From: a virus
Virus genome (UHGV): UHGV-0138524
Reading direction: 5' to 3' (one strand)
Length of the DNA stretch: 20,478 nucleotides
Part shown: positions 1-20,478 of the stretch, in pieces
Numbering within the stretch: position 1 is the stretch's first letter
How the letters are laid out: each line of letters begins with the position of its first letter
Made by a program: the position numbers and the translations under genes
Notes under the pieces: generated by a model
Database searches by the model: none
Told to the model about the DNA's origin: nothing
Seen by the model: only the letters and a program-made list of their open reading frames with translations

Positions 1-55
1 GTAGAGCCGGTCACACACACCGCTGCGCCTAATTTTGCTCCCTCTCCCAAACCAA
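1..55. repeat. 55-bp exact direct repeat, copy 1 (identical to 19892-19946); encodes the first residues of a tail-fibre variable segment on the minus strand
   Basis: Base-by-base comparison of 1-55 with 19892-19946; identity stops at 56 (g) versus 19947 (c), the first base of the outer half-site. Confidence 0.9.
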
Positions 56-662
56 GGTTTTTAAGAACGTCGCCGGCCAGTCCCGCGTCAACCATTTCTT
101 TCAGAGCATTAGCGATTAACGGGTACTGCTTGTGTGGATTGGCGGCCTCAACATGTTTTTTCATCAGGTTATCAGCATATCCTTTCACCTCGATAATCTT
201 GTCGTCGACATACTGGCGCGTTGCCAGCACGACTGCCGGGTCGATTTTCAGGGTGATTGCCGATGTGTTCGACACAATCAGAATCATGCGAATGGTCTGC
301 GTGCGACCGCTTCCCTCCTGCAGTTGTGGCTTGTAGGTCTCCGGACAGTTCGCCACGGCAATCAGAATACCATCATCGTCATAGAGACCAATCTCGCGGA
401 TCCAGAAACCACCTTCATTCTCGGGAATAATCTGTTCCGCGATAATCTGACTGGTATTGGCCGGGTCAACGGTCAGCAGGTTCAGCGGCGCGATGCGTTT
501 CTGGTTAATGAGCTTCGTCTGCGCCGGGTCAGGGGTCGGCAACGTACCATTCGCATCACCGACGGCCATCTGCGTCAGGTTGAGTTTGGTACCGAGTGCC
601 GCCGCGTTCGCCAGCCGCGCCGCGCCCTGATTGGTCAGAATGGCAAAATATTTTGCGGTCAT
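1..662 (-). CDS. H: Tail fibre protein, N-terminal constant domain (P2 gpH-like), reading through crossover site L into a variable segment; 3' end lies outside the window
   Basis: Hand translation of the minus strand from ATG at 662-660: MTAKYFAILTNQGAARLANA...GILIAVANCPETYKPQLQEGSGRTQTIRMILIVS...[23 protein letters not shown], resembling the P2 H N-terminus from memory; start overlaps the gpI stop (ATGA); not in the ORF track because it is open at the window edge. Confidence 0.8.
   Translation of the reverse strand, partial: MTAKYFAILTNQGAARLANAAALGTKLNLTQMAVGDANGTLPTPDPAQTKLINQKRIAPLNLLTVDPANTSQIIAEQIIPENEGGFWIREIGLYDDDGILIAVANCPETYKPQLQEGSGRTQTIRMILIVSNTSAITLKIDPAVVLATRQYVDDKIIEVKGYADNLMKKHVEAANPHKQYPLIANALKEMVDAGLAGDVLKNLGLGEGAKLGAAVCVTGS
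43..68. other. DNA-invertase crossover site L (gix/hix-like), inside the tail fibre gene at the constant/variable boundary
   Basis: TCTCCCAAACCAAGGTTTTTAAGAAC; core AAACC-AA-GGTTT matches the hix/gix consensus as recalled. Confidence 0.7.
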
Positions 663-1267
663 GCGTTCACTCTCAGGTTATCAATCAAATGGATGGCCGA
701 GGCCGGGTAATATTCACCGCCGACGACAATCTCCTCGGGGGTGTAGGGGTAAACAGTCAGCGCGTCGCCGTGATAGCATCCCGCGCCGACATACAGTTCG
801 CCGGTCGAGCTCAGACTGATAGCCAGCCCGGTCAGGTGGCGACTTGCCGGTTTGGCGTCTTCAATCAGGCGCTCAAGCTCCTGATACATTTCGTCAGTGA
901 TGCCGCTGTCGAGGACGCCAACAACGAGGCGGAATGTGCCTGGCTCCTCGTCGAGTTGCCACCACTCGCGCACCTCAATCAGAAAGCCGAGCGGCTCGAC
1001 GACCCGACGCAATGCGCTGATGGTGCCTTTGTGCTGATGGACGAAAAACGAGGACGCGCAGACGTTGCGCTTTGTCGCCTCCGGCCATTTCTCATCCCAC
1101 CTGTCGACCGACAGCGCCCACGCCAGATACGGCAGCAGCTTTACCGGGCAGGTGCGCCAGTTCCACAGGGTGCGCAGCGGTACCGGCACGCGCTGAATCT
1201 CAGAGAACGCAGCGGCGGCGGCAACCTCCAGCGGCGACGAGCCAACGGGTAATAGCCGGTCACTCAT
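659..1267 (-). CDS. I: Baseplate assembly protein (P2 gpI-like)
   Basis: 202-aa ORF starting MSDRLLPVGSSPLEVAAA..., resembling P2 gpI; sits immediately upstream of H as in P2. Confidence 0.8.
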   Translation of the reverse strand: MSDRLLPVGSSPLEVAAAAAFSEIQRVPVPLRTLWNWRTCPVKLLPYLAWALSVDRWDEKWPEATKRNVCASSFFVHQHKGTISALRRVVEPLGFLIEVREWWQLDEEPGTFRLVVGVLDSGITDEMYQELERLIEDAKPASRHLTGLAISLSSTGELYVGAGCYHGDALTVYPYTPEEIVVGGEYYPASAIHLIDNLRVNA

Positions 1268-1598
1268 CCGAGCCCCCGATAGTTATCTGGTACTCAGTAC
1301 AATTCGACGCCTGCGACTTACTCAGCACAATGTCGGCCTGCGGTGATGCCAGTTCGACACGCTGCACCCCCTCAACATGCAGCGCCGCGTAAATGGCCGA
1401 CAGACGGATATCACGCCCGAGGCGGTGCTGCGCGCTGATGTAACTCTGCAGCTTTTGTTCTGATGCCTGCCTGATGGGCTCAGACTCGGGGCCGGGGTAA
1501 ACGTAGAGCGTCGCGTCAATTTGGTACGGCACAATCTCGGCTGACTGGACGGTCAATTCCGCTTGGCTGAATGAATCCGCGACGCTGTTCCGCCGCAA
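1260..1598 (-). pseudogene. J: Baseplate protein J, C-terminal fragment only (5'-truncated)
   Basis: 112-aa ORF (...TVQSAEIVPYQIDATLYVYPGPESEP...HRLGRDIRLSAIYAALHVEGVQRVEL...) resembles only the C-terminal third of P2 gpJ; upstream sequence switches to portal-like coding on the other strand. Confidence 0.65.
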
Positions 1599-2040
1599 GT
1601 ATTATCAGAACGGCGCGCACGCAGGCTACATCATGTATGTGACTGACCCGGCGCAGAGCGCGACCGACGTCGAATCGCTGCGCGAGGCGATGCGCAACTC
1701 AAAAGGGCTCGGCAACTTTAAGAACCTGTTTTTCTACGCTCCCGGCGGAAAACCGGACGGCATCAAAATCGTGCCACTGAGCGAGGTCGCCACAAAGGAT
1801 GACTTTTTCAACATCAAGAAGGCCAGTGCCGCCGATCTGATGGACGCGCACCGCGTACCGTTCCAGCTCATGGGCGGCAAGCCCGAGAATATCGGTTCAC
1901 TCGGTGATGTTGAGAAGGTGGCAAAGGTATTTGTGCGCAACGAGCTGTCGCCGCTACAGGACAGGTTCAGGGAGGTAAATGACTGGCTCGGCATGGAGGT
2001 CATCAGATTCAAAGAGTACACCCTCGACAACCCAGAATAA
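1594..2040 (+). pseudogene. Q: Portal protein (P2 gpQ-like), C-terminal fragment only
   Basis: Translation ...FRRKYYQNGAHAGYIMYVTDPAQSATDVESLREAMRNSKGLGNFKNLFFYAPGGKPDGIKIVPL...HRVPFQLMGGKPENIGSLGDVEKVAKVFVRNELSPLQDRF... resembles the C-terminus of P2-family portal proteins; the frame is open only from 1507, so the N-terminal two-thirds are absent. Confidence 0.6.
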
Positions 2041-2070
2041 CTTAGGCCGCCACAATCTCTGCGCTCATTA

Positions 2071-2099
2071 TTGAAGATGCAATCTGCGAAAGCTATAGT
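2071..2099 (+). promoter_or_regulatory. Candidate sigma70 promoter for the 334-aa ORF
   Basis: TTGAAG (2071-2076), 17-nt spacer, TATAGT (2094-2099), about 19 nt upstream of the ATG at 2118. Confidence 0.4.
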
Positions 2100-2117
2100 G
2101 CATCGAATATCAAAACA

Positions 2118-3122
2118 ATGGGCGCGGAGATTAATATTTTGGAAACTGATTTTAAAATAACCCTCGAAGGTTTCGCTACTGAGCAAGAAGCAAATAATAT
2201 CGGTAATTTCACACTAGAAGCTATCCGAGCTTTAACAAAAAATCTCAATCTTGATATCTCCAAATTAAAATGCGTGATTGTTTCCTATAACTTCAGTGAA
2301 GCTCTTCAAAAGGTAACATCCTCTTACCAACACAAATCCCCTAGTTCATTTACCAATAGCAAACAGGGCGCAGCCGTCGGGCAGTTAGTAACAAAAATTG
2401 GCAATGATGGGCTATGTGAAGAATATACCCTTGTGCTATCGATTGATTTTTTTGTTGAGCTTTTCAATGATGGTAGCTTCTTAAAACTGAAAGAAGAAGG
2501 ATACCTCGCAGTCATCCATCGCATTCACCATGAATTAGTGCACGTACATGAAAAAAACTTACTAACATGCTTAGCCCAAAACTTTACAGTCAACGAGTAT
2601 GGTAGCGCGCTTCTTATCTCAGCCACGCGTGCATGGTCTGAATATCTCGCTAATTACATGTCTTCGGGGTCTGCCCCTCAAGAAACTATCGATTTATTTT
2701 TAGAGAATCTTGACACTGTTGTAAATGAAGTATCTGACGAGATTGAAAAACTCATCTGGGGTTATAAGTACGGTAATATTTCTCTGAATGACATGTATCT
2801 TGAAGTAAAAAAACGTATCAGGCTAATCATCAACTCTTATGCTTATGCGATGGGTTATGTCCATTCTCTAAACATCAATATTAAAGAATACGATCCAAAG
2901 CTATCCCTTACACTATCCAACTCAAAGATAAGATATCAATTATCAGAATTAGGCATTGCTTTTCAGAATCTTTATGGGAAGTTTAATGACCAGCACATTA
3001 CAGGTTTTGGTGATTTTCGGGAGATAACAATAATCATTGATGAAATATTCAAGCAGTTTGGGCTTGTTTTAGAGTGTCCCGATTGGTCTGGCGACGGTGA
3101 ACTCTACATACATGTAAATTAG
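2118..3122 (+). CDS. Hypothetical 334-aa protein with an HExxH (zincin-like) motif; AT-rich accessory gene between the portal remnant and cos
   Basis: Long ORF in clearly AT-rich DNA compared with its neighbours; motif IHRIHHELVHVHE (HELVH) at about 2524-2550; no phage core gene recognised. Confidence 0.6.
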   Translation: MGAEINILETDFKITLEGFATEQEANNIGNFTLEAIRALTKNLNLDISKLKCVIVSYNFSEALQKVTSSYQHKSPSSFTNSKQGAAVGQLVTKIGNDGLCEEYTLVLSIDFFVELFNDGSFLKLKEEGYLAVIHRIHHELVHVHEKNLLTCLAQNFTVNEYGSALLISATRAWSEYLANYMSSGSAPQETIDLFLENLDTVVNEVSDEIEKLIWGYKYGNISLNDMYLEVKKRIRLIINSYAYAMGYVHSLNINIKEYDPKLSLTLSNSKIRYQLSELGIAFQNLYGKFNDQHITGFGDFREITIIIDEIFKQFGLVLECPDWSGDGELYIHVN

Positions 3123-3341
3123 TTTAATCATAGTAGAAACATAATTAGCAGTTTGAATCCTGCCACTCCTGTAAAGCCGCTGCTCCTGGTGGCTTTTCCA
3201 TGCACACCACCATCACGCATCAGATGCGTCTCACGCGCACGAACACACTCGACCACCAACGAACCAGCAGCGACCACGACAGCGCCATCACGACGCGCTC
3301 AGAGGATAATTTTTATTATTACGCATCACTGCTGGCGCGCA

Positions 3342-3360
3342 ATGCTTTCCCCGCCACGCC
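3342..3360. other. cos cohesive-end sequence (186/P2 type)
   Basis: ATGCTTTCCCCGCCACGCC; reverse complement GGCGTGGCGGGGAAAGCAT equals the 19-nt cohesive end of coliphage 186 as I recall it and differs at two positions from P2 GGCGAGGCGGGGAAAGCAC. Confidence 0.6.
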
Positions 3361-3520
3361 TGCCCGCTTTATGGGGCGGTTTTAATGCAGTTGCATGACA
3401 ACTCTGGATCCGCGCTAGCTCTGGCGGCGCACGGACAGAACGGGCAAGACTGACGCATGCAAAACCATGCACCTAATGCATGCACGACTAAAAAACGGGA
3501 AATTCGCGGAAAAATGGCAT

Positions 3521-3550
3521 AAAAAAACCGGCATTCAGGGTGCCGGTTTT
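3521..3550. terminator. Bidirectional rho-independent terminator at the end of the SOS operon
   Basis: A7 (3521-3527), stem CCGGCA (3528-3533) / TGCCGG (3541-3546), T4 (3547-3550); on the minus strand the hairpin is followed by U7. Confidence 0.6.
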
Positions 3551-3568
3551 AGTCTGGTTTTGTCGCGA

Positions 3569-3670
3569 TTAATGGCCGCGCAATGCGCCAATAACACTGT
3601 TGAGGCACATGCTGGCAACAATCATCAGAAAAATCGTCGTCCACGGATTTTCATAAACGATAGATAACAT
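3569..3670 (-). CDS. Candidate 33-aa hydrophobic (single transmembrane-like) peptide
   Basis: Hand translation MLSIVYENPWTTIFLMIVASMCLNSVIGALRGH; AAGAGGAA Shine-Dalgarno-like sequence upstream of the ATG; ends just before the terminator; absent from the ORF track, which lists nothing under 60 aa. Confidence 0.3.
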   Translation of the reverse strand: MLSIVYENPWTTIFLMIVASMCLNSVIGALRGH

Positions 3671-3686
3671 ATTTATATAGTTCCTC

Positions 3687-3992
3687 TTATTTGCGCATTC
3701 TGATGTGATTTAACAGGTGTTTGATAACGACTGATAGCTCATCTTTACCGGCCTGCTCGACCATTTTTGCGGTGTAGCTTTCCACCTCGCGAGAGCTCAG
3801 GTCGTTATTTAAAGCCATTAAAGTCAGATTCTTTGCCCAATCGGCAAACGGGTCATTTTTCGATGAAAGGGGATTTTGCATGTACAAAAACCTCGAATTA
3901 TTTAACCAGCAGACGGTTGAAGTATTTGCGACGCTATGACCGGCTAACGCCTCGCGTAGCTCGTTGTTCAACCCCGCCAGCACTGAAAGCAA
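3687..3992 (-). CDS. Hypothetical 101-aa protein in the SOS operon (TTG start as called)
   Basis: ORF downstream of the DinI-like gene in the same orientation; no family recognised. Confidence 0.4.
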   Translation of the reverse strand: MLSVLAGLNNELREALAGHSVANTSTVCWLNNSRFLYMQNPLSSKNDPFADWAKNLTLMALNNDLSSREVESYTAKMVEQAGKDELSVVIKHLLNHIRMRK

Positions 3993-4014
3993 GTTTCAGC
4001 ACCGGCGGCGTTTG

Positions 4015-4248
4015 TTAATGCAGCCAGCTATCGTCCTCCCATACCTGCTGCATGATTTCCATTACTCGTTTTTTATCTTCGTCCAGTTTCAAACCGCTTA
4101 GTTCAACGCCATTAGCGGAGCCCTTGCGAATTCGGATAGCAGTCTTTGGGTAAATAGGTTGAAGATTGCGGTACAGTTCAGCCTCAAGTGCATCCAATGT
4201 TGCCTGACTAATTTTTTGCTCTTTATCCAACGTGATATTGATTCTCAT
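4015..4248 (-). CDS. DinI-family protein (DNA-damage-inducible protein I-like; Tum-like module)
   Basis: 77-aa MRINITLDKEQKISQATLDALEAELYRNLQ...KKRVMEIMQQVWEDDSWLH resembles E. coli DinI and the DinI-like part of 186 Tum. Confidence 0.65.
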   Translation of the reverse strand: MRINITLDKEQKISQATLDALEAELYRNLQPIYPKTAIRIRKGSANGVELSGLKLDEDKKRVMEIMQQVWEDDSWLH

Positions 4249-4251
4249 AAT

Positions 4252-4434
4252 CTAATCAGCCTTATAAAAATTATCATCTTCGGTTTCGTTATTTTCGCTG
4301 TTTGCTAGGTCTGCAATGAGAGTGAGCGCGAGCTTTAAGTCTGATGGCTTGCAGTTTGCAATCAGAGATACCTCGGCAATAAATTGCACACAAGCCCACT
4401 TTTGCTGCGTTCGGCTGAAATGTTCGCCAACCAT
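4252..4434 (-). CDS. Hypothetical 60-aa protein, first gene of the SOS operon
   Basis: ATG at 4434 preceded by GGGAGGG; a LexA box lies about 20 nt upstream; stop is 3 nt before the DinI-like ATG. Confidence 0.4.
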   Translation of the reverse strand: MVGEHFSRTQQKWACVQFIAEVSLIANCKPSDLKLALTLIADLANSENNETEDDNFYKAD

Positions 4435-4453
4435 GAAATCCCTCCCACAGGGT

Positions 4454-4473
4454 TACTGTATATTTATACAGTA
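4454..4473. promoter_or_regulatory. LexA (SOS) box overlapping the promoter of the minus-strand operon
   Basis: TACTGTATATTTATACAGTA, a near-perfect match to the palindromic CTGT-N8-ACAG consensus. Confidence 0.75.
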
Positions 4474-4547
4474 GCACGTATTGGCAAAAGATGGGAAGAA
4501 AAAAAACGAATAGAGCGATTGCTGTATGTGCATGATATGGATATGAA

Positions 4548-6770
4548 TTACCCATGTATTGGTTTTGATGCTTCAGCCATCGCCGCAACACGATTAAGGA
4601 TTTTCCGAGCTTTAGCCTCATGCGATGGTGCTGCGGAAAATATTTCTCCTTTGGCCGTTCCGCGTAGCCATTTACCATCAAAACAACTTTTACCACCGGC
4701 CATCAGGTGCAGGGCTTCGCCCCGGCTGATATTAATGCCGGTTGTCAGATGTATCTCATCGATAGTTTTAGCTATAGCTGCGTTTTGCTCATCCGTTCCG
4801 TGGATGAATTTTCGCCGTGCTGCTGGCTTTTGCTTCCTGAGTCGGTTGGTCAATTCTCGTCTTTCACGCCGACTCAGTGGTTTTGTTAAATCCAGTATCG
4901 GTGGATCGCTTTCGCTTCCCGTACAGTTATTGACAGAACTCCGAGGGACGGCTTTGCCGTCCTGAAGGTCAACGGCCAAATCAACAGCACGCTTCGGAAC
5001 AATCTTCCACTGAGTGAGCCGGGTTAAAATCGGGCTTCCTGCACCTATGGAGGAATCGTAGACCCCCTTAATACATACCGTTTCCTCACCGTACTGATTA
5101 AGCTCGGTGCGCGGTTCATACAGTGTGCGCACCTGTAAATCATCGCGACGGACAAACGGCCCACCCTGAGCATTAACATAACCAGCCCAGTCACCAGCGT
5201 CGGCGGCATCATGGACGGCGGCAAACTCAACGCTCAGACCGTGCGCGGTTTCGGTATCAGCGAGGCGACGCAACTCACGGTAAACCGTCACCGGCGCACC
5301 ACCAATAAACTGAAACTGACGGATGTGCCAGCGCGCAGCCCATGCTGAAACGGCGGGGGCTGTCTCTTTCAGCAGCTCACCGCTTTCATCATCGGTTTCA
5401 CCATCGAGAGCATAACCGTCGATATTTTTTGAAATGTATTTAGCAACATAGCCGGTTGCGCTGCCTTTCTCCGGGTCAATGGACTCGGCGTGGAAACGTG
5501 CTTTTTTGGATTTATCGCTTTTCAGTTCGTGGCGGTCTTCTTTCCATGCGTATTTACGGACGATGGAGCGAACATATTCAACATCTTCCGGCAGCATGAA
5601 CATCAGCATGTGCCAGTGTGGAGTGCCGTCGTGATGGGGCTCGGCGACACGAATACCGAAAATACGGACATCTTCCCGATGTAGTTTGGCACGGATACGC
5701 GCCCAGATACCGGTTAGATAGTTTTGCGTGTCAGCCGGGCTGGCACCGCTCCATTTGCTGTTACGGTAACCGGCTTTAGTCGTGGCGTGATATTTTGACG
5801 GCGCGGTTAGAGTGTAAAACTCACCGACATAACCGAGCTCATTACAGATGTTTTCAAACCCACGAATGCGGGTCATGAGCTCACAGCGGCGAATCGCAGG
5901 GTTAGCAACTGAGCCATCATATTTTTCAATTAGGCTGATACGGTTGCCGTCTTCGTCTTCGAGATCCAGACCTTTGAGAAATTCACGAGTGCGGCGCTTT
6001 TGTTCACGCCAGTCAGTCACGCAGTTTTTACTCGCGTAAGTGTTTTTTTTCTTACTGACGTTGCCGACTGCAATTTGCAGGTGTTCGCGCCACGTAGCTG
6101 CAACACGGCGCAAACGACCGCGCCACCACCCATCGTTAAACATTTTGGCGATAGCCGGTGCGATTTCATCCGCACCGACATATTTTTTTTCAACCCGCTC
6201 CCAATGTGGTGGGATAACGTTGAATTGGAGGGAAATAAAGCCAGCACGAATATACCAGGTGTACAGCGTTTTAAGCTCGCCGAATCCGTGGTCATTAATG
6301 TTGGCAAGTTCACCACGAATGAAATTAGCAATATCAGCGGCCAACAGGTCAACATCAGCGCGCGACATGTCCGGGAGACGGTTATATTGGGCGACCATAT
6401 TAACCATGCGTGACGACAGATATTGCATTTGCTGAGTATCAAAATGACTTCCAAAAACAGCGGTTGATACCTTGCTGTTGATACCAGCGCATTCGTATTT
6501 TTTTGCGACCAGTTCAAGACGCGGCAATGCCTTTTTGCAGAAGCTGATTAAAAATGCATTGGCTCGTTGACTACCCTGATTTTGCTCCAGCACCGCAGCA
6601 GTGCGATAAACATCTAACCGCACGCAGTCGGGCTGGAGAGAAAGCACCTTTTTTGCATGCAGCAAAGCCGCGAACATACGGTCGCGGCGATGCTGTTGCT
6701 CATAAGTAAGGTATGGGCTGGAGATTGCCGACCGTGGGACGTTCCACGGATAAGCGAATTGAACAGCCAA
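4548..6770 (-). CDS. A: Replication initiation endonuclease (P2 gpA-like rolling-circle initiator)
   Basis: 740-aa ORF with HDGTPHWHMLMF (His-hydrophobic-His) and GYVAKYISKN (paired tyrosine) motifs typical of the family. Confidence 0.85.
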   Translation of the reverse strand: MAVQFAYPWNVPRSAISSPYLTYEQQHRRDRMFAALLHAKKVLSLQPDCVRLDVYRTAAVLEQNQGSQRANAFLISFCKKALPRLELVAKKYECAGINSKVSTAVFGSHFDTQQMQYLSSRMVNMVAQYNRLPDMSRADVDLLAADIANFIRGELANINDHGFGELKTLYTWYIRAGFISLQFNVIPPHWERVEKKYVGADEIAPAIAKMFNDGWWRGRLRRVAATWREHLQIAVGNVSKKKNTYASKNCVTDWREQKRRTREFLKGLDLEDEDGNRISLIEKYDGSVANPAIRRCELMTRIRGFENICNELGYVGEFYTLTAPSKYHATTKAGYRNSKWSGASPADTQNYLTGIWARIRAKLHREDVRIFGIRVAEPHHDGTPHWHMLMFMLPEDVEYVRSIVRKYAWKEDRHELKSDKSKKARFHAESIDPEKGSATGYVAKYISKNIDGYALDGETDDESGELLKETAPAVSAWAARWHIRQFQFIGGAPVTVYRELRRLADTETAHGLSVEFAAVHDAADAGDWAGYVNAQGGPFVRRDDLQVRTLYEPRTELNQYGEETVCIKGVYDSSIGAGSPILTRLTQWKIVPKRAVDLAVDLQDGKAVPRSSVNNCTGSESDPPILDLTKPLSRRERRELTNRLRKQKPAARRKFIHGTDEQNAAIAKTIDEIHLTTGINISRGEALHLMAGGKSCFDGKWLRGTAKGEIFSAAPSHEAKARKILNRVAAMAEASKPIHG

Positions 6771-6771
6771 T

Positions 6772-6993
6772 TTATACCCCCCGATAGTGTTTGTTTTTTA
6801 GCTCTGCTATTTGCTGGCAGGTTATGCAAAAAGCCACGCCCGGAATCGCAATGCGGCGAGCTTCCGGGATTGGTGTGTCACATTCCTCGCAAAGAAAACG
6901 GGAAGGTGCAGCGATACGGGTGCGTGCGTTGCTGATGTGGCGTTCGCGGTCTTCCTGCTCGCGCAGTTGTGCTAAATCCATTGCGTCGGCCAT
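6772..6993 (-). CDS. TraR/DksA-family C4 zinc-finger protein
   Basis: 73 aa with CEECDTPIPEARRIAIPGVAFCITCQ; start overlaps the upstream stop (TAATG). Confidence 0.65.
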   Translation of the reverse strand: MADAMDLAQLREQEDRERHISNARTRIAAPSRFLCEECDTPIPEARRIAIPGVAFCITCQQIAELKNKHYRGV

Positions 6994-7220
6994 TAGTGCA
7001 GCTCCTGTGATTCATTCTCAAAGCGGGTTGCTTCACGGCGCAGCAGTTCGGCAGCTTCGGTGCCGCTCATACCCTCTCTGGTAATATGAATAGCCAGCGC
7101 CTCAAGGCGGATGGAAACAGCGAGCGCGCGGTCTTTACGCTCTTCTTTTTTTGCATCGGTCAGCAATACGGCCAGCGCATCGCTATCAGTGTTAAAACTA
7201 CGGATTTCGGTATTACGCAT
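6993..7220 (-). CDS. Hypothetical early-operon protein (75 aa)
   Basis: ORF translationally coupled to the downstream zinc-finger gene. Confidence 0.45.
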   Translation of the reverse strand: MRNTEIRSFNTDSDALAVLLTDAKKEERKDRALAVSIRLEALAIHITREGMSGTEAAELLRREATRFENESQELH

Positions 7221-7287
7221 AATTAACTCTCCTGCTTTCGGGCAATAAGATGCCCGGCGGGTTTACGCCATTAAATTTCTGTTTGGA

Positions 7288-7626
7288 TTAATTCGGCATG
7301 GTTAGCCGTTTGGGAAATAAGCTCACTACTGCACGAAAATGATTCATCGCTGTAATAAGCGCCTTTTTCTCGTCAGTAGTCAGCTCACTTAATTCGAGTT
7401 CATGACGAGCCGCCGGTATTTTTGCCAGAAAGAAAATAGCGGCCAGCGCCCGATTATTTTCTTCAAATTGTGGGTCACGTTTATCGCGCATATCATCGAC
7501 AAAACGTTCAACCTCTTTCCAGCTATCGCCCCAATATCTCGCGCGCAATTCGGCAACATGATTGAGACCGGCCAGACGTTCACCCGCTTTTAGCGGAACA
7601 GTCGCGGAAACAGCTTCGATAGCCAT
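7288..7626 (-). CDS. Hypothetical early-operon protein (112 aa)
   Basis: ORF in the early operon orientation; no family recognised. Confidence 0.45.
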   Translation of the reverse strand: MAIEAVSATVPLKAGERLAGLNHVAELRARYWGDSWKEVERFVDDMRDKRDPQFEENNRALAAIFFLAKIPAARHELELSELTTDEKKALITAMNHFRAVVSLFPKRLTMPN

Positions 7627-7790
7627 GATTCCCCCCGCTTTTGAGTAGAGAGGCCAGCCAGTAAATCAGCCTGCGAGTGGCTCGGGTGCCAGCGCTTGCC
7701 GTCCTTACCTGCGATCCAGCCGTGGCCGTAGTGCATGCCGGGGCTTTGCTTAACGAGCAGCGATGCGAATGACGGTTCACTTTTCAGCAT
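7590..7790 (-). CDS. Hypothetical small protein (about 66 aa)
   Basis: ATG at 7790 just downstream of the B stop; overlaps the next gene, so uncertain. Confidence 0.25.
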   Translation of the reverse strand: MLKSEPSFASLLVKQSPGMHYGHGWIAGKDGKRWHPSHSQADLLAGLSTQKRGESWLSKLFPRLFR

Positions 7791-7797
7791 ACGCACC

Positions 7798-8337
7798 TCA
7801 AATCAGACCAAACGATGCGCCAATACCGCTCATGGTATCGACCACGCTCGACATAGCTGGATTAGTCTGCAGACGTGCATGCAGCGCCAGAGCCGACAAT
7901 GACAACATGCGAATGCCGGAGTTAACGCTTTCAATCATGTTGTGCTTACGGGCAGTGGTCAGACGTTCATCAGATACCGCGCCGCTCGCCAGTTCGCCGA
8001 GTTCACGCATCGCGCGCATGACATAAGACTGCAATTTGTCTTTAGCCAACTCATTAACCGGCACGCATGGTAGGCAGTGAATCTGCGCTAAAAAACCATC
8101 AATGAGGGTTGAGTCTTCGGTCAGGTCAGTCAGCAGCCACAATTCAGGCGGCGTGAACTGGTGAGGCTGTTCCGGGTTGAGCTTGTTACGTAACGTTTGA
8201 ACGTTCATACCTGCACGCTCGGCCAGCTTCGCCATGTTGTGACGCTGTGCGAAAATGCGGCATGCTTCGTCATAGTGGGGATGTTTGGAAACCTGAAAAT
8301 CAAACATGGTTAAATTCCCTCTAACTTGCATAATCAA
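7798..8337 (-). CDS. B: Replication protein B (P2 gpB-like)
   Basis: 179 aa MIMQVRGNLTMFDFQVSKHPHYDEACRIFAQRHNMAKLAERAGMNVQTLRNKLNPEQPHQF... resembles P2 B. Confidence 0.75.
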   Translation of the reverse strand: MIMQVRGNLTMFDFQVSKHPHYDEACRIFAQRHNMAKLAERAGMNVQTLRNKLNPEQPHQFTPPELWLLTDLTEDSTLIDGFLAQIHCLPCVPVNELAKDKLQSYVMRAMRELGELASGAVSDERLTTARKHNMIESVNSGIRMLSLSALALHARLQTNPAMSSVVDTMSGIGASFGLI

Positions 8338-8339
8338 AT

Positions 8340-8711
8340 TCAGTTAAGAGCGGTGCGCTGGTCGATGTAGCGACAATCAATCGCTTGTTGAGTCAGCTTA
8401 TCGCGCCATGCTTTTACATTTACGAGGGTTCGGCTTCGTTTAGCAGCTTCCTCTTTGTTGGAAAAGTCTTTGGTCGGAGCTTTGAGAAGGACTCCCTCAT
8501 CGAGCCATTGCCAGACCAGACGCTCGCTAACACCGCGAGTAGCGGCGAAGTCTTTCACAGTCATCGTGTCTGACATAGCGGAGCGAATCATTGTCTGTAG
8601 AGCTGGCAGCATGGCGGTAACGATGGCATCAAACTGTGTTGGGTCTAGCAGCACAGTTTGATTTTGTGAGTTTTGCGAGTCGTGCGTCGAGATTGATTTT
8701 GCATCTGACAT
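8340..8711 (-). CDS. Cox/Apl-like helix-turn-helix regulator or excisionase, first gene of the early lytic operon
   Basis: 123 aa with an HTH-like stretch MTVKDFAATRGVSERLVWQWLDEGVL; faces the repressor gene; the true start may be an internal Met. Confidence 0.45.
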   Translation of the reverse strand: MSDAKSISTHDSQNSQNQTVLLDPTQFDAIVTAMLPALQTMIRSAMSDTMTVKDFAATRGVSERLVWQWLDEGVLLKAPTKDFSNKEEAAKRSRTLVNVKAWRDKLTQQAIDCRYIDQRTALN

Positions 8712-8823
8712 ATCGCATTATCTCCTGTTGTTTGAAATGTAGTGCAGTGGTGTGCATCTTGGTCGGTGAGCACCAATATAGATCGCTAAATTTTGGTTGT
8801 AAACAAAATTCTTGTTGGTGTCA

Positions 8824-9670
8824 TATGTCTAAAAATGATGTTAATGCGTCTGCCGCATTGGAACGTGTCCTTTCTGCATACGGCTTTAAGCAGCAAAAGG
8901 AACTAGCCGAAAGGCTTGGCATACATGCAAACAACGTGAGTAGCTGGCTTGCTAGAAACGTAATCCCTAGCAACGTTTTCGTTGAGTGTGCTCTTGATAC
9001 TGGAGCTGACCTGCGATGGCTAATTAATGGTGAGCTTGCAAATGCAAGATTTGAAGTGGTGAAAACTAAGCTTAAAGGTAAGCAACTCTATGATGAAATC
9101 ATGGCAAATGGAGGGAGGGCGGTTCTGCGTCGGATTCTCGATGCGTATGGTTTTACTCTGCAAAAAGAGCTTGGAGATTTATTAGGTATATCTTCCGGCA
9201 CTATAAGCACTTGGGTTAGACGCGATTTTTTCCCCGGTGACGTGGTTGTCACTTGCGCCCTTGATACTGGCGTATCGTTAGAATGGTTATCAACCGGAAA
9301 AGGCCAGATGCGTAACAGTAATGATGGTGAACCGGCAAATGCTTTAACGATTAGAAAGTGCCGCCTCGAGGCTGGCGAACTCAAAGATATCGGACGCTGG
9401 ACTCCTGATATATCTATGGTTCCATCAAATACTGATGATTTAGTGTTTATTGATGGTGTGAGCACATCTTGGCTTGTTGATAGTTCTAACTCGAAGATAG
9501 GAAATGGTCGCTGGCTTATTGGTATTGATGGCGCACTCGATGTTTTTGACGTAATCAGGTTGCCAGGCGGAAAGGTCAGGTTATCAAATAAGTCTGCTGA
9601 GTTTGAATGTAATATTTCAGATATCACACCATCAGGTGCGGTTATTTTTACTTTGGAAAAGCATGTTTAA
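8824..9670 (+). CDS. CI-type immunity repressor (186 CI-like) with a tandemly duplicated N-terminal DNA-binding domain
   Basis: From the internal ATG at 8824 (MSKNDV...); repeat 1 LERVLSAYGFKQQKELAERLGIHANNVSSWLARNVIPSNVFVECALDTGADLRWLINGE and repeat 2 LRRILDAYGFTLQKELGDLLGISSGTISTWVRRDFFPGDVVVTCALDTGVSLEWLSTGK; the track ORF starts at 8636, inside the upstream gene. Confidence 0.65.
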
Positions 9671-9679
9671 GGAGCAGTA

Positions 9680-10018
9680 ATGAAAAAGTTTATATTTGCG
9701 ATAGTCTGCATTGCACTTTCTTCCTCAGCCATAGCCGCTGAGAAGTTTAAAGAGATAGACGGCGCTGCATATGGTGACAAGTGGCCTCTAACCTTTGAAA
9801 AGGCAAAGGTATCATGTGTTAACCGTGCTTATGCTTTTGTGTATGACATCAAAACTGATGATAGATATCCTCTGAATGGCATGGCGGTAGATGCTGTTAA
9901 ATCAGGAAAGCTGGAGGGGTCTAACTTAGATGACGTATGGAAGGATGACCCTGAGTATGACGGCGTTAAAATTTCAATTTCACCGGTGATTGATGCCGCT
10001 ACAGCCCTTTGTAATTAA
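9680..10018 (+). CDS. Secreted or periplasmic small protein (DUF2511/YebY-like, assigned from memory); moron between the repressor and int
   Basis: N-terminal signal peptide MKKFIFAIVCIALSSSAIAAE; GGAG 7 nt upstream of the ATG. Confidence 0.55.
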   Translation: MKKFIFAIVCIALSSSAIAAEKFKEIDGAAYGDKWPLTFEKAKVSCVNRAYAFVYDIKTDDRYPLNGMAVDAVKSGKLEGSNLDDVWKDDPEYDGVKISISPVIDAATALCN

Positions 10019-10042
10019 TTTTCTTTTAGCCTCGGTATCGCA

Positions 10043-11092
10043 ATGACTGTAAGTAAACAAAAAAGTGGAAAATGGTTGTGTGAACTCTATCCAAATGGTC
10101 GAGAAGGGCGGCGTATACGTCGGCAGTTCAATACCAAAGGTGAGGCCGAGGCATTTGAAGCATTTACCAAAAGCGAGAGTGAAGATAAGCCGTGGCTCGG
10201 CAAGAAAGAAGACCGCCGACGCTTAAGCGAGATTATTCAGCTTTGGCACAATTTGCACGGTCAAGCGTTAGTCGCCAGTAAGTCGAGATTTGCAAAGCTT
10301 CAAATCGTATGTAATGGACTTGGCGACCCGATTGCATCTCGCCTTACCGCGAAAGACTGGGCTCATTATCGTGACCGTCGATTACGTGGTGAAATAGACA
10401 ATGGTTATCATAAAGACCCCTCGAAATGGATCGCCAAACCTATAACCGTCAATCGCGAACAACAATACCTAGAAGCAGTGTTTAATGAGCTCCGCCGGTT
10501 AGGGGAGTGGAGCCTACCCAATCCACTTGATGGGATCCGAGTATTCAAAGAAGCTGAGAAAGAAATGTCCTGGCTAACTTTGTCTCAGCTCCCGGAGCTG
10601 TTTCGAGCCTGCGAGCAATACGGCAAAGAAGACCTCACCATGATTGTTAAGGTGTGCCTTGCAACCGGCGCTCGATGGGGGGAAGCGGAGAGATTGACCC
10701 GACCTCAACTTTCTCCATATAAACTAACGTTCACCAAAACCAAAGGTAAGAAGAATCGCACAGTTCCTATTCCTAAATGGCTGTACGACGAGTTGTCCGT
10801 ACGTCAAGGCAGAATGTTTAAACCCTGCTATCAGGAGTTTAAAAAGATGCTCAAACTAACGAATATTGAATTGACGGAAGGGCAGAAGACGCACGTTTTG
10901 CGTCATACTTTTGGTGCGCATTTTATGATGAACGGAGGGAATATACTGGTGCTGCAGAAAATTCTCGGACATGCCAATATTCGAGAAACAATGAAGTATG
11001 CGCACTTTGCTCCTGACCACCTTGAACAAGCTGTAACCCTCAATCCGTTATCGCTGTATGTTGGCGACAATGTGGCGGCAGAGGTTGCATAA
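10043..11092 (+). CDS. int: Tyrosine integrase (P2/186 family)
   Basis: 349 aa; N-terminus ...GKWLCELYPNGREGRRIRRQFNTKGEAEAFE; catalytic-region signature VLRHTFGAHFMMNGGNILVLQKILGHANIRETMKYAH. Confidence 0.85.
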   Translation: MTVSKQKSGKWLCELYPNGREGRRIRRQFNTKGEAEAFEAFTKSESEDKPWLGKKEDRRRLSEIIQLWHNLHGQALVASKSRFAKLQIVCNGLGDPIASRLTAKDWAHYRDRRLRGEIDNGYHKDPSKWIAKPITVNREQQYLEAVFNELRRLGEWSLPNPLDGIRVFKEAEKEMSWLTLSQLPELFRACEQYGKEDLTMIVKVCLATGARWGEAERLTRPQLSPYKLTFTKTKGKKNRTVPIPKWLYDELSVRQGRMFKPCYQEFKKMLKLTNIELTEGQKTHVLRHTFGAHFMMNGGNILVLQKILGHANIRETMKYAHFAPDHLEQAVTLNPLSLYVGDNVAAEVA

Positions 11093-11227
11093 CACTGCAA
11101 TTCACTGCATTAAAAATTACTTTAACTAGTTGTTTTATATGGTAAGTGTTTGTTCGCTGTGGGGTGTTAATAGGAGCGTCTTAACTGATAACGTATTCGC
11201 GCTACATCCAAAGCGTGTTATGAAACA

Positions 11228-11257
11228 AGGGGTTAGCGAATTGCTAACCCCTTTTTT
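11228..11257 (+). terminator. Rho-independent terminator downstream of int
   Basis: Stem AGGGGTTAGC / GCTAACCCCT with loop GAATT, followed by T6. Confidence 0.6.
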
Positions 11258-11310
11258 ATTGGTGGTGGCGGCAAATTGGCGGCAGAGGTTGGAGCGATGG
11301 CGACAGATAT

Positions 11311-11331
11311 AAAAAAACCTGCCGAAGCAGG
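11311..11331 (-). terminator. Rho-independent terminator downstream of ogr
   Basis: On the minus strand: CCTGC-TTCG-GCAGG followed by T7, just after the ogr stop. Confidence 0.55.
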
Positions 11332-11332
11332 T

Positions 11333-11551
11333 TCAAAGCCAAAGTTGCTGTTGTTGGTTTCTGATGGGGTGTGGCGGAGCAGGATCAACAGTACCCGGTT
11401 TCACAATGAATCTTGATAGCGTCTCAAAAGTGATAAATGTACATCCGCAATTTATGTTCTGGCACTGGTGATAACGTTCTTTTGTTTCGGTGCTAAGGTA
11501 CCGGCTAGTGCGAGCATGTGCGGCGTTTTGGCATAACGGGCAGTGCATCAT
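11333..11551 (-). CDS. ogr: Ogr/Delta-family zinc-finger late-gene activator
   Basis: 72 aa MMHCPLCQNAAHARTSRYLSTETKERYHQCQNINCGCTFITFETLSRFIVKPG... closely resembles P2 Ogr; GGGGA upstream of this Met; the track ORF starts 15 codons further upstream. Confidence 0.85.
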   Translation of the reverse strand: MMHCPLCQNAAHARTSRYLSTETKERYHQCQNINCGCTFITFETLSRFIVKPGTVDPAPPHPIRNQQQQLWL

Positions 11552-11626
11552 AATTATTTCCCCTGCTGGCGTATCTGAGGGAATAATAAACTTCAAAATT
11601 GCATTTGCAAGTTTTGGTTTGCTTTT

Positions 11627-12796
11627 TCACTCCTCATTTTCTTCTGAGCTGTACTCCACATCGGAGAGTTTAACCTCAAGCTCTAAGCCCGTCGTGAAAC
11701 CGTTATTATTGAGGTTGTGGGTCACCTTGCTGATTAACCATGCCTGCTCGTCTATGACGCGCTTAAAGCCTGACACGCGTACAGGCGTCTCAGGAAATAA
11801 ATCCGCTCGCCCTAGCGCCAGTGTGATTGAAAACTCCGCAACACCTCGCTGCAGTTTATCCCACTTAGCCTGAGCGGCGCGCATCGCCTGTGCCTTTGAG
11901 GCATAGACTGTCGTCAGCGCCAGCACGTTATCGGCTTCACCGGCCATGTACTCACCCTCACGTGCTTCCTGTTCTTTTTTGACCTTTGTCTTTTTGCTGA
12001 CCGGCTTTGCTTTTGGGTGTTCCAGTGCGCGCAGGTGCTTCTCTTTTGGCTTGCGTTTCAGCGTTACTTTCTGCTTTTGTGGCTTCGGGTCTTTGGTGTG
12101 CAACCATTTAGCAGTGACGCCGGTATAAGCCCCACGGTCGGCAATGGCAAACTGATGACGGTCACCATCACTGCGGGTCAGCGTCATTTGCGGGACGGGT
12201 TTGCCGCTGGCCGTCATCGCACTACCGGCTTTCAGAAACAACAGTTTCCCTGCCTTCACCGATACCGTTGCCCCGTTGCGGTCAGCCAGTCGACTCAAAA
12301 ATACCGCGTCGGATTCCTGCGACTGGTCGATATGCGGTACCGGGATTTTTTTCAGCGATTCCGCAATGCTGGCCGTCAGTTTGTTGCGCTTTGCGATGGT
12401 ACTGACCAGTTCGCCGATGGTGGTGTCGTGCCATGACTCTTCACGCCTGGAATTTAGCGTGCCGCGAAAGTCCGCGCTGCGCGCCCGGATGGTCAGGGTA
12501 TCAGGAGCCCCCCGGTGCTCAATCTCATCGACCGTAAAATCCCCCTTATTCAGCAGCGCCGAACCCTGCCAGCCAAGCCACAACGTCAGCACTGCCCCGC
12601 GCAGGGGTAACTCGACTTTCCCATCGGTGTCATCGAGCTCAATGTCGAGCTGGTCAGCTTCAAAGCCCCTATTGTCCGTCATGGTGAGAGAAATCAGCCG
12701 GTCGCTGAAGTTGCTGGTAATGTCCTGACTGTTCAGCGTCAGCATAAAAGCCGGTGCAAGGCTGGCACCGGCGTCAATTGCCATCCCCGTTATCAT
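11627..12796 (-). CDS. D: Tail protein D (P2 gpD-like late control/tail protein)
   Basis: 389-aa ORF in conserved P2 order (ogr-D-U-T); sequence resembles gpD. Confidence 0.8.
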   Translation of the reverse strand: MITGMAIDAGASLAPAFMLTLNSQDITSNFSDRLISLTMTDNRGFEADQLDIELDDTDGKVELPLRGAVLTLWLGWQGSALLNKGDFTVDEIEHRGAPDTLTIRARSADFRGTLNSRREESWHDTTIGELVSTIAKRNKLTASIAESLKKIPVPHIDQSQESDAVFLSRLADRNGATVSVKAGKLLFLKAGSAMTASGKPVPQMTLTRSDGDRHQFAIADRGAYTGVTAKWLHTKDPKPQKQKVTLKRKPKEKHLRALEHPKAKPVSKKTKVKKEQEAREGEYMAGEADNVLALTTVYASKAQAMRAAQAKWDKLQRGVAEFSITLALGRADLFPETPVRVSGFKRVIDEQAWLISKVTHNLNNNGFTTGLELEVKLSDVEYSSEENEE

Positions 12797-13278
12797 GCAG
12801 TGAAACCTCCGGGCATACCCTGCAGTTTATCTGTCAAATTACCGGCAGAGCCGAGAAGCTCACTGGCCTGTTTATTCAGGTCACCAAACATCTCTGTCAG
12901 CGATTCATCAACCCGTTTTAGCGAAAGCGTGAAATCAATCTTTCTGGCCGCACCATCACTGAAAAACTCGGTGCGTGTAGTCGATACTTTATCGACGATA
13001 TACATCCCGAGGATATTTCCGGTTCCCTCTATCAACGGCCACGCTCTGCCTTCATTGGCCATCACCTCTACAGCCTTAAGTGAGATCCAACCGCCAGTGA
13101 TAGCGGGGTATAGCGTACCAGCAAGCTGTATAGAGGTTTCCCCCTCGCCAAGAAACTGATAGGCAGGTGGTTTACCCACCCGGTCATTGGACACCCAGCG
13201 ATAATCTTTCGAATGCTGCATCGACTGGTAAGGCAGGGTGCGAAGTTCAAACACAAACATTCCGAGAGCAAGCATCAT
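12793..13278 (-). CDS. U: Tail protein U (P2 gpU-like)
   Basis: 161-aa ORF overlapping the D start; order and sequence resemble gpU. Confidence 0.8.
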   Translation of the reverse strand: MMLALGMFVFELRTLPYQSMQHSKDYRWVSNDRVGKPPAYQFLGEGETSIQLAGTLYPAITGGWISLKAVEVMANEGRAWPLIEGTGNILGMYIVDKVSTTRTEFFSDGAARKIDFTLSLKRVDESLTEMFGDLNKQASELLGSAGNLTDKLQGMPGGFTA

Positions 13279-13291
13279 CGTTTAATCCCCC

Positions 13292-15734
13292 TCAATAGTC
13301 GTGGGTCATGTTGGCACGCTGGCGGGCGCGTTTATCGCGCTCAATCTGTTCGAGCGTGTCGCGTAGTTGTCTGTCAAGCTGATGCCCCGGCGCAACACCT
13401 CCCGGCAGATTGATGTTGTATTCGCTTTTGCTCTGGTCAATGTAAGAGCGCCCCGCCGGTGCGGTAACTGGCTGATAAGCCTGATAGCCGCCATATGTGC
13501 TGGTTGCCGGGATGTAGGAATTACCCTGTGTGGCGGCATTGGTTTTGGCGGCGGTCTGGTCGAGGCTGTCCGACTCTTTGTTGATGATGCCGAGCTTTTC
13601 GAGAAGCCAGTCGACACCGCTGCGCAGCTTGTTAAAAACATTGAGCGGAGCCATCAAGGCAGAGGCCAGTGCCTGACCAAATATGACGCCGACACTTTTG
13701 CAGCTATCAAGCGTTTCCTGCGTGGCCTTAACCGGTGCTATCAGGTCTTTAAACCACTGCCAGACGCCGCGCAGTTTCTCGCCGAGACCATCAAAAATGG
13801 GAGCCAGTGGAGCGAACATTTCCCCGACTGGGGCAAAGGCACTCATGATGCCCTCAATCACTCCCGAGAAAAATGCGCTGATGGGCTCCCAATATTTACG
13901 GATGAGTAGCGCCCCCGCCACAATCGCCGCACCGACGGCCACTATCGGCCAGGTAATCGCACCGAGCGCTGTCGCAATGGCACTACCGACGACAGTAAAG
14001 ACCGTACCCAGCACGCCAGCAGCGGCGATAATGGCATTAATCCCCATGACAACCGGCCACGCAACGAGACCAATGCCGCCGATGATACCAATCAGCGCCA
14101 GCGCACCACCGGCGATGATGCCGATAGTTTCCGCTAACTCCTTGTTGTCTTTGATCCAGTCATCAAGCTTTAGCACATACCGTGTTGCTGTCTGAGTTAG
14201 CTGACGCAATGAGCTATCTTGCTGGTCGTAGAGGTCGGTACCGACGGCCTCATAAGCGGATTGAAACTCTTTGAAGTCGCCACCTAAGTTATCCTGCATA
14301 ATTTTAACAAGCTCTGCGGTTTTTCCGTCTGAGGCTTTCAGGGTGGAGGTTAGCTGGTCAAGTTTGCCGGTTGAGGCGGCAGTCATGAGCACCGCCGCCG
14401 CCGAACTGGCTTCCTCACCGAATATCGTTTTCATGTATTCGGCTTGTTGACCGGTGCCGAGATTGTTACGCTCAAAACTGGCCTGCATTTCCTTGAGGAT
14501 GGTAAAAATCGGGCGCGTGTTGCCTTTACTGTCGGAAGTTTTGACCCCCAGCTCCTTAAGCGCATCCCACGCTTTACCGGTCGGAGCCTGCAGGCGGCTT
14601 AAAACCGCACGGCTCCCGGTGCCGGCCATCGAGCCGGTGATTTTGGCGTCATGCAGGGCGCCCACCATTGCGGCAGTTTCTTCAATGCTGACACCGGCAT
14701 TTTTCGCCACCGGCGCGGCGTATGTCAGCGCATCGCTCAGCCCGTCGAAATCGGCAGCAGTTTTATTCATCACCGTCGACAGAACGTCGCCAATGTGCGC
14801 CACCTTGTCATTGGAAAGCTGAAACGCAGAGCGCATCCCCATCAGTAATGCGGCGTTTTCTTCCATCGTGCGACGGTTGGCAAGCGCCATATTGAGGGTG
14901 ACCGGTGTCGTCGCCTGAATGGCTGCCGCATCGCCGCCCCCTTTGGCGATAATAATCTGCGCACTGGCTGCATCATCAGCAGAAGCGGCTGTATTGTCAC
15001 CGAGCTGGCGTGCCTGTTTGCGTAGCGCCTCCATTTCTGGCGACTGCTTATCGACCCCGAGCACGGCCTGCAGCTCGGAATTTTTCTGCGCAAAGTCATA
15101 ACCGGGCATCAGTAATTTCACCCCGGCCATCGTTCCCGCTGTCGCGATACCTACCCCGGCAGCCCCTGCAGCGGCCATGTTACCGGCAAGCTCCTTGCCT
15201 GATTTATATCGCTCTTTCACCCGGCCTAATTTCGCCTGCTGCGCACTGACGCGCGAGTGCCTCACGCTGGCGGTTAAGCTGCGCCGTCGTTTCGCTGATG
15301 GAGGTTTTGAGCCGACGCTCATCGGCAGAAAGGGTGCGGGTATTAATACCGGCCTGCATCAGTTCGGAGCGCTGGCGCTGTACAGACGTTCTCAGACTGT
15401 TGTACTTCGTCTGTAGCTCAGAGGCAGCACGCTTTGCCGCTTCGAGTGCCTGCGCCTGCGCGCGGGTCGGACTGGTGGAGTTTTTAAACTGCACGGCCAG
15501 TTCACCGGCTTCGCGTTTCGCTTTCTCAAGCGCCTGACTGGTCACGGCCAGTTGCGCACTGGCCTTACGAAAGCCGTCGATTTTTGACGCCTGACCATTC
15601 AGGTCACGCAGCCCTTTTTGTGTTTCGCGAATATCGCCCGACAGGGTTTTACTCGCGGTCTGGATGGATTTAAGCGGTCGGGTCGCCTGGTCGACCGCTT
15701 TCAGCAAAACCTCAAGTCTCAGGTTATTACTCAT
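13292..15734 (-). CDS. T: Tail tape measure protein (P2 gpT-like), frame interrupted near 15250-15256 (two overlapping ORFs, 15734->15204 and 15322->13292); possible pseudogene
   Basis: N-terminal ORF ends ...NRQREALARQCAAGEIRPGERAI*; the second frame continues ...RVSAQQAKLGRVKERYKSGKELAGN...; hydrophobic Gly/Ala-rich segments typical of tape measure proteins. Confidence 0.75.
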
Positions 15735-16214
15735 TGTGGTGTCCGCTACGCTGCAGCGCCTTTTCGCGCCATGTGATGAGCTCGGTCAGGCTCAGGGAAT
15801 AGAGCTCTGATAGCGGCCAGTGGAATATCACCGCGATATCCGCCATCAGGTCATCGGTCGACAGGTCGGGCGGGAAATCTACTCCGCCGAAGCCGGTGAC
15901 AAAAAACCAATCACCTTAGCGGCCAGCGACAGCATATCGGGCAGGTTCATTGCGGTAAGCTCCTGCGCCGTAAGCGCGGGGTAGGTCATGCGTGGCAATA
16001 CCTTAATCAGCGCATCGACTTCGGACTGCGCCACCGCTGCCAGACTGACACCGCGCAGGGTACCGGCGTTCGGCTCAATCAGTGTGACTTTATCAATCGT
16101 CTGACCGGCGCGCTTAATCGGCTTGTCGAGGGTCACGACGTTCGGGTTTACGGTGTCAATTTCATTGCCAGCCATATCAACAAATTCAGCGGTTTTACGT
16201 GGTGCTTTTGCCAT
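15727..16214 (-). CDS. E': E+E' fusion produced by programmed -1 ribosomal frameshift
   Basis: Slippery TTTTTTG on the minus strand (plus 15900-15906); the -1 frame continues FFVTGFGGVDFPPDLSTDDLMADIAVIFHWPLSELYSLSLTELITWREKALQRSGHHNE* and its stop overlaps the T start (ATGAGTAA). Confidence 0.65.
15879..16214 (-). CDS. E: Tail assembly chaperone E (P2 gpE-like)
   Basis: 111-aa ORF ending ...DMLSLAAKVIGFLSPASAE; position between FII and T. Confidence 0.75.
   Translation of the reverse strand: MAKAPRKTAEFVDMAGNEIDTVNPNVVTLDKPIKRAGQTIDKVTLIEPNAGTLRGVSLAAVAQSEVDALIKVLPRMTYPALTAQELTAMNLPDMLSLAAKVIGFLSPASAE
15900..15906 (-). promoter_or_regulatory. Slippery heptamer for the E/E' programmed -1 frameshift
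   Basis: T6G run on the coding strand near the 3' end of E, as in P2 and lambda G/GT. Confidence 0.6.
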
Positions 16215-16277
16215 GATGTTTTTCTCTGCTCTGAATGGGGATTAATAACCGGCCAGCAGTGCTGACCGGTCAGGGAA

Positions 16278-16796
16278 TTACAGCCCGATTGCGCGGCGGT
16301 GCTGTTCCAGACGGTCGACGCCGTTCACCTTCTCAACCATGTTGACGGTATCGATTTCGATGACGTCGCTACCATCAATCGTGAGGCGGTAATAGGTGCA
16401 TACGGTCGACAGTTTGGTCGAGGTGTTTTCACCCTGCTTATTCTCGCCGCCGTCGATTTCTTTATGACGGCCACGCATGACCACCTCGACCGCCACGATT
16501 TCGCCAGTGTCGTCACGTTGGTAAGAGCCAGCAAAACGCAACGGCACAGCGTCAGCACCCGGCGCGGCGTACTGCGCCCACAGCGCCACATCAGGCAGGC
16601 CACCGACAGACCATTCGACGGTGAGCGCATCATCGTCGAGACCAAGGTCAATCGCCGCCGCGCCATTCATGCCGCCGCCGCGATAGTTTTCGAGCTTGCG
16701 GGTCAGCTTCGGCAGCGTCACGGATTCAACAACGCCCATGTAGCTAAGGCCGTCATTGAACATGTTCAGATATTTAAGTTTGCGGGGTAGTGCCAT
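16278..16796 (-). CDS. FII: Tail tube protein (P2 gpFII-like)
   Basis: 172-aa ORF directly downstream of the sheath gene; sequence resembles FII. Confidence 0.8.
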   Translation of the reverse strand: MALPRKLKYLNMFNDGLSYMGVVESVTLPKLTRKLENYRGGGMNGAAAIDLGLDDDALTVEWSVGGLPDVALWAQYAAPGADAVPLRFAGSYQRDDTGEIVAVEVVMRGRHKEIDGGENKQGENTSTKLSTVCTYYRLTIDGSDVIEIDTVNMVEKVNGVDRLEQHRRAIGL

Positions 16797-16811
16797 GTTG
16801 TTTCAGGCTCC

Positions 16812-17990
16812 TTAGCTGTTGACCGATTCGGCCAGATTTACCAGATATTTATCGGTGATACGCTGGCGCAGGGTCAGGCTTTCCAGTGGTGGAACCGGTG
16901 TATAGTCGTAGTCGATATACAGTTTCCCGGCCTTGAGGGTTTCCTTATCGTTCGATTCCTCGTCAAACCAGCATTCACCGTCCACGATGTAGCCGTTTGA
17001 TTTCAGCTCGCGGAATTTGGCGTTAATGCCGTCGACAATGTCACGGATAAGTGATGCGGTGATGGGCTTATCGACCGCCCACATGTGCGCCTCGGCCATC
17101 GTGTCGGCCAGCACCTGCGCGGTGCGGGTGTAGTTCTCAAACAGGAAAAGCGGGTCATCAGAGCAGGTGCGGTTACCCCAAAAGCGGAAGCCATCCTTAC
17201 GCACCAGTGTTGTGAGCCCGGCCTCGTTGAGCAGATCAGCATCGGTGCCGGATGCCTGCAAATCCCAAAACACTGACGCACTGATGCCGGTAACACCCTG
17301 CACGCCGATGTTAGACAGGGTTTTGTGCCAGCCGACGGTCTGGTCGATATAGGCACGCAGGCCGAGTGCGCGCGCAGTTGCGTATGCCGGTGCGGTGGCG
17401 TTTGTGGTGGTATCCCATGCAAGGAAATCAGGCCAGATGACCATCAGCTCGCGCTGGCTGAAATTCTCGCGATAGGCCATCGCCTCGGAAATGGTTTTAC
17501 AACCCCATGCGCTGATATAGCCAAAGGCGCGCAGGCTGATACAGACCGAAGCAAGTGCGACTGCGACCTCTTTGGTATCGAGACCCGGCACGCCGAGAAT
17601 GCGCGGCTTAACGCCGGTGACTGCTTCGGCAGTCAACAGCGCCTTGATGCCGGTATATTTACCGCTCTCATCCGTGCCGCCGATGATATTGGAAATGGTC
17701 TGCGCTTCGGCGTCTTCTCCGGTACCTTCGGCAACACGCACGACAACTGTGACAGGTTTTGACTGGTCGGCGATGGCCTGCAGGGAGGCAGACAACGTGC
17801 CTTTTTTACCGGCTTTTGCAATGGCGCTCTGCACATTGGTAATCAATACCGGTTCGTTGAGGGGGAATGTCTCGGCATCCGCATCGCTGGCCGTGCAGAC
17901 CATGCCGACAATTGCGGTTGCAACAGTGGAAATGACGCGGGTGCCGTCGTTAATCTCAAGCACCTGCACGCCGTGGTGAAAATCACTCAT
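16812..17990 (-). CDS. FI: Tail sheath protein (P2 gpFI-like)
   Basis: MSDFHHGVQVLEINDGTRVISTVATAIVGMVCTASDADAETFPLNEPVLITNVQ... closely resembles P2 FI; start taken at the Met at 17990 (GGAG upstream) rather than the track start at 18017. Confidence 0.85.
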   Translation of the reverse strand: MSDFHHGVQVLEINDGTRVISTVATAIVGMVCTASDADAETFPLNEPVLITNVQSAIAKAGKKGTLSASLQAIADQSKPVTVVVRVAEGTGEDAEAQTISNIIGGTDESGKYTGIKALLTAEAVTGVKPRILGVPGLDTKEVAVALASVCISLRAFGYISAWGCKTISEAMAYRENFSQRELMVIWPDFLAWDTTTNATAPAYATARALGLRAYIDQTVGWHKTLSNIGVQGVTGISASVFWDLQASGTDADLLNEAGLTTLVRKDGFRFWGNRTCSDDPLFLFENYTRTAQVLADTMAEAHMWAVDKPITASLIRDIVDGINAKFRELKSNGYIVDGECWFDEESNDKETLKAGKLYIDYDYTPVPPLESLTLRQRITDKYLVNLAESVNS

Positions 17991-18088
17991 CCGGTTAACT
18001 CCGTGGTTAGTGGGCAAGTGTTATTGTCCTGGCTGGTCTGTTGAGGGGCTATTTGTCAGTGTTGGGTGATGTCTGACACATTGAGACA

Positions 18089-18331
18089 TCAGCAACGGAT
18101 GCGGGAAATTTTTTGTATAGCGTTGAGATACCCGAGGCGATCCAGTTTCCAGACCACAAGCGTATCGCCCTCTGACAAGGTTCTGAGTAACCTCTTTAGC
18201 CCCGGCCAGTCTGATGTTTTGCCGCTGATTTTATCTTCGAAAATCAGCTCGCATCCTGCGCACTCCAGTTCATTTCGCTGTAATGCGGTGTTCTGGTCAT
18301 TTGTTGATACACGTACATAACCGATAAACAT
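18089..18331 (-). pseudogene. Serine DNA invertase (Gin/Hin/Pin family), 3'-truncated remnant
   Basis: MFIGYVRVSTNDQNTALQRNELECAGCELIFEDKISGKTSDWPGLKRLLRTLSEGDTLVVWKLDRLG then unrelated residues and a stop; homologous to the first ~70 codons of the intact invertase at 20066. Confidence 0.75.
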
Positions 18332-18385
18332 GAGAAATAACCCGGTAAAAAGTCGGGATCATGCCAGCTGAACGGAATATCTGCA

Positions 18386-18411
18386 TTTTCTAAAAGGTTG
18401 GTTTAGGAGAT
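18386..18411. other. Crossover site M (degenerate outer half-site) bordering the invertible segment
   Basis: TTTTCTAAAAGGTTGGTTTAGGAGAT; the inner half GGTTTAGGAGA matches sites L and R, the outer half reads AAAGG instead of AAACC. Confidence 0.55.
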
Positions 18412-18765
18412 GCGGCAAAAAAAAATGTTGGCACTGGTTCCGGACAGATTCCGGACATGTCTTCATTTGGTAATCAGCGAGCCGATTCGGGGTATCAATA
18501 CCTGCCAGGCGGGTTAATTCTTCAATGGGCAATAGCCATAACGAGAACATCCCCAGAAACAGTATCATTCCCGATTGCGTTTCCAACCAGGGCGCTATGT
18601 GTTGTTGCAACAGACCAGAGTGTTGGGGGTACAGGTCAAGGTTTTGCGTTAACCGCCCAGGATTTTACGAGAACTAATTTCCAGCTACGCGCTTATCAGA
18701 CAGGAACCAACGCTGAATCATCCATCGGCGCTGGCGGGTTTAACTATTTTGCTGTGGGGTATTAA
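18394..18765 (+). CDS. Tail fibre C-terminal variable cassette (start-less Sv segment, silent in this orientation)
   Basis: Frame open from 18394: KVGLGDAAKKNVGTGSGQIPDMSSFGNQ...FNYFAVGY, paralleling the [19 protein letters not shown] junction of H; followed directly by a Tfa gene. Confidence 0.6.
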   Translation, partial: KVGLGDAAKKNVGTGSGQIPDMSSFGNQRADSGYQYLPGGLILQWAIAITRTSPETVSFPIAFPTRALCVVATDQSVGGTGQGFALTAQDFTRTNFQLRAYQTGTNAESSIGAGGFNYFAVGY

Positions 18766-18768
18766 TAA

Positions 18769-19200
18769 ATGGCTTATTTTTATTCAGCATTAAATAACGC
18801 TTTCTACCCTGATGAGCTCAGAGATGTTTATGAAGCGAGTAGAAACTGGCCTGACGATCTCATAGCCGTCTCAGATGAGACATTCACTGAATATTCGGGG
18901 ATGCCACCAGAGGGTAAAACTCGTGGAGCTACTGAGGATGGAATGCCGGCATGGGTAGACATTCCACCTTTAAGCCATGAGGAGGAAATCGCAGCAGCTG
19001 AAGCTGAAAAACAGTATCGTATCGATCAGGCTAATGAGTATATAAACAGCAAGCAGTGGCCGGGTAAAGCTGCGCTGGGGCGACTTACAGACGACGAGAA
19101 GGCCCAGTATAACGAGTGGCTGGATTATCTCGATGCGCTGGAATCTGTGGACATATCCAGCGCACCAGATATCAACTGGCCTGAGTCGCCGGAGGAGTAG
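18769..19200 (+). CDS. Tail fibre assembly protein (Tfa; Mu U / P2 G family)
   Basis: 143 aa ending ...[28 protein letters not shown], the characteristic Tfa C-terminus. Confidence 0.75.
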
Positions 19201-19603
19201 GCCAGTCCGGGTCTGCTGTATCAACTCGCATCAGCAGCACCCGGTATTTTTTCCATTCGGCTAATGAAACAGTTTCTTCTTCCGTCGCGATCCCCGCATC
19301 AACGGCGTCCTGCCGCCATTCTATTTCAGAGTCAGCTGAAGCACGCAGTCGCGATTTTTCGGCTTCTGCCAACGCAATAATTTCCTCTTCAGTTGGTTCG
19401 GGAATATCTATCCATTCAGGTAAACCATCAGAATTAGGAGCGCGTAATTTTCCGTTAGGTGATTCTCCGGCAAACTCAACGAATACGGAATAGTCTACTT
19501 CAACGGCATCGTCAGGCCAGCTACCTGCATTTTCATAAATACTTTTTAGCTCATCAGCGTAGAACGCATTTTCTTTTGCAGAATAAAACATATTAATCAC
19601 CAT
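19172..19603 (-). CDS. Tail fibre assembly protein, second (convergent) copy
   Basis: 143 aa ending ...[28 protein letters not shown]; 3' ends of the two Tfa genes overlap by 29 bp. Confidence 0.75.
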
Positions 19604-19946
19604 CCAATCGCGAAAACTCTAAAGCCACCGTAGCCAGCACATGTAATCTGAGTTCTTGTTACCGTCGTATAGTATGATCGGCCCACCGCTAAGCTATATG
19701 CGGCTGTAGAACTCAAATCAACTGCCCCAGTTGATACATCACTAAATAACGGAATCATGCACTCATTTGGGAATGCAATAGGGAAATTCGCAGTTACTGG
19801 TGTCACATAATCAGTTGTAGTAGCACCAAACCACTGCAATATGATCACCCGTTCTTTCCCGGCGACCATTGCCGGGATAGTCATATAGCCTGTAGAGCCG
19901 GTCACACACACCGCTGCGCCTAATTTTGCTCCCTCTCCCAAACCAA
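19597..19946 (-). CDS. Tail fibre C-terminal variable cassette (start-less S'v segment beginning at crossover site R)
   Basis: [30 protein letters not shown]...[10 protein letters not shown]; its first 17 residues are encoded by the 55-bp repeat also present at 1-55. Confidence 0.65.
19892..19946. repeat. 55-bp exact direct repeat, copy 2 (identical to 1-55)
   Basis: See copy 1. Confidence 0.9.
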
Positions 19947-19958
19947 CGTTTTCCGGAA
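19933..19958. other. DNA-invertase crossover site R (gix/hix-like)
   Basis: CTCTCCCAAACCAACGTTTTCCGGAA; core AAACC-AA-CGTTT; lies 107 bp upstream of the intact invertase. Confidence 0.65.
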
Positions 19959-20065
19959 GACATGGTTACTTCTGACGGTGCGGTACCAGACCTGCAGTAC
20001 AGCCAGAAATGACGATGCTCGATACAATGCGAGGGACTATGACATCTAAATAAAAGGGGATTTTT

Positions 20066-20478
20066 ATGCTGATCGGCTATGTAAGGGTGTCAACAAATGA
20101 CCAGAACACTGCGCTGCAAAGAAATGCGCTGGTAAGCGCAGGATGTGAACAAATATTTGAAGACAAAATAAGCGGCACTAAAGCGGAAAGGCCGGGGCTT
20201 AAGCGTTTATTACGGACCTTATCGGAGGGTGATACGCTGGTTGTCTGGAAGCTGGATAGGCTTGGCAGAAGTATGAAACACCTTATCACGCTTATAGAGG
20301 AGTTGCGGGAAAAAGGTGTTAATTTCCGTAGTCTGACAGACAGTATTGACACATCAACACCCATGGGGCGTTTCTTTTTTCACGTCATGGGGGCTTTAGC
20401 AGAAATGGAACGTGAATTAATTGTTGAGAGAACACTGGCCGGACTGGCAGCTGCACGCGAACAGGGACGCATTGGCGG
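20066..20478 (+). CDS. Serine DNA invertase (Gin/Hin/Pin/Cin family), 3' end outside the window
   Basis: MLIGYVRVSTNDQNTALQRNALVSAGCEQIFEDKISGTKAERPGLKRLLRTLSEGDTLVVWKLDRLGRSMKHLITLIEELREKGVNFRSLTDSIDT..., with the catalytic serine context YVRVST; AAAGGGGA upstream. Confidence 0.85.
   Translation, partial: MLIGYVRVSTNDQNTALQRNALVSAGCEQIFEDKISGTKAERPGLKRLLRTLSEGDTLVVWKLDRLGRSMKHLITLIEELREKGVNFRSLTDSIDTSTPMGRFFFHVMGALAEMERELIVERTLAGLAAAREQGRIG

Follow-up and report, generated by a model that had tools for sequence, protein, structure and literature searches.

A 55-nt repeat in a contig of a defective 186/P2-like prophage, very probably an assembly-graph overlap at a Gin-type tail-fibre inversion site

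The window analysed here, 20,478 nt in length, is the whole of contig ena:ERZ1755337:NODE_1_length_20478_cov_5.37, which has a SPAdes-style name. Up to position 19,946 it carries the genes of a defective 186/P2-like prophage of Escherichia coli. The constant N-terminal part of tail-fibre gene H (56-662, minus strand) lies nearest the left end, next to the baseplate/tail protein gene I (659-1267, minus; PF09684, Tail_P2_I) and the C-terminal remnant of baseplate gene J (1260-1555, minus; PF04865). The remnant of J ends at a deletion junction, position 1555, where a C-terminal remnant of portal gene Q begins (1555-2040, plus). A low-GC cargo gene (2118-3122, plus), whose sole match is phrog_11743, of unknown function, separates Q from the cos-like sequence GGCGTGGCGGGGAAAGCA (3343-3360, minus), which we take to be the P2/186-type cos core. 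Further genes encode the replication endonuclease A (4548-6770, minus; PF05840) and a tyrosine integrase (10043-11092, plus; PF24624, PF00589), beside which lies the attP core GAGCGTCTTAACT (11174-11186), identical to the 3' end of rplS, in the order int-core-ogr. The genes ogr, D, U, T, E/E', FII and FI occupy 11333-18017 on the minus strand; in the tape-measure gene T, a deletion of 2 bp at 15255 shifts the reading frame. The serine invertase that belongs to the element survives as a stump (18089-18331, minus; PF00239, profile positions 2-76 of 145) that is homologous over only about 67 residues.

To the right of the stump lies an invertible module of 1.55 kb (18400-19944). It consists of SvY (18400-18765, plus), tfaY (18769-19200, plus), tfaX (19172-19603, minus) and SvX (19597-19944, minus), that is, two alternative fibre tips with their chaperones; the domains Gp53-like_C and Caudo_TAP each occur twice in the region. 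The reading frame of H continues from position 56 into 19946-19597, so that H and SvX form one ORF of 318 aa (PF12571 and PF21882) with Phage_tail_fib and Gp53-like_C domains. Read from the crossover, SvY is likewise in frame, through MSSFGNQ... A pattern scan for crossover sites gave 5 matches against 0.7 expected. Sites 1 and 3 share the core AAACC-AA-SGTTT and read TCTCCCAAACC AA GGTTTTTAAGAAC and TCTCCCAAACC AA CGTTTTCCGGAAG. Site 1, gixL-like, joins the inner half from SvX, through a central AA at 54-55, to the outer half of the H constant part, GGTTTTTAAGAA; the same site occurs in a prophage of E. coli 1008S13 (position 15086 of locus L001 in our collection). Site 3 joins the same inner half and central AA to the outer half CGTTTTCCGGAA of an invertase-proximal, gixR-type site. 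An earlier note on this DNA, made from the sequence alone, had placed site 3 correctly at 19933-19958 and site 1 at 43-68, where dyad symmetry puts it at 42-67. Site 2, the gixR of the element itself (18386-18411), was overlooked there. It combines a stump-side outer half, a central TT at 18398-18399 and the inner half of SvY, is inverted relative to the other two, and reads TCTCCTAAACC AA CCTTTTAGAA on the minus strand. The module is thus flanked by an inverted pair of 26-bp sites, 18386-18411 with either 42-67 or 19933-19958, with the core AAACC-AA-SSTTT; each site consists of two imperfect 12-bp half-sites about a 2-bp centre.

The last 532 bp of the window are of another kind. The outer half-site and invertase leader (19947-20065, plus) do not belong to the element and match a prophage of E. 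coli PCP06171 at 100% identity. That prophage is of a different P2-like lineage, and over 19947-20075 the identity covers its canonical junction of silent cassette, site and invertase. The 19947-20065 flank adjoins a different cassette in JGI Ga0157367_1034624. Next comes a serine DNA invertase of the Gin/Cin/Pin type (20066-20478, plus; PF00239, E 2e-52), which starts with MLIGYVRVSTNDQ and is cut by the contig end after 137 N-terminal codons. These residues include the conserved YVRVST serine and the N-terminal resolvase/invertase catalytic domain, and align with Mu Gin (3UJ3/4M6F) end to end (E 4e-74). Homologues at 92-94% identity carry the C-terminal helix-turn-helix DNA-binding domain PF02796. 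This exact invertase beside this exact cassette was not found in the public sequences searched.

The biology of the locus is ordinary and already known. Like the Mu G/Gin, P1 C/Cin and e14 P/Pin systems, it has 26-bp inverted crossover sites with an AAACC-AA-GGTTT core, opposed tip and chaperone cassettes fused in frame to a constant fibre gene, and an invertase gene directly outside one site. It differs from them in having only a stump of an invertase of its own, which would leave any switching of its module to an invertase acting in trans, and in that the intact invertase on the contig, read to codon 137, belongs to another flank. Invertases of different elements do invert each other's segments, as PinE does with Mu G and Fin with the Hin segment (PMC12529663). 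The locus is a further case of a defective P2/186-like prophage whose Gin-type fibre switch depends on an invertase acting in trans.

The module itself is widely shared. Copies in P2-like, Mu-like and other myovirus backgrounds share 99-99.9% identity and end at the crossover sites, and one genome (GCA_052874175.1, loci L009 and L010) contains the module twice. P2-family E. coli prophages (L004 of NZ_CM151386.1; L006 and L012) carry it as a 1,554-bp unit at 99.8-99.9% identity between H and FI, with an invertase adjacent, although their backbones differ and their invertases share only 74-77% DNA identity with that in the window. In the otherwise collinear L006 and L012 the module stands in opposite orientations, with breakpoints at the crossover sites. 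All contigs of the window's element show one orientation only.

The closest relative of the element is the 186/PSP3-like prophage integrated at rplS-yfiB in E. coli 1008S13 (NZ_CP147053.1, L001), about 99.9% identical over roughly 18.4 kb. The two have in common the att core, the cargo gene and the invertase stump, annotated as incomplete in 1008S13. In contrast to that prophage, the element lacks 9.9 kb between the remnants of J and Q and about 0.4 kb near 3944-4012, has the 2-bp frameshift in T and carries another invertible module; its form is attP, not the integrated one. The 9.9-kb loss, also overlooked in the earlier note, corresponds to L001 16592-26526. Gone with it are, in this order, the portion of J that encodes its N-terminal part, the genes W, V, S and R, the lysis genes, X, L, M, N, O and P, and the corresponding N-terminal portion of Q. 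All head genes are thereby lost, together with lysis, tail completion and some of the baseplate. The junction at 1555 recurs in Logan SRR1214490_571; none of 5,426 complete E. coli genomes contains it. What is retained stands in P2 order: A, the tyrosine integrase with attP, a CI/Apl-CII control region, ogr, cos, and the tail genes FI to D. The "canonical P2-like order" described earlier thus holds as a P2/186-like order but not as a complete one. With head and packaging genes, lysis genes, R, S, V, W and J missing and T frameshifted, the complete Peduoviridae gene set is not there and the element is a defective derivative, not a complete phage. A P4-like or other phage satellite was considered and rejected, since whatever the element retains matches a full-length prophage, segment by segment, at about 99.9% identity; its gene annotation and profile matches showed no satellite-type genes.

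Positions 1-55 of the window, the last 55 nt of SvX including its inner half-site and central AA, are identical to 19892-19946. Direct comparison bears out the earlier note on this match and on its end at the central AA of two crossover sites, where the next bases differ, G56 against C19947. For exact 55-mers in random sequence, about 2e8 position pairs x 4^-55 gives about 1e-25 expected, so the match does not arise by chance. Joining 19946 to 56 yields, as had been noted, a unit of 19,891 bp with H in frame. This junction is internal to at least seven independent contigs from two assemblers (L016, L018, L029, L030, L031, L035 and L036), and H is called as 318 aa on contigs that span it. The prophage of 1008S13 has the same architecture, with one copy of the crossover site and H continuous with its cassette.

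Sister assemblies explain the length of the match. ERZ1754902 and ERZ1754488 each contain a NODE_1_length_19946 contig of the same element, which equals 19,891 + 55 nt. One ends at window position 11228, and its length and collinearity extrapolate its start to 11174. For the second, which begins at 11132, the same extrapolation puts the end at 11186. Their 55-nt overlaps abut the first and the last base of the 13-bp att core, respectively, and none lies at a crossover site. A 55-bp end overlap is a documented signature of SPAdes contigs from circular genomes (PMC8483715). From the contig naming and the 19,946-nt lengths we infer an assembler of this type with k=55. The repeat in the window starts at the contig end and has length k, and the sister assemblies, opened elsewhere, have an equal overlap; it follows that the 55-mer represents overlap in a graph with k=55 and is not duplicated in the DNA. 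The window matches other circular-path contigs in its overlap of 55, its NODE_x_length_y_cov_z name and the unit-plus-55 length of its sisters. It differs in that the walk ran 532 bp beyond the closing vertex into a side branch, which leaves the second copy of the 55-mer internal rather than terminal.

These data also bear on the reading that genuine 55-bp direct repeats flank an integrated 19.9-kb element, released as a circle by recombination between the copies at the invertase sites. Only the way the contig looks speaks for it. The repeat, however, begins at base 1 of the contig and has length k, other assemblies open the element at att, and the closest complete genome has a single site copy with H continuous with its cassette. 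Moreover, the element has a tyrosine integrase and a 13-bp core in rplS, and all three att forms are observed: attP inside the window, attL on two contigs (L033, L034) and attR on one (L018) of the same series. A flanking repeat of this kind is already contradicted, and we regard it as extremely unlikely. The 19,891-bp cycle is real and represents the prophage in attP form. Of the circle formed at the invertase site that the earlier note had proposed, the circularity stands, as a graph cycle and probably also as DNA, but it is closed by attP and a continuous gene H and not by recombination at the invertase site. The attP configuration denotes an excised circle or a tandem copy, and coexists with the integrated prophage at the 3' end of rplS. 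In ERZ1755106 the attP form is somewhat deeper than the flanking chromosome (5.69 versus 3.95).

The whole contig is very probably a path that a metaSPAdes-style assembler took in its de Bruijn graph at k=55, round the defective-prophage cycle and out into a second locus sharing the module. The walk would start at a branching 55-mer, circle the 19,891-bp cycle once, re-enter the same 55-mer at 19892-19946, and leave on the 532-bp side branch until coverage or another branch stopped its progress. Each locus would then have the 55-mer once in DNA, with no 55-bp direct repeat flanking anything. The branching 55-mer sits where crossover takes place in a Gin-type inversion site for tail fibres. The 1.55-kb module is presumably common to the element and at least one other tail-fibre inversion locus of the same strain, and the loci would stop matching at the central dinucleotide, the point of module exchange. 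The exit at G56 would then be the element's own H, and the exit at C19947 the second locus's invertase-proximal half-site, leader and intact Gin-like invertase. The earlier suggestion of an assembler break at a 55-mer in an invertible region was thus essentially right. The branch point recurs: position 19946 is exactly where Logan SRR1215507_607 ends, and ERZ1755270 NODE_10 breaks off at window position 62. Contigs from two assemblers also break at 1232 and 1249, which points to a 126-bp exact repeat in I/J and counts toward another P2-like prophage in the same strain.

A single heterogeneous locus, with the element's own segment present in both orientations and the assembler breaking there, would be another source of the branch. 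The module does invert in related prophages, as L006 and L012 attest, and both cassettes are in frame with the constant part of H. Inversion of the element's own segment, however, predicts H joined to SvY, and SvX joined to the stump and FI, not SvX joined to an intact invertase. Because the element's flank at that point is the 67-codon stump followed by FI, the observed junction cannot come from one locus, and a second locus carrying the module is needed. The sister contigs, moreover, are all in one orientation. This origin is very unlikely; heterogeneity at the second locus is possible and compatible with the graph walk proposed here. The 532-bp tail, comprising outer half-site, leader and invertase, most likely derives from such a second locus in the same strain, a separate one that is probably not physically joined to the element, and this sample would then contain a second copy of the module.

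The same branch would be seen if the circle or the integrated prophage had physically recombined with the second locus, through invertase acting across molecules or loci or through RecA between identical 1.55-kb modules, so that the order module copy, H ... FI, stump, module copy, invertase existed literally in DNA. Such a product would give exactly the order of the contig, with its junction precisely at the central dinucleotide and a branch recurring at the same point in other runs, and in the graph a cointegrate and two separate loci are indistinguishable. The unrearranged H-SvX junction, however, lies on the seven or more contigs mentioned above, while only one contig in the collection has the invertase junction (19946 to 19947), and the end of identity at the crossover is already accounted for by module sharing among phages. 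Wild-type invertases of the Gin/Hin family are also strongly biased toward intramolecular inversion, with inverted sites and a cis enhancer, and fusion and deletion require mutant enzymes. We found nothing in support of the cointegrate that the earlier note had offered, and consider it unlikely.

The retained integrase, attP, gene A, immunity region and cos, together with the depth of the attP form, also allow the 19.9-kb derivative, which has neither head nor lysis genes, to be read not as a dead remnant but as a self-excising, self-replicating mini-element on a co-resident P2-like helper. It would be packaged through its cos, and the helper's intact invertase would switch its tail-fibre module in trans; now and then the invertase or RecA would fuse the two at the module they share, and the contig would show such a junction. 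We think this quite unlikely. Either a physical fusion or a mini-element, if true, would be a modest example of how a defective prophage exploits a relative in the same host, and nothing requires either.

Under the preferred reading, a walk round the prophage cycle and out into a second locus, the contig carries a caution: an exact repeat of length k at a contig start is foremost an assembly-graph signature, even where it ends at a recombination crossover. Invertible tail-fibre modules common to several prophages are predictable places for graph branches, and in most public short-read assemblies the module emerges as a separate contig of less than 2 kb. The longest contig carrying tfaX falls below that length in 219 of the 353 blocks of the collection, so that the module usually assembles alone.

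The first 55 nucleotides of the window are identical to positions 19892-19946, with a first mismatch of G56 against C19947; by calculation, about 1e-25 exact 55-mer repeats are expected in 20 kb of random sequence. The shared 55-mer vertex reads GTAGAGCC...CCAAACCAA, and identity stops just past the central AA in two Gin/Hin-type crossover sites, so that direct comparison confirms the repeat and its endpoint as described in an earlier note on this DNA. The right site occupies 19933-19958 (TCTCCCAAACC-AA-CGTTTTCCGGAAG), as described there, but the left site (TCTCCCAAACC-AA-GGTTTTTAAGAAC) lies at 42-67, one base off the 43-68 first assigned to it. A third crossover site is found in inverted orientation at 18386-18411.

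The 55-bp repeat is an assembly signature. A look-up of the truncated invertase product encoded at the right end identifies the window as one entire contig, ena:ERZ1755337:NODE_1_length_20478_cov_5.37, whose name has the SPAdes format. By default metaSPAdes runs with k values of 21, 33, and 55, and a contig built from a circular path has an overlap of length k. One published case, with an overlap of 55 bp on a SPAdes contig from a circular genome, is PMC8483715. The window consists mostly of a 19,891-bp element. In many sister assemblies this element forms the longest contig, and it is present as well in Logan assemblies from runs SRR1211531 to SRR1215958. Contigs designated NODE_1_length_19946 in ERZ1754902 and in ERZ1754488 have exactly 19,891 + 55 nt. 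In window coordinates, the former has its end at 11228 and, by collinearity, its start at 11174; the latter begins at 11132, and collinearity places its end at 11186. Their 55-nt overlaps therefore share an edge with the 13-bp att core (11174-11186), one starting on its first base and the other finishing on its last. Because three assemblies of one molecule place the 55-nt overlap at three different graph branch points, the overlap reflects assembler behavior and not the DNA, which upholds the alternative explanation of the earlier note, a break made by the assembler at a 55-mer.

The best-supported reading, which we hold with considerable confidence, is a graph walk through a vertex that branches at a module shared with a second inversion locus. 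The vertex would branch because the element and the second locus have the module in common, and the walk would leave the vertex, round the loop, return to the vertex, and exit by a side branch. The crossover branch recurs in one Logan contig that ends exactly at 19946 and in ERZ1755270 NODE_10, which breaks at window position 62. The start of the latter contig lies seven bases past the crossover. This break hints at a third locus, with an outer half-site that also opens GGTTTTT and then diverges, as in the type seen at L014 (GGTTTTTG...), one of the loci compared.

Joining the two copies of the 55-mer restores the tail-fiber gene H. The resulting ORF has 318 aa and contains Phage_tail_fib and Gp53-like_C domains, and in it H is fused in frame to the fiber-tip cassette SvX as had been predicted from the sequence. 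The junction 19946->56 is internal to at least seven independent contigs (L016, L018, L029, L030, L031, L035, and L036), where H is called at 318 aa, and it matches the continuity of H with its cassette in the complete prophage of E. coli 1008S13 (NZ_CP147053.1). It is ordinary gene continuity and no recombination product.

Over about 18.4 kb the window matches that 1008S13 prophage, which is integrated between rplS and yfiB, at 99.9% identity. Its genes follow 186/P2 order, ogr-D-U-T-E-FII-FI, an invertase stump, and the invertible fiber segment, then H-I-J-W-V-S-R, lysis genes, X-L-M-N-O, P-Q, cargo, cos, A, cII, CI, and int. In the window this order is circularly permuted, and int meets ogr at the core GAGCGTCTTAACT, in attP configuration. 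Contigs with attL (L033 and L034) and with attR (L018) are found in the sister series; with attP internal to the window, integrated and attP forms (an excised circle or a tandem copy) coexist. These att data contradict the reading of a genuine repeat that flanks the element and lets it excise at the invertase site, which we consider scarcely credible. They likewise overturn the suggestion in the earlier note of a circle formed by recombination at that site, as does the ordinary continuity of H.

The P2-like order proposed in the earlier note thus stands as a 186/P2 permutation, but the element is not canonically complete; it is a defective deletion derivative. Compared to the 1008S13 prophage, 9.9 kb is missing between J and Q, and the ends meet at 1555. 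Lost with it are the N-terminal portion of J, genes W, V, S, and R, the lysis genes, genes X, L, M, N, O, and P, and the N-terminal portion of Q. The deletion is illegitimate, with 1-bp microhomology at the junction of the J and Q remnants (1260-2040 region). This junction was not found in 5,426 complete E. coli genomes and had no exact match in IMG/VR. It is present in Logan SRR1214490_571, built by a different assembler, and is therefore real; the identical junction in that contig, together with an overlap of only 1 bp, rules out an assembler misjoin. A further difference is a 2-bp deletion at 15255 that frameshifts the tape-measure gene, such that gene T (13292-15734, minus strand) is split into 176-aa and 628/676-aa ORFs, identically in all sister contigs. 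A stretch of about 0.4 kb is also missing from the element, at a 69-bp imperfect repeat near 3944-4012. The window has one copy of this repeat, at 3944-4012; the 1008S13 prophage has two, spaced about 400 bp from each other, and a small ORF lies in the interval. The invertible module of the element differs as well. The element keeps only about 67 codons of its own serine invertase (18089-18331, minus strand), a stump common to the complete 1008S13 prophage.

Retained are A, int, the immunity region, ogr, and a cos-like sequence at 3343-3360 (minus strand), GGCGTGGCGGGGAAAGCA, which we take to be an exact P2/186-type cos core kept in a head-less element. The contig runs uninterrupted across cos, so the DNA is not linear virion DNA; an origin from virions is ruled out by this read-through and by the existence of attL and attR contigs. 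Between the portal (Q) remnant and cos, an island of 38% GC carries a cargo ORF of 334 aa (2118-3122, plus strand), in the accessory position of P2 'old/tin' type. The cargo gene had no Pfam or PADLOC match, and its sole match was phrog_11743, of unknown function.

The invertible module lies between inverted crossover sites, within 18400-19944; its plus strand carries the fiber tip SvY and its chaperone gene tfaY, and its minus strand carries tfaX and SvX. Each fiber tip continues the reading frame of the constant part of H through a conserved LGLG motif. Modules 99-99.9% identical, with boundaries exactly at the crossover sites, occur in several kinds of prophage, among them P2-like ones, a Mu-like one, and another myovirus (loci L002-L015), and one genome has the module twice (L009 and L010). 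Near-identity in unrelated backbones indicates recent horizontal exchange of the whole cassette. Two otherwise collinear P2-like prophages, L006 and L012, differ solely by inversion of the module, with breakpoints at the crossover sites. Short-read assemblers usually isolate the module, since the longest tfaX-bearing contig is under 2 kb in 219 of 353 collection blocks.

The remaining 532 bp of the window, 19947-20478, consist of an outer half-site and a leader followed by the initial 137 codons of a serine invertase; these 137 residues align along their full length with Mu Gin (E 4e-74). Up to 20075, the half-site and leader show 100% identity to the junction of silent cassette, site, and invertase in a different P2-like lineage in E. 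coli PCP06171 (L005), but the coding part of the invertase shows only about 85% (19947-20478 against L005 7998-8544). Relative to L005 the tail is a mosaic, with a breakpoint near the start codon. The tail invertase DNA is only 76% identical to the element's stump, and 74-77% identical to invertases that accompany the module elsewhere. The leader match to another lineage and the low invertase identity mark the tail as the canonical invertase-proximal junction of another locus. Heterogeneity at one locus cannot yield the SvX-invertase junction, as the element's flank there is the stump, then FI. Facing the intact tail invertase, the stump forms with it a 205-nt inverted repeat of 76% identity (18132-18336 and 20061-20265), which gives the end of the contig a symmetric appearance: invertase, site, module, site, invertase.

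In a protein search, the best invertase cluster representatives were 92-94% identical, located in another P2-like lineage or in P1-like plasmids. At the DNA level they are only 84-85% identical, and the exact second locus was thus not recovered. The SvX-invertase junction had no exact match in IMG/VR, and the invertase flank had none among GTDB species representatives; in JGI metagenomes the flank matched one 2.3-kb contig, beside a different cassette. An ORF look-up has no record of the 114-aa SvX ORF as called beside the invertase, and the window contig has no gene call there. Physical fusion of two loci at the shared module, by invertase or RecA, would look identical to two separate loci in the assembly graph alone. 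However, wild-type Gin-family enzymes have an established strong preference for intramolecular inversion, the unrearranged junction dominates public contigs, and in the collection the invertase junction occurs on the window contig only; we judge fusion unlikely. The strain holds another P2-like prophage: ERZ1755283 NODE_1_length_19875 and Logan SRR1214034_781, from two assemblers, both break at 1232 and 1249, which is attributed to a 126-bp exact repeat at the I/J boundary (1178-1303) shared with that prophage.

By the features tested, the system belongs to the Gin/Cin/Pin tail-fiber switches and works alike, within a P2/186-like prophage; nothing at the locus is outside known kinds. Tail-fiber inversions are a well-catalogued class (PMC9881135), and invertases act in trans across elements, examples being the action of PinE on Mu G and that of Fin on the Hin segment (PMC12529663). 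By analogy, since trans action is established, the stump-bearing element could still switch fibers. The only mildly novel reading left is that this cos-bearing, self-excising deletion derivative is a mini-element dependent on a co-resident helper, which we find very unlikely.

The element is the longest or a top contig, at about 5.4-5.7x, in several ERZ175xxxx assemblies, and it recurs in runs of one very large SRR121xxxx series; the assemblies concerned are ERZ1754488, ERZ1754891, ERZ1754902, ERZ1755106, ERZ1755270, ERZ1755283, and ERZ1755337. Flanking chromosome is at about 4x (ERZ1755106 NODE_3). A literature search on the run and assembly accessions had no match. It seems that a single E. 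coli strain, or a contaminant, is present throughout the ERZ175xxxx/SRR121xxxx series.

Follow-up and report, generated by a model that had tools for sequence, protein, structure and literature searches.

A 186-type element of Escherichia coli with a single 9,933-bp deletion from baseplate gene J to the portal gene is probably a defective prophage in decay

Introduction

What is left of a P2-like temperate phage when a baseplate gene runs directly into the portal gene, and can the remaining element still excise, replicate or spread? This question is raised by a window of 20,478 nucleotides, the whole stretch of DNA that was analysed (UHGV virus genome UHGV-0138524). A first-pass annotation had proposed that an internal deletion fuses a fragment of J to a fragment of the portal gene. 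It had also proposed that the element, unable to build virions alone, is either a decaying prophage or, having kept cos, a potential passenger of a related helper phage. Here we map the junction, establish what was lost and what survives, and weigh the readings that these data allow.

Results

Judged by its sequence, the window is a temperate element of E. coli of the 186 type (Peduoviridae, 186/Eganvirus type). The 1008S13 prophage (NZ_CP147053.1; locus L003), which lies between rplS and yfiB, matches it at 99.8-99.9% in four collinear blocks. Window positions 40-1555, with H, I and a remnant of J (J'), correspond to L003 13077-14592; positions 1555-4012, with a portal remnant (Q'), a cargo ORF and cos, to 24526-26983; positions 3944-11186, from dinI, tum and A to cI and int, to 27320-34562; and positions 11174-18420, with ogr, D, U, T, E, FII and FI, to 4001-11249. 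The permutation at attP aside, gene order is collinear with this intact prophage and with annotated 186-like phages, and the deletion is the main break. The other departures are an indel of ~336 bp at 3944-4012 and the fibre-variable region beyond 18420, which is unmatched. Over the common parts, nucleotide identity is 99.9% to the 1008S13 prophage and 99% to vB_EcoM-613R3 (ON470592.1). Both share with the element the att site, cos, the portal-adjacent cargo ORF and the early region, whereas both differ from it in carrying the full J-W-V-S-R-lysis-X-L-M-N-O-P-Q block and an intact T.

Where exactly does the break lie? In megablast comparisons with phage and E. coli records, all matches on the J side stop and all matches on the portal side start at position 1555, and a three-way alignment of the window with both intact sides resolves the join as CTGGACGGTCA followed by ATTCCGCTTGG, with one shared base ('A'). 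The switch had earlier been placed near 1560-1633, and this position has to be revised. The interval absent from the element is L003 14593-24525, exactly 9,933 bp of the parental prophage. Alignment with the intact sides revealed no IS remnant, scar or repeat at the breakpoints, and IS-mediated, site-specific and homology-driven deletion were rejected on these grounds. The element was made by a single illegitimate-recombination deletion of 9,933 bp, with 1 nt of microhomology at the join.

The two remnants, fused by one internal deletion, map to residues 206-302 of J and 188-348 of the portal protein. J' (1260-1555, minus strand) comprises the last 97 codons of the 302-codon baseplate gene J and is indeed the C-terminal third that had been recognised in the minus-strand ORF. 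The start of J and the late promoter pV are both gone from it. Its product is 100% identical to that of the intact relative, 81% to 186 L and 78% to P2 J, and Pfam Baseplate_J aligns to it over profile positions 196-254 of 255. Q' (1555-2040, plus strand) comprises the last 161 codons of the 348-codon portal gene and lacks both a promoter and the native start, the first in-frame ATG being at 1633. Alignment of the frame at 1594-2040 bears out its portal origin, with identities of 100% to the intact relative, 98.8% to the 186 portal and 82% to P2 Q. Pfam Phage_portal matches the C-terminal part of its profile only (E = 2.7e-6; 27.3 bits, below the curated cut-off of 39.1). The description of this frame as only the C-terminus of Q was too narrow, as ~46% of the portal protein is kept, more than the extreme C-terminus.

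The deletion extends from codon 205 of J to codon 187 of the portal gene and removes, in order, part of J, then W, V, S, R, lysC, lysB, the endolysin gene, the holin gene, X, L, M, N, O and P, and part of Q. Fourteen genes are wholly deleted, two (J and the portal gene) are truncated and T is frameshifted, which leaves the gene set of an autonomous phage incomplete. The loss of the head, terminase, lysis and most baseplate genes noticed at first reading is fully borne out. The genes for the capsid, its scaffold, the two terminase subunits and head completion have disappeared, as have X, those for holin, endolysin and spanins, the tail completion genes R and S, and the baseplate genes V and W; the element cannot build virions alone. 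By residue mapping onto annotated coordinates the equivalent interval is ~10.65 kb in 186 and ~11.2 kb in P2, so that the initial estimate of about 12 kb in P2 was roughly right. On the annotated 186 map this interval contains p12 and pV, the two divergent late promoters, together with the B-protein site that serves both. By this map the loss of pV deprives the surviving I, H and fibre chaperone genes of their promoter, and only the pJ (sheath-to-D) late operon retains one of its own.

Is the junction real, and how old is it? The identical junction 41-mer was found in contigs L004, L006, L010, L011 and L014. L011 is the window itself, the SPAdes contig NODE_1_length_20478_cov_5.37 of ENA assembly ERZ1755337; L004 and L006 are SPAdes contigs of other ENA assemblies, L010 is a MEGAHIT contig from ERZ27234110 and L014 is a 910-nt Logan contig from SRR1214490; a 26-mer junction pattern also matched L015 (OLDH01000001.1), the same record as L006. 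Altogether, contigs built by SPAdes, MEGAHIT or Logan in no fewer than 12 runs or assemblies carry the junction at 100% identity, and the sibling contigs are 100% identical to the window over the common element. Since an overlap of one base cannot cause a de Bruijn mis-join and the identical junction recurs, we take the deletion as real. The junction was not found in 5,426 complete E. coli genomes, in IMG/VR or in the GTDB representative genomes. This absence, together with the complete identity of the copies, indicates that the junction marks one recent clone. Over 18.4 kb the element differs from the intact 1008S13 prophage by ~17 SNPs and one 2-nt indel, plus 9 mismatches at a 69-nt repeat (3944-4012); so few differences argue that the deletion is recent.

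A second lesion lies in the tape-measure gene T (13292-15734, minus strand). Compared with the intact prophage, the gene has lost 2 nt near 15256, where it reads GCGCGAG in place of GCGCGCCAG, and it is thereby broken into two ORFs, one of 176 aa and one of 628-676 aa. Sibling contigs share this break, which in those that reach the junction is always found alongside the deletion; the private 176-aa T' product is known solely from Logan and ENA contigs of that series. This second inactivating lesion points to decay. The remainder of the retained pJ/pF late operon includes the tail sheath gene FI (16812-18017, minus strand) and FII (16278-16796), with E, U and D. On the far side of the contig edge, baseplate/tail gene I (659-1267, minus strand; Pfam Tail_P2_I, E = 3e-51) is intact and identical to that of the intact relative, and it is followed by the N-terminal constant part of the tail-fibre gene H (1-662, minus strand; Pfam Phage_tail_fib, E = 1e-63). 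The list of retained functions drawn up earlier (int, cI, A, B/ogr, sheath, tube, fibre and D) holds with one qualification, that the tape-measure gene is present in frameshifted form.

The fibre-variation region (18092-19952) contains a truncated invertase pseudogene (18092-18358, minus strand), two tail-fibre assembly genes (18769-19200, plus strand; 19172-19603, minus strand), the variable C-terminus of H (19597-19891, minus strand) and a 61-nt fibre-inversion crossover repeat (1-61 and 19892-19952), within which the contig edge falls. In sibling contigs that span the crossover (e.g. L004, L006, L010 and L017-L019), position 19952 joins position 1 and yields a complete H of 318 aa. The last 526 nt of the window belong to a different, intact-looking invertase gene that runs off the contig. 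Among the matches listed, this invertase is ~88% identical to E. coli sequences over its full length, and one further record reaches at least 99%. The simplest account of the window's right end is that assembly took a wrong or an alternative path through an exact repeat of 55 nt. The window itself was considered as a natural end-to-end circle and rejected, as it has no terminal overlap and the siblings close via the 61-nt repeat. The element proper is 19,891 bp, 65% of its 30,549-bp parent, and the window and sibling contigs close this circle without the missing structural module, which is not contiguous elsewhere in the element.

What has been spared? The immunity and integration module (8340-11092) differs from that of the intact relative by a sole SNP, at 8822. 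It comprises a Cox/Apl-like gene with weak similarity to Cox and Apl (8340-8711, minus strand), cI (8825-9670, plus strand), a gp28-like gene (9680-10018, plus strand) and int (10043-11092, plus strand). The replication endonuclease gene A (4548-6770, minus strand; Pfam Phage_GPA) is intact and the same as in the relative. The element also retains an SOS operon (4015-4473, minus strand), in which a perfect CTGT-N8-ACAG LexA box (4454-4473) sits directly upstream of a tum-like 60-aa ORF (4252-4434, minus strand), annotated in the relative with 'UV induction of prophage' and comparable to 186 p95/tum, and of dinI (4015-4248, minus strand; Pfam DinI). The late activator gene, the homologue of 186 B and P2 ogr (11333-11551, minus strand), is annotated as a DNA-binding regulator in L003 (4160-4378). 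In cI, cII, the Cox/Apl-like gene, int, A and the late activator there are zero coding differences from the full-length prophage. The cohesive-end sequence cos was correctly recognised as retained: the 19-nt GGCGTGGCGGGGAAAGCAT (3342-3360, minus strand) matches the cos of 186 letter for letter, and the sequence on either side of it shares 87% identity with the cos region of 186.

Between Q' and cos, a low-GC ORF of 334 aa with an HExxH motif (2118-3122, plus strand) is retained intact as cargo in the A-Q interval near cos, for which a defence hotspot has been described in P2-like phages (PMC9122126). The 334-aa protein is widespread in E. coli. Neither this ORF nor the small ORFs gave a Pfam or PADLOC match, bar a marginal mad1 hit (E = 8.5e-4) on the Cox/Apl-like 123-aa ORF.

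The arrangement of the element in the cell was approached through contig topology and the coverages given in contig names. A 13-nt attP core, GAGCGTCTTAACT (11174-11186), equals the 3' end of rplS and joins int to ogr, which is the excised or tandem configuration. Contigs joined at attP were present in at least eight samples, and attP forms dominate the assemblies. Two contigs of 19,946 nt with different starts both fit, by arithmetic, 19,891 + 55 nt, as a circular path in SPAdes would give. The integrated form was seen in two samples, as attL (int to yfiB; L006 and L010) and attR (ogr to rplS; L021 and L022). A recognisable phage origin, att-site integration between rplS and yfiB and the loss of essential virion functions are thus combined in one element, as in a defective prophage. 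The flanking chromosome is 98.6-99.2% identical to the flanks in 1008S13 and MB06232; as the flanks differ by ~1% while the prophage is near-identical, the host is an E. coli of another lineage. In ERZ1755106, coverage solved from contig names (15.5 kb at 5.69x; 8.5 kb, half of it flank, at 3.95x) is ~5.8x for the element versus ~1.5x for the flank, a rough figure from one sample that is compatible with extrachromosomal copies. From this topology and coverage, the element probably still excises.

Across assemblies the coverage of the element is nearly constant (5.1-6.5x), and in several of them it is NODE_1. Such uniform coverage and rank could stem from particle enrichment, which would favour helper packaging, or from a laboratory or reagent source.

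Discussion

Based on these observations, we consider that the element is probably a recent, clonal, 186-like defective prophage, which arose by one 9,933-bp deletion, is likely still competent for excision and replication, and is decaying. Of the two outcomes put forward in the first-pass annotation, decay is favoured by the second lesion in T, the single clonal occurrence and an independent deletion in a sibling prophage. The course of events that we propose is drawn from annotated 186 biology as regards induction, excision and replication. DNA damage would induce the SOS response and lead, through Tum anti-repression, to early transcription; excision by Int and the Cox/Apl-like protein would follow, and then A-dependent replication. 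The late activator could switch on the pJ operon alone, itself crippled by the frameshift in T. At this point the cycle would stall, with no capsids, complete tails or lysis functions to be made. In the absence of these three the element would remain as a defective prophage at the onset of decay, still conferring immunity and carrying its cargo; persistence as a phage or as a specialised satellite is not expected.

The independent deletion is that of the MB06232 prophage (NZ_CM129885.1). This prophage is 99.8% identical to the element, occupies the same rplS-yfiB site and likewise carries an internal late-gene deletion that spares int, cI, A, cos, D and ogr. It differs in that E' is fused to N', the portal, large terminase and scaffold genes are kept, and all sheath, tube, fibre, baseplate and lysis genes are missing. 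The MB06232 deletion is a separate event and shows that this type of prophage decays repeatedly. The closest described parallel is Sp13 of O157:H7 Sakai, a P2-like defective prophage without most morphogenesis genes, which circularises and replicates and whose DNA is found in a DNase-resistant particulate fraction (PMC2669165). Membership of the P2 family and the loss of most morphogenetic genes are common to both; Sp13 differs in belonging to another lineage, in having a P4 epsilon-like gene and in having been tested experimentally, whereas the present element is known from contig topology.

Could the element be spread by other phages? Helper packaging is possible in principle, given the intact cos and the attP-joined copies, and a helper-dependent, satellite-like element would, by virtue of its cos, be packaged and spread by a 186/P2-type phage, co-resident or superinfecting, that supplies terminase and capsids. 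A cos 19-mer identical to that of 186 with conserved flanks, the dominance of attP-joined (excised or tandem) forms, and an element that is the longest contig in at least five assemblies and apparently over-represented relative to its flank are in keeping with this idea. So are the precedent of Sp13 (PMC2669165) and a 99.9%-identical prophage in a host whose flanks differ by ~1%, which is compatible with recent horizontal movement. However, genes for helper exploitation are missing, and all called genes correspond one-to-one to those of the intact parental prophage; useless tail genes are retained, one of them already frameshifted. No difference separates the copies (100% identity), and both integrated assemblies place the element at a single chromosomal site (attL in each). 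The junction is missing from 5,426 E. coli genomes, IMG/VR and GTDB, at odds with a conserved multi-host lineage. Size also argues against helper packaging. Packagers of the cos type need a cos site near the head-full point, and P4 trimers package poorly in P2-size heads (PMC6893505); at 19.9 kb the monomer reaches 65% of the parental length and a dimer would reach 130%, sizes that suit a cos packager poorly. Satellite P4 itself resembles the element in its P2-type cos, its dependence on P2-type head, tail and lysis functions, and its own integrase and replication functions. It differs in its length of 11.6 kb, in sid, psu, delta and epsilon, in capsid-size redirection and in forming a widespread conserved lineage, none of which is found here. 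A satellite-like element is unlikely in our view.

A related and also improbable reading is that of a newly arisen 'mini-186', an SOS-inducible, self-excising and self-replicating 19.9-kb cos replicon that is no longer lytic and is over-represented as free circles or through packaging by a resident P2/186-type phage. If true, it would be a snapshot of a satellite arising from a temperate phage by a single deletion step. R-type tailocins were also considered, as they too lack head genes and encode a sheath, tube, tape measure and fibre of P2 type. They differ in that the whole baseplate, the genes for tail completion and a lysis cassette are retained. The present element has lost every lysis gene, V, W, R, S and X, and the N-terminal two-thirds of J, and its T is frameshifted; a tailocin was rejected on this gene content.

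The attP junction could also be read as the product of tandem chromosomal copies (attL-element-attP-element-attR), in which case the element might be entirely immobile. Tandem P2 lysogens are known, attL, attR and attP were all assembled, and an array would raise the depth of the element above that of its flank with no excision. Yet the depth ratio of ~4 in ERZ1755106, itself rough, would need about four copies, and the int, attP, Cox/Apl-like and SOS modules match those of an apparently intact prophage, giving no reason for excision to fail. We regard an immobile array as quite improbable. That the J'-Q' join is an assembly or library artefact is very improbable: the ~5x coverage of the SPAdes contig is low and the right end of the window does appear mis-joined via the 55/61-nt repeat, but the junction 41-mer recurs in independent assemblies from three assemblers and in the 910-nt Logan contig, the 1 nt common at the join offers no k-mer path that could make it, and the junction co-occurs with the private T frameshift, so that a chimeric contig was rejected.

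What are the implications of a decaying 186-like prophage of this kind? The process is ordinary prophage decay, and the type of element is already known from cases such as Sp13. Were over-representation and helper packaging both true, the deletion would mark a one-step route from phage to helper-dependent element; nothing yet requires this. The value of the locus is that of a precisely mapped case of decay, in which one non-homologous deletion strips away every gene of the head, packaging and lysis block. What survives comprises the functions for immunity, integration and replication, the SOS switch, cos and a hotspot cargo gene, and the next lesion is already present in a now-useless tail gene. 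It also carries a caution for genome catalogues, as virus-prediction pipelines would label such a 20-kb circular contig a 'complete' phage genome, and would do so wrongly.

Differences from the intact prophage and between deleted elements

How far do the deleted element and its relatives differ outside the J'-Q' deletion? In comparison with the intact prophage of E. coli 1008S13, the window lacks, at 3944-4012, a segment of approximately 336 bp that contains a 69-aa ORF and would be flanked by two 69-nt direct repeats, themselves imperfect. Some relatives have these ~336 bp and others do not, and the difference looks like a repeat-mediated indel polymorphism. Across the immunity region the two sequences depart from each other at one position only, a C/T SNP at window 8822, situated 3 nt upstream of the start codon of cI and possibly within the cI ribosome-binding region; the comparison here is again with the intact prophage. 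In the tape-measure gene T, a 2-nt deletion near window 15256 (GCGCGCCAG to GCGCGAG) shifts the reading frame after ~160 codons (window 15204-15736); every sibling contig bearing the deleted element shares this lesion, which the intact relative does not have.

A separate rearrangement was found in E. coli MB06232 (NZ_CM129885.1), whose prophage is 99.8% identical and occupies the same integration site. Here a deletion joins the tail chaperone gene E to the major capsid gene N (7708-8509 of that locus, L016), and the sheath, tube, fibre, baseplate, lysis and head-completion genes are missing. This E-N deletion is independent of that in the window.

An ORF between the portal gene and cos

The region between the portal gene and cos contains a plus-strand ORF of 334 aa (window 2118-3122), with a GC content of ~38% and an HExxH motif (HHELVH), for which no match was found in Pfam or PADLOC. 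The exact sequence of this ORF is carried by 829 contigs, the named ones being mostly E. coli, and its cluster also has members from Salmonella and Citrobacter. The ORF sits within the A-Q interval, a known defence hotspot in P2-like phages.

Fibre crossover repeats and invertases

Two copies of the fibre crossover site are present at window 1-61 and 19892-19952, identical over 55 nt and matching over 61 nt with one mismatch. It is through this repeat that the window enters, at its right end, the gene of an intact-looking Pin/Gin/Hin-type invertase, of which the first ~140 residues are encoded (window 19953-20478) before the gene leaves the contig; sibling contigs instead continue at the repeat into the tail-fibre gene H. 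The right-end invertase shows only ~88% identity to E. coli sequences over its full length. It is probably part of another element in the sample or an alternative recombination product. The element's own invertase (minus strand, window 18092-18358; Pfam Resolvase) is a truncated pseudogene that retains only ~80-89 N-terminal residues, and is likewise truncated in the intact relative. For fibre switching, an invertase would therefore have to be provided in trans.

Attachment site, coverage and SOS control

The attachment core GAGCGTCTTAACT (window 11174-11186) corresponds to the 3' end of rplS, and integration takes place between rplS and yfiB. The deleted element has been recovered in attP (the window), attL (contig L010) and attR (contig L021) versions. 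Its k-mer coverage, read from contig names, is near-constant at 5.1-6.5x over seven separate assemblies, in at least five of which it is the longest contig. This pattern gives a hint of technical replication, of a contaminant shared between assemblies or of selective enrichment of the element DNA. A perfect LexA box, TACTGTATATTTATACAGTA, is located at window 4454-4473, immediately upstream of the tum-like gene and dinI. The element should be SOS-inducible, as 186 is.

Follow-up and report, generated by a model that had tools for sequence, protein, structure and literature searches.

What is a 1 kb, AT-rich gene with a zinc-hydrolase motif doing beside the cohesive-end site of a 186/P2-like prophage, and does it protect the lysogen, serve the phage, or do neither? 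The gene lies in the window analyzed here, a 20,478-nucleotide stretch of virus genome UHGV-0138524, and the features of the region are collected in Table 1.

Table 1. Features of the cargo gene and its surroundings in the window.
Feature	Position	Strand	Remarks
Portal gene remnant	1555..2040	+	C-terminal ~46% of the 186 W / P2 Q homologue; called ORF 1633-2040
AT-rich inserted cassette, ~1.1 kb	2054..3170	+	No counterpart in phage 186
Candidate sigma-70 promoter TTGAAG-17-TATAGT	2071..2099	+	9/12 consensus match
GGAG Shine-Dalgarno	2125..2128	+	10 nt upstream of TTG 2139
Most likely CDS, 327 aa, TTG start	2139..3122	+	Shine-Dalgarno, RefSeq call, homologue starts, AlphaFold
Predicted active-site helix motif H138-E139-x-x-H142-x-x-E145 (HELVHVHE)	2529..2552	+	HExxH invariant or nearly so in relatives
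WSEYLAN motif, next helix	2634..2654	+	E175 (nt 2640-2642) 68/69, W173 63/69, A178 68/69
Terminator-like hairpin and T-run	3179..3198	+	Homologous to phage 186 tW; now downstream of the cargo gene
cos cohesive-end sequence ATGCTTTCCCCGCCACGCC	3341..3359		Reverse complement GGCGTGGCGGGGAAAGCAT is the annotated cos of phage 186

Organization of the Insertion Site

The left edge of the portal gene remnant, at nt 1555, is the junction of a 9.9 kb deletion that fuses a baseplate gene to approximately codon 188 of the portal gene; the late promoter is gone from the window through this deletion and the cargo gene is intact. Past the portal stop codon (2038-2040), half of the tW terminator stem (AGGCCGCCAC, 2044-2053) is left at the left junction of the cassette, and homology to phage 186 picks up again at approximately position 3170; alignment with phage 186 places the insertion point after the portal stop and ahead of the late terminator tW. 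The flanks of the cassette were searched for inverted or direct repeats and none were found, ruling out a transposon- or IS-borne cassette, and an Rfam search of the window for non-coding RNA returned no matches.

The slot from portal stop to cos measures approximately 1301 bp here; where it is empty, as in phage 186 and an E. coli prophage, it measures 176-177 bp. Among sibling prophages its contents vary, with some carrying a DUF2188 gene (a 467 bp slot) and others nothing. The A gene occupies 4548-6770, and the cargo gene is therefore a variable gene between the end of the portal gene (2040; Q in P2) and A, next to cos, within the gpA-gpQ region that is a documented defense hotspot of P2-like phages (Rousset et al. 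2022, PMC9122126). Table S5A of the same study lists the cargo protein as 'hypothetical' (WP_001622301), and the protein is absent from the table of systems tested by those authors. An earlier note on this DNA, made from the sequence alone, had described an AT-rich 334-aa ORF at 2118-3122 as horizontally acquired cargo between a portal remnant and cos, in a hotspot for anti-phage genes; the ORF, the label given to the portal remnant, the location, the composition detailed below and the hotspot all stand as described, and the variable slot supports acquisition as cargo.

The proteins encoded by old and tin of P2 are unrelated to the cargo protein, and their genes map to the gpA side of cos. These genes share with the cargo gene the cos-proximal hotspot and the character of AT-rich accessory genes that vary between siblings, whereas the cargo gene occupies the portal side and precedes the late terminator. 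This position represents a second insertion point in the P2-like hotspot and is relevant to the coupling between cargo expression and the phage cycle.

Transcription of the Cargo Gene

The promoter that the earlier note called near-consensus is present, but the term is too strong for a 9/12 match in a region that holds five promoter-like sites versus 4.1 expected from shuffled sequence, a number not above chance. The candidate site is kept in 10/10 related loci, all of them close relatives (89-100% identity). No terminator was found between the portal gene and the cargo gene, and tW follows the gene, so that in an intact prophage the late terminase-portal operon would be expected to read into it, on top of its own weak promoter. 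Upstream of tW and with no terminator separating it from the portal gene, the cassette does not appear to be insulated from the phage program, and the proposal that the gene is expressed independently of that program is not upheld.

Coding Sequence, Composition and Distribution

The longest ORF (2118-3122, positive strand) begins at ATG 2118 and encodes 334 aa; residues are numbered throughout according to this form. Translation probably begins at TTG 2139 instead, given the GGAG Shine-Dalgarno sequence, which is retained in two loci only 51-56% identical (L028 and L030), the RefSeq start call (WP_225568245.1), the matching start position in the majority of homologues, and an AlphaFold pLDDT below 50 for residues 1-7. 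The GC content of the gene is 37.5%, compared to 55.6% for the portal remnant and 50.7% for the whole window, and the difference is wider at third codon positions (GC3 of 35.9% versus 74.3% in the portal remnant). Sliding GC falls to 0.33-0.41 over the ORF from 0.57-0.63 on its left and returns to 0.57 at 3151-3450. The ORF is intact in many genomes, conserved at full length from Escherichia to Shewanella, and has dN/dS values of 0.17-0.30; it is a genuine gene and evolves under purifying selection.

The gene is present in 26 of 5426 E. coli genomes, or 26 of the 68 with the same portal end, and in one of 50,697 phage records, and it is absent from phages 186, PSP3 and SEN1, among others; this distribution rules out a core or virion role. 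The family comprises at least 355 representative clusters at 50% identity and ranges from Enterobacterales to Firmicutes and Campylobacterota; most of its members are not phage genes but stand alone on chromosomes or plasmids. By composition and distribution, the gene is accessory, horizontally acquired ('moron') cargo of a 186/P2-like prophage, placed in the diversity hotspot next to cos. Damaged copies also exist, including one with five in-frame stops (L026), fragments of 106-113 aa, and a TW10598 copy annotated as two CDS; PHROGs 28537 and 30021 cover only halves of the protein.

Predicted Active Site and Fold

The HExxH motif reported in the earlier note is confirmed as H138-E139-L-V-H142 (nt 2529-2543) and does not vary among 33 relatives with identities as low as 42%. 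Across an alignment of 69 superfamily members, in which mean column identity is only 17%, E139 and H142 are retained in 69/69 sequences and H138 in 68/69, a conservation that, judged from the alignment, is far beyond chance. At position 145, 63/69 relatives have D or E, and W173, Y176, A178 and G246 are nearly invariant. The AlphaFold model (pLDDT 90.7, pTM 0.89) places HExxH within a helix spanning residues 126-148 and E175 within a helix spanning residues 160-185, and has a C-terminal helical bundle and a terminal beta-hairpin. H138 and H142 are the predicted zinc ligands and E139 the putative catalytic base, while E175 on the following helix is probably the third ligand, which would converge with the two histidines, and E/D145 is probably a second-shell carboxylate or an alternative ligand. 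The protein lacks a signal peptide, and its relatives have acidic N-terminal extensions, which rules out a secreted protease or lipoprotein and points to a soluble, cytoplasmic protein.

In the model, the fold is most like that of the gluzincins of clan MA(E), with a thermolysin-like catalytic fold; those compared were the catalytic domain of M1 aminopeptidases, thermolysin (M4), collagenase (M9) and lugdulysin (M30). However, sequence identity to these is 6-14%, no profile of a curated peptidase family matches, the Foldseek matches are not significant, the spacing from HExxH to the glutamate is 32 residues versus 18-19 in M1 and M4, and the C-terminal helical bundle and hairpin are particular to the cargo protein. 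Motif conservation and predicted fold together support a zincin-type site, and the cargo gene very probably encodes a zincin-like metallohydrolase; as a putative zinc hydrolase, it may act as a peptidase.

Database searches identify the family without naming it. PHROG 11743 matches the protein over its full length (E=2.8e-157) and is annotated as 'unknown function', while searches of Pfam, NCBIfam and PADLOC with the protein returned no family, and none of the defense-protein HMMs of PADLOC-DB v2.0.0 matched at E<=10. The earlier view that this is neither a phage core gene nor a member of a known defense family therefore holds. Neither Peptidase_U49 nor Peptidase_M78 was found by Pfam in the protein or its 69 relatives, and PADLOC matched, in these relatives, only fused DUF2971 parts (PDC-S31). 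With both the protein and the 69-sequence profile as queries, PDB sequence searches yielded no meaningful match; the top relevant one was a 'zinc metallohydrolase lipoprotein' in the HExxH region (E=0.28). Foldseek returned no match at E<=0.001 against PDB and BFVD; its weak matches to YbeY, M61, Wss1, SprT/WLM/IrrE-like proteins and a viral 'Peptidase' are compatible with a zincin and are not evidence by themselves. The metallopeptidase-like nature suggested in the earlier note is borne out by the conserved site and the predicted fold, but not by a significant structural or family match. A further word-indexed protein search, using the profile, brought in almost nothing new, a literature search on the accessions and the PHROG identifier found no paper, and such a protein is not mentioned in the recent defense-discovery papers that were checked.

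Genomic Context and Proposed Role in Phage Exclusion

Solitary homologues are found beside Wadjet JetABCD and TerB, beside Shedu SduA and a TIR protein, and beside a NERD-domain protein. Others lie in Tn7-like cargo with AAA+S8, SMODS+SLATT and type I restriction-modification (RM) genes, beside type I RM and toxin-antitoxin genes, and beside Pycsar on a Paenibacillus plasmid. PADLOC matches among the remaining neighbors include PDC-S14, mad3/mad8, DolB and ShosA; part of the neighbor annotation was made via pseudo-alignments and consists of family counts rather than per-locus maps, so that the association with defense genes is a qualitative one. Two metagenomic relatives carry a fused N-terminal DUF2971 (PDC-S31) domain, and a DUF2971 gene lies 7 kb from a Pseudomonas homologue. 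DUF2971 is ADP-ribosyltransferase (ART)-like and the single-gene abortive infection (Abi) system Aristaios is a DUF2971 protein; this domain, with its distinct fold, is absent from the window protein. The context of the family is suggestive of defense, but mixed.

The closest functional parallel is Lit of prophage e14, which cleaves EF-Tu once the Gol peptide of phage T4 is bound and thereby excludes the phage. Lit is the one well-studied stand-alone metalloprotease in phage exclusion, and, like the cargo protein, it is a single, prophage-borne, cytoplasmic protein of approximately 300 aa with an HExxH zinc site (predicted in the cargo protein) and a similar local motif (ILHHEISHV in Lit, RIHHELVHV here). 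However, the two belong to different prophage types and loci, and hhalign aligns only 19 columns around HHExxH with a probability of 14%; together with a BLASTP E value of 15 and no Pfam match, this rules out Lit homology and membership in Peptidase_U49 (PF10463).

The most likely reading is that the cargo gene encodes a stand-alone anti-phage exclusion or abortive-infection protease that is Lit-like but outside the Lit family. The protease would be latent in the lysogen until a superinfecting phage supplies the trigger, whereupon it would cut an essential host or phage protein, as Lit cuts EF-Tu with Gol. The anti-phage role, the trigger and the substrate are inferred. The repeated adjacency to defense systems, the hotspot position, the DUF2971 fusion and the Lit precedent argue for defense, whereas the blank PADLOC search, the housekeeping contexts of Arcobacter relatives, the position in a late unit and the weak promoter evidence argue against it; action of the protein in phage defense or exclusion is, on balance, close to an even call. 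That it acts specifically through Lit-like conditional cleavage of a host factor is doubtful. A broader and rather unlikely proposal is that the protein founds an unrecognized, scattered family of stand-alone cytoplasmic gluzincin proteases acting as single-gene Abi or exclusion systems, wired in P2/186-like phages to both a lysogenic promoter and the late packaging operon. Such dual wiring could also allow the protease to hit competitors or satellites that exploit the late phase of the helper.

An active exclusion protease would extend the defense catalogue by a compact proteolytic immune module encoded in a single gene, for which Lit is the only mechanistic precedent, decades old and taxonomically narrow, and the founding-family proposal, if true, would describe the first broad 'Lit-like' class since Lit. 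It would also be a tractable system, with 1 kb of DNA, no partner gene and clear catalytic mutants, offering a route to the phage cue that activates a latent protease and to the protein that is cut. With no anti-phage role, the family would still be an uncurated zincin family worth a Pfam entry.

Alternative Explanations

Although unlikely, the best-surviving alternative is a general cytoplasmic metallohydrolase, borne as a moron and involved in stress proteolysis, regulatory cleavage or peptide turnover, with defense neighbors reflecting no more than residence in variable islands. Seven Arcobacter/Campylobacterota relatives (23-28% identity) are found outside defense islands, among EamA and ABC transporters, Usp, MoeA and HD-domain genes, further loci have mixed mobile-element and housekeeping or uninformative neighbors, and the gpA-gpQ hotspot also holds non-defense cargo such as partition systems and toxins (PMC9122126). 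A general hydrolase would not readily account for the patchy distribution suggestive of horizontal transfer, the AT-rich composition, the repeated adjacency to well-defined defense systems in unrelated taxa, or the fusion to an ART-like, Abi-type domain.

A phage-serving late protease, made with terminase and portal to degrade a host defense or stress protein in counter-defense or takeover and not to protect the lysogen, is rather improbable. The unterminated stretch between portal stop and tW would suit it, as would the position after the portal gene in 12/12 IMG/VR loci. In diverged P2-like phages (51-56% identity), moreover, the gene comes directly after co-oriented terminase, portal and Ogr-like genes and lacks a convincing promoter. 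However, most family members are non-phage and solitary, several of them in defense islands, and only a single phage record carries the gene; the gene is still intact in the window despite deletion of the late promoter, and the promoter-like site and Shine-Dalgarno sequence are conserved upstream of it in 186-type loci.

Less probable still is a zincin-like domain that acts as a sensor, regulator or antitoxin-like module instead of a killing effector, in the manner of ImmA/IrrE (M78) and CapP or as the partner of a toxin domain. These are likewise cytoplasmic HExxH zincins tied to mobile elements and immune operons, with a weak structural echo in an IrrE-like BFVD match and a weak capP match in one distant member only (P0188, E=0.005). 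In addition, the ART-like DUF2971 domain is fused in front of the zincin-like domain, one such fusion (P0142) has lost both H138 and E175, one relative starts 37 bp after SMODS+SLATT, and the homologue on the Paenibacillus plasmid has an HTH gene upstream of it. ImmA/IrrE and CapP, however, work with an adjacent HTH repressor (ImmR and CapH, respectively), whereas the cargo gene is solitary in the prophage slot and its relatives in most other loci inspected, with no conserved HTH or toxin partner. An ImmA/IrrE-type pairing is ruled out by the missing partner gene; neither Peptidase_M78 nor a PADLOC model matched the cargo protein, and the catalytic residues are retained in 68/69 members.

Finally, a chance ORF in AT-rich filler or a decaying pseudogene would fit the damaged copies and half-length PHROGs described above, but is effectively refuted by the dN/dS values, the full-length conservation, the number of representative clusters and the confident predicted fold.

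An AT-rich gene inserted between the portal gene and cos

The open reading frame (ORF) between the portal remnant and cos, which an earlier note had taken for horizontally acquired cargo, is present in the sequence as claimed and is a real gene. Its dN/dS against intact copies is 0.17-0.30, and full-length homologues occur in Escherichia, Salmonella, Citrobacter, Klebsiella, Serratia, Pectobacterium and Yersinia, the most distant being those of Shewanella, Psychromonas and Colwellia (40-44% identity). Frameshifted copies occur occasionally, and every source names the product a "hypothetical protein". The gene has a GC content of 37.5% (GC3 35.9%) against 55.6% (GC3 74.3%) for the portal remnant and 50.7% for the window, and sliding GC falls to 0.33-0.41 over the ORF from 0.57-0.63 in the flanks, so that its AT-richness stands as described. 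Among 5426 complete E. coli genomes, 26 carry the gene and 68 this portal end, and a single record among 50,697 from phages, an induced prophage, contains it; the gene is accessory, not part of the phage core.

Features of the cargo gene region and of the AlphaFold2 model of its product (residues numbered in the 334-aa form)
Feature	Position	Strand	Remark
Portal remnant			portal gene of 186 type, C-terminal ~46% left; to the left of cargo gene; 9.9 kb deletion junction at nt 1555
AT-rich insert	~2054-3170		about 1.1 kb; no counterpart in 186 alignment
Candidate promoter, TTGAAG-17-TATAGT	2071-2099	+	
Cargo ORF	2118-3122	+	334 aa
tW-like hairpin and T-run	3179-3198		186 homology picks up again
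cos sequence	3341-3359		right of cargo gene
Small accessory genes, then dinI			beyond cos
Replication gene A	4548-6770	-	beyond cos
Junctions in window	1555 and 11174-11186		
N-terminal alpha/beta part	residues 13-115		
Long helix bearing HExxH	residues 126-148		
Following helix bearing E175	residues 160-185		
Helical bundle, then terminal hairpin	after residue 185		

Translation probably starts at TTG 2139, giving 327 aa. A GGAG lies 10 nt 5′ of this codon, RefSeq chooses it in several genomes, the aligned position is the start in most homologues, and GGAG-N10-TTG is kept in loci with only 51-56% identity; residues 1-7 of the longer form have AlphaFold pLDDT <50. The promoter assigned to the gene is present, but "near-consensus" is too strong for a 9/12 match in a region where promoter-like sites are not in excess (5 found, 4.1 expected). 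Its hexamers are kept in 10/10 loci (TATAGA in one) and the neighbouring intergenic bases vary, which lends the promoter mild support, since these loci are close relatives.

In phage 186 the late terminator tW (AAGCCGCCAGCATGGCGGCTTTTT) comes after the portal stop codon. Alignment with 186 places the left half of its stem at 2044-2053 of the window and a tW-like hairpin 3′ of the insert; the cargo gene therefore lies upstream of the late terminator, with a terminator-free stretch between portal and gene. The proposal that it is expressed independently of the phage programme is thus not upheld. No inverted or direct repeats were found flanking the cassette. The empty stop-to-cos slot of phage 186 (176 bp) and strain EC-1639 measures 176-177 bp, and the slot with the cargo gene about 1301 bp. 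It is 467 bp in E. coli AST217, whose portal protein has an accession identical to that of the cargo-gene prophage, and there holds a DUF2188 gene (locus L056, 3947-4258) that runs in the other direction and lies downstream of tW, which is intact. Insertion into this slot has therefore occurred at two points at least, which differ in transcriptional wiring. The differing content among sibling prophages, the AT-richness and the insertion relative to 186 all sustain the status of cargo.

RefSeq calls a 61-aa "hypothetical protein" (WP_000557532.1) at 3200-3385 (+), from just past tW through cos; the call is likely spurious, as phage 186 has the stretch as conserved DNA that does not code. Some cargo-gene prophages (L014 4528-5469, L015, L002 7999-8940) encode, immediately beyond cos towards gpA, a 313-aa hypothetical protein, WP_001622299, that has no Pfam match and is absent from the window.

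A predicted gluzincin-type metallohydrolase

The cargo protein matches no Pfam, NCBIfam or PADLOC model even at E≤10 and falls in PHROG 11743, of unknown function, in line with the earlier note, which recognised no known defence family. An exhaustive profile search gave 355 representative clusters at E≤1e-3, mostly single-domain proteins of ~310-330 aa. In a 69-member alignment (mean column identity 17%), E139 and H142 are invariant (69/69), H138, E175, A178 and G246 are conserved in 68, W173 in 63 and Y176 in 61 (Phe in 7 others), and position 145 is D or E in 63, giving the signature hHHELxHVH[DE] ... WSEYxAN. An AlphaFold2 model built from a 33-sequence alignment (pLDDT 90.7, pTM 0.89) scored closest in fold comparison to M1 aminopeptidases (9.2-7.6), M30 lugdulysin (8.2), M9 collagenases (7.7-7.1), LTA4 hydrolase (7.6) and thermolysin (6.5), with the smaller zincins YbeY, Wss1 and BepA below these gluzincins. 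The zincin-type site and fold proposed from the HExxH motif are thus borne out in alignment and model, but the searches yielded no curated family, and Foldseek against PDB and BFVD returned nothing significant, its weak matches being zincin-like. We conclude that the protein is a predicted, distant and uncurated gluzincin-type metallohydrolase, in which conservation and helix position suggest E175 as the third zinc ligand. The cargo protein lacks a signal peptide, and its relatives have N-terminal extensions of acidic character, which makes the family a cytoplasmic one.

In two metagenomic proteins of ~595 aa, P0142 and P0204 (L005 129-1922), a DUF2971 domain precedes the full zincin-like domain. 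DUF2971, an ART-like domain, corresponds to candidate PDC-S31 of PADLOC, and a DUF2971 protein constitutes the Abi system Aristaios of Lactococcus. P0204 keeps the metal site, which in P0142 reads HRELGH, with H138 lost and Ala at E175.

Genomic neighbourhoods and putative function

The gene lies 3′ of the portal gene in 12/12 IMG/VR loci, and in two phages (51-56% identity) it abuts and follows a portal-plus-Ogr-like gene. Outside phages it is solitary, with no conserved partner. Relatives there neighbour Wadjet JetABCD and TerB, Shedu SduA and a TIR protein, a NERD protein, type I restriction-modification (RM) and toxin-antitoxin genes or, on a Paenibacillus plasmid, Pycsar; another adjoins a YafO toxin at a P2-like prophage edge, and one lies in a Tn7-like element with AAA+S8 (Iet-like), SMODS+SLATT and type I RM. 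Other loci have PADLOC matches (PDC-S14, mad3/mad8, DolB, ShosA) amid mobile-element and housekeeping genes, and two megaplasmid loci have uninformative neighbours. Judged locus by locus, a link of the family with immunity is suggestive but mixed: real, it seems, but not uniform. In the Tn7-like element (L010 6515-9026, GCA_029974635.1), the homologue, with 25% identity, comes only 37 bp after a co-oriented SMODS and SLATT_4 pair. It is flanked by an AAA+Peptidase_S8 pair and the type I RM system, and it and the SMODS/SLATT module may belong to one operon.

In P2-like phages the cos-proximal gpA-gpQ region, which carries old and tin, is well established as a hotspot for defence genes (PMC9122126), and a 2026 preprint reports antiviral scores for many of its genes of unknown function. 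The placement of the gene in this hotspot is confirmed by Table S5A of Rousset et al. (PMC9122126), where its product is the "hypothetical" WP_001622301; it is not among the tested systems tabulated there. A literature search found no mention of the protein's accessions or PHROG id. The family, of zincin type and uncurated, has been catalogued before but never characterised, and the hotspot that holds it is a known one.

A defence role is plausible, and the best-supported reading is that the protein would work alone, as a protease for exclusion or abortive infection, much like Lit, the HExxH protease of e14 that cleaves EF-Tu upon binding of the T4 Gol peptide. The likeness is one of analogy; membership of the Lit family was rejected, as only 19 columns around HHExxHV align (hhalign probability 14%). 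A hydrolase with no part in immunity is unlikely, although seven Arcobacter/Campylobacterota relatives (23-28% identity; L041, L046, L048-L050, L052, L053) lie outside defence islands among EamA transporter, Usp, MoeA and ABC transporter genes and may represent a branch of the superfamily that is chromosomal and has no immune function. Rather less probable is a role serving the phage itself: being upstream of tW, the gene would also be expressed with the late operon in an intact prophage, but the late promoter is deleted in the window, so that only the gene's putative own promoter could drive expression here. A regulatory or antitoxin-like role is somewhat less probable still. As a possible Lit-like protease, the gene is a good, cheap candidate for testing, one among many hotspot unknowns.

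A defective 186-like element

Integrase is followed in the window by an intact attP (13-bp core GAGCGTCTTAACT, both phage-side arms) and then by ogr/D and tail genes; the window is thus the circular or excised (or tandem) form and differs from a prophage integrated in the normal way. Compared with strain 1008S13, whose prophage is intact, it has a 9.9 kb deletion that took away the N-terminal portal region, the terminase, head and lysis genes and some of the baseplate genes, leaving a ~20.5 kb defective 186-like element with cos, replication, lysogeny and tail genes. A 69-bp repeat common to two small paralogous hotspot genes (3944-4012) has recombined, with loss of ~337 bp relative to strain 1008S13, leaving a chimeric 101-aa ORF (3687-3992, -) with no Pfam match. 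The segment at 18420-20478 and 1-40, carrying tail-fibre, fibre-assembly and partial recombinase sequences, differs from the strain 1008S13 prophage, to which the rest is 99.8-99.9% identical, as would be expected of a host-range cassette that varies or inverts.

Follow-up and report, generated by a model that had tools for sequence, protein, structure and literature searches.

What does a minus-strand operon beside the cohesive end of a temperate phage do when its second gene is parted from its first by a single stop codon? In the 20,478-nucleotide stretch of viral DNA analysed here (UHGV virus genome UHGV-0138524; hereafter the window), an earlier note made from the letters alone had described such an operon and read it as an SOS-induction module of separate small ORFs. 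We found a minus-strand operon running from 4497 to 3521, between gene A (6770-4548) and cos, which is the location of Tum/TumA genes. It comprises a promoter with a LexA box, a 60-aa ORF, TAG plus ATT, a 77-aa ORF, two further small ORFs and a terminator (Table 1). The LexA box, the first two ORFs and the hydrophobic 33-aa ORF followed by terminator and cos all stood where the note had put them.

Alignment with the annotated 186 record showed the region to be homologous to the 186 p95 SOS operon, and the record of Salmonella phage PSP3 carries the same two genes, annotated as tumA ('UV induction of prophage') and tumB. From these comparisons, the operon very probably serves SOS induction in a temperate phage of the PSP3/186 type (Eganvirus). 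The module reading was thereby supported and is not new: the split tumA/tumB form is already annotated and discussed, and the DNA-damage switch of 186/PSP3-type phages to which it belongs is genuine, ordinary and previously described.

Table 1. Positions of the operon's features, of cos and of the presumed repressor target in the window
Feature	Position	Strand	Details
p95-type promoter	4468..4497	-	-35 TTCCCA 4497-4492, 18-nt spacer, -10 TACTGT 4473-4468
LexA box	4454..4473	.	TACTGTATAAATATACAGTA (operon strand); overlaps the -10 hexamer
tumA	4252..4434	-	60 aa, predicted antirepressor; homologue of the N-terminal half of 186 Tum
tumA/tumB junction	4249..4254	-	tumA TAG + ATT, then in-frame tumB ATG; GATTAGATTATG invariant in 11 loci
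tumB	4015..4248	-	77 aa, DinI family; Pfam PF06183, 7.4e-24
Conserved intercistronic element	3946..4014	-	probable gene-cassette boundary; 15-bp RNA hairpin 4012-3970
orf64	3687..3881	-	64 aa, conserved helical protein (phrog_2454); ATG at 3881
pep33	3569..3670	-	33 aa, hydrophobic single-helix peptide; AAGAGGA upstream
Intrinsic terminator	3521..3550	-	186 t95b homologue; 10-bp stem 3550-3524, U run to 3521
cos	3342..3360	-	19-nt cohesive-end sequence GGCGTGGCGGGGAAAGCAT; = 186 bases 1-19, annotated cos
cI	8825..9670	+	186-family immunity repressor, presumed TumA target; two tandem HTH domains

A predicted LexA operator overlies a p95-type promoter

We located the promoter through its position-for-position alignment with the annotated p95 of 186 (186: -35 TTCACA, -10 TACTGT); a generic sigma-70 consensus scan of 3100-4800 called no promoter, this p95-type site included. 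The LexA box over it reads TACTGTATATTTATACAGTA on the plus strand and has one mismatch to the consensus TACTG(TA)5CAGTA. It is the sole CTGT-N8-ACAG in the 20.5-kb window, and the 20-mer LexA pattern is expected 0.01 times in shuffled sequence. Comparison with the 186 tum region, a check that the earlier note had proposed, aligned promoter and box base for base, the counterpart of the box being the annotated LexA site of 186 (TACTGTATGTTTATACAGTA). PSP3, SW9, SI22, Midge, RCIP0057, 613R3 and SEN1 carry an identical box, as do the prophages of E. coli TW10598, 1008S13 and PKF8, and the box of ECE313 differs at one base. In diverged tumA loci a LexA box likewise lies ~40 nt upstream of tumA. 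We thus regard 4454-4473 as a predicted LexA operator over the promoter, as at known Tum/TumA loci.

The other end of the operon aligns with the annotated t95b region of 186. With its U7 tail and folding energy of -14.2 kcal/mol (z = -2.6), the terminator has the features of an intrinsic terminator, and it stands ~160 nt ahead of cos. Overall, promoter, LexA box, hairpin element, t95b and cos are all conserved with the 186 operon (p95-tum-orf97-t95b).

TumA is a profile-level relative of the N-terminal part of 186 Tum

Phage 186 is induced via LexA-regulated p95-tum, with Tum sequestering CI (PMC7708051); Tum binds CI, blocks its operator binding and is needed for SOS induction (PMC3121763, PMC7708051). 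The 60-aa ORF of the window is preceded by a Shine-Dalgarno sequence (GGGAGGG at 4446-4440), and its product is identical to PSP3 TumA at 59 of 60 residues. The window ORF and residues 1-61 of 186 Tum both match phrog_1993 (1.1e-31 and 1e-22), while pairwise BLASTP of TumA against 186 Tum gave no match, and kinship with the N-terminal part of Tum is therefore apparent at the profile level only. The similarity to Tum and DinI on which the earlier reading hung was nonetheless found, in the matches to phrog_1993 and Pfam DinI.

Among Enterobacteriaceae, homologues of 60-61 aa fall into more than 200 clusters and share a core at residues 13-44 that is nearly invariant; some of them carry the name TumA. 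Diverged prophages of Kosakonia, Enterobacter, Salmonella and Buttiauxella also keep a LexA box and tumA immediately behind gene A. The E. coli RefSeq prophage annotations give TumA as a 'hypothetical protein', a label that could be replaced by SOS antirepressor TumA. The AlphaFold model of TumA is a two-helix hairpin (pLDDT 72) and that of orf64 has three helices (pLDDT 68); helical models of this length say little, and a Foldseek search of the PDB with both gave nothing better than E = 2. A sequence search of the PDB returned no TumA relative, and none of TumA, orf64 and pep33 had a significant match in Pfam, NCBIfam or PADLOC.

The closest well-annotated relative is informative here. PSP3 (NC_005340) has the same order of gene A, LexA box, tumA, tumB and cos, with an identical LexA box and an identical TAG-ATT-ATG junction; the split is also reported for Fels-2. 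A passage in PMC3121763, citing Bunny et al. 2002, states that a stop codon divides tum of PSP3 and Fels-2 and that the upstream gene is the antirepressor, and for PSP3 that activity is referred there to a personal communication.

The window encodes a tandem-HTH CI as presumed target

The window's CI contains Pfam PF07022 (in two stretches) and PF16452, as a cognate CI should, and is 32% identical to 186 CI and 73% identical to PSP3 CI, which is of the same tandem-HTH type. Its second HTH domain varies as little as TumA does. Since 186 CI has a single HTH and the window CI an extra one, details of the TumA-CI interaction are not simply transferable from 186; binding of TumA to the window phage's CI is predicted from homology. 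Across PSP3-type phages TumA is invariant, and their CIs differ mainly in the first HTH domain, so the docking site of TumA could be the invariant second HTH or the C-terminal domain of CI. TumA could also serve as a universal key, cross-inducing heteroimmune prophages that reside in the same cell.

TumB is a phage member of the DinI family

TumB matched Pfam DinI (PF06183) at 84.3 bits (cut-off 24.2) over profile positions 2-63 of 63 and aligned full-length with E. coli DinI (1GHH; E = 2.6e-9), acidic C-terminal helix included. It is identical to PSP3 TumB at 76 of 77 residues and 47% identical to residues 71-145 of 186 Tum, corresponding to the Tum product begun at an internal GTG of 186 tum. 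Against the host DinI equivalog NCBIfam NF007893, TumB scored 52.3 bits, below the 111-bit cut-off, and by this measure it is a phage DinI paralogue rather than the host orthologue. Whereas 186 carries the antirepressor and DinI-like parts in one 146-aa protein with internal starts, the window carries them as two genes.

Proposed mechanism of induction

In a lysogen, host LexA would occupy the box over the -10 of the p95-type promoter and keep the operon silent. DNA damage would then lead to RecA-stimulated self-cleavage of LexA and free the promoter. TumA, the first product, a two-helix protein of 60 aa, would bind CI and so release the lytic promoter, and the prophage would be induced without repressor cleavage, in the manner of the LexA-controlled antirepressor known to sequester CI in 186. 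TumB, the second product, would most likely tune the RecA filament or the SOS signal, or else have a modulating effect on induction like the short Tum products of 186. Transcription would cross the hairpin element into orf64 and pep33 and end at the t95b-type terminator. Head genes, lysis genes and part of the tail genes are missing from the window's phage copy, and its switch may yield no phage production.

What is re-identified here is a textbook route of prophage induction that bypasses repressor cleavage by means of a LexA-controlled antirepressor. The same logic, LexA-repressed small antirepressors directed against a non-cleavable repressor, is seen in Gifsy GfoA/GftA and N15 AntC, and the LexA-controlled dinI-antirepressor-irsA operons of Gifsy phages also place a dinI homologue in an antirepressor operon (PMC3121763). 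The Gifsy phages differ in being lambdoid, in having dinI first and in using unrelated antirepressor and repressor families, so the likeness is one of logic alone.

A conserved hairpin element separates tumB from two cargo genes

Downstream of tumB the known phages diverge: PSP3 has gp37 and gp38, 186 has the terminator t95a and orf97 and is without orf64 and pep33, and the window has orf64 and pep33 in the place of gp38. Between tumB and orf64 lies the intercistronic element, found in 66 Peduoviridae records, 186 and P2 among them. Its RNA hairpin (-29.4 kcal/mol, z = -4.15) shows compensatory changes at five pairs, and G-U pairs are possible only on the minus (operon) strand. The element is doubled around an extra ORF in PSP3, SW9, 1008S13 and others; relative to PSP3, a gp37-like cassette appears to have been lost from the window via recombination between two copies. 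As a repeat, the element probably bounds the cassettes of the variable region and mediates their loss.

For the first cargo gene, the earlier note's 101-aa ORF held as to place and failed as to length. The mechanically called ORF (3992-3687) starts at TTG, and its first 37 codons overlie the conserved non-coding hairpin element. The 64-aa gene covers positions 1-64 of 64 of phrog_2454 (E = 4.6e-40), the PGAP annotation at this site is 195 nt long, and the model of its product has no significant fold match in the PDB.

The second, pep33, shares a core (YENPWTT.FL.IV.S.CLNS.IG.LRG) and a constant length with its counterparts in nine loci, whose sequences show as many as 15 differences in 102 nt, with conservative replacements. 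The record of Klebsiella phage ST147-VIM1phi7.1 annotates the gene, and PGAP does not call it in E. coli. HMMER returned only 5 proteins at E ≤ 0.001 among 1.84 billion representatives (identities 71-95%); the 3 of these checked by identity were close relatives and gave no functional lead. Pfam, NCBIfam, PHROG and PADLOC gave no match. From this conservation, pep33 is probably a real small membrane protein. The Rfam model Thr_leader overlapped pep33 and the terminator at 22.8 bits (cut-off 55, E = 0.17), and we rejected it as a chance hairpin/U-tract match. A 33-aa membrane-peptide gene near cos is absent from E. coli RefSeq annotations.

Possible SOS control of the cargo genes

Operon geometry, together with the 186 annotation in which p95 transcripts end at t95b, suggests that orf64 and pep33 are co-transcribed with tumA and tumB and thus SOS-induced. 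An alternative, which we think possible but unlikely, is that they stand outside the SOS operon, either as a separately regulated, independent moron or, for pep33, as no gene at all. The cassette adjoins cos in phages of varied upstream content: in phage FSL SP-004 the 1.8 kb upstream of orf64-pep33 contain no LexA box, so any SOS control of the pair would be context-dependent. Midge, ECE313 and ST147 have a divergently oriented 143-aa gene abutting orf64, and a hairpin of -29 kcal/mol intervenes between tumB and the cassette. That hairpin, however, is without a U tract, and p95 transcripts of 186 cross the same element on their way to t95b. Both cargo genes moreover share the strand of tumA and tumB, and no sigma-70-like promoter scoring above 8/12 was found in the 130-nt gap between tumB and orf64.

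As to whether pep33 is a gene, its changes against the most diverged copy (4 synonymous, 10 non-synonymous) are not decisive, one alternative frame behaves similarly, and PGAP does not call it. Yet start, length, ribosome-binding site and hydrophobicity are kept in the nine loci, the ORF is visibly better conserved than the spacer between its stop and the terminator, and pep33 outlives a precise loss of orf64 in SEN1. We favour pep33 as a gene and both cargo genes as members of the operon.

TisB is an SOS-induced small membrane peptide. If the cargo acted in a TisB-like way, it would affect the host membrane, for example by depolarisation or growth arrest, by lysis timing or by exclusion of other phages. 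The similarity of pep33 to the SOS-induced toxins TisB and DinQ extends only to size, hydrophobicity and presumed LexA control; we found no family similarity to them, no LexA box of its own and, with Rfam, no antisense RNA partner. The orf64-pep33 module is without assigned function, or uncalled, in most annotation pipelines. That it is an SOS-induced module acting on the host membrane and that TumA is at the same time a universal cross-inducing key is a speculative combination, to which we give little credence.

The stop codon separates two genes

Two readings would make the tumA stop something other than an ordinary end of a gene. Programmed readthrough of UAG-AUU-AUG, giving a 139-aa fused Tum as the active antirepressor much as in 186, was a possibility that the earlier note had suggested checking; the check did not support it, and we consider it highly improbable. 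It would fit the shared frame of tumA and tumB, with one stop and one sense codon between them, the unchanged junction of 11 loci and the single gene of 186, which yields a full-length protein plus DinI-only products. The spacing of stop, 3 nt and ATG also recurs in a diverged Enterobacter locus, although as TAA-GTT-ATG, and among diverged loci the tumA stop may be TAG, TAA or TGA. RNA folding of the junction gave no significant structure above background (z = -0.79), and among diverged loci neither the stop nor the downstream ORF is constant, as would be expected for readthrough. The dinI-like gene is absent from 3 of the 4 diverged loci with a LexA box and tumA, which argues that TumA works alone. 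In phage 613R3 tumB has been replaced by a 186-like allele, with the recombination point just inside tumB, so that tumA and tumB behave as separable modules. The report that the upstream gene of PSP3 carries the antirepressor activity (PMC3121763) points the same way, towards two genes with separate products.

Decay, in which a nonsense mutation in a formerly fused tum left a non-functional remnant, is no more credible: the frame does run on into tumB, alignment with 186 gives an in-frame 36-nt length difference plus the stop, and the window's own phage copy is deleted for head genes, but we rejected a pseudogene reading of tumA on the conservation of its length and core in those >200 clusters, on a Shine-Dalgarno sequence and LexA box of its own at every locus examined, and on the same split genes in the viable isolated phages PSP3, SW9, SI22, SEN1 and Midge.

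A probably LexA-controlled tumA-tumB operon next to cos

The window is DNA of a 186/PSP3-type phage (genus Eganvirus), with its minus strand in 186 map order. By megablast, positions 3300-4700 matched Salmonella phages SW9 and SI22 (93-94% identity), E. coli phage Midge, PSP3 and others, and prophages in 342 of 5,426 complete E. coli genomes, at up to 99.4% identity (best single-piece match TW10598, 99.2%).

An earlier note had described this region as a minus-strand operon with a LexA box on its promoter, a 60-aa ORF separated by a stop and 3 nt from a 77-aa DinI-like ORF, a 101-aa ORF, and a 33-aa hydrophobic ORF followed by a terminator before cos. We confirmed this layout with one boundary correction. 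The LexA-box pattern occurs once in the window (0.01 expected by chance), the -10 hexamer (TACTGT) is the left arm of the box, and the promoter aligns base for base with the DNA of the LexA-controlled p95 promoter of coliphage 186 (-35 TTCCCA in the window versus TTCACA in 186; 18-nt spacer). The two tandem ORFs, tumA and tumB, can be read directly, the predicted folding energy of the terminator is -14.2 kcal/mol (z = -2.6), and the 186 record begins with the same 19-mer (bases 1-19), annotated there as cos. The correction concerns the 101-aa ORF, which exists as a mechanical ORF from a TTG at 3992, whereas the conserved gene has 64 codons from an ATG at 3881 (orf64). The extra 37 codons overlie a conserved non-coding element, while orf64 covers phrog_2454 end to end and, in E. 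coli prophages, is called by PGAP as a gene of 195 nt.

Features of the operon and of other parts of the window
Feature	Position	Strand	Basis
T-rich stretch and promoter	start of minus-strand reading 4500 -> 3340	-	window sequence
LexA box 20-mer, TACTGTATAAATATACAGTA	4473-4454	-	window sequence
Ribosome-binding site GGGAGGG	between LexA box and 60-codon ORF	-	window sequence
tumA, 60 codons, TAG end	4434-4252	-	window sequence
tumB, 77 codons, in-frame ATG after tumA TAG + ATT	4248-4015	-	window sequence
69-nt conserved element, directly 3' of tumB	4014-3946	-	fold and conservation
Long hairpin of this element	between 77-codon and 64-codon ORFs	-	window sequence
orf64, 64 codons	3881-3687	-	window sequence
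pep33, 33 codons, hydrophobic, own AAGAGGA	3670-3569	-	window sequence
Stem-loop + U7 terminator	3550-3521	-	window sequence
cos 19-mer, GGCGTGGCGGGGAAAGCAT	3360-3342	-	identity to 186 cos
CI, 186 CI family; two tandem Phage_CI_repr HTH domains + CI C-terminal domain	8825-9670		
P2-type tail protein I and C-terminal end of baseplate J	1-1598	-	
Portal, C-terminal 135 aa only	1633-2040	+	
334-aa gene	2118-3122	+	
61-aa ORF across cos	3200-3385	+	
DUF2511 gene	9680-10018	+	
int	10043-11092		
ogr-like zinc-finger gene	11333-11596		
Gene D	11627-12796		

Relation of TumA and TumB to Tum of phage 186

In PSP3, the first ORF is annotated tumA ('similar to 5' end 186 tum; UV induction of prophage') and the second tumB ('similar to dinI and 3' end of 186 tum'), and each window protein differs from its PSP3 counterpart at a single residue (of 60 and 77, respectively). 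The DinI-like assignment of the second ORF was borne out by a DinI-family match (Pfam, 84 bits), a full-length alignment with E. coli DinI (PDB 1GHH) and 47% identity to 186 Tum residues 71-145, exactly the internal-GTG product that the 186 record describes as 'modulating SOS induction'. TumA gave no pairwise BLASTP match to 186 Tum, but both proteins hit the profile phrog_1993, TumA at 1e-31 and 186 Tum with residues 1-61 at 1e-22; their homology is thus real but distant. Across Enterobacteriaceae, more than 200 protein clusters (60-61 aa) consist of TumA homologues; UniRef gives the name 'TumA' to several of them, and residues 13-44 form a near-invariant core.

Lemire et al. 2011 (PMC3121763) noted that 186 Tum resembles an antirepressor fused to DinI; for PSP3 and Fels-2, where a stop codon splits tum and the upstream gene is the antirepressor, they refer to Bunny et al. 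2002 and to a personal communication of G. E. Christie. In 186, the LexA-regulated p95 is derepressed by SOS, and CI is sequestered by Tum (PMC7708051). The p95-like promoter, the shared phrog_1993 profile and the near-identical PSP3 tumA-tumB support the proposal that this is the SOS-induction module arranged as separate ORFs. The module is already known as tumA-tumB of PSP3 and Fels-2; new ground lies only in the tandem-HTH CI, the hairpin repeat and the small cargo genes.

The LexA box and tumA as the conserved unit

The earlier note called for a check on readthrough or recoding at the tumA stop. tumA and tumB share a frame, and their junction (GATTAGATTATG) is invariant in 11 loci. RNA structure at the junction did not exceed background (z = -0.79). 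We fetched four diverged tumA loci (72-82% identity), all with a LexA box ~40 nt upstream and a position directly after gene A; their tumA stops are TAG, TAA, TAA and TGA, and three of the four lack a dinI-like gene, carrying instead tail and lysis genes, HEPN/GmrSD-type genes or an HD-domain gene 3' of tumA. Readthrough or recoding is not supported by these results. The single diverged locus with a dinI gene keeps the stop + 3 nt + ATG spacing, with TAA as the stop. The most plausible explanation for the close spacing of tumA and tumB is ordinary translational coupling or common ancestry.

Phage vB_EcoM-613R3 (L007, 2267-2683) has a tumA identical to the window copy and a 186-like tumB allele (35 of 77 residues identical to window TumB), with a recombination breakpoint ~30 nt inside tumB. 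Given this swap and the three dinI-less loci, the conserved unit is therefore the LexA box plus tumA, and tumB is a separable accessory.

The dinI-less arrangement was seen in Kosakonia (L021), Salmonella (L023) and Buttiauxella (L024) prophages. The Salmonella variant is very common (3,605 blocks of the collection) and has convergent HEPN_RiboL-PSP and GmrSD_N genes after tumA; in Buttiauxella, tumA is followed by a gene for a 918-aa HD-CE protein. These genes may serve in defence, as cargo of the same variable slot.

The CI repressor as presumed target of TumA

The window CI has two HTH domains where 186 CI has one. Close homologues of this tandem-HTH CI (at least 67% identity) were found in SI22, SW9, PSP3, 613R3, SEN1, Midge and RCIP0057, all of which carry the split tumA. 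We compared SW9, PSP3, Midge and RCIP0057 with the window domain by domain: TumA is identical at 59-60 of 60 residues, the second HTH domain at 92-97% and the C-terminal domain at 76-93%, while the first HTH domain shows 51-61% identity (98% in SW9). Within this set, the pattern is consistent with, though no proof of, a model in which immunity specificity would be set by the first HTH domain and TumA would dock on an invariant part of CI. Some Klebsiella phages have apparent distant tandem-type CIs.

A repeated hairpin element 3' of tumB

The 69-nt element contains a 15-bp hairpin (-29.4 kcal/mol, z = -4.15) whose G-U pairs occur only on the transcribed strand, and among 14 element copies compensatory changes were found at five hairpin pairs, which together suggest that it functions as RNA. 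The 186 copy of the element lies between orf97 and t95b, where the p95 transcript ends according to the annotation, and thus does not stop p95 transcription there. The element was found in 66 Peduoviridae records, P2 and 186 included; this part of the genome is the counterpart of the variable 'TO region' of P2-like phages.

Two copies flank a 210-219-nt ORF in PSP3, SW9, SI22, 613R3, SEN1 and several E. coli prophages (loci L001, L002, L007, L009, L010, L012 and L014, two copies each). The window and E. coli TW10598 each have one hybrid copy with different crossover points, the products of two independent cassette deletions through recombination between the repeats.

The orf64-pep33 cassette

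In the loci compared, orf64 and pep33 always occur together, 16-19 nt apart, beside the terminator and cos. The pair is present in SW9, SI22, Midge, FSL SP-004 and Klebsiella phages (proteins 62-70% identical to the window's), in the last 3' of a fused 186-type tum. The length, start, ribosome-binding site and hydrophobic helix of pep33 are kept in nine loci of E. coli, Salmonella and Klebsiella phages, and SEN1 retains pep33 despite a precise loss of orf64. pep33 is annotated in phage ST147-VIM1phi7.1 and uncalled by PGAP. Searches returned no relatives of pep33 beyond its small family, and neither protein matched a named family or solved fold.

From their position on the same strand as tumAB, a gap free of promoter-like sites, a hairpin that lacks a U tract and the precedent of the 186 transcript, we infer that orf64 and pep33 would be SOS-induced in this phage. 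Counting against this, FSL SP-004 carries the cassette with no LexA box nearby.

Other features of the phage copy

Identity of 99.7-100% to E. coli prophages begins exactly at 1555. The phage copy lacks head and lysis genes and several tail genes, and it carries an internal deletion or a mis-joining (window 1-2040). The contiguous order of int, an att-type spacer, the ogr-like gene and D is that of a circular or attP form, not an integrated prophage.

The 334-aa gene between the portal gene and cos is AT-rich (GC 0.33-0.41), matches phrog_11743, a profile of unknown function, and gave no match in Pfam, NCBIfam or PADLOC; it looks like a moron ending the portal-terminase operon, and TW10598 has other genes at this spot. 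In E. coli prophages, PGAP calls the 61-aa ORF a hypothetical protein (186 nt). This ORF, which overlaps the cohesive-end site, is probably spurious; in SW9, an opposite-strand ORF of the same right-end region is named 'aI protein'. The DUF2511 gene between cI and int, with an apparent signal peptide, is a lysogeny-operon moron, as it is also found in PSP3, SW9 and Midge.

Follow-up and report, generated by a model that had tools for sequence, protein, structure and literature searches.

The DNA analyzed here (the window; UHGV virus genome UHGV-0138524, 20,478 nucleotides) is a P2-family prophage of the 186/PSP3 (Eganvirus-like) type. On its minus strand, gene A is followed by a tumA-like gene, a DinI/TumB gene, a strong hairpin, the 64-aa gene orf64, a 33-codon open reading frame (the small ORF; 3569..3670), a terminator and the cos site. 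The replication gene A (4548-6770; PF05840) is succeeded by a p95-like promoter (4469..4497, with a −35 element TTCCCA at 4497-4492 and a −10 element TACTGT at 4474-4469) that aligns to p95 of phage 186 and was not flagged by a simple sigma-70 scan. The −10 element is overlapped by the LexA box CTGTATATTTATACAG (4456..4471), a perfect CTGT-N8-ACAG. No other site in the window matches with zero mismatches. The box is homologous to the LexA site annotated as putative in 186, and the 60 nt around it align nearly base for base with the annotated 186 p95 and LexA site.

The first cistron after the promoter is the tumA-like 60-aa gene (4252..4434, minus strand; phrog_1993, E 1e-31), which aligns to PSP3 tumA and is annotated "UV induction" in phage SEN1. 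It is followed by the 77-aa DinI-family/TumB gene (4015..4248, minus strand; PF06183, E 7e-24; phrog_189) and by a strong hairpin that lacks a U-tract (3970..4012, minus strand; −29.4 kcal/mol, z −4.1). The hairpin begins a junction element of ∼70 nt that lies between orf97 and t95b in 186 and is present in two copies in SEN1. On the plus strand, the sequence retains a 20-codon remnant (3880..3939) of a divergent 143-aa gene, which is intact and flanks the module in O157, Midge, FSL SP-004, and other loci. The next gene, orf64 (3687..3881, minus strand; phrog_2454, E 5e-40), has no convincing module-specific promoter upstream of it in the window or in O157. No opposing gene lies between the p95 homologue and the t95b homologue in the window.

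The small ORF, which is documented by its sequence, by conservation statistics, and by helix prediction, runs from ATG 3670-3668 to TAA 3571-3569 on the minus strand, and its exact translation is MLSIVYENPWTTIFLMIVASMCLNSVIGALRGH. The transcription unit is closed by a predicted intrinsic terminator, a t95b homologue (3524..3550, minus strand; CCGGCA/TGCCGG core plus T7; −14.2 kcal/mol, z −2.8). The terminator scan reported this hairpin (3550-3524) on the plus strand only, because the stem extension swallowed part of the T-run. The right end of the phage genome is marked by the cos sequence GGCGTGGCGGGGAAAGCAT (3342..3360, minus strand), a 19-mer that we take to be the 186 cohesive end; the linear records of 186 and SEN1 end just before it. 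From the terminator down to cos, ∼210 nt align at >90% with the 186 region of t95b ("p95 transcript terminator"), a match that is one of sequence homology only.

A preliminary description of the locus had proposed an unlisted hydrophobic peptide of 33 aa that has a ribosome-binding site and ends immediately before the terminator of an SOS operon. The ORF is present as described, with an exactly matching translation. A Shine-Dalgarno-like AAGAGGA, conserved in most alleles, is found at 3688-3682 (minus strand), where it overlaps the TAA of orf64, and the hairpin with its T7 tract begins 18 nt after the stop codon. The term "unlisted" holds for RefSeq/PGAP and for most phage records but not globally: the GenBank hypothetical protein NUV21814.1 is the exact window peptide and occurs on 78 contigs. 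Homologues have also been annotated as YP_009882563.1, as SEN1_42 (a 55-aa, N-extended form), and as a called 33-aa gene in a Lelliottia genome, whereas several records carry an antisense ORF of 66 to 90 aa over the small ORF. In a public collection, the small-ORF peptides form three 90%-identity clusters with 92 members, all named hypothetical or uncharacterized. The region was found in 99/5426 complete E. coli genomes, and some alleles are each present on >900 contigs.

Relation to the SOS operon of phage 186

The SOS operon of phage 186 comprises p95, tum, t95a, orf97, and t95b (Brumby et al. 1996, as annotated in NC_001317). The window resembles it at both ends: the p95 promoter and LexA site are homologous and are followed by DinI/Tum-type genes, and homology is also seen in the last terminator and in the ∼210 bp between it and cos, with a cargo slot between tum and t95b. 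It differs in that Tum is split into TumA and TumB, as in PSP3, and in that orf97 is absent, its slot being filled by orf64 and the 33-codon ORF, which 186 lacks. Furthermore, the hairpin after dinI corresponds to the element that follows orf97 in 186 and not to 186 t95a. From these alignments, the small ORF appears to be the final cistron of a transcription unit whose 186 homologue is the LexA-controlled p95-t95b operon, and it is this homology to an annotated operon that justifies the label "SOS operon." In the window prophage, the small ORF is probably SOS induced.

Some p95 transcripts could be terminated or processed at the very stable hairpin after dinI. In 186, the p95 transcript would have to pass the ∼70-nt element, because t95b, which lies downstream of it, is the annotated p95 terminator. 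Since the same element precedes t95b in 186, read-through of the dinI-side hairpin is plausible, and by this analogy SOS transcription in the window could plausibly continue through 3970-4012 as far as the small ORF.

The SOS designation given in the preliminary description is thus borne out for the window, where the homology to the p95-t95b operon places the small ORF last, but it does not extend to the small-ORF family. The tum/dinI genes lie upstream on the same strand in only 32 of 75 distinct contexts (∼43%), and the divergent 143-aa gene intervenes in 11 of these 32. In the other 43 contexts, where the module follows retron HTH and RT genes, Fic, or gpA (directly after gpA in Edwardsiella), no LexA box was found within 2.5 kb. 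SOS linkage is therefore not a property of the family. The invariant association of the small ORF is with the end of rightward transcription, at a t95b-type terminator beside cos.

Selection on the 33-codon frame

Reading frames of this length are plentiful by chance, and the first 8 kb of the window hold 108 of at least 25 aa. The small ORF alone is not beyond chance; its conservation across genomes, limited to this frame, exceeds chance. Frame conservation, suggested earlier as a check on the peptide, was assessed at homologous loci from six sources: complete E. coli genomes, phage records, GTDB species representatives, IMG/VR by two routes, and orf64-encoding contigs. IMG/VR was mined via orf64 and, independently, via a degenerate DNA pattern for the motif YENPWTT, and the orf64-encoding contigs came from Edwardsiella, Cronobacter, Kluyvera, Enterobacter, Lelliottia, Kosakonia, and Klebsiella. 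The frame was intact in 98/122 locus records (some of them duplicates), yielding 43 distinct nucleotide alleles and 30 distinct peptides, and the intact alleles come from P2/186-like prophages of Enterobacterales.

Changes in codons 2 to 33 were reconstructed by neighbor joining and parsimony and compared to a null in which each change was moved to another site with the same base (5000 shuffles). Of the 143 changes, 75 were synonymous; the shuffles gave 43.6 ± 5.3 and never exceeded 61, so that the observed count was reached in 0/5000. The changes were distributed 45/25/73 over the three codon positions. When only codons 13 to 33 were considered, which lie outside the search motif, 52/107 changes were synonymous against a null of 35.7, a count reached by 2/5000 shuffles. 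Replacements in the peptide are conservative (I/V/L/M and S/T/A), and in one allele a Ser codon has switched from TCT to AGC. The pairwise Nei-Gojobori dN/dS of the small ORF is 0.29, which denotes only moderate constraint; the comparators are 0.25 for orf64, 0.02 for dinI, and 0.68 to 0.94 in the three frames of the noncoding stretch after the terminator. The small ORF is an island of conservation, and the spacer of 15 to 20 nt between its stop codon and the terminator is highly variable across alleles.

The translation signals vary in a manner consistent with use. The spacing between the Shine-Dalgarno sequence and the ATG is 11 to 12 nt, which is long but usable, and since the orf64 stop lies 16 nt from the ATG, termination-reinitiation is also possible. 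Most alleles retain AAGAGGA or AAAAGGA at a fixed spacing. In lineages that have lost this sequence through a change from AAGG to AATG, the change creates an in-frame ATG directly next to the orf64 stop (TAAAATG) and lengthens the peptide to 38 aa. At one locus, dinI and the hairpin directly precede the small ORF; there, an AGAGGA within an unrelated upstream sequence is located 5 nt from the ATG, and the small ORF carries many synonymous differences from the window copy. In phage SEN1, orf64 is deleted while the small ORF and its Shine-Dalgarno sequence are still there. Such patterns of Shine-Dalgarno sequences and start codons are those that would be expected of a translated gene, and we infer that the small ORF is translated. 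Neither the peptide nor its DNA is present in the supplements of the O157:H7 Sakai RIBOseq data.

These results could also be read as a chance frame within a conserved 3′ noncoding region that serves termination or packaging, or as the reverse complement of an antisense gene. Such a reading draws on the abundance of chance ORFs of this length; on RefSeq/PGAP, which never calls the small ORF, and the several records that carry the antisense ORF; on the high conservation of the adjoining stretch from terminator to cos and the fair conservation of the region even in the frameshifted E. coli XJ55 lineage; and on the disruption of the small ORF in ∼11 lineages. We nevertheless consider it improbable. 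The synonymous excess and the low dN/dS are confined to the sense frame, the noncoding control frames have dN/dS values of 0.68 to 0.94, a variable spacer separates the small ORF from the conserved terminator, and the Shine-Dalgarno sequence and start codon are compensated in differing contexts. All five other frames across the small ORF carry stops. The antisense frame, annotated as 89 to 90 aa in some records, has internal stops in 10/34 alleles, its PHROG matches span only the portion outside the small ORF, and the antisense strand is not specially conserved; the antisense ORF was therefore rejected as a real gene. The small ORF is a genuine protein-coding gene under frame-specific purifying selection.

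A function at the RNA level was considered as well. The small-ORF RNA has no significant structure (fold z −1.0), and no Rfam family reaches threshold, the sole hit being a chance-level match to Thr_leader (22.8 bits against a gathering score of 55). Other alleles disrupt an internal hairpin at 3637-3660 and show no compensating changes. On these grounds, a structured RNA or sRNA was rejected. Leader-peptide attenuation was also rejected, as only cos and a converging portal gene lie downstream.

Loss of the small ORF and its neighbor orf64

The small ORF has been disrupted ∼11 times independently in lineages that keep orf64, a tally that is biased by ascertainment through orf64. The lesions include a nonsense codon at W10 in Cronobacter; loss of the start codon in Kluyvera, Kosakonia, and K. 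michiganensis; frameshifts in a T-run in some lineages; a strongly degenerate copy in the Enterobacter cloacae complex; and a CTG start with a 1-nt deletion in the E. coli XJ55 lineage. Because it has been lost so many times independently, the small ORF is dispensable, and selection on it is often relaxed. Conversely, about a third of the loci found via the small ORF combine an intact small ORF with an orf64 that is degenerate or missing. An obligate two-gene system was rejected, since each gene is found intact at loci that have lost the other or carry only a degenerate copy of it; the two genes behave as accessory ones, and sequence distances show recombination between them.

The 54 homologues of orf64 are all annotated as hypothetical, and all come from Enterobacterales. 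An AlphaFold2 model of the protein is a three-helix bundle (pLDDT 69) for which Foldseek returned no match below E 2; searches by sequence found no PDB relative, and the best PADLOC match was to PtuB, at only E 0.033. With a model of this quality and no relative by fold or in the PDB, orf64 was set aside as a clue to the function of the small ORF.

Predicted peptide and its possible roles

The hydrophobic, single-pass composition attributed to the peptide in the preliminary description agrees with two predictions. The best 19-residue Kyte-Doolittle window (residues 12 to 30) scores 2.09, and a single-sequence AlphaFold2 model has helices at residues 2 to 7 and 9 to 32 with a break at N8-P9 (pLDDT 86.6, and >90 for residues 11 to 30). 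The peptide is thus predicted to form one Pro-kinked helix and would most likely insert as a single-pass inner-membrane helix. Residues M1, L2, Y6, W10, T11, T12, F14, L15, C22, S25, and I27 are invariant, and the conserved features are the juxtamembrane motif YENPWTT, Arg31, and a stripe of S20-x3-N24-x3-G28-x3-G32 with i+4 spacing. The helix holds Asn, Ser, and Cys, and its hydrophobicity is only moderate. Small-xxx-small stripes with a buried Asn favor helix-helix association; from the stripe and the buried Asn, we therefore infer that the peptide would self-associate or bind a membrane protein and would not act like a detergent.

Family searches gave few leads. NCBIfam, PHROGs, and PADLOC returned no match for the peptide, and the only Pfam match was to PF19029 (DUF883_C), at 11.2 bits against a cutoff of 27 (E 0.31, residues 5 to 13). 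An exhaustive phmmer search of 1.84 billion representatives recovered only the peptide's own family and one spurious repeat protein, with no DUF883 protein at E ≤ 1e-3. A tandem two-allele protein query returned only frameshifted or extended variants, and a full-text literature search for YENPWTT found no paper. By these searches, the peptide appears to have no relatives outside its own narrow family.

We lean toward a single reading in which a real gene, encoding a single-pass membrane peptide at the end of a 186-type operon, may have an accessory role in exclusion or competition; taken as a whole, this reading is only somewhat more probable than its failure. Because the unit starts at a LexA-repressed, p95-type promoter, DNA damage would be expected to relieve LexA and to yield a transcript running from tumA through dinI/tumB, past the hairpin by read-through, to orf64 and the small ORF. 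Ribosomes would start at ATG 3670 via the Shine-Dalgarno sequence that overlaps the orf64 stop, or by reinitiation. The product would consist of a short N-terminal turn, Y-E-N-P-W-T-T, and a hydrophobic helix of ∼20 residues ending at Arg31, and this helix would act by packing against another copy of itself or against a membrane protein. The rightward unit would end at the t95b-type terminator ∼210 bp before cos, with the small ORF and orf64 filling the 186 orf97 slot within a cos-proximal accessory and defense hotspot.

The proposed role rests on position. In P2-like phages, accessory and antiviral genes are concentrated in the cos-proximal region between gpA and the portal gene gpQ (PMC9122126; PMC13586616), a hotspot whose cargo includes old, tin, retrons, PARIS, and others (Rousset et al. 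2022, PMC9122126), and 186 orf97, in the matching position, is annotated "expression from plasmid blocks 186 infection." Because of this match and the hotspot context, the small ORF may encode an accessory (moron) peptide that acts at the membrane to exclude superinfecting phages or to compete with other phages, a proposal that is speculative and, taken on its own, less likely than not. Like the other cargo, the small ORF occupies this locus, often beside a retron, Fic, or other cargo, and undergoes mosaic, modular turnover. Unlike the variable cargo, it recurs as a fixture beside the terminator in a subset of phages, and it has no PADLOC match.

Small hydrophobic phage accessory proteins are an established class, so the small ORF is no conceptual surprise; it is an uncharacterized, under-annotated member of that class. 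Prophages of the 186/P2-like type are common in E. coli, Salmonella, Klebsiella, and related bacteria, and their gene map gains a small protein with good support, at a position that RefSeq leaves empty or, at times, fills with an antisense ORF that is probably spurious. The small ORF borders the cos-proximal defense hotspot and is a candidate for a minimal membrane-acting exclusion or host-modulating factor.

Toxin-like activity, raised in the preliminary description, could take the form of an SOS-induced type I toxin of the TisB/DinQ kind that depolarizes the inner membrane and is curbed by an antisense or trans-acting sRNA. DinQ is a 27-aa, LexA-regulated, single-transmembrane peptide (PMC3567139), and the peptide resembles DinQ and TisB (29 aa) of E. 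coli in being a very small, predicted single-helix membrane peptide with LexA-linked transcription; its location downstream of a LexA box fits, and its repeated loss is compatible with a costly gene. Unlike dinQ and tisB, the small ORF is a distal operon cistron, borne by a phage at its cos end, with no LexA promoter of its own, no sequence similarity, no processed structured leader, and no detected antisense or trans-acting RNA partner. Its Shine-Dalgarno sequence is exposed and not sequestered by a structured leader. A crude scan of 3100-4800 found no promoter-like site on either strand, the opposite strand included, which amounts to absence of evidence, and searches found no Rfam match at threshold and no similarity to Pfam or NCBIfam toxin families. 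The invariant YENPWTT and the conserved polar positions differ from a generic amphipathic charge pattern, and the LexA box is absent from more than half of the family contexts. A type I toxin is hence distinctly unlikely, and the toxin suggestion was not upheld in that sense.

The sole Pfam match raises a further alternative, a free-standing mimic of the ElaB/YqjD/YgaM tail anchor (PF19029, DUF883_C) that disturbs the insertion, oligomerization, or ribosome tethering of these proteins. Their layouts appear to match, with V-x-E-[NKR]-P-W-[TQC], then a single helix of ∼18 to 20 residues, then a terminal Arg (IVYENPWTT...ALRGH in the peptide, YVRENPWTG...LLSRR in YqjD), and hhalign gave P 2.6e-4 with a probability of 42% over 14 columns. 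However, the similarity is weak and spans only ∼9 to 14 residues. The Pfam score is below its cutoff, and the peptide falls short of every family threshold; the family profile scores only 7 bits against YqjD; and the exhaustive phmmer search reached no DUF883 protein. The peptide also lacks the N-terminal DUF883 domain, starting 8 residues before the motif, and in place of the Gly-rich zipper of DUF883_C, with its GxxxG run, it has the S20/N24/G28/G32 stripe. The resemblance is a lead and does not amount to family membership. We therefore regard mimicry as very unlikely. ElaB, YqjD, and YgaM are host proteins of stationary phase that tether ribosomes to the membrane, and it is equally doubtful that a free-standing, phage-made copy of the ENPW anchor, on induction, docks into or displaces their anchors or uses their insertion route. 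If true, such a copy would rewire membrane-associated host physiology or block incoming phage, and, at 33 residues, it would represent a type of effector for which no phage example is known to have been described.

Caulobacter SidA is a 29-aa, SOS-induced membrane peptide that blocks division, and the small-ORF peptide resembles it in size, hydrophobicity, and SOS linkage, without homology and in another host and genetic context. A SidA-like division inhibitor, or a holin- or antiholin-like factor in lysis timing as the preliminary description had also envisaged, is highly improbable: size, hydrophobicity, and expected coexpression with prophage induction are its sole support, whereas the gene lies outside the lysis cassette, in the accessory-gene slot at the cos-proximal right end between gpA and gpQ (PMC9122126), matches no holin family in Pfam or PHROGs, encodes a single helix without a charged C-terminal tail, and is dispensable in many otherwise similar prophages. 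The prophage in the window is internally deleted, and there the small ORF may no longer serve the phage.

Internal deletion and the gpQ-side ORF

The prophage in the window carries an internal deletion. The C-terminal part of a Baseplate_J gene (1260-1598, minus strand) adjoins what remains of the portal gene, a C-terminal fragment (1633-2040, plus strand), so nearly the entire head region and part of the tail region have been lost. The two remnants (window 1260-2040) are joined near position 1555. This Baseplate_J/portal junction was found in none of the 5,426 complete Escherichia coli genomes examined, in which the Baseplate_J and portal halves stand apart, at distinct sites.

The gpQ side of the hotspot, the cos-proximal region that holds accessory genes, is occupied by a 334-amino-acid (aa) ORF (2118-3122, plus strand), with the portal stop codon to one side and cos to the other. 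Its GC content is 0.37-0.39, compared to 0.52-0.62 in the flanks. The ORF matches phrog_11743, a family of unknown function, with no match in Pfam, NCBIfam, or PADLOC; in strain TW10598, its counterpart is broken into two ORFs.

Doubtful features over the small ORF, terminator, and cos

Two plus-strand ORFs overlie this region. An antisense ORF, 66 aa long in the window (3467-3667), has counterparts annotated as "hypothetical proteins" that include WP_001177885.1 of O157:H7 and CPTMidge_047 of phage Midge. The ORF continues across the terminator hairpin, and 10 of the 34 alleles have internal stops in the part that overlaps the 33-codon small ORF; these annotations are probably spurious gene calls. 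The status of a 61-aa ORF (3200-3385), annotated in RefSeq for E. coli as WP_000557532.1, as a coding sequence is doubtful. The cos site (3342-3360) falls inside it, and in the linear form of the phage genome the ORF would therefore be severed.

The terminator scan also returned a weak hairpin with a U-rich run on the minus strand, within codons 4 to 15 of the small ORF (3637-3660). Judging from the allele sequences, this hairpin is probably incidental, because its pairs are disrupted by substitutions in other alleles, without compensation.

Module boundaries and neighboring cargo

A 143-aa gene lies divergent from orf64, the 64-aa gene just upstream of the small ORF, in O157, Midge, FSL SP-004, Klebsiella, and other phages, and the start codons of the two genes overlap in the sequence CATG. 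In the window, a 20-codon remnant of this gene is present (3880-3939, plus strand), and homology breaks between the tum module and the orf64 module at about 3938-3944.

An element of approximately 70 nt (3940-4012, minus strand), consisting of a hairpin (-29.4 kcal/mol) followed by GGTTGAACAACGAGC..GCGAGGCGTTAGCC, is repeated where modules meet in the right-end cargo slot of the window, phage 186, and SEN1. It is located 3′ of dinI in the window and 3′ of orf97 in 186 (L068, about 2846-2915), and in SEN1 two copies flank an inserted ORF (L069, 700-770 and 1110-1180). The element may be a recombination joint, an RNA-stabilizing element, or a partial terminator.

Cargo was seen upstream of orf64 at six loci (L004, L005, L006, L007, L081, and L082). 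A retron-like cassette, comprising a 51-aa ORF, a helix-turn-helix (HTH) protein, and a 316-aa reverse transcriptase, lies directly upstream of the orf64/small-ORF module in O157:H7, Klebsiella phage ST147-VIM1phi7.1, and the Enterobacter cloacae complex, and the module adjoins a Fic protein in FSL SP-004 and Kosakonia. A separate family of small genes (∼70 aa), with the N terminus MH(R/H)(L/V)P... and the conserved motif NENL(T/S)P(A/E)ELVGC, alternates with the module in the same slot (SEN1, L069 895-1100; L013; L059).

Follow-up and report, generated by a model that had tools for sequence, protein, structure and literature searches.

The switch of phage 186 is one of the few genetic switches that are understood quantitatively. 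Dimers of its repressor, CI, assemble into a 14-mer wheel through the C-domain, and CIs of the 186 type are inactivated by an antirepressor (Tum), not by RecA cleavage. Two other repressor types are familiar from temperate phages, the S24 repressors, which possess a Ser-Lys dyad and an Ala-Gly cleavage site, and the C-type repressor of P2, a single domain of ~99 aa that binds direct repeats. The CI of phage PSP3 was sequenced about 2003. CI sites are annotated in the 186 record at pR, FL (inside cI), FR (in the apl–cII gap) and pB, and one head reads both the ATTCAC-type sites (FL, FR, and pB) and a palindrome of another kind at pR. A wheel-and-bridging model has been presented for 186 CI (bioRxiv 10.1101/2021.10.29.466366). 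The C and CI repressor types cannot be aligned (PMC3448106), and PsP3 CI has been recorded as having a 'longer C-terminal domain' (Nilsson 2011, PMC3448106). No description of a CI with tandem heads, and no biochemical study of PSP3-type CIs, was found in the open-access literature.

In this study, the CI repressor encoded by UHGV virus genome UHGV-0138524 was analyzed within a 20,478-nt stretch of DNA, hereafter called the window, and compared with its homologues. While 186 CI has one helix-turn-helix (HTH) head in 192 aa, the window CI has two heads in 281 aa.

The Window CI Carries Two Paralogous Heads

The phage is temperate and PSP3-like (Eganvirus, P2/186 family), and the protein is its CI immunity repressor. 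The gene and the parts of its product are as follows.

8825..9670, + strand: cI gene, encoding a 281-aa immunity repressor arranged as D1, linker, D2, linker, and C-terminal domain (CTD)
8846..9028, + strand: D1, the first (extra) HTH domain, aa ~8-68, five helices
9029..9112, + strand: D1–D2 linker, aa ~69-96, ~28 residues, the DNA of which holds an intragenic palindrome
9113..9295, + strand: D2, the second HTH domain, aa ~97-157, best Pfam stretch 99-163
9350..9658, + strand: C-terminal oligomerization domain of the 186 CI type, aa ~176-278, PF16452

The two heads were aligned without gaps over 61 positions (residues 10-70 vs. 99-159) at 46% identity, with a BLOSUM62 score of 169 vs. 23.8 ± 4.5 in 2000 shuffles (z = 32). 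The Pfam search matched PF07022 (Phage_CI_repr) in two stretches (E 1.5e-47) and PF16452 (Phage_CI_C) in one (aa 176-269, E 4.6e-19), and gave no match to Peptidase_S24 (PF00717) at E <= 0.01. Residues 100-274 aligned with residues 10-182 of 186 CI (PDB 2fjr; E 4e-21, ~30% identity). This segment corresponds to the whole of 186 CI, so that the extra part is D1 with the linker, that is, the first ~92 residues.

In the AF2 model, the protein consists of three folded domains on disordered linkers. Five helices were predicted in each head, those of D1 spanning residues 8-19, 24-31, 35-43, 49-59, and 63-68 (pLDDT ~76-80). The D1–D2 linker was disordered, with pLDDT < 50 at aa 72-84, except for a short helix at aa 86-94 directly before D2. 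The CTD model matched the C-domain of 186 CI (2fkd_A) with a TM of 0.88 and an rmsd of 1.9 Å over 109 columns (Foldseek). The pTM of the model was 0.40, and it holds no usable information on the relative placement of the heads. A terminator-like hairpin at 9126-9145 inside D2 was within chance expectation.

An earlier note on this DNA, made from the sequence alone, had described an immunity repressor with a tandem duplication of the CI-type head ahead of a C-terminal domain, and the two PF07022 stretches with PF16452, the repeat score, the 186 CI alignment and the fold of the CTD bear it out. Its gene extent, 8824-9670, needed correction by one base, as the ATG start codon is at 8825 and the frame from 8824 contains 39 stops. 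The note had also considered that the first repeat might belong to a separate upstream gene; this fails, since no stop lies between the repeats and RefSeq holds a single CDS (WP_000041620.1, 'phage repressor protein CI') at exactly 8825..9670. The cI homologues of PSP3, SW9, and Midge are likewise annotated as single genes.

Based on ORFs and Pfam/PHROG assignments, cI is the first gene of a lysogenic operon with int and is divergent from an apl/cox-like gene, cII and fil. The same arrangement is found in 186, except that in the window cI and int are separated by a DUF2511 gene. The neighboring genes that bear on the switch are listed below.

8340..8711, - strand: first lytic gene, divergent, 123 aa, in the position of 186 apl / P2 cox
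7798..8307 (RefSeq): cII, the apl–cII gap being 8308-8339
11333..11551, - strand: ogr/B-type late activator gene, 72 aa, ORF beginning MMHCPLCQ

The product of the 8340..8711 gene matched phrog_3554 (E 3e-75) and, weakly, the Cox-like excisionase phrog_575 (E 8e-5); the gene is homologous to PSP3 orf30, and its Midge counterpart is annotated as Cox. The PSP3 and Midge homologues of the 11333..11551 gene are annotated as Ogr.

Tandem-Headed CIs Are the Rule in the PSP3 Branch

The window CI is 91.5% identical to SW9 CI and 72.9% to PSP3 CI (NP_958086, 286 aa), and with the CIs of SW9, SI22, SEN1, Midge, 613R3, RCIP0057, and PSP3 it shares the tandem architecture and the gene neighborhood at 67-92% identity. 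It fits a PSP3-type subgroup defined by the order D1-linker-D2-CTD, a length of ~276-290 aa and the D2 motif ISTWVRRDFFPGDVVV. The tandem arrangement is present in > 120 clusters at 90% identity across Enterobacterales; it is common to PSP3, SW9, SEN1, Midge, and hundreds of Enterobacterales prophages, and prophages with such CIs are frequent in species such as E. coli and in Klebsiella, Enterobacter, and Salmonella. In the whole CI family, 13 of the 83 CTD-bearing clusters at 50% identity (~16%) have tandem heads. The arrangement is not rare. The possibility raised in the earlier note, that two heads are the common form of 186-like repressors, is right for the PSP3 branch, where they are the rule, but not for the CI family as a whole, where they are a minority.

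D1 Varies Together With the pR Region While D2 Is Nearly Invariant

Among 126 homologues, the mean pairwise identity of D1 was 0.64 and seven D1 types were distinguished at 85%, while the mean pairwise identity of D2 was 0.93 and 123 of the 126 sequences fell into one 85% cluster. As the DNA identity of D2 was just ~0.75-0.88, the constraint acts on the D2 protein. D2 was near-identical in the three sequence types compared (SW9, PSP3/613R3, and Midge/RCIP0057), and most Rahnella/Ewingella CIs have exactly its recognition helix, SSGTISTWVRR. In the NJ tree, D2 grouped with the single-domain CIs, and judged by its sequence it is the orthologue of the single head of 186-type CI. The recognition helices of the two heads differ (ANNVSSWLAR in D1 vs. 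SGTISTWVRR in D2). In helix 3 of D1, S39, W41, and R44 are invariant and positions 34-38, 40, 42, and 43 are variable; a fixed scaffold with variable residues between would be the pattern of a working, diversifying head.

The pR region contains the following elements.

8775..8803, - strand: pR-like lytic promoter, -35 TTTACA at 8803..8798, 17-nt spacer, -10 TATATT at 8780..8775
8789-8810, astride the pR -35: inverted repeat AATTTTGGTT-GT-AAACAAAATT, 22 bp, candidate D1 operator, unique in the window

The pR-like promoter, with 10/12 consensus matches in the scan, is directed towards the apl-like gene and adjoins the cI start, as in 186, and the TGTAAA hexamer at pR is conserved in most immunity types. 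The AATTTT(T)G...CAAAA(A)TT repeat around TGTAAA was also found in SW9, Yokenella L010, and Buttiauxella L033, all of which have the D1 helix of the window, L033 with an unrelated left flank. Other D1 types have different palindromes at pR, e.g., ATCGCAAATGCGAT and TCGCAAAATGCGA. The D1 type of the window is that of SW9 and differs from those of PSP3, 613R3, and Midge, and the pR operator block of the window differs from those of the same three phages. Compared with phage 613R3, the window is ~100% identical left of ~8760 and 30-60% identical from pR through D1; the variable block thus begins at ~8760, and the 8789-8810 repeat falls inside it. These results demonstrate that D1 and the adjoining pR operator DNA form a variable cassette with a mosaic junction at pR. 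That the variable D1 changes together with the pR operator region, while D2 stays nearly invariant, is new.

The comparison suggests that D1 is the immunity-specificity head and reads the pR operator, and the idea, already put forward from the sequence of the window, that the duplication bears on immunity specificity fits these comparative data. D1 and the pR operator lie side by side, and linkage in one recombination cassette, not co-adaptation, could account for their co-variation. The two classes of site are not sharply distinct in some types (Kosakonia), where the palindrome ATCGCAAATGCGAT at pR matches the loose pattern of the D2 core as well.

The earlier note had proposed a search for paired operator half-sites with matching spacing in 8712-8823. 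The data do not show such pairs for the two heads of a single chain to read: over its left ~55 nt, this interval is identical across immunity types, the sole candidate operator conserved within the immunity type is the symmetric 22-bp repeat at 8789-8810, and the sites matching D2 are symmetric palindromes elsewhere (9035, 11598, and 8325).

Further candidates near pR were rejected. TTTTGGTT, which occurs only at 8791 and 11612, was considered as a type-specific operator common to pR and the ogr promoter, and was discarded as a D1 site because the stretch upstream of ogr is nearly the same in all D1 types in the alignment. The TTGGT/ACCAA repeats at ~8759-8776 and TTGGTG at 8815, considered as extra half-sites, were discarded because they lie in a block common to all types or are lacking in L010 and L033, two loci with the same D1. 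TTGGTG, beside the cI start codon, is more likely the ribosome-binding region.

A Palindrome Is Conserved in the Linker Codons and at the ogr Promoter

Sites of a second class, all candidates for binding by D2, lie outside the pR region.

9035-9048, inside the cI linker, codons E-L-A-N-A-R: palindrome CTTGCA-AA-TGCAAG (CTTGCAAATGCAAG), in the place of 186 FL
11598-11611, over the -35 of the ogr/B promoter: palindrome ATTGCA-TT-TGCAAG, in the place of the 186 pB operators
8325-8338, apl–cII gap: weak palindrome CTTGCATAATCAAA, possible 186 FR counterpart, 2 mismatches to the model

Only the linker site matches perfectly in the window. With <=1 mismatch allowed, there are two sites vs. 0.16 expected, namely those in the cI linker and at the ogr -35. 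In the latter, only the outermost base deviates (one mismatch) and the 12-nt core is exact; the palindrome overlaps a promoter-like site on the - strand with -35 TTGCAA at 11610..11605 and -10 TATTAT ending at 11583. TTGCATTTGCAAG at the ogr promoter was invariant in the four complete phage genomes compared, PSP3, SW9, Midge, and RCIP0057, whatever the D1 type. The 8325-8338 site is assigned to FR with low confidence; better FR-like copies are present at -495..-507 in many tandem loci, e.g., TTTGCAAATGCAAA in L068 and TTTGCATATTCAAG in L010.

The palindrome core (TYGCAWWTGCRA, <=1 mismatch) was found in the linker of 57 of the 67 tandem loci, with 0 hits in the 37.5 kb that make up the rest of the same tandem cI genes, and a good linker site was missing in ~10 of the 67 (~15%). 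The linker palindrome is also present in PSP3, SW9, and 613R3. Two reading registers are used, and in nine loci the encoded peptide is S-H-L-Q, not L-A-N-A. At the site, synonymous codons are fixed (GCA in 41/41 vs. 19% background, CTT in 19/20 vs. 18%), whereas the synonymous positions of the flanking codons W-L-x-x-G-E vary freely; as the loci are related by descent, Fisher p-values for this codon fixation overstate independence. The palindrome is thus conserved at the DNA level, and the CTTGCA-WW-TGCAAG sites may well be the operators of D2.

Single-headed loci offer a comparison for the linker. In the Rahnella/Ewingella loci, CTTGCATTTGC(A/G)AG is present at -53 in 14 of 18, where it sits in the 17-nt spacer of a TTGACA/TAGATT pR, and one single-headed locus has the compensatory variant CTCGCA..TGCGAG. 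Residues 86-96 of the window protein (KQLYDEIMANG) align with the N-terminus MQLDELEGG of single-domain relatives. Beyond the palindrome, the linker DNA aligned with the single-headed pR region at marginal scores of 20-25 (shuffle mean 15, maximum 24-31). In the linker, the operator and 5′ leader of an ancestor with one head probably survive in translated form; the main grounds for this idea are the palindrome and the match between the peptides KQLYDEI and MQLDEL.

Discussion

On balance, we favor the reading that the window CI is a bi-specific repressor, in which D1 at pR would set immunity and D2 would act at conserved accessory palindromes. Each chain would consist of two paralogous HTH heads on flexible linkers followed by an oligomerizing 186-type CTD. 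D2 would bind the symmetric CTTGCA-WW-TGCAAG at 9035-9048 and 11598-11611, and weakly at 8325-8338, and D1, the added and rapidly diversifying head, would bind a type-specific operator over pR (here 8789-8810) and so determine immunity. The two site classes that one head reads in 186 would thereby become split between two heads. The head-to-site assignment, the oligomerization as a wheel and the direction of evolution are those that we infer from the comparisons above. A fuller account, to which we give slightly less than an even chance, adds that the head was gained by in-frame fusion over the old operator and leader, so splitting the dual recognition; D1 would then set immunity at pR, a frozen D2 would hold the accessory sites, one of them functional within the linker codons, and new types would arise by a swap of the pR operator together with D1.

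Two other explanations give the heads different tasks. D1 and D2 of one chain might lie side by side, as a single-chain pseudo-dimer, on composite pR operator halves, altering spacing or stoichiometry; the ~28-residue linker could span adjacent major grooves, and the heads are paralogues at 46% identity over 61 positions. We regard this as unlikely, because the recognition helices differ and yet AATTTTG..CAAAATT and CTTGCA..TGCAAG are each internally symmetric, which fits like-with-like pairing of heads from two chains, and because no D2-type half-site was found in 8760-8824 and the left intergenic part is identical across immunity types. Alternatively, D1 might not bind DNA and might serve as a variable regulatory or decoy module, e.g., as what a Tum-like antirepressor targets, or as a shield against antirepressors from other phages, leaving all operator binding to D2. 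A fast-diversifying D1 beside a frozen D2 would be expected from an arms race with protein antagonists, and it is by an antirepressor, not RecA cleavage, that 186-type CIs are inactivated. However, no D2-type palindrome is present at pR in this phage, so that D2 alone has nothing to bind at the promoter that it must repress, D1 keeps the helix-3 Ser/Trp/Arg and its whole hydrophobic core, and the pR DNA changes with the D1 type, the same D1 helix going with the same repeat. We therefore give the decoy explanation a small probability.

The intragenic palindrome could also be an evolutionary leftover, or a by-product of the conserved ELANA peptide, with no function today, in a CI that acts as 186 CI does, the extra head being redundant. 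The peptide (E)-[L/F]-A-[N/K]-A is fairly conserved, a good site has been lost in ~15% of tandem loci, and as all loci stem from one fusion, shared ancestry inflates the apparent conservation. Nevertheless, the nine loci with S-H-L-Q keep the palindrome in another register, third codon positions are fixed at the site and free in the flanks, and further copies of the palindrome, at the ogr promoter and in the FR-like place, are free of coding constraint, which makes this explanation improbable. Very improbable is the production of two proteins, the full-length CI and a shorter, 186-sized D2+CTD form from Met93 (9101), mixed in the oligomer: Met93 lies almost exactly at the start of 186 CI and of the single-headed relatives, but no Shine-Dalgarno-like sequence precedes 9101, many homologues have Leu or Val for Met93, and the consensus scan found no internal + strand promoter.

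The bi-specific reading bears on a puzzle of 186, whose single head recognizes two operator classes unrelated to each other, with a 14-mer wheel bridging distant sites. If the tasks are split between two heads, a widespread natural relative would provide a ready-made dissection of the 186 switch, because each head can be separately deleted, swapped, or mutated. If true, this reading would also mean modular heteroimmunity, in which recombination exchanges a ~300-bp cassette of pR operator and D1 and leaves the remainder of the repressor and the accessory sites fixed, and the looping, late-gene and oligomerization functions would be untouched when the immunity type changes. The linker site, as candidate regulatory DNA, would be a clear example of such DNA under selection inside a coding sequence, in two registers. 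As pipelines label the protein just 'repressor CI', immunity typing based on D1 would be straightforward.

Comparison With Known Repressors

Lambda CI and LexA also combine an HTH head with a beta-rich C-terminal domain, but the window CI is not a member of their (S24) family; the LexA and lambda C-domains gave low Foldseek scores, with a TM of 0.4-0.6 vs. 0.88 for 186 CI. The P2 C-type repressor differs from the window CI in architecture and in Pfam families.

Klebsiella phage 4LV2017 CI (313 aa), P0134, and P0179/P0194/P0197 also have two PF07022-type heads and a CTD. These CIs are 29-32% identical to the window protein, and their two heads resemble one another and other single-headed lineages more than they resemble D1 or D2 of the PSP3 type, as is the case for independent duplications; for the family as a whole, the sequences point to at least three independent origins of tandem heads. 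When an operator copy was sought in the linker of the 4LV2017 lineage, just a loose GTTCACA similarity to the upstream region was found.

The CIs of Rahnella, Ewingella, Chimaeribacter, and Franconibacter (L070-L087, 194-196 aa) have a single head close to D2, without D1, and a CTD homologous to that of the window CI (45-51% overall). In the window protein, Lys86 is the residue that lines up with their start codon, and their palindrome, as a candidate pR operator, lies in the promoter spacer, whereas the candidate site of the window lies inside the gene.

With 186 CI, the window CI shares both Pfam families, PF07022 and PF16452, and the C-domain fold. The layout of the candidate sites is also like that of 186, with sites at pR (8789-8810), inside cI (9035-9048), in the apl–cII gap (8325-8338) and at the late-activator promoter (11598-11611), while the 186 operators, ATTCAC-N5-GTGAAT and TCTCCCAATTGAGAGA, are unrelated in sequence to the window candidates. 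Both classes of site are read by one head in 186, and in the window CI they appear to be divided between two.

Architecture and gene neighborhood of the two-headed CI

The cI gene was found to run from an ATG at 8825 to a stop at 9668–9670 and to encode 281 aa; the start at 8824 proposed in the earlier note lies in a wrong frame with 39 stops. Its two consecutive ~60-residue repeats were confirmed as residues 10–70 and 99–159, which align over 61 gap-free positions with a BLOSUM62 score of 169 (shuffles, 23.8 ± 4.5; z = 32). Pfam assigned PF07022 (Phage_CI_repr) in two stretches (E 1.5e-47) and one PF16452 (Phage_CI_C) at aa 176–269. Residues 100–274 matched residues 10–182 of 186 CI (PDB 2fjr, E 4e-21), so the second head (D2) plus the C-domain are equivalent to a whole 186 CI, while the first ~92 residues, with the first head (D1), are extra. 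The AlphaFold2 model (mean pLDDT 71) contained three folded units of undefined relative orientation (pTM 0.40), and its C-domain superposed on that of 186 CI (2fkd_A) with a TM of 0.88 and an rmsd of 1.9 Å:

aa 8–68, five-helix bundle of D1
aa 72–84, low-confidence linker
aa 97–157, five-helix bundle of D2
aa 161–171, low-confidence linker
aa 176–278, beta domain (C-domain)

No stop codon lies between the repeats, and RefSeq gives 8825..9670 as a single CDS (WP_000041620.1, 'phage repressor protein CI'), excluding that the first repeat comes from a separate upstream gene; the feature is real and was correctly named as a CI repressor with a tandem DNA-binding head.

The cI gene heads a rightward operon, cI–DUF2511–int, and the apl/cox analogue, cII (PF06892) and fil are divergent from it, as in the 186/PSP3 layout. 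A minus-strand sigma-70-like promoter occupies the place of 186 pR, directly against the cI start:

8340..8711, minus, apl/cox analogue of 123 aa (phrog_3554)
8803..8798 and 8780..8775, minus, −35 (TTTACA) and −10 (TATATT) of the pR-like promoter
8825..9670, plus, cI
9680..10018, plus, DUF2511 gene
10043..11092, plus, int
11333..11551, minus, ogr

An attP-like region, ogr and tail gene D follow int, so the genes of the window stand in vegetative (circular/phage) order and not as in an integrated prophage. Prophages in E. coli chromosomes match its early region at 100% identity; in MB06232 the match stops at host yfiB. A strong terminator-like hairpin lies at 11315–11334, between the attP-like region and ogr. 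The apl/cox-position protein (phrog_3554, function unknown) has a weak Cox-like match (E 8e-5); its PSP3 homologue is a singleton with no detectable domain (PMC3448106), and the Midge annotators named theirs Cox on HHpred evidence. The mechanical cII ORF (7798–8337, minus) begins at TTG (179 aa), while RefSeq and PSP3 use ATG 8307 (169 aa), a start that leaves a 32-nt gap (8308–8339) containing an FR-like site; by analogy with 186, this gap may overlap a CII-activated pE promoter. The DUF2511 gene occurs between cI and int in the window, PSP3, SW9 and Midge, whereas 186 has nothing there; its product has a signal-peptide-like N-terminus, and the gene is probably a 'moron' for lysogenic conversion, co-expressed with cI.

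Distribution and origin of two-headed CIs

By tblastn, full-length tandem CIs were found in Salmonella phages SW9 and SI22 (91.5%), PSP3 (72.9%), SEN1, Escherichia phages 613R3 and Midge, and Klebsiella phage RCIP0057 (67%), and more distantly in Klebsiella 4LV2017 and many relatives (32%); 186, ESSI-2, RE2010 and others gave single-head matches. Nearly all of the best 120 protein clusters (90% identity) were 276–289 aa, the exceptions being two truncated entries, with hosts including Escherichia, Salmonella, Klebsiella, Enterobacter, Citrobacter, Cronobacter and Kosakonia; one such tandem-CI cluster was found on 737 contigs. Within the 186-like phages, the PSP3 branch has the two-head CI as its standard form, which is therefore neither a new protein nor a rare one. 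The earlier note had left it in question whether this form is the common one in 186-like repressors; that holds for the PSP3 branch but not for the family as a whole, as among the best 150 matches of D2 plus C-domain to 50%-identity representatives, 83 bore the C-domain, 70 of them with one head and 13 with two. A one-genome-per-species scan yielded 62 tandem and 18 single-head loci, a ratio biased by the D2-peptide seeds.

Neighbor-joining of individual heads showed that duplication took place separately at least three times: among the PSP3-group proteins D1s cluster with D1s and D2s with D2s, while in the 4LV2017 group and the P0179/P0194/P0197 protein group the two heads are nearest each other or other single-head lineages. 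The independent duplications in other lineages are those of 4LV2017 (locus L002, 2417–3358) and of proteins P0134, P0179, P0194 and P0197. In 4LV2017 a GTTCACA motif, resembling the 186 ATTCAC half-site, lies upstream of cI and recurs in the linker that joins the heads. Several partial or complete Phage_CI_repr-type helix-turn-helix copies without a CI C-domain occur in P0216 (525 aa, up to seven short matches), P0269, P0254 and P0265.

D1 varies while D2 is conserved

Among 126 tandem homologues, mean pairwise identities were 0.64 for D1, 0.61 for the D1–D2 linker, 0.93 for D2 and 0.74 for the C-domain. Clustering at 85% gave seven D1 types, while 123 of the 126 D2s fell in a single cluster. 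D2 nucleotide identity to PSP3, Midge and 613R3 was only 0.75–0.88, so D2 is conserved as protein and not merely as recent DNA. The variable D1 positions lie in or around the recognition helix (34–38, 40, 42 and 43), and S39, W41, R44 and the hydrophobic core are invariant, a sequence pattern suggestive of a working head that changes specificity, not of a decaying one.

Window and 613R3 DNA are ~100% identical over fil, the apl analogue and the first ~55 nt (left side) of the intergenic region; identity then drops to 0.3–0.6 near 8760 (~8760, at pR), stays low through D1 and partly recovers in D2. The unit of exchange therefore starts in the pR operator region and takes in D1. Sharp mosaic junctions were seen at ~8755–8765 and ~10050, the window being again ~97% identical to 613R3 within int; between them, cI and DUF2511 are SW9-like (85–95%) and only 30–80% identical to 613R3. 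It seems that cI and DUF2511 were swapped together as one cassette, one of whose breakpoints falls exactly at pR.

D2-type palindromes and a candidate D1 operator

The 18 single-head loci (Rahnella, Ewingella, Chimaeribacter and Franconibacter) encode CIs of 194–196 aa with a D2-like head, whose recognition helix SSGTISTWVRR is in most identical to that of D2. In 14 of them, a CTTGCA-TT-TGC(A/G)AG palindrome lies 53 nt before the start codon, filling the 17-nt spacer between the two elements of a TTGACA/TAGATT promoter on the minus strand, a classical place for an operator. At this place in L080 (Rahnella ecdela), CTCGCA-TT-TGCGAG replaces CTTGCA-TT-TGCAAG; both arms are altered with symmetry kept, a compensatory change that supports recognition of a symmetric site.

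Only two sites in the window came within one mismatch of YTYGCAWWTGCRAR (0.16 expected from shuffles), and a weaker one has two mismatches:

9035–9048, perfect palindrome CTTGCAAATGCAAG, in the D1–D2 linker codons of cI (GAG CTT GCA AAT GCA AGA, E-L-A-N-A-R)
11598–11611, palindrome ATTGCATTTGCAAG, over the −35 (TTGCAA) of a promoter-like site before ogr
8325–8338, weaker copy CTTGCATAATCAAA, in the gap that separates cII from the apl analogue

By the 186 record annotation, these are the places of the 186 CI sites FL (in cI), pB and FR (apl–cII gap), respectively. The ogr-promoter copy TTGCATTTGCAAG is invariant in PSP3, SW9, Midge and RCIP0057 regardless of D1 type, and many tandem loci have better FR-position copies at the equivalent −495..−507.

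Within the ~93-nt linker DNA, the 12-nt core TYGCAWWTGCRA was present with ≤1 mismatch in 57 of 67 tandem loci (40 of the 57 exact), and none was found at this threshold in the 37.5 kb that encode D2 plus C-domain in these genes. The core is read as [L/F]-A-[N/K]-A in 48 loci and as S-H-L-Q (TCG CAT TTG CAA) in nine, offset by three codons plus one register. Among loci with L/F-A-N/K-A, GCA specifies the first Ala in 41/41 (background, 19%) and the second in 33, the other 8 using GCG; both codons are compatible with the palindrome model. Leu is specified by CTT in 19/20 (background, 18%), and the directly preceding codons (W-L-x-x-G-E) show free variation at third positions. Shared ancestry of the loci makes the nominal p-values (1e-13 to 1e-28) too small, yet the qualitative result is clear: the intragenic palindrome is conserved as DNA. 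A 6-bp stem with a 2-nt loop can form no stable hairpin, so a putative protein-binding site is the natural reading. The linker of L031 carries TCGCATTTGCGA.

At pR, the inverted repeat AATTTTGGTT-GT-AAACAAAATT (8789–8810), astride the −35, is the only one in the variable block that other members of the window's immunity type conserve. In SW9, Yokenella L010 and Buttiauxella L033, which share the D1 helix of the window (..NNVSSWLARN..), TGTAAA is likewise framed by AATTTT(T)G...CAAAA(A)TT, even though the left flank of L033 is unrelated. Other D1 types have other palindromes there: ATCGCAAATGCGAT (Kosakonia type), TCGCAAAATGCGA (Serratia type) and ATCGCT-N24-AGCGAT (Pectobacterium type). D1 probably reads the 8789–8810 repeat as its operator; because D1 and pR are adjacent, their co-variation could reflect linkage, and is consistent with this model without proving it.

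Kosakonia-type loci (L014–L034 and L046) carry as many as four palindromes that share one general form, ATCGCAAATGCGAT at pR (−32/−44), ATTGCATTTGAGAG at the apl-like gene start (about −157 to cI), CTTGCAAAAGCAAA at the apl–cII gap (about −500) and TTTGCAAATGCAAA in the linker, and their prophages would be best suited to mapping the complete set of sites.

Discussion

On balance we favor, with reservations, a bi-specific repressor, in which D2 would hold the conserved accessory palindromes, FL-, pB- and FR-like in position, D1 would hold the type-specific pR operator and therefore define immunity, and the 186-type C-domain would provide oligomerization. That D1 is instead a regulatory or decoy module without DNA binding is rather improbable; its invariant core and varying recognition helix look like those of a working head. 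Slightly less probable still is a single-chain pseudo-dimer on a composite pR site.

The D1–D2 linker has the look of a single-head ancestor's operator and leader that came to be translated: its palindrome sits 31 nt before Lys86, and KQLYDEI..GG aligns with the MQLDELEGG start of single-head proteins, similarity to single-head upstream DNA beyond the palindrome being only marginal. In the Rahnella lineage the direction may have been opposite, with D1 lost. Such an origin could leave the palindrome a functionless relic, which its fixed codons make as doubtful as the pseudo-dimer, and initiation of a second product at Met93, close to the aligned start, is very improbable. The bi-specific reading, joining head asymmetry to an embedded palindrome, gives a specific and easily tested model.

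No published account of CI head duplication was found in the open-access literature. Nilsson et al. (2011; Discussion of PMC3448106) recorded PsP3 CI as having a 'longer C-terminal domain', but what makes it longer is another N-terminal head; their alignment presumably hid this by matching D1 to the head of 186 CI. That the heads are functionally asymmetric seems to have gone unnoticed, as does the conserved D2-type palindrome, both its copy among the linker codons and the one at the late-activator promoter. 186 CI assembles into a seven-dimer wheel able to bridge pR with FL or FR (bioRxiv 10.1101/2021.10.29.466366). In 186, one head recognizes two unlike sequences, ATTCAC-N5-GTGAAT at FL, FR and pB and TCTCCCAATTGAGAGA at pR, whereas in the window CI the same division of sites appears to be split over two heads.

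Follow-up and report, generated by a model that had tools for sequence, protein, structure and literature searches.

We found that the 112-aa open reading frame at positions 9680 to 10018 (+ strand) of the window, by which we mean the whole 20,478-nucleotide stretch of viral DNA analyzed here, encodes a protein of the DUF2511/YebY family (Pfam entry PF10709), and that it is an optional cargo of the slot between the genes for the cI immunity repressor and the integrase (int) in PSP3-type 186-like phages. What the gene is, where it lies and that it belongs to the lysogenic operon make up the part of our explanation that is very probably correct. Its product is a predicted periplasmic protein. 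By analogy with another phage protein encoded at the same place, we propose that it may have a protective role in the lysogen, most likely superinfection exclusion, a reading that we advance tentatively, as plausible rather than probable.

The gene, its operon and its product

The gene extends from an ATG at 9680 to a TAA at 10016-10018 and follows the cI gene (8825-9670, + strand), the first gene of the lysogenic operon, whose coordinates come from an E. coli prophage of 100% identity, where the gene is annotated "phage repressor protein CI." The form of this repressor is unusual: it is a tandem protein, in which PF07022 matches two stretches (160 bits), giving two helix-turn-helix domains by Pfam, in addition to the CI C-terminal domain (PF16452). 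The cI stop codon is separated from the DUF2511 gene by 9 nt, and the Shine-Dalgarno sequence AAGGAG of the DUF2511 gene (9669-9674, + strand, as read from the sequence), which ends 5 nt before the ATG, overlaps this stop codon (TAA, 9668-9670), so that the junction reads ...CAT GTT TAA GGAGCAGTA ATG AAA AAG.... On the other side, the last gene of the operon, int (10043-11092, + strand), starts 24 nt past the DUF2511 stop codon and encodes a PSP3-type tyrosine integrase (PF24624 and PF00589). The three genes are all on the + strand, and cII (CP76) is on the opposite strand, with fil and the replication genes further out on that same strand, as read in the identical prophage.

The window has the gene order of the unintegrated phage, in which attP, ogr, and D come after int, and an identical copy of the phage is integrated beside yfiB in E. 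coli chromosomes. In an ungapped comparison with such an integrated E. coli prophage (L003), the two sequences were identical up to about 11186 and divergent beyond, which places the attP crossover at approximately 11170-11190. The terminator scan detected a strong terminator-like hairpin with a T-run after int (11227-11253, + strand; 12-bp stem with 6 GC pairs). As this hairpin lies beyond the attP crossover, it would end the operon in the unintegrated phage only, and we rejected it as the operon terminator in the prophage. Between cI and the end of int, the same scan found no strong-stem terminator-like site, and a simple scan revealed no + strand promoter upstream of cI. In the record of phage 186, the cI-int-orf69 stretch is annotated as the pL/pE lysogenic operon. 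The co-orientation of the three genes, the tight linkage to cI, the lack of a terminator before int and the annotation of the 186 operon all fit expression of the DUF2511 gene in lysogens, where one lysogenic (pL/pE-type) transcript would cover it along with cI and int and its own Shine-Dalgarno sequence would direct its translation.

We then analyzed the sequence of the protein. Residues 1 to 19 (MKKFIFAIVCIALSSSAIA, encoded at 9680-9736, + strand) correspond to a predicted Sec signal peptide, a call that we made by sequence rules and hydropathy rather than with a dedicated predictor. The N terminus, MKKFIFAIVCIALSSSAIA followed by AEK, contains two Lys residues and a hydrophobic core (best 8-residue Kyte-Doolittle mean, 3.45), and the predicted cleavage site after A-I-A has the A-x-A pattern, with small residues at -3 and -1, and no lipobox. 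The A-A-E-K junction is kept across 22 homologues, the signal peptide itself being variable, and residues 1 to 20 have a low pLDDT in the AlphaFold model. We rejected the possibility of a lipoprotein formed via Cys10, since A-I-V-C does not constitute a lipobox and the cysteine is absent from homologues. The claim of the earlier note that the lysogenic strand carries, in the interval from CI to int, a 112-aa ORF with a signal peptide and its own ribosome-binding site is thus borne out by the AAGGAG motif, the rule-based leader and the Pfam matches of the flanking genes. The protein would be exported by Sec and cut after Ala19 to release a mature domain of 93 aa (9737-10015, + strand; 10.2 kDa, pI 4.6), which has no His, one Met, and only two cysteines (Cys46 and Cys111).

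The match to PF10709 (67.8 bits versus a cut-off of 21) covers positions 5 to 87 of the 87 in the profile, and phrog_2950 matches over the full length of the protein (E = 1.8e-55). The sole solved relative found by sequence was E. coli YebY (PDB 7N0J; E = 3.8e-8, 34% identity over 79 residues). In this alignment, Cys46 and Cys111 correspond to the Cys48-Cys113 disulfide of YebY, and Trp35 corresponds to Trp37 (Trp71 in MlbQ). YebY has been established experimentally as a periplasmic, disulfide-bonded protein (PMC8689200), and a Cys46-Cys111 disulfide, formed by DsbA-dependent oxidation, may likewise lock the phage protein. The AlphaFold2 model (pLDDT 79) displays the fold that characterizes PF10709 in YebY and MlbQ, a four-stranded antiparallel sheet with flanking helices. 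With Foldseek, the model matched 7N0J (E = 8e-7; TM score of 0.71 by query and 0.84 by target) and, less closely, MlbQ (2MVO; E = 2e-3, identity of about 21%), and no other solved structure in that search scored better than E = 1. We obtained no match in the BFVD viral fold library at E<=0.001, in NCBIfam at E<=0.01, or among the PADLOC-DB 2.0 defense models at E<=0.01. Domain prediction, which the earlier note had suggested as a check, places the gene in the DUF2511/YebY/MlbQ family; it is not an anonymous signal-peptide ORF, and it is an orthologue of PSP3 gp28.

The cI-int slot in related phages

The gene and its arrangement were already known. The orthologue in Salmonella phage PSP3, gp28/orf28 (NP_958085.1), also has 112 aa and occupies the same position between cI and int; its record gave a similarity to a hypothetical protein of E. 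coli, and RefSeq now names the phage protein a DUF2511 domain-containing protein. Further orthologues of the PSP3 group are present in phages SW9, SI22, SEN1, Midge (whose record reads "putative periplasmic protein"), RCIP0057, and vB_EcoM-613R3. The proteins of this group are 63 to 84% identical to that of the window, from which they differ as other alleles, and they are accompanied by a tandem-HTH cI and by an int that is about 91 to 99% identical. The exact window protein is RefSeq WP_000713422.1 ("DUF2511 domain-containing protein"), found in E. coli prophages beside yfiB, and its 90% cluster, seen on 919 contigs, is named by its source "DUF2511 domain-containing protein [Salmonella enterica]." The presence of yebY homologues flanked by genes for a CI repressor and a recombinase had been pointed out in the 2021 YebY paper. 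Our literature search found no functional study of PSP3 orf28 or of any phage-borne DUF2511 protein, and the proteomics literature naming DUF2511 yielded one chromosomal YebY-type peptide and one bare accession, with nothing on the phage protein.

We looked into the distribution of the gene in several collections. Among 136 phage records with a 186-type CI, DUF2511 was present in 10 (7 phages) and absent from 126, and the 10 records were exactly those with an int at least 90% identical to that of the window (90.8 to 99.1%). Three different DUF2511 queries retrieved only the same 10 records, all from Peduoviridae, among 50,697 phage records. In phage 186 itself, cI abuts int, with no gene between them. 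All 80 DUF2511-anchored IMG/VR loci have the order tandem-HTH cI, DUF2511, int, with spacings of about 12 nt (from CI-DUF2511 tblastn matches) and 25 nt, the former being kept in nearly all 80; a second signal-peptide gene separates cI from DUF2511 in L007 and L018, and a bPH+SHOCT gene separates DUF2511 from int in four loci. The cI-DUF2511-int query was matched in 68 of 5,426 complete E. coli genomes, with a query coverage of at least 80% in 67. Our scan of genome contigs gave 3 loci, again all in the cI-DUF2511-int order, this low number being due to a collection with one genome per species.

To evaluate the slot in a way that did not presuppose DUF2511, we anchored the sampling on the integrase and obtained 54 loci in which a CI gene lies beside a related int. 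The slot contained DUF2511 in 17 of these modules, was empty in 16, and carried other cargo in 21. DUF2511 was present in 11/12 modules with an int at least 91% identical to that of the window and in 6/42 modules with an int 68 to 83% identical; one module, L099, has a tandem CI and an int that is 93% identical, with a 75-nt gap and no DUF2511. The comparison of related phages proposed in the earlier note thus gave a slot that is empty or otherwise occupied in 37/54 modules, in addition to the 10/136 records mentioned above. DUF2511 is therefore not universal in 186-like lysogeny modules, and on this point the earlier proposal of an accessory gene stands.

The 21 loci with other cargo represent nine families, eight of which have a signal peptide, a lipobox, or transmembrane (TM) segments. 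The commonest alternative is a signal-peptide family of roughly 130 aa with two cysteines (L108, L114, L119, L120, and the insert of L018), whose homology to DUF2511 or to the Glo protein of Vibrio phage K139 was rejected by comparison. We also found a DUF7424 lipoprotein, two further signal-peptide ORFs in L117, a signal-peptide family of 177 to 180 aa, a TM+WYL family, a TM-anchored protein of 241 aa, an 81-aa multi-TM protein, and one bPH_3+SHOCT protein, which is apparently cytoplasmic. Searches with Pfam and PHROGs identified only DUF7424, WYL, bPH_3+SHOCT, and PHROGs of unknown function among the alternative cargo, and no family in the slot was detectably related to DUF2511 or Glo. At the cI-int junction of other phages, vB_EcoM-813R9 carries the defense gene PD-Lambda-1, Klebsiella phage 4LV2017 carries a gene for a 349-aa unknown protein, and K139 has the order cI-orf2-glo-int, where orf2 contains BRCT and glo is annotated "periplasmic protein; involved in phage exclusion."

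In K139-like Vibrio phages, the interval from cI to int has been called a defense hotspot (Rousset et al. 2022, PMC9122126), and 8% of P2 defense systems are located between integrase and primase (Rousset et al. 2022, PMC9122126; NAR 2026, PMC13586616). The PSP3-type slot is like these P2-like hotspots in that it is a fixed interval between conserved genes with alternative accessory genes inside, but it contains mostly single small exported or membrane proteins rather than recognized cytoplasmic defense systems. From the make-up of its cargo, we view the PSP3-type slot as a cargo site strongly biased to envelope-targeted proteins. The junction appears to gather small exported and membrane proteins and would be a compact place to seek superinfection-exclusion or envelope-conversion factors. 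Both this cargo-slot pattern and the Peduoviridae-specific branch of DUF2511 merit follow-up.

The phage branch of DUF2511

When 1.84 billion representatives were scanned in full, 490 DUF2511 clusters were retrieved at E<=1e-3, in which the clade of the window forms a single cluster (57% identity), the next best reaching 35 to 40%. From the 14 best-scoring representatives, we examined eight further subfamilies and found all of them in P2/186/K139-like phage DNA, either immediately following an immunity repressor or close to ogr/D within the lysogeny region. They are located between a single-HTH 186-type CI and int (P0025), between a tandem CI and int (P0026, the L136 type), after a tandem CI in a decayed prophage (P0027), after a WYL+BRCT orf2-like gene, which is the position of glo (P0028), after an HTH repressor (P0031), after a 186-type CI (P0035), and beside gpD or ogr (P0036 and P0037). 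These contexts, together with the restriction to 10 Peduoviridae records, argue that the association with the lysogeny operon of this phage family is old and specific.

Within the clade of the window, alleles have been exchanged between otherwise similar modules. In L038 to L041, L049, and L050, CI and int are each about 98% identical to those of the window, and DUF2511 is 64 to 65% identical; in such allele-swapped loci, DNA identity falls from about 97% to 50 to 54% only inside 9700-10020 and then recovers. The profile of L022 shows that the segment for the signal peptide recombines separately. Since synonymous sites are saturated between alleles, we consider that old alleles were moved by recombination, rather than that the gene evolves fast.

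We then evaluated the constraint on the protein. Among 22 phage-clade sequences, Trp35 and Cys46 do not vary, and 21 have Cys111; the same three residues occur in the clade of YebY proteins from the yobA-yebZ-yebY (AZY) operon. We assembled 63 distinct coding sequences from related loci, most inter-allele pairs being saturated at synonymous sites, and calculated a median pairwise dN/dS of 0.108 for the mature domain, with a maximum of 0.45 (570 unsaturated pairs). The gene is real and under purifying selection. No positive selection was seen, all pairwise values being at most 0.45, a measure whose averaging over pairs makes it insensitive to such selection.

Morons, as defined by Hendrix, are extra genes inserted between conserved phage genes with their own promoter and terminator, and they often have a deviant base composition. 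In consensus scans, the DUF2511 gene was preceded by no promoter-like site, and the spacer that separates its stop codon from int contained no terminator-like site. The earlier note had called the gene a moron: it is accessory at this junction, as seen from the 17/54 modules that carry it and from phage 186, which does not, but it is without a promoter and terminator of its own in our scans. The idea of a recent insertion did not hold, given a GC content of 0.42 for the gene, matching the 0.44 of cI, the same order in 80/80 DUF2511-anchored loci, and the saturation of synonymous sites. The gene belongs to a known family and has long resided within the operon; it is not a freshly inserted anonymous moron.

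Possible roles in the lysogen

We propose that, in the lysogen, a small soluble periplasmic protein may bind an incoming component that crosses the envelope and thereby protect its host cell. The most likely form of such protection would be superinfection exclusion of related phages, like that attributed to the unrelated periplasmic Glo of K139. A protective or exclusion role is suggested by the other occupants of the slot, by the precedent of Glo, by the restriction of the branch to one phage family and by the shuffling of old alleles. Glo (NP_536629.1) is also a small signal-peptide protein, and in K139, which is P2-related, its gene is on the lysogenic strand, downstream of cI and directly upstream of int; moreover, the DUF2511 subfamily P0028 follows a WYL+BRCT orf2-like gene just as glo does. 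However, the two proteins belong to different PHROGs (7270 for Glo and 2950 for DUF2511), and hhalign gave a probability of 1%, with only the signal peptides aligned. We therefore rejected homology to Glo, and the analogy is one of position and topology only. Of the two activities that the earlier note gave as examples, envelope modification and exclusion, it is this positional analogy alone that makes us favor exclusion. Also arguing against exclusion are the lack of a PADLOC match, the maximum pairwise dN/dS of 0.45, with no positive selection such as an arms-race protein might show, and the fact that the only functional data for the family concern copper import (YebY) and lantibiotic self-resistance (MlbQ). 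If the exclusion reading is true, the soluble periplasmic proteins of the phage branch would form a new superinfection-exclusion family, an analogue of Glo of K139.

The functional data for YebY lead to an alternative that we judge unlikely, in which the phage protein would serve as an extra, constitutive YebY that damps copper import via the CopD-type YebZ of the host (with YobA), with an altered copper load, and possibly mar induction, in lysogens. YebY of E. coli (b1839, 7N0J), encoded by the third gene of yobA-yebZ-yebY, has in common with the phage protein the PF10709 family, a Sec signal peptide (predicted in the phage protein), a size of about 10 to 11 kDa, the disulfide cysteines, the Trp and the fold, at the 34% identity given above. 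Co-expression of YebY lowers YebZ-dependent copper accumulation, and YebY was proposed to act as a safety valve (PMC11923076); hosts belonging to E. coli, Salmonella, Klebsiella, and Enterobacter all encode the AZY operon. The context of the phage gene differs, however. It is optional, and we found no copC, copD, ABC transporter, or bacteriocin genes near it, its neighbors being phage genes, with cI and int next to it in the window and in 80/80 DUF2511-anchored loci. In sequenced phages, it occurs only in Peduoviridae lysogeny modules, which would be odd for a generic host-fitness gene. The mature phage protein is also devoid of His and contains a single Met.

Sequence conservation also sets the phage clade apart from the AZY clade. 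The two share 31% mean identity (31 to 34% for the window protein and E. coli YebY), and their internal diversity differs, with a mean identity of 63% within the phage clade versus 80% for chromosomal YebY across genera that overlap the same hosts. Conservation of 90% or more in AZY-type YebY (12 enterobacterial sequences) applies to 64 positions, of which the phage clade keeps 15 and has 15 fixed to a different residue; conserved residues specific to the AZY clade are mostly replaced. The window protein has no NCBIfam match at E<=0.01 and bears the RefSeq name "DUF2511 domain-containing protein," whereas chromosomal orthologues are mostly named "YebY family protein." By neither neighborhood nor orthologue-level conservation is the DUF2511 gene an orthologue of the yebY of the AZY operon. 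A recent capture of host yebY was also rejected, on the basis of the 31 to 34% identity and of the score of E. coli YebY, which at 36.6 bits is below the 43.1 bits of the 150th best representative cluster and hence more distant than over 150 other clusters. Further evidence came from a prophage-remnant copy that lies 3.5 kb from the host copD-yebY and is only 32% identical to that yebY gene.

A related reading, which we regard as rather improbable, takes the DUF2511 branch as a Peduoviridae-specific periplasmic effector expressed in lysogens, which would act as a decoy YebY on YebZ/CopD and throttle copper entry and thereby mar-dependent antibiotic tolerance. If this were true, carriage of a PSP3-type prophage would alter the copper and antibiotic phenotype of the lysogen. 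The phage branch offers a genetically simple test of the role of DUF2511/YebY, with one gene, one prophage, and scorable phenotypes.

It is similarly doubtful that the protein confers immunity in the manner of MlbQ, i.e., that in the periplasm it binds and neutralizes an antimicrobial peptide or bacteriocin that targets the envelope, which would amount to resistance against a toxin and not against a phage. MlbQ (2MVO/6QFP), the self-resistance protein of Microbispora against the lantibiotic NAI-107, shares with the phage protein the family, the fold (Foldseek E = 2e-3), and the place of the disulfide, and it is an extracytoplasmic protective binding protein (PMC8689200). The phage protein is small and acidic and is predicted to be secreted and disulfide stabilized, and the divergent alleles swapped between near-identical modules would suit ligand-specific immunity proteins. 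MlbQ, however, is a lipoprotein with a long linker from a Gram-positive bacterium, and its gene belongs to a lantibiotic cluster that also encodes ABC transporters; the phage protein has no lipobox and thus no lipoprotein anchor, its gene has neither ABC transporter nor bacteriocin genes nearby, and the identity between the two is only about 21%. In addition, no candidate ligand is known in Enterobacteriaceae, and the strict tie to one phage family points to a phage-related target.

Lastly, we consider it highly improbable that the gene functions within the lysogeny module itself, being needed, for example, for translation of int or for establishment of lysogeny, rather than a conversion gene: it lies between cI and int in 80/80 DUF2511-anchored loci, directly adjacent to both in nearly all of them, 67/68 matching E. 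coli genomes cover at least 80% of the cI-DUF2511-int query, and the 24-nt spacer contains no obvious Shine-Dalgarno sequence for int, but a secreted protein is an unlikely cytoplasmic regulator, and the slot is empty in L099 and fifteen further modules, holds unrelated cargo in 21, and is closed in phage 186, where cI abuts int.

Cargo between the repressor and integrase genes

In PSP3-related phages, the cI-int junction is a variable cargo slot. Besides DUF2511, nine families were found there, eight of which have signal peptides, lipoboxes or TM segments. This pattern was seen across the cI-int intervals of loci L103-L141 (IMG/VR), at about positions 2300-3000 in each locus, and also at positions 3570-3974 of L018 and 4355-4861 of L026. 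The slot of Escherichia phage vB_EcoM-813R9 (L005:4073-5749) encodes a protein of 558 aa, annotated as a "chromosome segregation ATPase," which matches the defence protein PD-Lambda-1 (E 3e-120).

The DUF2511 gene itself is exchanged in the manner of a cassette. Comparison of window positions 9700-10020 with L039, L049, and related loci revealed a DNA identity of only 50-54% for this gene, and the flanking cI and int proteins of these loci are ∼98% identical to those of the window. The break in another locus, L022, falls elsewhere, at the cI end and the signal-peptide segment (9600-9700).

Repressor types and DUF2511 subfamilies

The CI repressor of the window (281 aa, 8825-9670, plus strand) is of a tandem form, with two PF07022 helix-turn-helix domains followed by the CI C-terminal domain, whereas the CI gene of phage 186 has 579 nt and encodes a single PF07022 domain. 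This tandem type was the only neighbor found for the PSP3-type DUF2511 clade, and a single-HTH, 186-type CI precedes the distant DUF2511 subfamilies P0025 and P0035. In Klebsiella phage 4LV2017, a distant tandem CI (32% identity) is accompanied by other cargo.

The DUF2511 subfamily P0027 is represented in a decayed 186-like prophage (positions 857-4975 of L171/L172). Its DUF2511 gene is accompanied by a tandem CI, a bPH+SHOCT gene, and fragments of cII and of an integrase. This remnant is ∼3.5 kb away from the host's own copD-yebY pair (positions 1-483). A recent capture of the host yebY by the prophage was ruled out, because the two copies, host yebY and remnant DUF2511, are only 32% identical.

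Other genes of the lysogeny region

The apl/cox position of the window is occupied by a gene on the minus strand (8340-8711) encoding a 123-aa counterpart of PSP3 gp30, for which a Pfam search returned no match. Nilsson and Haggard-Ljungquist (2011) class PSP3 gp30 as a singleton with no relatives among the other Cox/Apl proteins. In phage 186, the extra gene of the lysogenic operon, orf69 (83 aa, L006:1158-1409), sits downstream of int and not before it, so that 186 and PSP3-type phages have their accessory genes at different points of the operon. We saw no signal peptide in orf69, and its sole domain match was a marginal PD40 repeat.

The int end and the attachment site

An exact 15-nt direct repeat, TGGCGGCAGAGGTTG, is present in two copies on the plus strand (0.01 matches expected by chance), the first within the final int codons (11073-11087) and the second past the attP crossover (11277-11291). 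These repeats may be arm-type sites for Int. The gene order around positions 11170-11260 is the unintegrated one, int-attP-ogr-D. Identity between the window and the E. coli prophage next to yfiB (L003, about 11350-11440) stops at about 11186, and the lysogen therefore has host sequence in place of the phage hairpin at 11227-11253. This host sequence beside yfiB has its own hairpin and T-run.

Follow-up and report, generated by a model that had tools for sequence, protein, structure and literature searches.

Direct repeat at the int 3' end of a PSP3-like phage as a probable part of integrase arm sites flanking an attP core at rplS

In phage lambda, attP consists of a short core flanked by arm-type sites, P1 and P2 on one side and P'1 to P'3 on the other (2 + 3), which are thought to be bound by a separate N-terminal domain of Int with the aid of IHF-induced bends and an excision factor. 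The N-terminal domain of P2-type integrases has been aligned with that of lambda, and the arm sites of P2-like phages have been assigned to two types, that of P2 (tgTGGaCa) and that of 186 (tgccGCCActt) (Nilsson et al., PMC3448106), with the Int residues W/E/Y versus Y/D/R (the latter in P2) being proposed as discriminators of 186-type arm recognition (Nilsson et al. 2011, PMC3448106).

In the P2 record (AF063097), in which the Int sites are given as protein_bind features, the order of elements is int-proximal arm (P' arm), Cox, core, IHF, ogr-proximal arm (P arm), ogr terminator and ogr. The corresponding sites of phage 186 (NC_001317) are annotated as predictions, under the name "predicted Int arm-type recognition sequences", with the consensus YAYCGCCAYTY and with three sites to the left of attP and two to the right; their distances from the predicted crossover are 118 and 107 bp before it and 105, 116 and 134 bp after it.

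In the current work, the window denotes the whole stretch of 20,478 nucleotides (UHGV-0138524) that was analysed. An earlier note on it had drawn attention to a 15-bp direct repeat overlapping the end of int. The architecture described below is already known, in a known phage group, and the results have little import beyond annotation. For a prophage type that is very common in E. coli and Salmonella, they define the layout of attP, with its 13-bp core at the rplS end, its five predicted arm sites, and the stop codon and terminator with which it replaces those of rplS. In practice, the coordinates allow attP, attL and attR PCRs to be designed and rplS-targeting integrases to be recognised.

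The phage and its int-ogr region

The window is a PSP3/SW9-like Eganvirus (186-like, P2 family). Its int-spacer-ogr-D segment is colinear, at 84-90% DNA identity, with six phage genome records (Salmonella phages SW9, SI22, PSP3 and SEN1, Escherichia phage Midge and Klebsiella phage RCIP0057), and the taxonomy is Eganvirus, the genus of phage 186, wherever a record carries a taxonomy line; no single match in phage records covers 80% or more of the window. The genes concerned are the following.

8340-8711, minus strand: candidate recombination directionality factor (Cox/Apl analogue), 123 aa, divergent from cI
10043-11092, plus strand: int, tyrosine integrase, 349 aa (Pfam PF24624 Int_N, 1.3e-30; PF00589 Phage_integrase, 3.3e-19)
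11333-11551, minus strand: ogr/pag late-gene activator, 72 aa, C4 zinc finger (Pfam PF04606 Ogr_Delta, 2.9e-20)
11627-12796, minus strand: D

As the earlier note had observed, int and ogr are adjacent; they are convergent, as int and B/ogr are around att in 186, and the spacer between them measures exactly 240 bp (11093-11332). The PSP3 group has the same int family (above 90% identity in Midge) and a spacer of 240-241 bp, and the ogr/pag gene has the length of the PSP3 pag coding sequence. The genes nearby, encoding the CI repressor, CII, replication protein A and the tail proteins U and D, follow a 186-type layout. The 123-aa Cox-like protein lacks a Pfam match; it matches phrog_575, "Cox-like excisionase and repressor" (E = 8e-5), and phrog_3554 (3e-75), and its homologue in Midge is annotated as Cox.

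Int carries W11, E14 and Y16 at its N-terminus and aligns there with the 186 group, whereas P2, whose arm consensus is tgTGGaCa, has Y/D/R; judged from its sequence, Int is of the 186 type with a predicted N-terminal arm-binding domain. Its identity by tblastn is about 51% to 186-like integrases and about 38% to P2 Int. The identical Int protein was recovered in 2130 blocks of public assemblies, and in all ten blocks listed a yfiB-type gene of the OmpA family or dgcN lies downstream of int, with IS transposase genes intervening in one of them; in none of these ten is ogr found downstream of int.

The attP core and the end of rplS

The location of the core could be read directly from a three-way alignment with E. 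coli NZ_CP062811, the one lysogen in which both junctions were compared: the sole sequence common to attP, to the rplS-ogr junction and to the int-yfiB junction is GAGCGTCTTAACT. In this lysogen the gene order is rpsP-rimM-trmD-rplS, followed by the prophage from ogr to int and then by yfiB, and the segment around the int-ogr junction is represented by two pieces about 31 kb apart, at rplS and at yfiB. The BLAST alignment between window and lysogen consists there of one segment ending at 11186 and another beginning at 11174. The core and the elements to its right are as follows.

11174-11186, plus strand: attP core GAGCGTCTTAACT, identical to the last four rplS codons (E-R-L-N) and the first base of the stop codon
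11186-11258, plus strand: phage-supplied rplS tail, consisting of a stop codon TGA (11186-11188), a 3' UTR and an intrinsic terminator
11315-11334, minus strand: intrinsic terminator of ogr and the late tail operon (terminator scan; -11.6 kcal/mol, z = -3.7)

The search for a matching attB in the host, which the earlier note had proposed, is thereby answered, with the core matching the 3' end of rplS and the prophage lying between rplS and yfiB. The same division recurs elsewhere: a 1-kb segment across the junction is split in 123 of 123 matching E. coli complete genomes, without any piece covering at least 80% of the query, and all 40 of the 40 E. coli complete-genome matches listed begin at window position 11174 and overlap rplS. 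That the core does recombine is evident from natural lysogens at rplS and, as far as the alignments allow its placement, strand exchange must fall within 11174-11186. A PsP3-like P2-type prophage at yfiN-rplS, phiSPU2, has already been reported from Salmonella Pullorum (PMC6449608, Table 1).

As in 186, the core restores the 3' end of a host gene; the target of 186 is the 3' end of a tRNA-Ile gene (ileY), with 36 bp in common with attB, whereas here it is a protein gene, rplS, with 13 bp. No tRNA, tmRNA or Rfam family was detected anywhere in the window by tRNA/tmRNA and Rfam scans, and the att is therefore not tRNA-based. The core of the other PSP3-group phages is the same or near-identical; unlike SW9 and PSP3, the window has G for A directly after the core, so that its identity to the E. 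coli attB extends over 13 bp versus 17 bp in those two phages.

In the lysogen, rplS reads ...GKAARIKERLN followed by the stop, the phage TGA replacing the native TAA, and the native rplS terminator is displaced to a distance of about 31 kb. The terminator within the phage-supplied tail comprises a stem-loop at 11227-11253 and a T-run (-20.5 kcal/mol, z = -5.0; terminator scan and folding). Phages with a target in the 3' end of a gene usually carry a diverged tail of that host gene, and in its similarity to the native rplS 3' UTR and terminator of E. coli the segment 11187-11262 surpassed every one of 2000 shuffles; it therefore looks like a diverged copy of the host rplS tail. The placement of both terminators is shared with described phages: 186 likewise has a terminator between the core and the B-side arm, as well as the tB terminator by that arm, and the position of the ogr terminator matches both 186 tB and the P2 ogr terminator.

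Taken together, the last approximately 35 bp of int and the 240-bp spacer very probably constitute the attP of a PSP3-like, 186-type phage of the P2 family, which would be held here in the unrecombined form, as in free, circular or tandem phage DNA. A crossover within GAGCGTCTTAACT would then place the prophage between rplS and yfiB, and the phage DNA to the right of the core would provide rplS with its new stop codon and new terminator.

The direct repeat and the predicted arm sites

The repeat that had been noted earlier was recovered exactly: TGGCGGCAGAGGTTG is present at 11073-11087 and at 11277-11291, on the plus strand in both cases, and no further copy with two or fewer mismatches is found in the whole window. 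The first copy falls within codons 340-348 of the 349 codons of int. When extended without gaps, the similarity amounts to 25/29 identical positions over 29 nt (11059-11087 versus 11263-11291), the two 29-nt copies being offset by 204 bp. Relative to the core, the end of the first copy of TGGCGGCAGAGGTTG lies 87 bp before it and the start of the second 91 bp after it. These two 29-nt segments, together with the other predicted or candidate sites of the region, are listed below.

11059-11087, plus strand: predicted int-proximal arm module, with TGGCGACA at 11062-11069 and TGGCGGCA at 11073-11080, 11 bp apart
11093-11109, plus strand: candidate excision-factor boxes, two copies of CACTGCA (11093 and 11103) at a spacing of 10 bp
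11123-11135, minus strand: IHF-like site AAACAACTAGTTA, with one mismatch to WATCAANNNNTTR, between the int-proximal arm and the core
11223-11235: second IHF-like match, with one mismatch to WATCAANNNNTTR
11263-11291, plus strand: predicted ogr-proximal arm module, with TGGCGGCA at 11266-11273 and TGGCGGCA at 11277-11284, 11 bp apart
11298-11305, plus strand: third predicted ogr-proximal arm-type site, TGGCGACA

The first copy of TGGCGGCAGAGGTTG is contained in the int-proximal module and the second in the ogr-proximal module. Underlying both is an 8-bp unit, TGGCGRCA, which occurs at 11062, 11073, 11266, 11277 and 11298, in every case on the plus (int-sense) strand, with the int-proximal pair lying inside int codons 340-346. 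The 20.5-kb window holds seven copies of this unit, five of which are gathered on one strand within 244 bp, a clustering with a Poisson probability of about 7e-12. When reverse-complemented, the units read TGCCGCCA (three sites) or TGTCGCCA (two sites), and they match the 186-type arm consensus tgccGCCActt.

The geometry is likewise that of 186. In both phages the int side carries two sites and the B/ogr side three, arranged as direct repeats spaced by 11 bp, on the int-sense strand and built on TGGCG, the distances from the core being in the window 112 and 101 bp before it and 80, 91 and 112 bp after it. The differences are small: the third B-side site of 186 is inverted, whereas all five sites of the window are on the same strand; one position flanking the site consensus is A in every 186 copy and G in the window; and in 186 orf69 intervenes between int and the arm, hence its arm sites do not overlap int, as the int-proximal pair of the window does. 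Such an overlap is found in P2, the P' arm site of which covers the int 3' end, and a repeat over the end of int is therefore normal in this family. Both P2 arms consist of direct repeats (PMC3448106), and its TGTGGAC repeats are situated at the same two places as the sites of the window. Lambda differs from the window in site sequences and in integrase subfamily.

All five sites are present throughout the PSP3 group, and 37 of the 40 motif columns do not vary across six phages, versus 33 of 57 adjacent columns (Fisher p = 1e-4). For the int-proximal module alone the values are 16/16 motif columns and 15/27 neighbouring columns, with codon constraint accounting for part of this conservation since these sites lie in coding sequence, while the three sites of the non-coding ogr-proximal arm give 21/24 invariant motif columns versus 18/30 others (p = 0.024). 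Within that arm, the stretch TGGCGGCAAATTGGCG of the module is invariant in six of six phages, with the flanking spacers varying, and ATGGCGRCAGA, at the third site, is likewise kept in all six.

The arrangement extends to more distant relatives. SEN8, ev040, ENT90 and 186, whose Int proteins show 60%, 55%, 48% and about 51% identity, respectively, to that of the window, each carry a tandem pair of TGGCGRYR units where int ends or just beyond; two or three more follow 180-230 bp further along the same strand, again at 11-bp spacing. The int-proximal pair of SEN8 and 186 does not overlap the int coding sequence. The seventh position of the motif (TGGCGRnn) is C in five of five units of the window and T in five of five units of 186, such a change in step across the two arms being expected of sites that are read by one protein domain.

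Beyond the directly observed positions, clustering, conservation, consensus match and shared geometry of these sites, their function is assigned by analogy: the five TGGCGRCA units are predicted to be arm-type binding sites of Int, and TGGCGGCAGAGGTTG is, with high probability, the best-matching part of two predicted Int arm modules that flank the core, in other words ordinary attP anatomy. A direct repeat over the end of int would accordingly be the expected signature of a P2/186-type attachment site and not a sign of rearrangement. The exact identity between the modules (15 bp, or 25/29) exceeds the 8-11-bp consensus, and some of it may stem from shared ancestry of the arms or gene conversion between them rather than from a requirement of Int; the exact match is 15 bp in the window versus 12 bp in SW9 and PSP3.

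If Int acts as the integrases of P2, 186 and lambda do, it would be heterobivalent, its small N-terminal domain binding the arm sites and its core-binding and catalytic domains the core, with IHF-induced bends allowing single Int molecules to bridge arm and core and an intasome to form. Integration would send the two arm modules to opposite ends of the prophage, and excision would additionally need a Cox/Apl-like factor, for which the 123-aa protein is the candidate. Binding of Int, IHF and the excision factor to the predicted sites is in each case an expectation drawn from these better-known systems.

The second copy could instead be a non-functional relic of a duplicated int 3' end, as the earlier note had suggested, having arisen by illegitimate recombination or by a 204-bp rplS-like insertion. 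Such an origin would suit the 25/29 match, the position of the first copy at the very end of int, and the presence of a host-like rplS end and terminator between the copies. However, the similarity halts at 29 nt and does not continue into int, the third site at 11298 has no counterpart in int, and SEN8 and 186 keep the two-arm layout even though their int-proximal pair lies outside int; furthermore, the motif positions of the non-coding arm are better conserved than its spacers, and the motif equals the published arm consensus. A duplicated int end is therefore considered very unlikely.

Equally improbable is that the repeats are bound not by Int but by a Cox/Apl-like excision factor or some other accessory protein. 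The boxes of P2 and 186 are also direct repeats at 10-11 bp (PMC7498355; PMC3936717), but they are confined to one side of the core and their motif recurs in the early promoter switch region, whereas TGGCGRCA flanks the core on both sides, matches the Int arm consensus and has no copy in the window's cox-cI switch region. Candidate boxes for such a factor are offered, with low confidence, by the CACTGCA pair, which lies between the int-proximal arm and the core like the Cox boxes of P2 and the Apl boxes of 186; a third CACTGCA is found in the cox-cI switch region (8743-8749, minus strand), and the count in the window is not above chance.

The remaining readings are weaker still. The earlier note had also considered the repeat as a possible att core, which would be shared with the host and doubled by past recombination; direct repeats flanking an att region are the usual thing sought, and one copy does abut the end of int. 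Alignment of the junctions rules this out, since the sequence common to attP and both junctions is GAGCGTCTTAACT at 11174-11186, where host and phage sequence switch, and the attB reconstructed from the rplS end to yfiB does not contain TGGCGGCAGAGGTTG, which in the lysogen occurs once per prophage end (L003 2095 and 32911), within phage DNA and about 100 bp inside the junctions. A chance origin, although approximately 0.2 exact 15-mer direct repeats are expected anywhere in a window of 20 kb, is ruled out by clustering and conservation, only about 0.006 exact direct repeats of at least 15 bases being expected within 300 bp of one another per window of this size and composition, and the sites being kept across phages down to about 48% Int identity. 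As a separate possibility, the 204-bp segment between the copies was considered as host DNA acquired by aberrant excision between core-like sites, and this was rejected because six independent phage genomes conserve the whole spacer, which itself includes the real core.

Turning from Int to IHF, 186 has IHF sites flanking its core, and the window has two weak candidate matches, one before the core and one after it. The one at 11123-11135 is part of a block, TTAACTAGTTGTTTTATATG, that is invariant in six of six phages; matches to WATCAANNNNTTR number 22 in the window versus 18 expected, without enrichment, and neither site is significant alone.

The unrecombined junction and a deletion in the window

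The attP configuration described in the earlier note holds, int, spacer and ogr being uninterrupted and colinear with the six phage genome records. Its further claim, that the element is not integrated through this att, agrees with matches to phage or prophage DNA that run through the core, from 3271 to 18437. That claim would have been contradicted by a tRNA gene or host DNA in the int-ogr spacer, which is encountered only in a trivial sense: there is no tRNA gene, and the host-like content of the spacer amounts to the 13 bases of the rplS end and the diverged rplS terminator region. These rplS-like parts do not represent an integration junction, because they are conserved attP parts of free phage genomes. 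A junction in the attP form is to be expected of an excised circle, a tandem prophage and virion DNA alike, and the sequence cannot distinguish between them.

The exact attP junction was absent from E. coli complete genomes and plasmid records and, with a 35-mer spanning the attP core as query, from GTDB species genomes, IMG/VR and JGI metagenome contigs; PLSDB plasmids contained no full-length match to the window.

Compared with an E. coli prophage, the window lacks 11.25 kb. The junction of this deletion, at window position 1555, has one base of microhomology, and the missing segment spans from within the baseplate gene J to within the portal gene, comprising the baseplate genes W and V and the lysis, head and terminase genes. 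A 40-mer across the deletion junction was absent from IMG/VR.

Two more speculative ideas, to which jointly only a small probability is assigned, start from the sequence of the window. The first is that the attP form derives from a natural PSP3-like deletion derivative, which may measure about 21-22 kb, lacking head, terminase and lysis genes and part of the baseplate genes, and may keep int-attP, cI, replication gene A, the cos region and tail genes; such an element might be maintained in circular or tandem form, depending on a complete phage as helper. The deletion is explained equally well by an assembly that is chimeric or collapsed. The second is that Int, in binding to the sites in the last int codons, may feed back on its own gene; a literature search for autoregulation of P2 int through attP gave nothing usable.

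Regarding its ends, the window begins in the tail-fibre gene H and ends in a Hin/Gin-like invertase, and it therefore breaks at the invertible tail-fibre segment, where short-read contigs often break. There is no terminal overlap between the two ends, and when they are joined in silico the reading frame of H degenerates at the joint; considering also that the invertase reading frame is cut, the ends therefore do not simply circularise.

A further observation concerns an open reading frame of 334 aa (2118-3122), which adjoins the portal remnant. It has no Pfam or PADLOC match, and in eight of the eight other assemblies listed it is located beside a complete portal gene.

Host-like sequence at the attachment site

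The phage DNA directly to the right of the attP core (11174-11186), namely window positions 11187-11262, was found to be a diverged homologue of the 3' UTR and terminator of native Escherichia coli rplS, with an alignment score exceeding those of all 2000 shuffled sequences. The phage DNA provides rplS with a TGA stop codon in place of TAA, followed by a terminator of -20.5 kcal/mol, and therefore the rpsP-rimM-trmD-rplS operon is still properly terminated in lysogens.

Alignment of the int-ogr junction with that of six related phages (columns equivalent to window 11174-11189) revealed that the cores of Midge and RCIP0057 read CTG in place of CTT, a change corresponding to a synonymous leucine codon of rplS. 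The window has 13 bp in common with the E. coli attB, whereas SW9, PSP3 and SEN1 each share 17 bp. The attP cores appear to follow the codon variants that rplS shows in different hosts. One E. coli assembly (GCA_900450055.1, locus positions 4411-6380) carries two inserted transposase genes, of the DDE_Tnp_1 and Y1_Tnp families, next to the prophage junction, where they separate the int end of the prophage from yfiB.

A short motif is present beside int and in the lysogeny switch region:

11093-11109, two copies of CACTGCA with 10-bp spacing, just 3' of the int stop codon
8743-8749, minus strand, single copy of CACTGCA in the cox-cI intergenic switch region

The similar sequence AGATGCA lies 10 bp from the latter copy. 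These CACTGCA copies, the number of which over the whole window is not above chance, are possible candidate boxes for the 123-aa Cox-like protein (encoded at 8340-8711).

Internal deletion and window ends

Comparison with an E. coli lysogen that carries a prophage of this type (NZ_CP062811) showed that 11.25 kb, corresponding to positions 12570 to 23823 of the lysogen locus compared, is absent from the window. The relevant features are:

1555, deletion junction between matched segments 40-1555 and 1555-2040
1-662, minus strand, constant part of tail-fibre gene H, cut by the window start
20390-20478, plus strand, Hin/Gin/Cin-like serine invertase ORF, cut by the window end and ending ...MGRFFFHVMGALAEMERELIVERTLAGLAAAREQGRIGG

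At one edge of the missing stretch, baseplate gene J has lost its N-terminal two thirds; at the other, the portal gene lacks its N-terminal part. Everything between these, namely W, V, the lysis and head genes and the terminase, is gone. The junction shows a microhomology of 1 nt, and the two 3' gene fragments that remain there lie back to back, both promoterless. It represents either a genuine deletion derivative, which would be defective, or a contig of chimeric origin.

The window starts inside H and stops inside the invertase ORF, and therefore both breaks fall in the invertible tail-fibre region. The window ends share no terminal overlap, and in a simulated end-join the H frame degenerates across the joint.

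Cargo genes

Two accessory genes were delineated:

2118-3122, plus strand, 334-aa ORF, flanked by the portal remnant and by the stretch that leads to replication gene A
9680-10018, plus strand, 112-aa DUF2511/YebY-like gene between cI and int

The 334-aa ORF, for which Pfam and PADLOC searches returned no match, matches phrog_11743, a family labelled as of unknown function, and window 2041-3270 has no match in the lysogen locus of NZ_CP062811. The exact protein is recorded in 1682 blocks of assemblies, among which a complete portal gene adjoins it in all eight of the eight places listed; it is a common cargo gene at a position already known to vary among P2-like phages. The DUF2511/YebY-like gene is a lysogeny-operon cargo gene, kept in all PSP3-like relatives, the homologue of which in Midge is annotated as periplasmic.

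Follow-up and report, generated by a model that had tools for sequence, protein, structure and literature searches.

The DNA analysed here, called the window below, is a stretch of 20,478 nucleotides that makes up an entire SPAdes contig (ERZ1755337 NODE_1) and contains a 186-like prophage in a circular or tandem form that deletion has reduced to 19,891 bp. On its minus strand lies the tape-measure gene of a phage tail, T, which is 2443 nt long, a length not divisible by 3, and is split into a 176-aa ORF (T-N) and a 676-aa ORF, the latter called by a gene finder as a 628-aa product (T-C). The features in and around T are as follows.

16812-17990, upstream of T: sheath gene of the tail operon
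16278-16796, upstream of T: tube gene of the tail operon
15879-16214, minus strand: tail chaperone gene E (PF10109; identified from the 1008S13 and 186 annotation), intact
15727-15846, minus strand: tail chaperone gene E', directly upstream of T, intact
15734..15204, minus strand: T-N, 176 aa, with its ATG at 15734 and its TAA stop at 15206-15204; residues 1-162 are native
The 14 residues after native residue 162, minus strand: out-of-frame tail of T-N, QCAAGEIRPGERAI
15250..15255, read on the plus strand: CGCGCG run bordering the deletion described below; relatives have GCGCGCG
15322..13292, minus strand: ORF of the +1 frame, 676 aa, the rest of T, reaching the normal T stop
15178..13292, minus strand: T-C as called by the gene finder, 628 aa; its ATG at 15178-15176 is native Met187
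12793-13278, minus strand: tail gene U, downstream of T, intact
11627-12796, minus strand: tail gene D, downstream of T, intact

Judged by its sequence, the gene is the homologue of P2 T and 186 G in a phage-186-like (Eganvirus-type) E. coli prophage. Homology to the gpT/gpG family extends along the full length of T, with 87.7 % nucleotide identity to 186 G at 100 % coverage and up to 89.6 % identity to other Eganvirus-like phages, each of which has a single uninterrupted tape-measure gene. The PHROG profile phrog_28 (‘tail length tape measure protein’) is matched by residues 1-163 of T-N at profile positions 106-249 (E=2.9e-57) and by T-C at positions 260-769 (E=4.3e-173). T-C also contains PF10145 (PhageMin_Tail, E=5.5e-44), while the 176-aa T-N is without a Pfam match. 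Residues 2-166 of T-N match a further profile, phrog_10546 (186 positions, function unknown, E=3.8e-42), which appears to be made up of N-terminal tape-measure fragments of other phage and prophage genomes, i.e., mis-filed pseudogene pieces. The position of T conforms to the FI-FII-E-E'-T-U-D order of P2/186-type phages, and E and E' each differ from their 1008S13 counterparts by 0-1 amino acid. Phage 186 G and P2 T occupy the same place between E/E' and U (F in 186) and D and match the same family profiles. However, members of the T/G family encode a ruler of about 813-815 aa in a single ORF, and 186 G is one uninterrupted CDS of 2,439 nt, whereas the T of the window is interrupted after codon 162.

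The initial annotation had reported the span 15204-15322, which is exactly the overlap of the two ORFs, and had placed a frame change at 15250-15256, in a CGCGCG run that indeed occupies 15250-15255 of the plus strand; alignment puts the split between 15255 and 15256. The start of T-N is homologous to the annotated T/G start in both the E. coli 1008S13 prophage and phage 186, and translation of the minus-strand ORF 15734..15204 ends in ...NRQREALARQCAAGEIRPGERAI*. The 676-aa ORF includes ...RVSAQQAKLGRVKERYKSG... (in a longer excerpt, ...RVSAQQAKLGRVKERYKSGKELAGNMAAAG...). Within it native residues 163-814 are encoded from 15254 downward and 15322-15255 forms a non-native overlap. The second ORF lies in the +1 frame of the first, so that two added bases would rejoin them. 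The ATG of T-C lies 25 nt past the T-N stop and is preceded by AAGGAG at 15196-15191, 12 nt upstream. The 628-aa T-C is called in all fetched contigs and its exact product is present in the public assembly collection.

In an alignment with five relatives and in a full-gene alignment, a 2-nt gap is the sole indel in T. On the minus strand it corresponds to T nucleotides 480-481, at codons 160/161. Intact relatives (26 of 26) read CTGGCGCGCGTC and the window reads CTCGCGCGTC, i.e., CT-GGC-GCGCGTC in all 26 vs CT-C-GCGCGTC in the window and its clones. The bases missing are thus the GG of CTG-GCG (CC on the plus strand), adjoining the CGCGCG run, and an allele restored at 15255/15256 would read CTGGCGCGCG. 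Restoring one GC unit, as had been proposed, would yield the same amino acids, since CTC and CTG both encode Leu, but the bases actually missing are the GG beside the run.

To define the intact state, a 301-nt query around the lesion was compared with complete E. coli genomes and found matches in 64. Each listed match is two bases longer than the query and falls under the annotation ‘phage tail tape measure protein’; the junction of the window is absent from all 64. The four E. coli records that were fetched (1008S13, MB06232, I4 and 97.3) contain a single uninterrupted T CDS of 813-814 aa. A pattern accepting either allele retrieved 20 IMG/VR contigs and one Citrobacter genome, and the 26 intact relatives are these 21 matches plus E. 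coli and phage loci. GGC stands at the site in all 20 contigs, in the Citrobacter genome and in phage 186, and PHB48 is intact too. The nearest relative, a prophage in E. coli 1008S13, is separated from the window by about 8 SNPs over about 18 kb and has an intact T of 814 aa. Over the whole gene the T of the window is 99.96 % identical to this near-twin, from which it departs only by the deletion and one substitution (A419 vs D). The comparison with T genes of close relatives, which the initial annotation had called for, therefore gives the same answer throughout: at this site T is intact, with the two bases present, in all of those compared. A scan of JGI metagenomes for the exact deleted junction returned no match. 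The defective P2-like prophage of E. coli B was weighed as a source and rejected, as the junction is absent from every complete RefSeq E. coli genome; the best match to the site query among these is 99.3 % identical, the difference being the 2-nt gap.

The deleted allele is itself found in many assemblies. The index of the public assembly collection lists the exact 176-aa T-N product in 30 blocks, and the identical 61-nt junction is present in all 11 fetched contigs that cover the site (L007-L016 and L047), from at least 11 samples. Six of these samples have contigs with NODE_ names (ERZ1754488, ERZ1754891, ERZ1754902, ERZ1755106, ERZ1755270 and ERZ1755283), one has k119_ names (ERZ27234110) and four are Logan assemblies (SRR1211531, SRR1214034, SRR1215507 and SRR1215958). 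These three styles of contig name (NODE_ of SPAdes, k119_ of MEGAHIT, and Logan) probably stand for three assemblers. The sample accessions were not found in the full-text literature. As assembled, the lesion-bearing contigs are 99.98-100 % identical to the window, and the recurrence of the junction therefore reflects one clone sequenced many times and not repeated mutation.

The lesion in T is not the only one in this element. The full 1008S13 prophage, which measures 30.5 kb and lies between yfiB and rplS, served as reference for a BLAST map of the window (reference coordinates are those of L006).

40-1555 of the window, 13077-14592 of the reference: part of H, I and the 3' part of J
1555: junction of a 9.9-kb deletion, where the 3' part of J is fused to the 3' part of the portal gene
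1555-4012 of the window, 24526-26983 of the reference: 3' part of the portal gene and onward
3944-11186 of the window, 27320-34562 of the reference: DinI, A, cII, cI and int
11174-18420 of the window, 4001-11249 of the reference: ogr/B, D, U, T, E, tube and sheath

The 9.9-kb deletion took the N-terminal part of J, W, V, S, R, lysC/B, lysozyme, holin and X, as well as L, M, N, O, P and the N-terminal part of Q (portal). An additional stretch of about 337 bp is gone near 3944-4012 relative to 1008S13. The other retained CDSs (23 of 23) are intact in comparison with 1008S13, with 0-1 amino acid changes and no stops. Contigs carrying both the 9.9-kb and the T deletion were sought via the 135-aa portal remnant, and every contig that covers both sites (L008, L047 and the window) has both lesions. 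This look-up also brought up unrelated contigs with many broken genes, which were set aside. With capsid, scaffold, terminase, part of the portal, lysis and baseplate genes deleted, the element cannot make virions. It has thus lost virion-essential genes that its complete relative retains, as is expected of a cryptic prophage, and the suspicion of the initial annotation that the element is defective is borne out by the absence of 9.9 kb that the near-identical 1008S13 prophage possesses. Large internal deletions together with point lesions in structural genes are likewise seen in other decaying P2/186-like prophages of E. coli, and the same prophage has suffered different deletions in the relatives MB06232 and TW10598. 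What sets the remnant in the window apart from these is that it retains intact int, cI, A replicase, cos and att, and is seen in an attP form (circular or tandem).

We consider it very likely that T carries a genuine, inherited and pseudogenising 2-bp deletion. A sequencing or assembly error, in which case the true DNA would have both bases and an intact T, might be suspected from the k-mer coverage of the SPAdes contig, which is only 5.37, and from the GC-rich nature of the lesion site. However, the identical junction recurs in 11 other contigs, drawn from at least 11 samples and named in three styles, and this excludes a random error. A systematic artefact is argued against by the intact relatives, as their same local sequence (GGCGCGCG) is correctly assembled in 26 of them. 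In addition, the missing bases lie outside any long homopolymer. An error is accordingly very improbable in our estimation, and of the two options that the initial annotation had offered, inactivating mutation or sequencing error, the former is upheld by the junction in 11 of 11 contigs and by the intact T of all relatives compared, while the latter is not borne out. As for the mutational event, the most parsimonious reading of the aligned sequences would be loss of GG from CTG-GCG, and not a clean slip of one GC unit. The event at the run's border may also have been more complex, since alternating CG runs are known -2 hot spots (PMC4787813). Classic examples of such CpG runs in enterobacteria are hisD3052 CGCGCGCG and NarI-type sites (PMC4787813), and they lend some plausibility to a slipped-strand loss of one GC/CG unit, possibly reversible in the manner of phase variation, with CTG>CTC as a separate event, all the more as relatives have GCGCGCG exactly at the site. 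The likeness to hisD3052 and to NarI GGCGCC is that two bases are deleted at or beside a GC run (GCGCGCG here), but those sites lose a CG/GC unit within the run, whereas the window has lost GG at its border. Loss of a unit from CTGGCGCGCGTC would give CTGGCGCGTC, not the observed CTCGCGCGTC, and an extra adjacent G>C change would be needed. CTC is found in 0 of 26 relatives, and the intact sequence with CTC for Leu, CTCGCGCGCGTC, was not found among them; given some 8 SNPs per 18 kb, chance would place an independent SNP on that very base with a probability of about 5e-4. Nor does the tract resemble a phase-variable contingency locus, as it consists of only 3 CG units and its length is invariant among the 26 relatives and the 11 clonal contigs. 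Slippage, reversible or not, is for these reasons highly unlikely.

The split could, on the other hand, be functional, either through a programmed +1/-2 frameshift or because T-N and T-C are selected as two proteins. What speaks for such a design is a second, independent lineage, found through the shared 628-aa cluster, in which one base pair is deleted 14 nt downstream and the C-terminal ORF is again the same one of 628 aa; the good Shine-Dalgarno sequence and ATG ahead of Met187; and the existence, in phrog_10546, of a family of T-N-like proteins. The second lineage comprises P0021, GAB5128689.1, E. coli ECPV134 (GCA_052859745.1) and L038-L043 (27 blocks). Its prophage occupies the same rplS site, has a full tail and baseplate gene set in the stretch seen, and carries a T of 169 + 628 aa (9444-11887 of L038). 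Here a single A has been lost at T nucleotide 495, in GCACAG, relative to the intact T of E. coli 97.3, to which the T of L038 is 99.3 % identical over the first 600 nt. The two lineages thus have different lesions, and each is clonal and has a near-identical relative with an intact T. Their proximity is mostly a matter of ascertainment, because only lesions at about codons 127-186 give the same 628-aa call, and within that range two lesions would lie as close as this by chance about one time in six. About 90 other relatives show no lesion in this stretch of T. When the N-terminal 201 aa, in restored form, served as query, more than 100 clusters of short N-terminal T fragments of 110-347 aa were returned, many of them on contigs of 0.1-6 Mb and with no peak in length near 170 aa. 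Broken T genes are evidently commonplace and their break points scattered. A mutational hot spot or selected truncation point was also considered and was rejected, the second lesion lying outside repeats, the proximity being largely ascertainment and the fragment ends being scattered. Programmed frameshifting would entail a conserved two-frame layout, which is not seen in the 64 E. coli genomes, the 20 IMG/VR contigs, the Citrobacter genome, phage 186 or PHB48; of the 64 E. coli genomes and the 21 other loci, none conserves the split as such. The initial annotation had allowed that relatives might share the two-ORF arrangement by design; they do not, and the other split lineage has a different lesion. 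The overlap is furthermore without a known +1 slippery motif: neither a CUU-UGA-C-type nor an X-XXY-YYZ motif was seen on reading the minus strand from 15322 to 15204 by eye, and the P-site codons AUU, GAA and AUA (before AGG, AGA and UAA, respectively) cannot re-pair at +1. A genuine -1 programmed frameshift, that of the tail chaperone (E/E+E' in P2, orf51/orf52 in 186, G/GT in lambda), does occur in the same operon directly upstream, at 15727-16214, where it is annotated in the 186 record and likewise involves two overlapping frames. However, it concerns a different gene and is conserved in all relatives, whereas the T split is absent there, requires +1/-2 and has no slippery site. Finally, no tail could form in any case, because baseplate V, W and most of J are absent from the element. 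Altogether a functional split has hardly any probability.

Broken genes of another kind were seen in a set of related prophage contigs (L050-L052, L055 and L056, from Logan SRR337685xx-SRR337693xx), where splits affect many genes (A, cII, cI, int and portal). These splits look like the product of indel-rich, error-prone assemblies rather than biology, and assemblies such as L050-L052 call for caution when ‘frameshifted’ phage genes are counted in bulk collections.

In the attP arrangement of the window, int adjoins ogr/D across the att core (11174-11186). The attP form is assembled in several samples, as their longest contig, and the integrated form in others, with attL and yfiB in L053 and probably L049, and attR and rplS in L011 and L012. 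The integrase, att, cI, a DinI/Tum-like gene and the A replicase are intact in the remnant, and the 19-mer of phage 186 cos, GGCGTGGCGGGGAAAGCAT, is kept exactly at 3342-3360 of the minus strand (0 matches in 100 shuffles). Since cos, att, int and replication functions are kept and an attP junction is present, the element is a candidate for helper-dependent mobilisation. By analogy, the 19.9-kb remnant might be a hitch-hiker, loosely like satellite P4, that is packaged by a co-resident helper of 186/P2 type, a proposition that strikes us as very improbable. If it were true, loss of T would, like that of the head genes, be tolerated or even favoured. In a weaker variant of this reading, the two nearby T lesions might point to selection for a shortened, 628-aa tape measure made from the internal SD-ATG.

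A few other features of the window concern its ends, its tail-fibre region and its cargo.

18089-18331, minus strand: remnant of a tail-fibre invertase gene, 80 aa (PF00239 Resolvase, N-terminal domain only)
2118-3122, plus strand: 334-aa ORF in the region where P2/186-type phages carry variable cargo, bounded by the portal stop and cos

A 61-nt direct repeat (55 nt identical, 1 mismatch) is found at 1-61 and 19892-19952 and contains a hix/gix-like crossover site (...AAACCAAGGTTTT...) at the junction between the constant and variable parts of the tail-fibre gene H. From 19953 to 20478 the sequence leaves the circle into a second invertase gene fragment, 76 % identical to and inverted with respect to the truncated invertase at 18132-18331. 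This extension probably arose when the assembly walked through a k=55 repeat. The invertase remnant is also annotated as an incomplete pseudogene in 1008S13, and the invertible tail-fibre segment (two opposed chaperone genes, 18769-19200 and 19172-19603) has probably become frozen. The 334-aa ORF matches only the PHROG profile phrog_11743 (unknown function, E=2.8e-157) and gave no Pfam match, and PADLOC returned nothing for the cargo ORFs near cos. Phage 186 is without sequence at this position, where the window has about 1.1 kb extra.

The consequences of a genuine deletion for the T products can be predicted from the reading frames. With GG lost from CTG-GCG, ribosomes would read native residues 1-162, add 14 wrong residues and stop at the TAA at 15206-15204. 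The full-length ruler of 814 aa would not be made, and at most a 176-aa N-terminal fragment would appear. Re-initiation at Met187 is plausible in view of the sequence preceding it, and a 628-aa fragment might be produced in this way; native residues 163-186 would then be in no likely product. The tape measure is believed to reach along the whole tail and to act as scaffold for polymerisation of the tube (PMC3185693), and for this reason a split ruler should not function or should, at best, yield aberrant tails. We infer that T has lost its function. As the lesion sits in an element that makes no virions anyway, T is presumably under no selection.

The T lesion is an ordinary case of recent, sporadic pseudogenisation and nothing new in kind. 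The locus nevertheless merits annotation as one tape-measure pseudogene, where gene callers give two proteins (176 + 628 aa). At about 8 SNPs from an intact relative and with two structural lesions, the element provides a datable example of prophage decay, albeit one of little wider importance.

Follow-up and report, generated by a model that had tools for sequence, protein, structure and literature searches.

An E/E' tail assembly chaperone pair of the phage 186/P2 type with a conserved, probable programmed -1 frameshift site next to a disrupted tape-measure gene

The tail region of the virus genome UHGV-0138524 raises the question of whether its gene E is read in two frames, as in phage P2, and what an intact slip signal means when the tape-measure gene beside it is broken. 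In P2, a -1 shift at TTTTTTG yields E+E' (142 aa) alongside E (91 aa) (PMC3091744), a programmed frameshift for which PMC3091744 cites Christie et al. 2002, and P2-like phages of Burkholderia keep the slip site, with no hairpins downstream of it (PMC3091744). In the window, which is the whole stretch of 20,478 nucleotides analyzed here, the sequence indicates that E/E' is very probably the tail assembly chaperone pair of a 186/P2-type myophage with a programmed -1 frameshift. The P2-type E/E+E' frameshift is already known and is ordinary here. We use the P2 nomenclature for E, which equals gene H/orf51 of phage 186, and the features of the locus are listed in Table 1.

Table 1. Positions of the E/E' elements and the neighboring features in the window.
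Feature	Position	Strand	Description
Tail tube gene FII	16796..16278	minus	Directly upstream of E; PF04985 Phage_tube, 9e-61
Conserved hairpin CCGGTCAGCACTGCTGGCCGG	16269..16249	minus	FII-E intergenic; homologue of 186 tI, by alignment with 186 and P2
Gene E	16214..15879	minus	ATG 16214, TAG 15881..15879, 111 aa; tail assembly chaperone (predicted), zero-frame product
SD-like AAGGTGAT	15917..15910	minus	Ends 3 nt upstream of the heptamer; putative, possible 5' slip modulator
Slippery heptamer T_TTT_TTG	15906..15900	minus	Codons 104-105 of E, offset 308 from ATG
E' extension	15900..15727	minus	-1 frame, 57 sense codons from GTC (15900..15898), TAA 15729..15727
ATGAGTAA overlap	15734..15727	minus	T ATG 15734..15732 interleaved with E' stop 15729..15727; 8 nt
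Tape-measure gene T	15734..13292	minus	186 gene G homologue; PF10145 PhageMin_Tail, 6e-44; predicted client of the E/E+E' chaperones

Both parts of the locus had clear homologues. The E protein matched Pfam PF10109 (Phage_TAC_7) in the Pfam scan (E = 1.2e-11, 44.9 bits versus a cutoff of 25) and phrog_103 'tail protein' in PHROG (7e-43), and the zero-frame product was 95% identical to 186 orf51 and 69% identical to P2 E over the aligned part. The E' part matched PF06528 (Phage_P2_GpE) at residues 124-159 of the fusion (E = 9.1e-20, 70.3 bits versus a cutoff of 23) and phrog_1756 (1.3e-23). A comparison with solved structures gave no PDB relative of E+E' at E <= 1 except a spurious match to FabG.

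A preliminary description of this DNA had reported a slippery T6G near the end of E, and this site was present on the minus strand and in phase. Because the zero-frame codons read GGT TTT TTG, the heptamer lies in the canonical X_XXY_YYZ phase. It is 8 codons from the E stop, with 6 codons between the heptamer codons and the TAG. Past the slip, the -1 frame reads GTC ACC GGC, and E codons 1-105 together with E' make up a fusion of 162 aa. The -1 frame was open as previously described; it contained 57 sense codons, however, and the earlier figure of about 58 codons includes the stop. The description also held in that this frame terminates in an overlap of its TAA with the ATG of T, and the span originally assigned to the locus (15727-16214) ran exactly from the E start to the E' stop. 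Another in-phase heptamer, A_AAC_CCG at E codon 22, was rejected as a frameshift site, its -1 extension being only 9 codons long.

The combination of the motif with a long -1 ORF was rejected as stand-alone evidence, since it is common in shadow ORFs and not rare by chance. TTTTTTG occurred 13 times in the window versus 6.6 ± 2.4 expected, and of the in-phase X_XXY_YYZ heptamers that this window contains within stop-to-stop ORFs of 100 codons or more, 24% were followed by a -1 extension that was 57 codons long or longer. The case is therefore carried by the homology of E' and by its conservation in relatives. Overall, 157/160 related loci, and all 79 complete viral-contig loci, kept TTTTTT[G/A] in phase and E' in the -1 frame, and the slip site was 8 codons, rarely 7, ahead of the E stop. 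The T6G site was identical in phage 186, Midge, 613R3, P2 and E. coli 1008S13, and the 5-nt offset between the T ATG and the E' stop was the same in 125/153 loci. Ten of ten distant Peduoviridae from other genera also kept the E' frame, so that a search for relatives lacking it, which the preliminary description had proposed, left its claim of a conserved frame standing. These distant -1 frames were 51-68 codons long (Burkholderia, Ralstonia, Stenotrophomonas, Shewanella, Zymomonas, Aeromonas and Vibrio phages) and were accompanied by an in-phase T6N heptamer in all these phages; Mannheimia has GGGAAAG instead. The -1 frame is under purifying selection. The pN/pS ratio was 0.24 in the E' frame versus 0.32 in the E body, diversity by codon position of the -1 frame was 0.067, 0.052 and 0.192 in E', peaking at the third position, and both other frames of the E' region contained stops in all 6555 pairs.

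The mechanism had previously been ascribed to P2 E/E'. The pair is indeed a homologue of P2 E/E+E', but by sequence the phage is 186-like (Eganvirus, Peduoviridae) and not P2 proper. Over the 701 nt of the E region, phage 186 was 94% identical in nucleotide sequence, and it shared the 111-aa E, TTTTTTG at the same codon, the 57-codon -1 extension, the ATGAGTAA overlap with its tape-measure gene G, and the upstream tI hairpin. Its E' differed from that of the window at extension residues 7 (V/I), 12 (D/G), 30 (L/P) and 54 (H/N), and its tape-measure gene is intact, whereas that of the window is broken. The annotation of 186 describes orf52 as 'probably produced by a translational frameshift from orf51', and Midge has the same layout, annotated as a joined CDS ('tail assembly chaperone') with a -1 frameshift. 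The comparison with the P2 slip site that had been suggested earlier bore out the assignment: both phages have TTTTTTG at 8 codons from the E stop, an E' of 57 codons that runs into T at ATGAGTAA, and matches to the same Pfam families, and they have the E' core DDLMAD.AVIFHWPPSELY...LTELITWREKAL in common. The P2 RefSeq record marks the 'site of -1 translational frameshift' and an 'essential tail protein'. P2 differs in that its E is 91 aa long and lacks an N-terminal segment of about 20 residues found in the 111-aa E here, so that the fusion has 142 aa there and 162 aa here, with about 70% amino-acid identity; pS between P2 and the window was 0.54 in the E body.

Xu, Hendrix and Duda reportedly described the lambda G/GT-type frameshift in 2004 as a conserved tail-chaperone class. 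This class is also described in PMC3091744 and PMC5009743, and the mechanism, the chaperone role and a fixed ratio of 30:1 are given for lambda G/GT in PMC5009743. The window shares with the class two overlapping ORFs, their place after the major tail gene and before the tape-measure gene, and a slip site near the end of the first ORF. Lambda differs in its heptamer, G_GGA_AAG, which among P2-type relatives was found only in Mannheimia, and in being a siphovirus, whereas the window phage is of the contractile-tail type. No homology to lambda gpG/gpT was detected, the Pfam scan of E/E' giving PF10109 and PF06528 only, and the relation to lambda is one of position and function and could not be demonstrated by sequence here.

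The slip itself, the proportion of E to E+E' and the work of the two proteins as chaperones can be drawn for this phage from the P2 and lambda literature. On this basis, most ribosomes would translate E and stop at its TAG, and a minority would move back by one base at U_UUU_UUG, where the P-site tRNA-Phe (on UUU) and the A-site tRNA-Leu (on UUG) would both re-pair on UUU_UUU. These ribosomes would then read 57 more codons in the -1 frame and end inside the T start (ATGAGTAA), giving the 162-aa E+E' with an expected junction peptide of KVIGFLVTGFGG for a tandem ribosomal slip. If lambda G/GT is taken as the model, the E part that both products share would bind the tape-measure protein T, and the E' part would recruit tube subunits. 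The ratio of E to E+E' would be set by a fixed slip frequency, and both proteins would be absent from the finished virion.

As reported for P2, we found no RNA structure downstream of the site that was significant or supported by covariation. Single-sequence folds gave no significant stimulatory structure downstream (MFE z-scores of -1.36 and -1.06). RNAalifold with 37 diverse relatives gave a consensus of -9.4 kcal/mol with a helix formed by AGGUGAUUGG, upstream of the heptamer, and CCGAUGACCU, 49 nt downstream. This helix was rejected because its covariation was no better than in column shuffles (pair statistics of 238/500, 192/500 and 217/500), and it was further disfavored in that its 5' arm would sit inside the ribosome during the slip. 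Given that no downstream structure was detectable, efficiency would therefore have to rest on the heptamer, with or without the SD-like element upstream.

This SD-like element, AAGGTGAT, was predicted to pair with the anti-SD more strongly than any other part of the E/E' mRNA (-10.8 kcal/mol). The two codons in this block were unusually constant: codon -4 was AAG in 130/131 and codon -3 was GTG in 133/138 unique relatives, and, apart from the GGT of the heptamer, they showed the least synonymous variation among the 41 conserved degenerate codons of E. Other conserved Lys and Val codons of E varied freely. GGTG was found at an equal offset, under different amino acids, in P2-like phages of Ralstonia, Aeromonas, Vibrio and Klebsiella, and was absent at that offset in the Burkholderia, Stenotrophomonas and Zymomonas relatives. 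We tentatively suggest that AAGGTG(A/G)T may be a conserved rRNA-pairing (anti-SD) element tuning the efficiency of the E/E+E' slip in enterobacterial and some other P2-like phages, a reading to which we give less than even weight. A known parallel is the -1 frameshift of E. coli dnaX, whose A_AAA_AAG is also an X_XXY_YYZ tandem slip site, preceded by an SD-like element and followed by a hairpin (PMC3711429). However, no supported hairpin is present here, and the SD-like element of dnaX lies about 10 nt from the heptamer (stimulator range about 10-14 nt) versus 3 nt in the window, and therefore the stimulatory geometry of dnaX cannot be assumed. The two systems also differ in their products, the frameshifted dnaX product ending almost at once whereas that of the window gains 57 codons. 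A literature search found no earlier description of an SD-like element at TTTTTTG phage sites, which is no proof of novelty.

The surroundings of E/E' were those expected of a P2-type tail operon. The minus-strand gene order was sheath - tube - E/E' - tape measure - U - D - ogr, and E/E' sat between the tube gene FII and T, as expected of an FI-FII-E-T-U-D operon, with FII upstream setting the canonical tube - chaperone - tape-measure order. Pfam matches in the flanks were to the sheath, the tube (PF04985), the tape measure (PF10145), GpU (PF06995), GPD (PF05954) and Ogr. The hairpin between FII and E corresponds to tI, which the 186 record labels 'partial terminator of pJ transcript'; lacking a strong T-run, it escaped a simple scan for terminators.

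The tape-measure gene itself was broken through the loss of 2 bp between 15256 and 15255, a deletion that changed CTGGCGCGCGTC to CTCGCGCGTC in the alignment to E. coli 1008S13, 613R3 and phage 186. The zero frame of T stopped after 176 aa at 15204, and the rest was open in another frame (15322..13292). Among 153 loci, the T ORF of the window (176 codons) stopped far earlier than any other, the sole other early stop being that of locus L112 at 495 of 501 available codons. Over the 3.1-kb E-T region, the closest relative, E. coli 1008S13, differed by that deletion and two substitutions only, and the lesion is therefore either very recent or a sequence error, possibly introduced during the sequencing or assembly of a GC-dinucleotide run. 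With T disrupted, the chaperones may be without a functional client in this genome. The preliminary description had read the intact E/E' as a sign that the tail module is otherwise well maintained. This argument is weak: the lesion is too fresh for decay to have set in, and the intact pair therefore says little about maintenance.

The same data bear on whether the signal is a relic, that is, an intact element with no present function in a phage made defective by its tape-measure lesion, where decay has not yet had time to set in. The 2-bp deletion, unique among the relatives examined, and the E-T region that is otherwise two substitutions from E. coli 1008S13 are in keeping with such a state, and we regard it as possible, though on balance doubtful. 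The deletion may not be real, as noted above, and the other tail genes checked (sheath, tube, U and D) were complete ORFs with full-length Pfam matches. Moreover, relic status concerns the present usefulness of the element, not what it is or how it works.

Transcriptional slippage would yield a similar fusion by another path. RNA polymerase slipping on T6 would leave one extra U in the transcript, and the resulting U7 mRNA would carry E and E' in one frame, with a junction of ...GFF-VTG... and not ...GFL-VTG... (expected peptide KVIGFFVTGFGG). We consider this very improbable. The site is a homopolymeric T6 run, and T7 occurs in some relatives (Stenotrophomonas, Zymomonas), but bacterial RNA polymerase usually needs about nine or more residues to slip, and six are short for efficient slippage. 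The exact X_XXY_YYZ phase, which a polymerase would not require, was kept in 157/160 loci, and Mannheimia has the non-homopolymeric G_GGA_AAG, a lambda-type ribosomal slip site. Polymerase slippage is known as another route to such fusions (review, PMC5009743); the P2 site, however, is annotated and cited as a translational frameshift.

That E' is instead an independent 39-aa gene starting from an internal ATG (M124 of the fusion, 'MADIAVIFHW...') is hardly credible: PGAP and several phage records annotate that separate ORF, and the PF06528 match is confined to the residues from M124 onward, but the -1 frame was open through the 18 codons from the heptamer to this ATG in every locus examined, the stretch ahead of the ATG has conserved residues (G110, F114, P115, L118, D122 and L123), the Met is lost in Ralstonia (AAAD), Klebsiella Kp4849-2 (LVAD), Zymomonas (VVAD), Mannheimia (AIAD) and Vibrio (VEAD), all of which keep the -1 continuity with the heptamer, and the curated records of P2, KS14, Smp131 and Midge join the CDS.

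The probable ribosomal -1 frameshifting at T_TTT_TTG is of importance chiefly for annotation. Automatic pipelines (PGAP and several phage records) call E' a separate 39-aa 'GpE family' gene, and the E+E' of the window can be correctly annotated as a joined CDS once the site is confirmed. An intact chaperone pair beside a T gene with a fresh 2-bp deletion points either to a sequence error or to an inactivation that happened very recently. Should the deletion be genuine, the phage would be unable to build tails, however intact its slip signal. For the family, the mildly new observation is the synonymous constraint on the SD-like block, in a group of frameshift sites thought to work without stimulators; if the block does pair with rRNA to tune the slip, it would supply the stimulator 'missing' from the P2-family site, at a spacing far shorter than that of dnaX.

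The slippery heptamer TTTTTTG was found in phase near the end of E, and all E/E' features lay on the minus strand. The heptamer showed the canonical X_XXY_YYZ phase (zero-frame codons GGT TTT TTG) and was separated from the E stop by six codons (SPASAE). Read from the final G of the heptamer, the -1 frame was VTGFGGVDFPPDLSTDDLMADIAVIFHWPLSELYSLSLTELITWREKALQRSGHHNE; it closed after 57 codons with TAA (15729..15727), in overlap with the T start. The preliminary description had reported this arrangement as an intact P2-type E/E' programmed -1 frameshift; its span corresponds exactly to the distance from the E start to the E' stop, and the -1 frame is open as claimed, although its length of about 58 codons holds only if the stop is counted.

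Coordinates of the E/E' features and of the neighboring genes in the window
Feature	Position	Strand	Match or remark
Sheath	16812-18017	minus	Phage_sheath
Tube FII	16278-16796	minus	PF04985
E/E'	15727-16214	minus	PF10109, PF06528
E ORF	ATG 16214 to TAG 15881..15879	minus	111 aa
Shine-Dalgarno-like AAGGTGAT	15917..15910	minus	3 nt upstream of heptamer
Heptamer TTTTTTG	15906..15900	minus	offset 308 from E ATG, codons 104-105
T ATG	15734..15732	minus	interleaved with E' stop as ATGAGTAA
Tape measure T	13292-15734	minus	PF10145
GpU	12793-13278	minus	PF06995
GpD	11627-12796	minus	PF05954
Ogr	11333-11596	minus	PF04606

The E/E' pattern by itself was not beyond chance. TTTTTTG occurred 13 times in the window (expected, 6.6 ± 2.4), and 24% of the 49 in-phase X_XXY_YYZ heptamers in stop-to-stop ORFs of at least 100 codons could be extended in the -1 frame by 57 codons or more, mostly shadow ORFs sliding into a real gene. 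Therefore, the case for frameshifting rests on homology and conservation. The zero-frame E protein matched PF10109 (Phage_TAC_7, 'tail assembly chaperone proteins E...'; 1.2e-11), and the E+E' fusion additionally matched PF06528 (Phage_P2_GpE; 9.1e-20) over residues 124-159, which are encoded in the -1 frame only. Both parts fell into tail families of PHROGs (phrog_103 at 7e-43 and phrog_1756 at 1.3e-23).

The E/E' programmed frameshift is already known and widely annotated. The P2 RefSeq record contains a joined CDS ('E+E': shares amino terminus with gpE; -1 frameshift; essential tail protein') and a misc_feature ('site of -1 translational frameshift'), the phage 186 record describes orf52 as 'probably produced by a translational frameshift from orf51', and that of phage Midge holds a joined CDS, 'tail assembly chaperone'. 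According to PMC3091744, which sums up the original P2 work, P2 produces E (91 aa) and E+E' (142 aa) by a -1 frameshift at TTTTTTG; Burkholderia P2-like phages conserve this site, and no downstream hairpins are found. When the site was recomputed in P2, 186, Midge, Escherichia phage vB_EcoM-613R3 and the E. coli prophage 1008S13, TTTTTTG lay 8 codons ahead of the E stop in all five, the extension measured 57 codons, and the overlap with the tape-measure gene read ATGAGTAA; the window has each of these features in common with the P2 slip site. P2 E is shorter than the 111-aa E of the window because about 20 N-terminal residues are absent.

We then compared two sets of 80 loci, one taken from viral contigs and the other from bacterial contigs (one genome per species) that spanned many Enterobacterales genera. 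All 79 complete viral loci carried the in-phase heptamer and a 57-58-codon extension. In a motif-anchored, frame-agnostic search, 157 of the 160 loci had their E' domain shifted by -1 against the E frame and an in-phase TTTTTT[G/A] where the two overlap; the exceptions were a truncated contig (L061), a locus not caught by the E motif (L148) and an in-frame fusion (L094). In the last (Candidatus Symbiopectobacterium sp., NZ_PEHF01000066.1, 1470-1902), which is probably a degraded prophage, E and E' share a single uninterrupted reading frame at the T6 run (GCGCGGTTTTTTGACGCC), so that the long form alone could be made. Ten distant Peduoviridae (Burkholderia vB_BA, Burkholderia KS14, Ralstonia, Stenotrophomonas Smp131, Shewanella, a Zymomonas element, Klebsiella Kp4849-2, Aeromonas, Mannheimia and Vibrio) all kept a -1 E' frame of 51-68 codons and the E' core ..AD[IL]A.[IV]F..W....EL..W[RH]..[AL], and nine had an in-phase T6N heptamer. 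The exception, Mannheimia phage vB_MhM_2256AP1 (L174), lacks the T6 run and has an in-phase G_GGA_AAG at 682-688 followed by a 52-codon E' frame. This heptamer is of the lambda G/GT type, and the Mannheimia record itself mentions a slippery sequence there; by sequence, the slippery site is replaced in this phage and the frameshift kept. A conserved E' frame was accordingly present in relatives, so the refuting condition proposed in the preliminary description did not hold. Overall, the earlier observation is confirmed and its interpretation supported.

Diversity in the E'-only region (mean pairwise, n=68 unique same-length sequences) was 0.067, 0.052 and 0.192 at -1 frame codon positions 1, 2 and 3, respectively. 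Nei-Gojobori pN/pS (n=115 unique sequences) amounted to 0.24 in the -1 frame of E' and to 0.32 in the E body, and the two alternative frames of E' contained stop codons in all 6555 pairs. These substitution patterns and closed frames indicate that the E' -1 frame is a translated and constrained coding frame.

A ribosomal -1 tandem slip at U_UUU_UUG is the reading best supported by these sequence comparisons. Independent initiation of a 39-aa E', as in the PGAP annotation, is unlikely, since the 18 codons from the heptamer to that ATG are always open and conserved, whereas its Met is not conserved in distant relatives. Transcriptional slippage at T6 is likewise improbable, given the conserved strict codon phase of the heptamer and the non-homopolymeric, lambda-type heptamer of Mannheimia. 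The ribosomal slip would yield E as the majority product and a 162-aa E+E' as the minority fusion, with a predicted junction joining ...KVIGFL to VTGFGG.... By analogy with lambda G/GT (PMC5009743), E and E+E' would act as tape-measure chaperones at a fixed ratio and would not be incorporated into the virion.

A 3' stimulator was not supported at the E/E' site, in agreement with what PMC3091744 states for P2. The 100 nt 3' of the heptamer folded no better than shuffles (z = -1.36), and the z-score was -1.06 for a 91-nt segment across the slip site. RNAalifold on 37 sequences sharing <90% identity yielded nothing but a weak helix (-9.4 kcal/mol) with the slip site inside it, and this helix was rejected because its pair counts were no different from those of column shuffles. 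On the 5' side, AAGGTGAT was predicted to pair with the 16S 3' tail more strongly than any other stretch of the E/E' mRNA (-10.8 kcal/mol, compared with -7.3 for the dnaX element by the same calculation). Its synonymous sites were the most conserved of 41 conserved degenerate E codons, the heptamer's own GGT excepted: AAG was used in 130/131 and GTG in 133/138 unique relatives (counts that ignore phylogeny), while other conserved E Lys codons showed AAG:AAA ratios of 72:36 and 56:76 and other Val codons varied freely. Among the distant relatives, GGTG occurred at the same offset in the Ralstonia, Aeromonas, Vibrio and Klebsiella Kp4849-2 phages with differing amino acids, and was missing in Burkholderia, Stenotrophomonas and Zymomonas. 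At 3 nt from the heptamer and 4 nt from the P-site codon, the block sits much closer than the dnaX element does (roughly 10 nt); its effect is therefore not predictable and could be stimulation, pausing or attenuation. The block may act as a 5' modulator of the frameshift, which we regard as a lead rather than a finding.

The gene row from sheath to Ogr is the P2/186 late F-operon; further along are an integrase and a CI repressor, both encoded on the plus strand, and replication gene A, encoded on the minus strand. Nucleotide comparison places the window with the 186-like phages: its E region shared 99.6% identity with vB_EcoM-613R3, ~95% with PSP3 and with Midge, and 94.2% with phage 186, and P2-proper relatives lay in a 60-80% band. 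A conserved hairpin (CCGGTCAGC...GCTGGCCGG, 16269..16249, minus strand) in the FII-E intergenic region aligned with phage 186 tI, for which the annotation reads 'partial terminator of pJ transcript', and P2 has it too; it probably lowers E-T-U-D expression relative to sheath and tube. The tail-fibre end (18089-20478) appears to have been rearranged. It holds an inverted repeat of 205 nt (18132-18336 and 20061-20265; 76% complementary) whose arms correspond to the 5' parts of two oppositely oriented serine-invertase genes, one truncated (18331..18089, minus strand) and one apparently intact (start ~20064, plus strand) that continues past the window end. Between the two genes lie mirrored sets of ORFs for the fibre C-terminus and for tail-fibre assembly, and the match to the otherwise 99.9%-identical 1008S13 prophage ends beyond ~18420.

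Comparison of 13200-16300 with 1008S13 showed two substitutions, at 15736 (E' residue 160, Q to H) and 14481, and one 2-bp deletion in T between 15256 and 15255 (CTGGCGCGCGTC to CTCGCGCGTC). The deleted bases are present in 1008S13, 613R3 and phage 186. As a result of the deletion, T ends after 176 aa, at 15204, and the remainder of the 815-aa protein (~650 codons) is open in another frame. Among 153 loci, T was interrupted earlier in the window than in any other; the only other early stop was at codon 495 of 501 available (L112). Either T was inactivated very recently, or the lesion is a sequence error in a GC-dinucleotide run. In both cases E/E' would be expected to be intact next to it, and its intactness does not show maintenance over the long term; the preliminary description's use of it as a sign of a well-maintained tail module is weak.

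PGAP and several GenBank phage records give E' a stand-alone ORF of 39 aa, named 'GpE family phage tail protein' (in relatives, the equivalent of window 15944-16063; 3955-4074 in locus L002 and 9455-9574 in locus L005). Calling a separate 39-aa E' instead of a joined E+E' CDS constitutes a systematic annotation gap for the E/E' frameshift.
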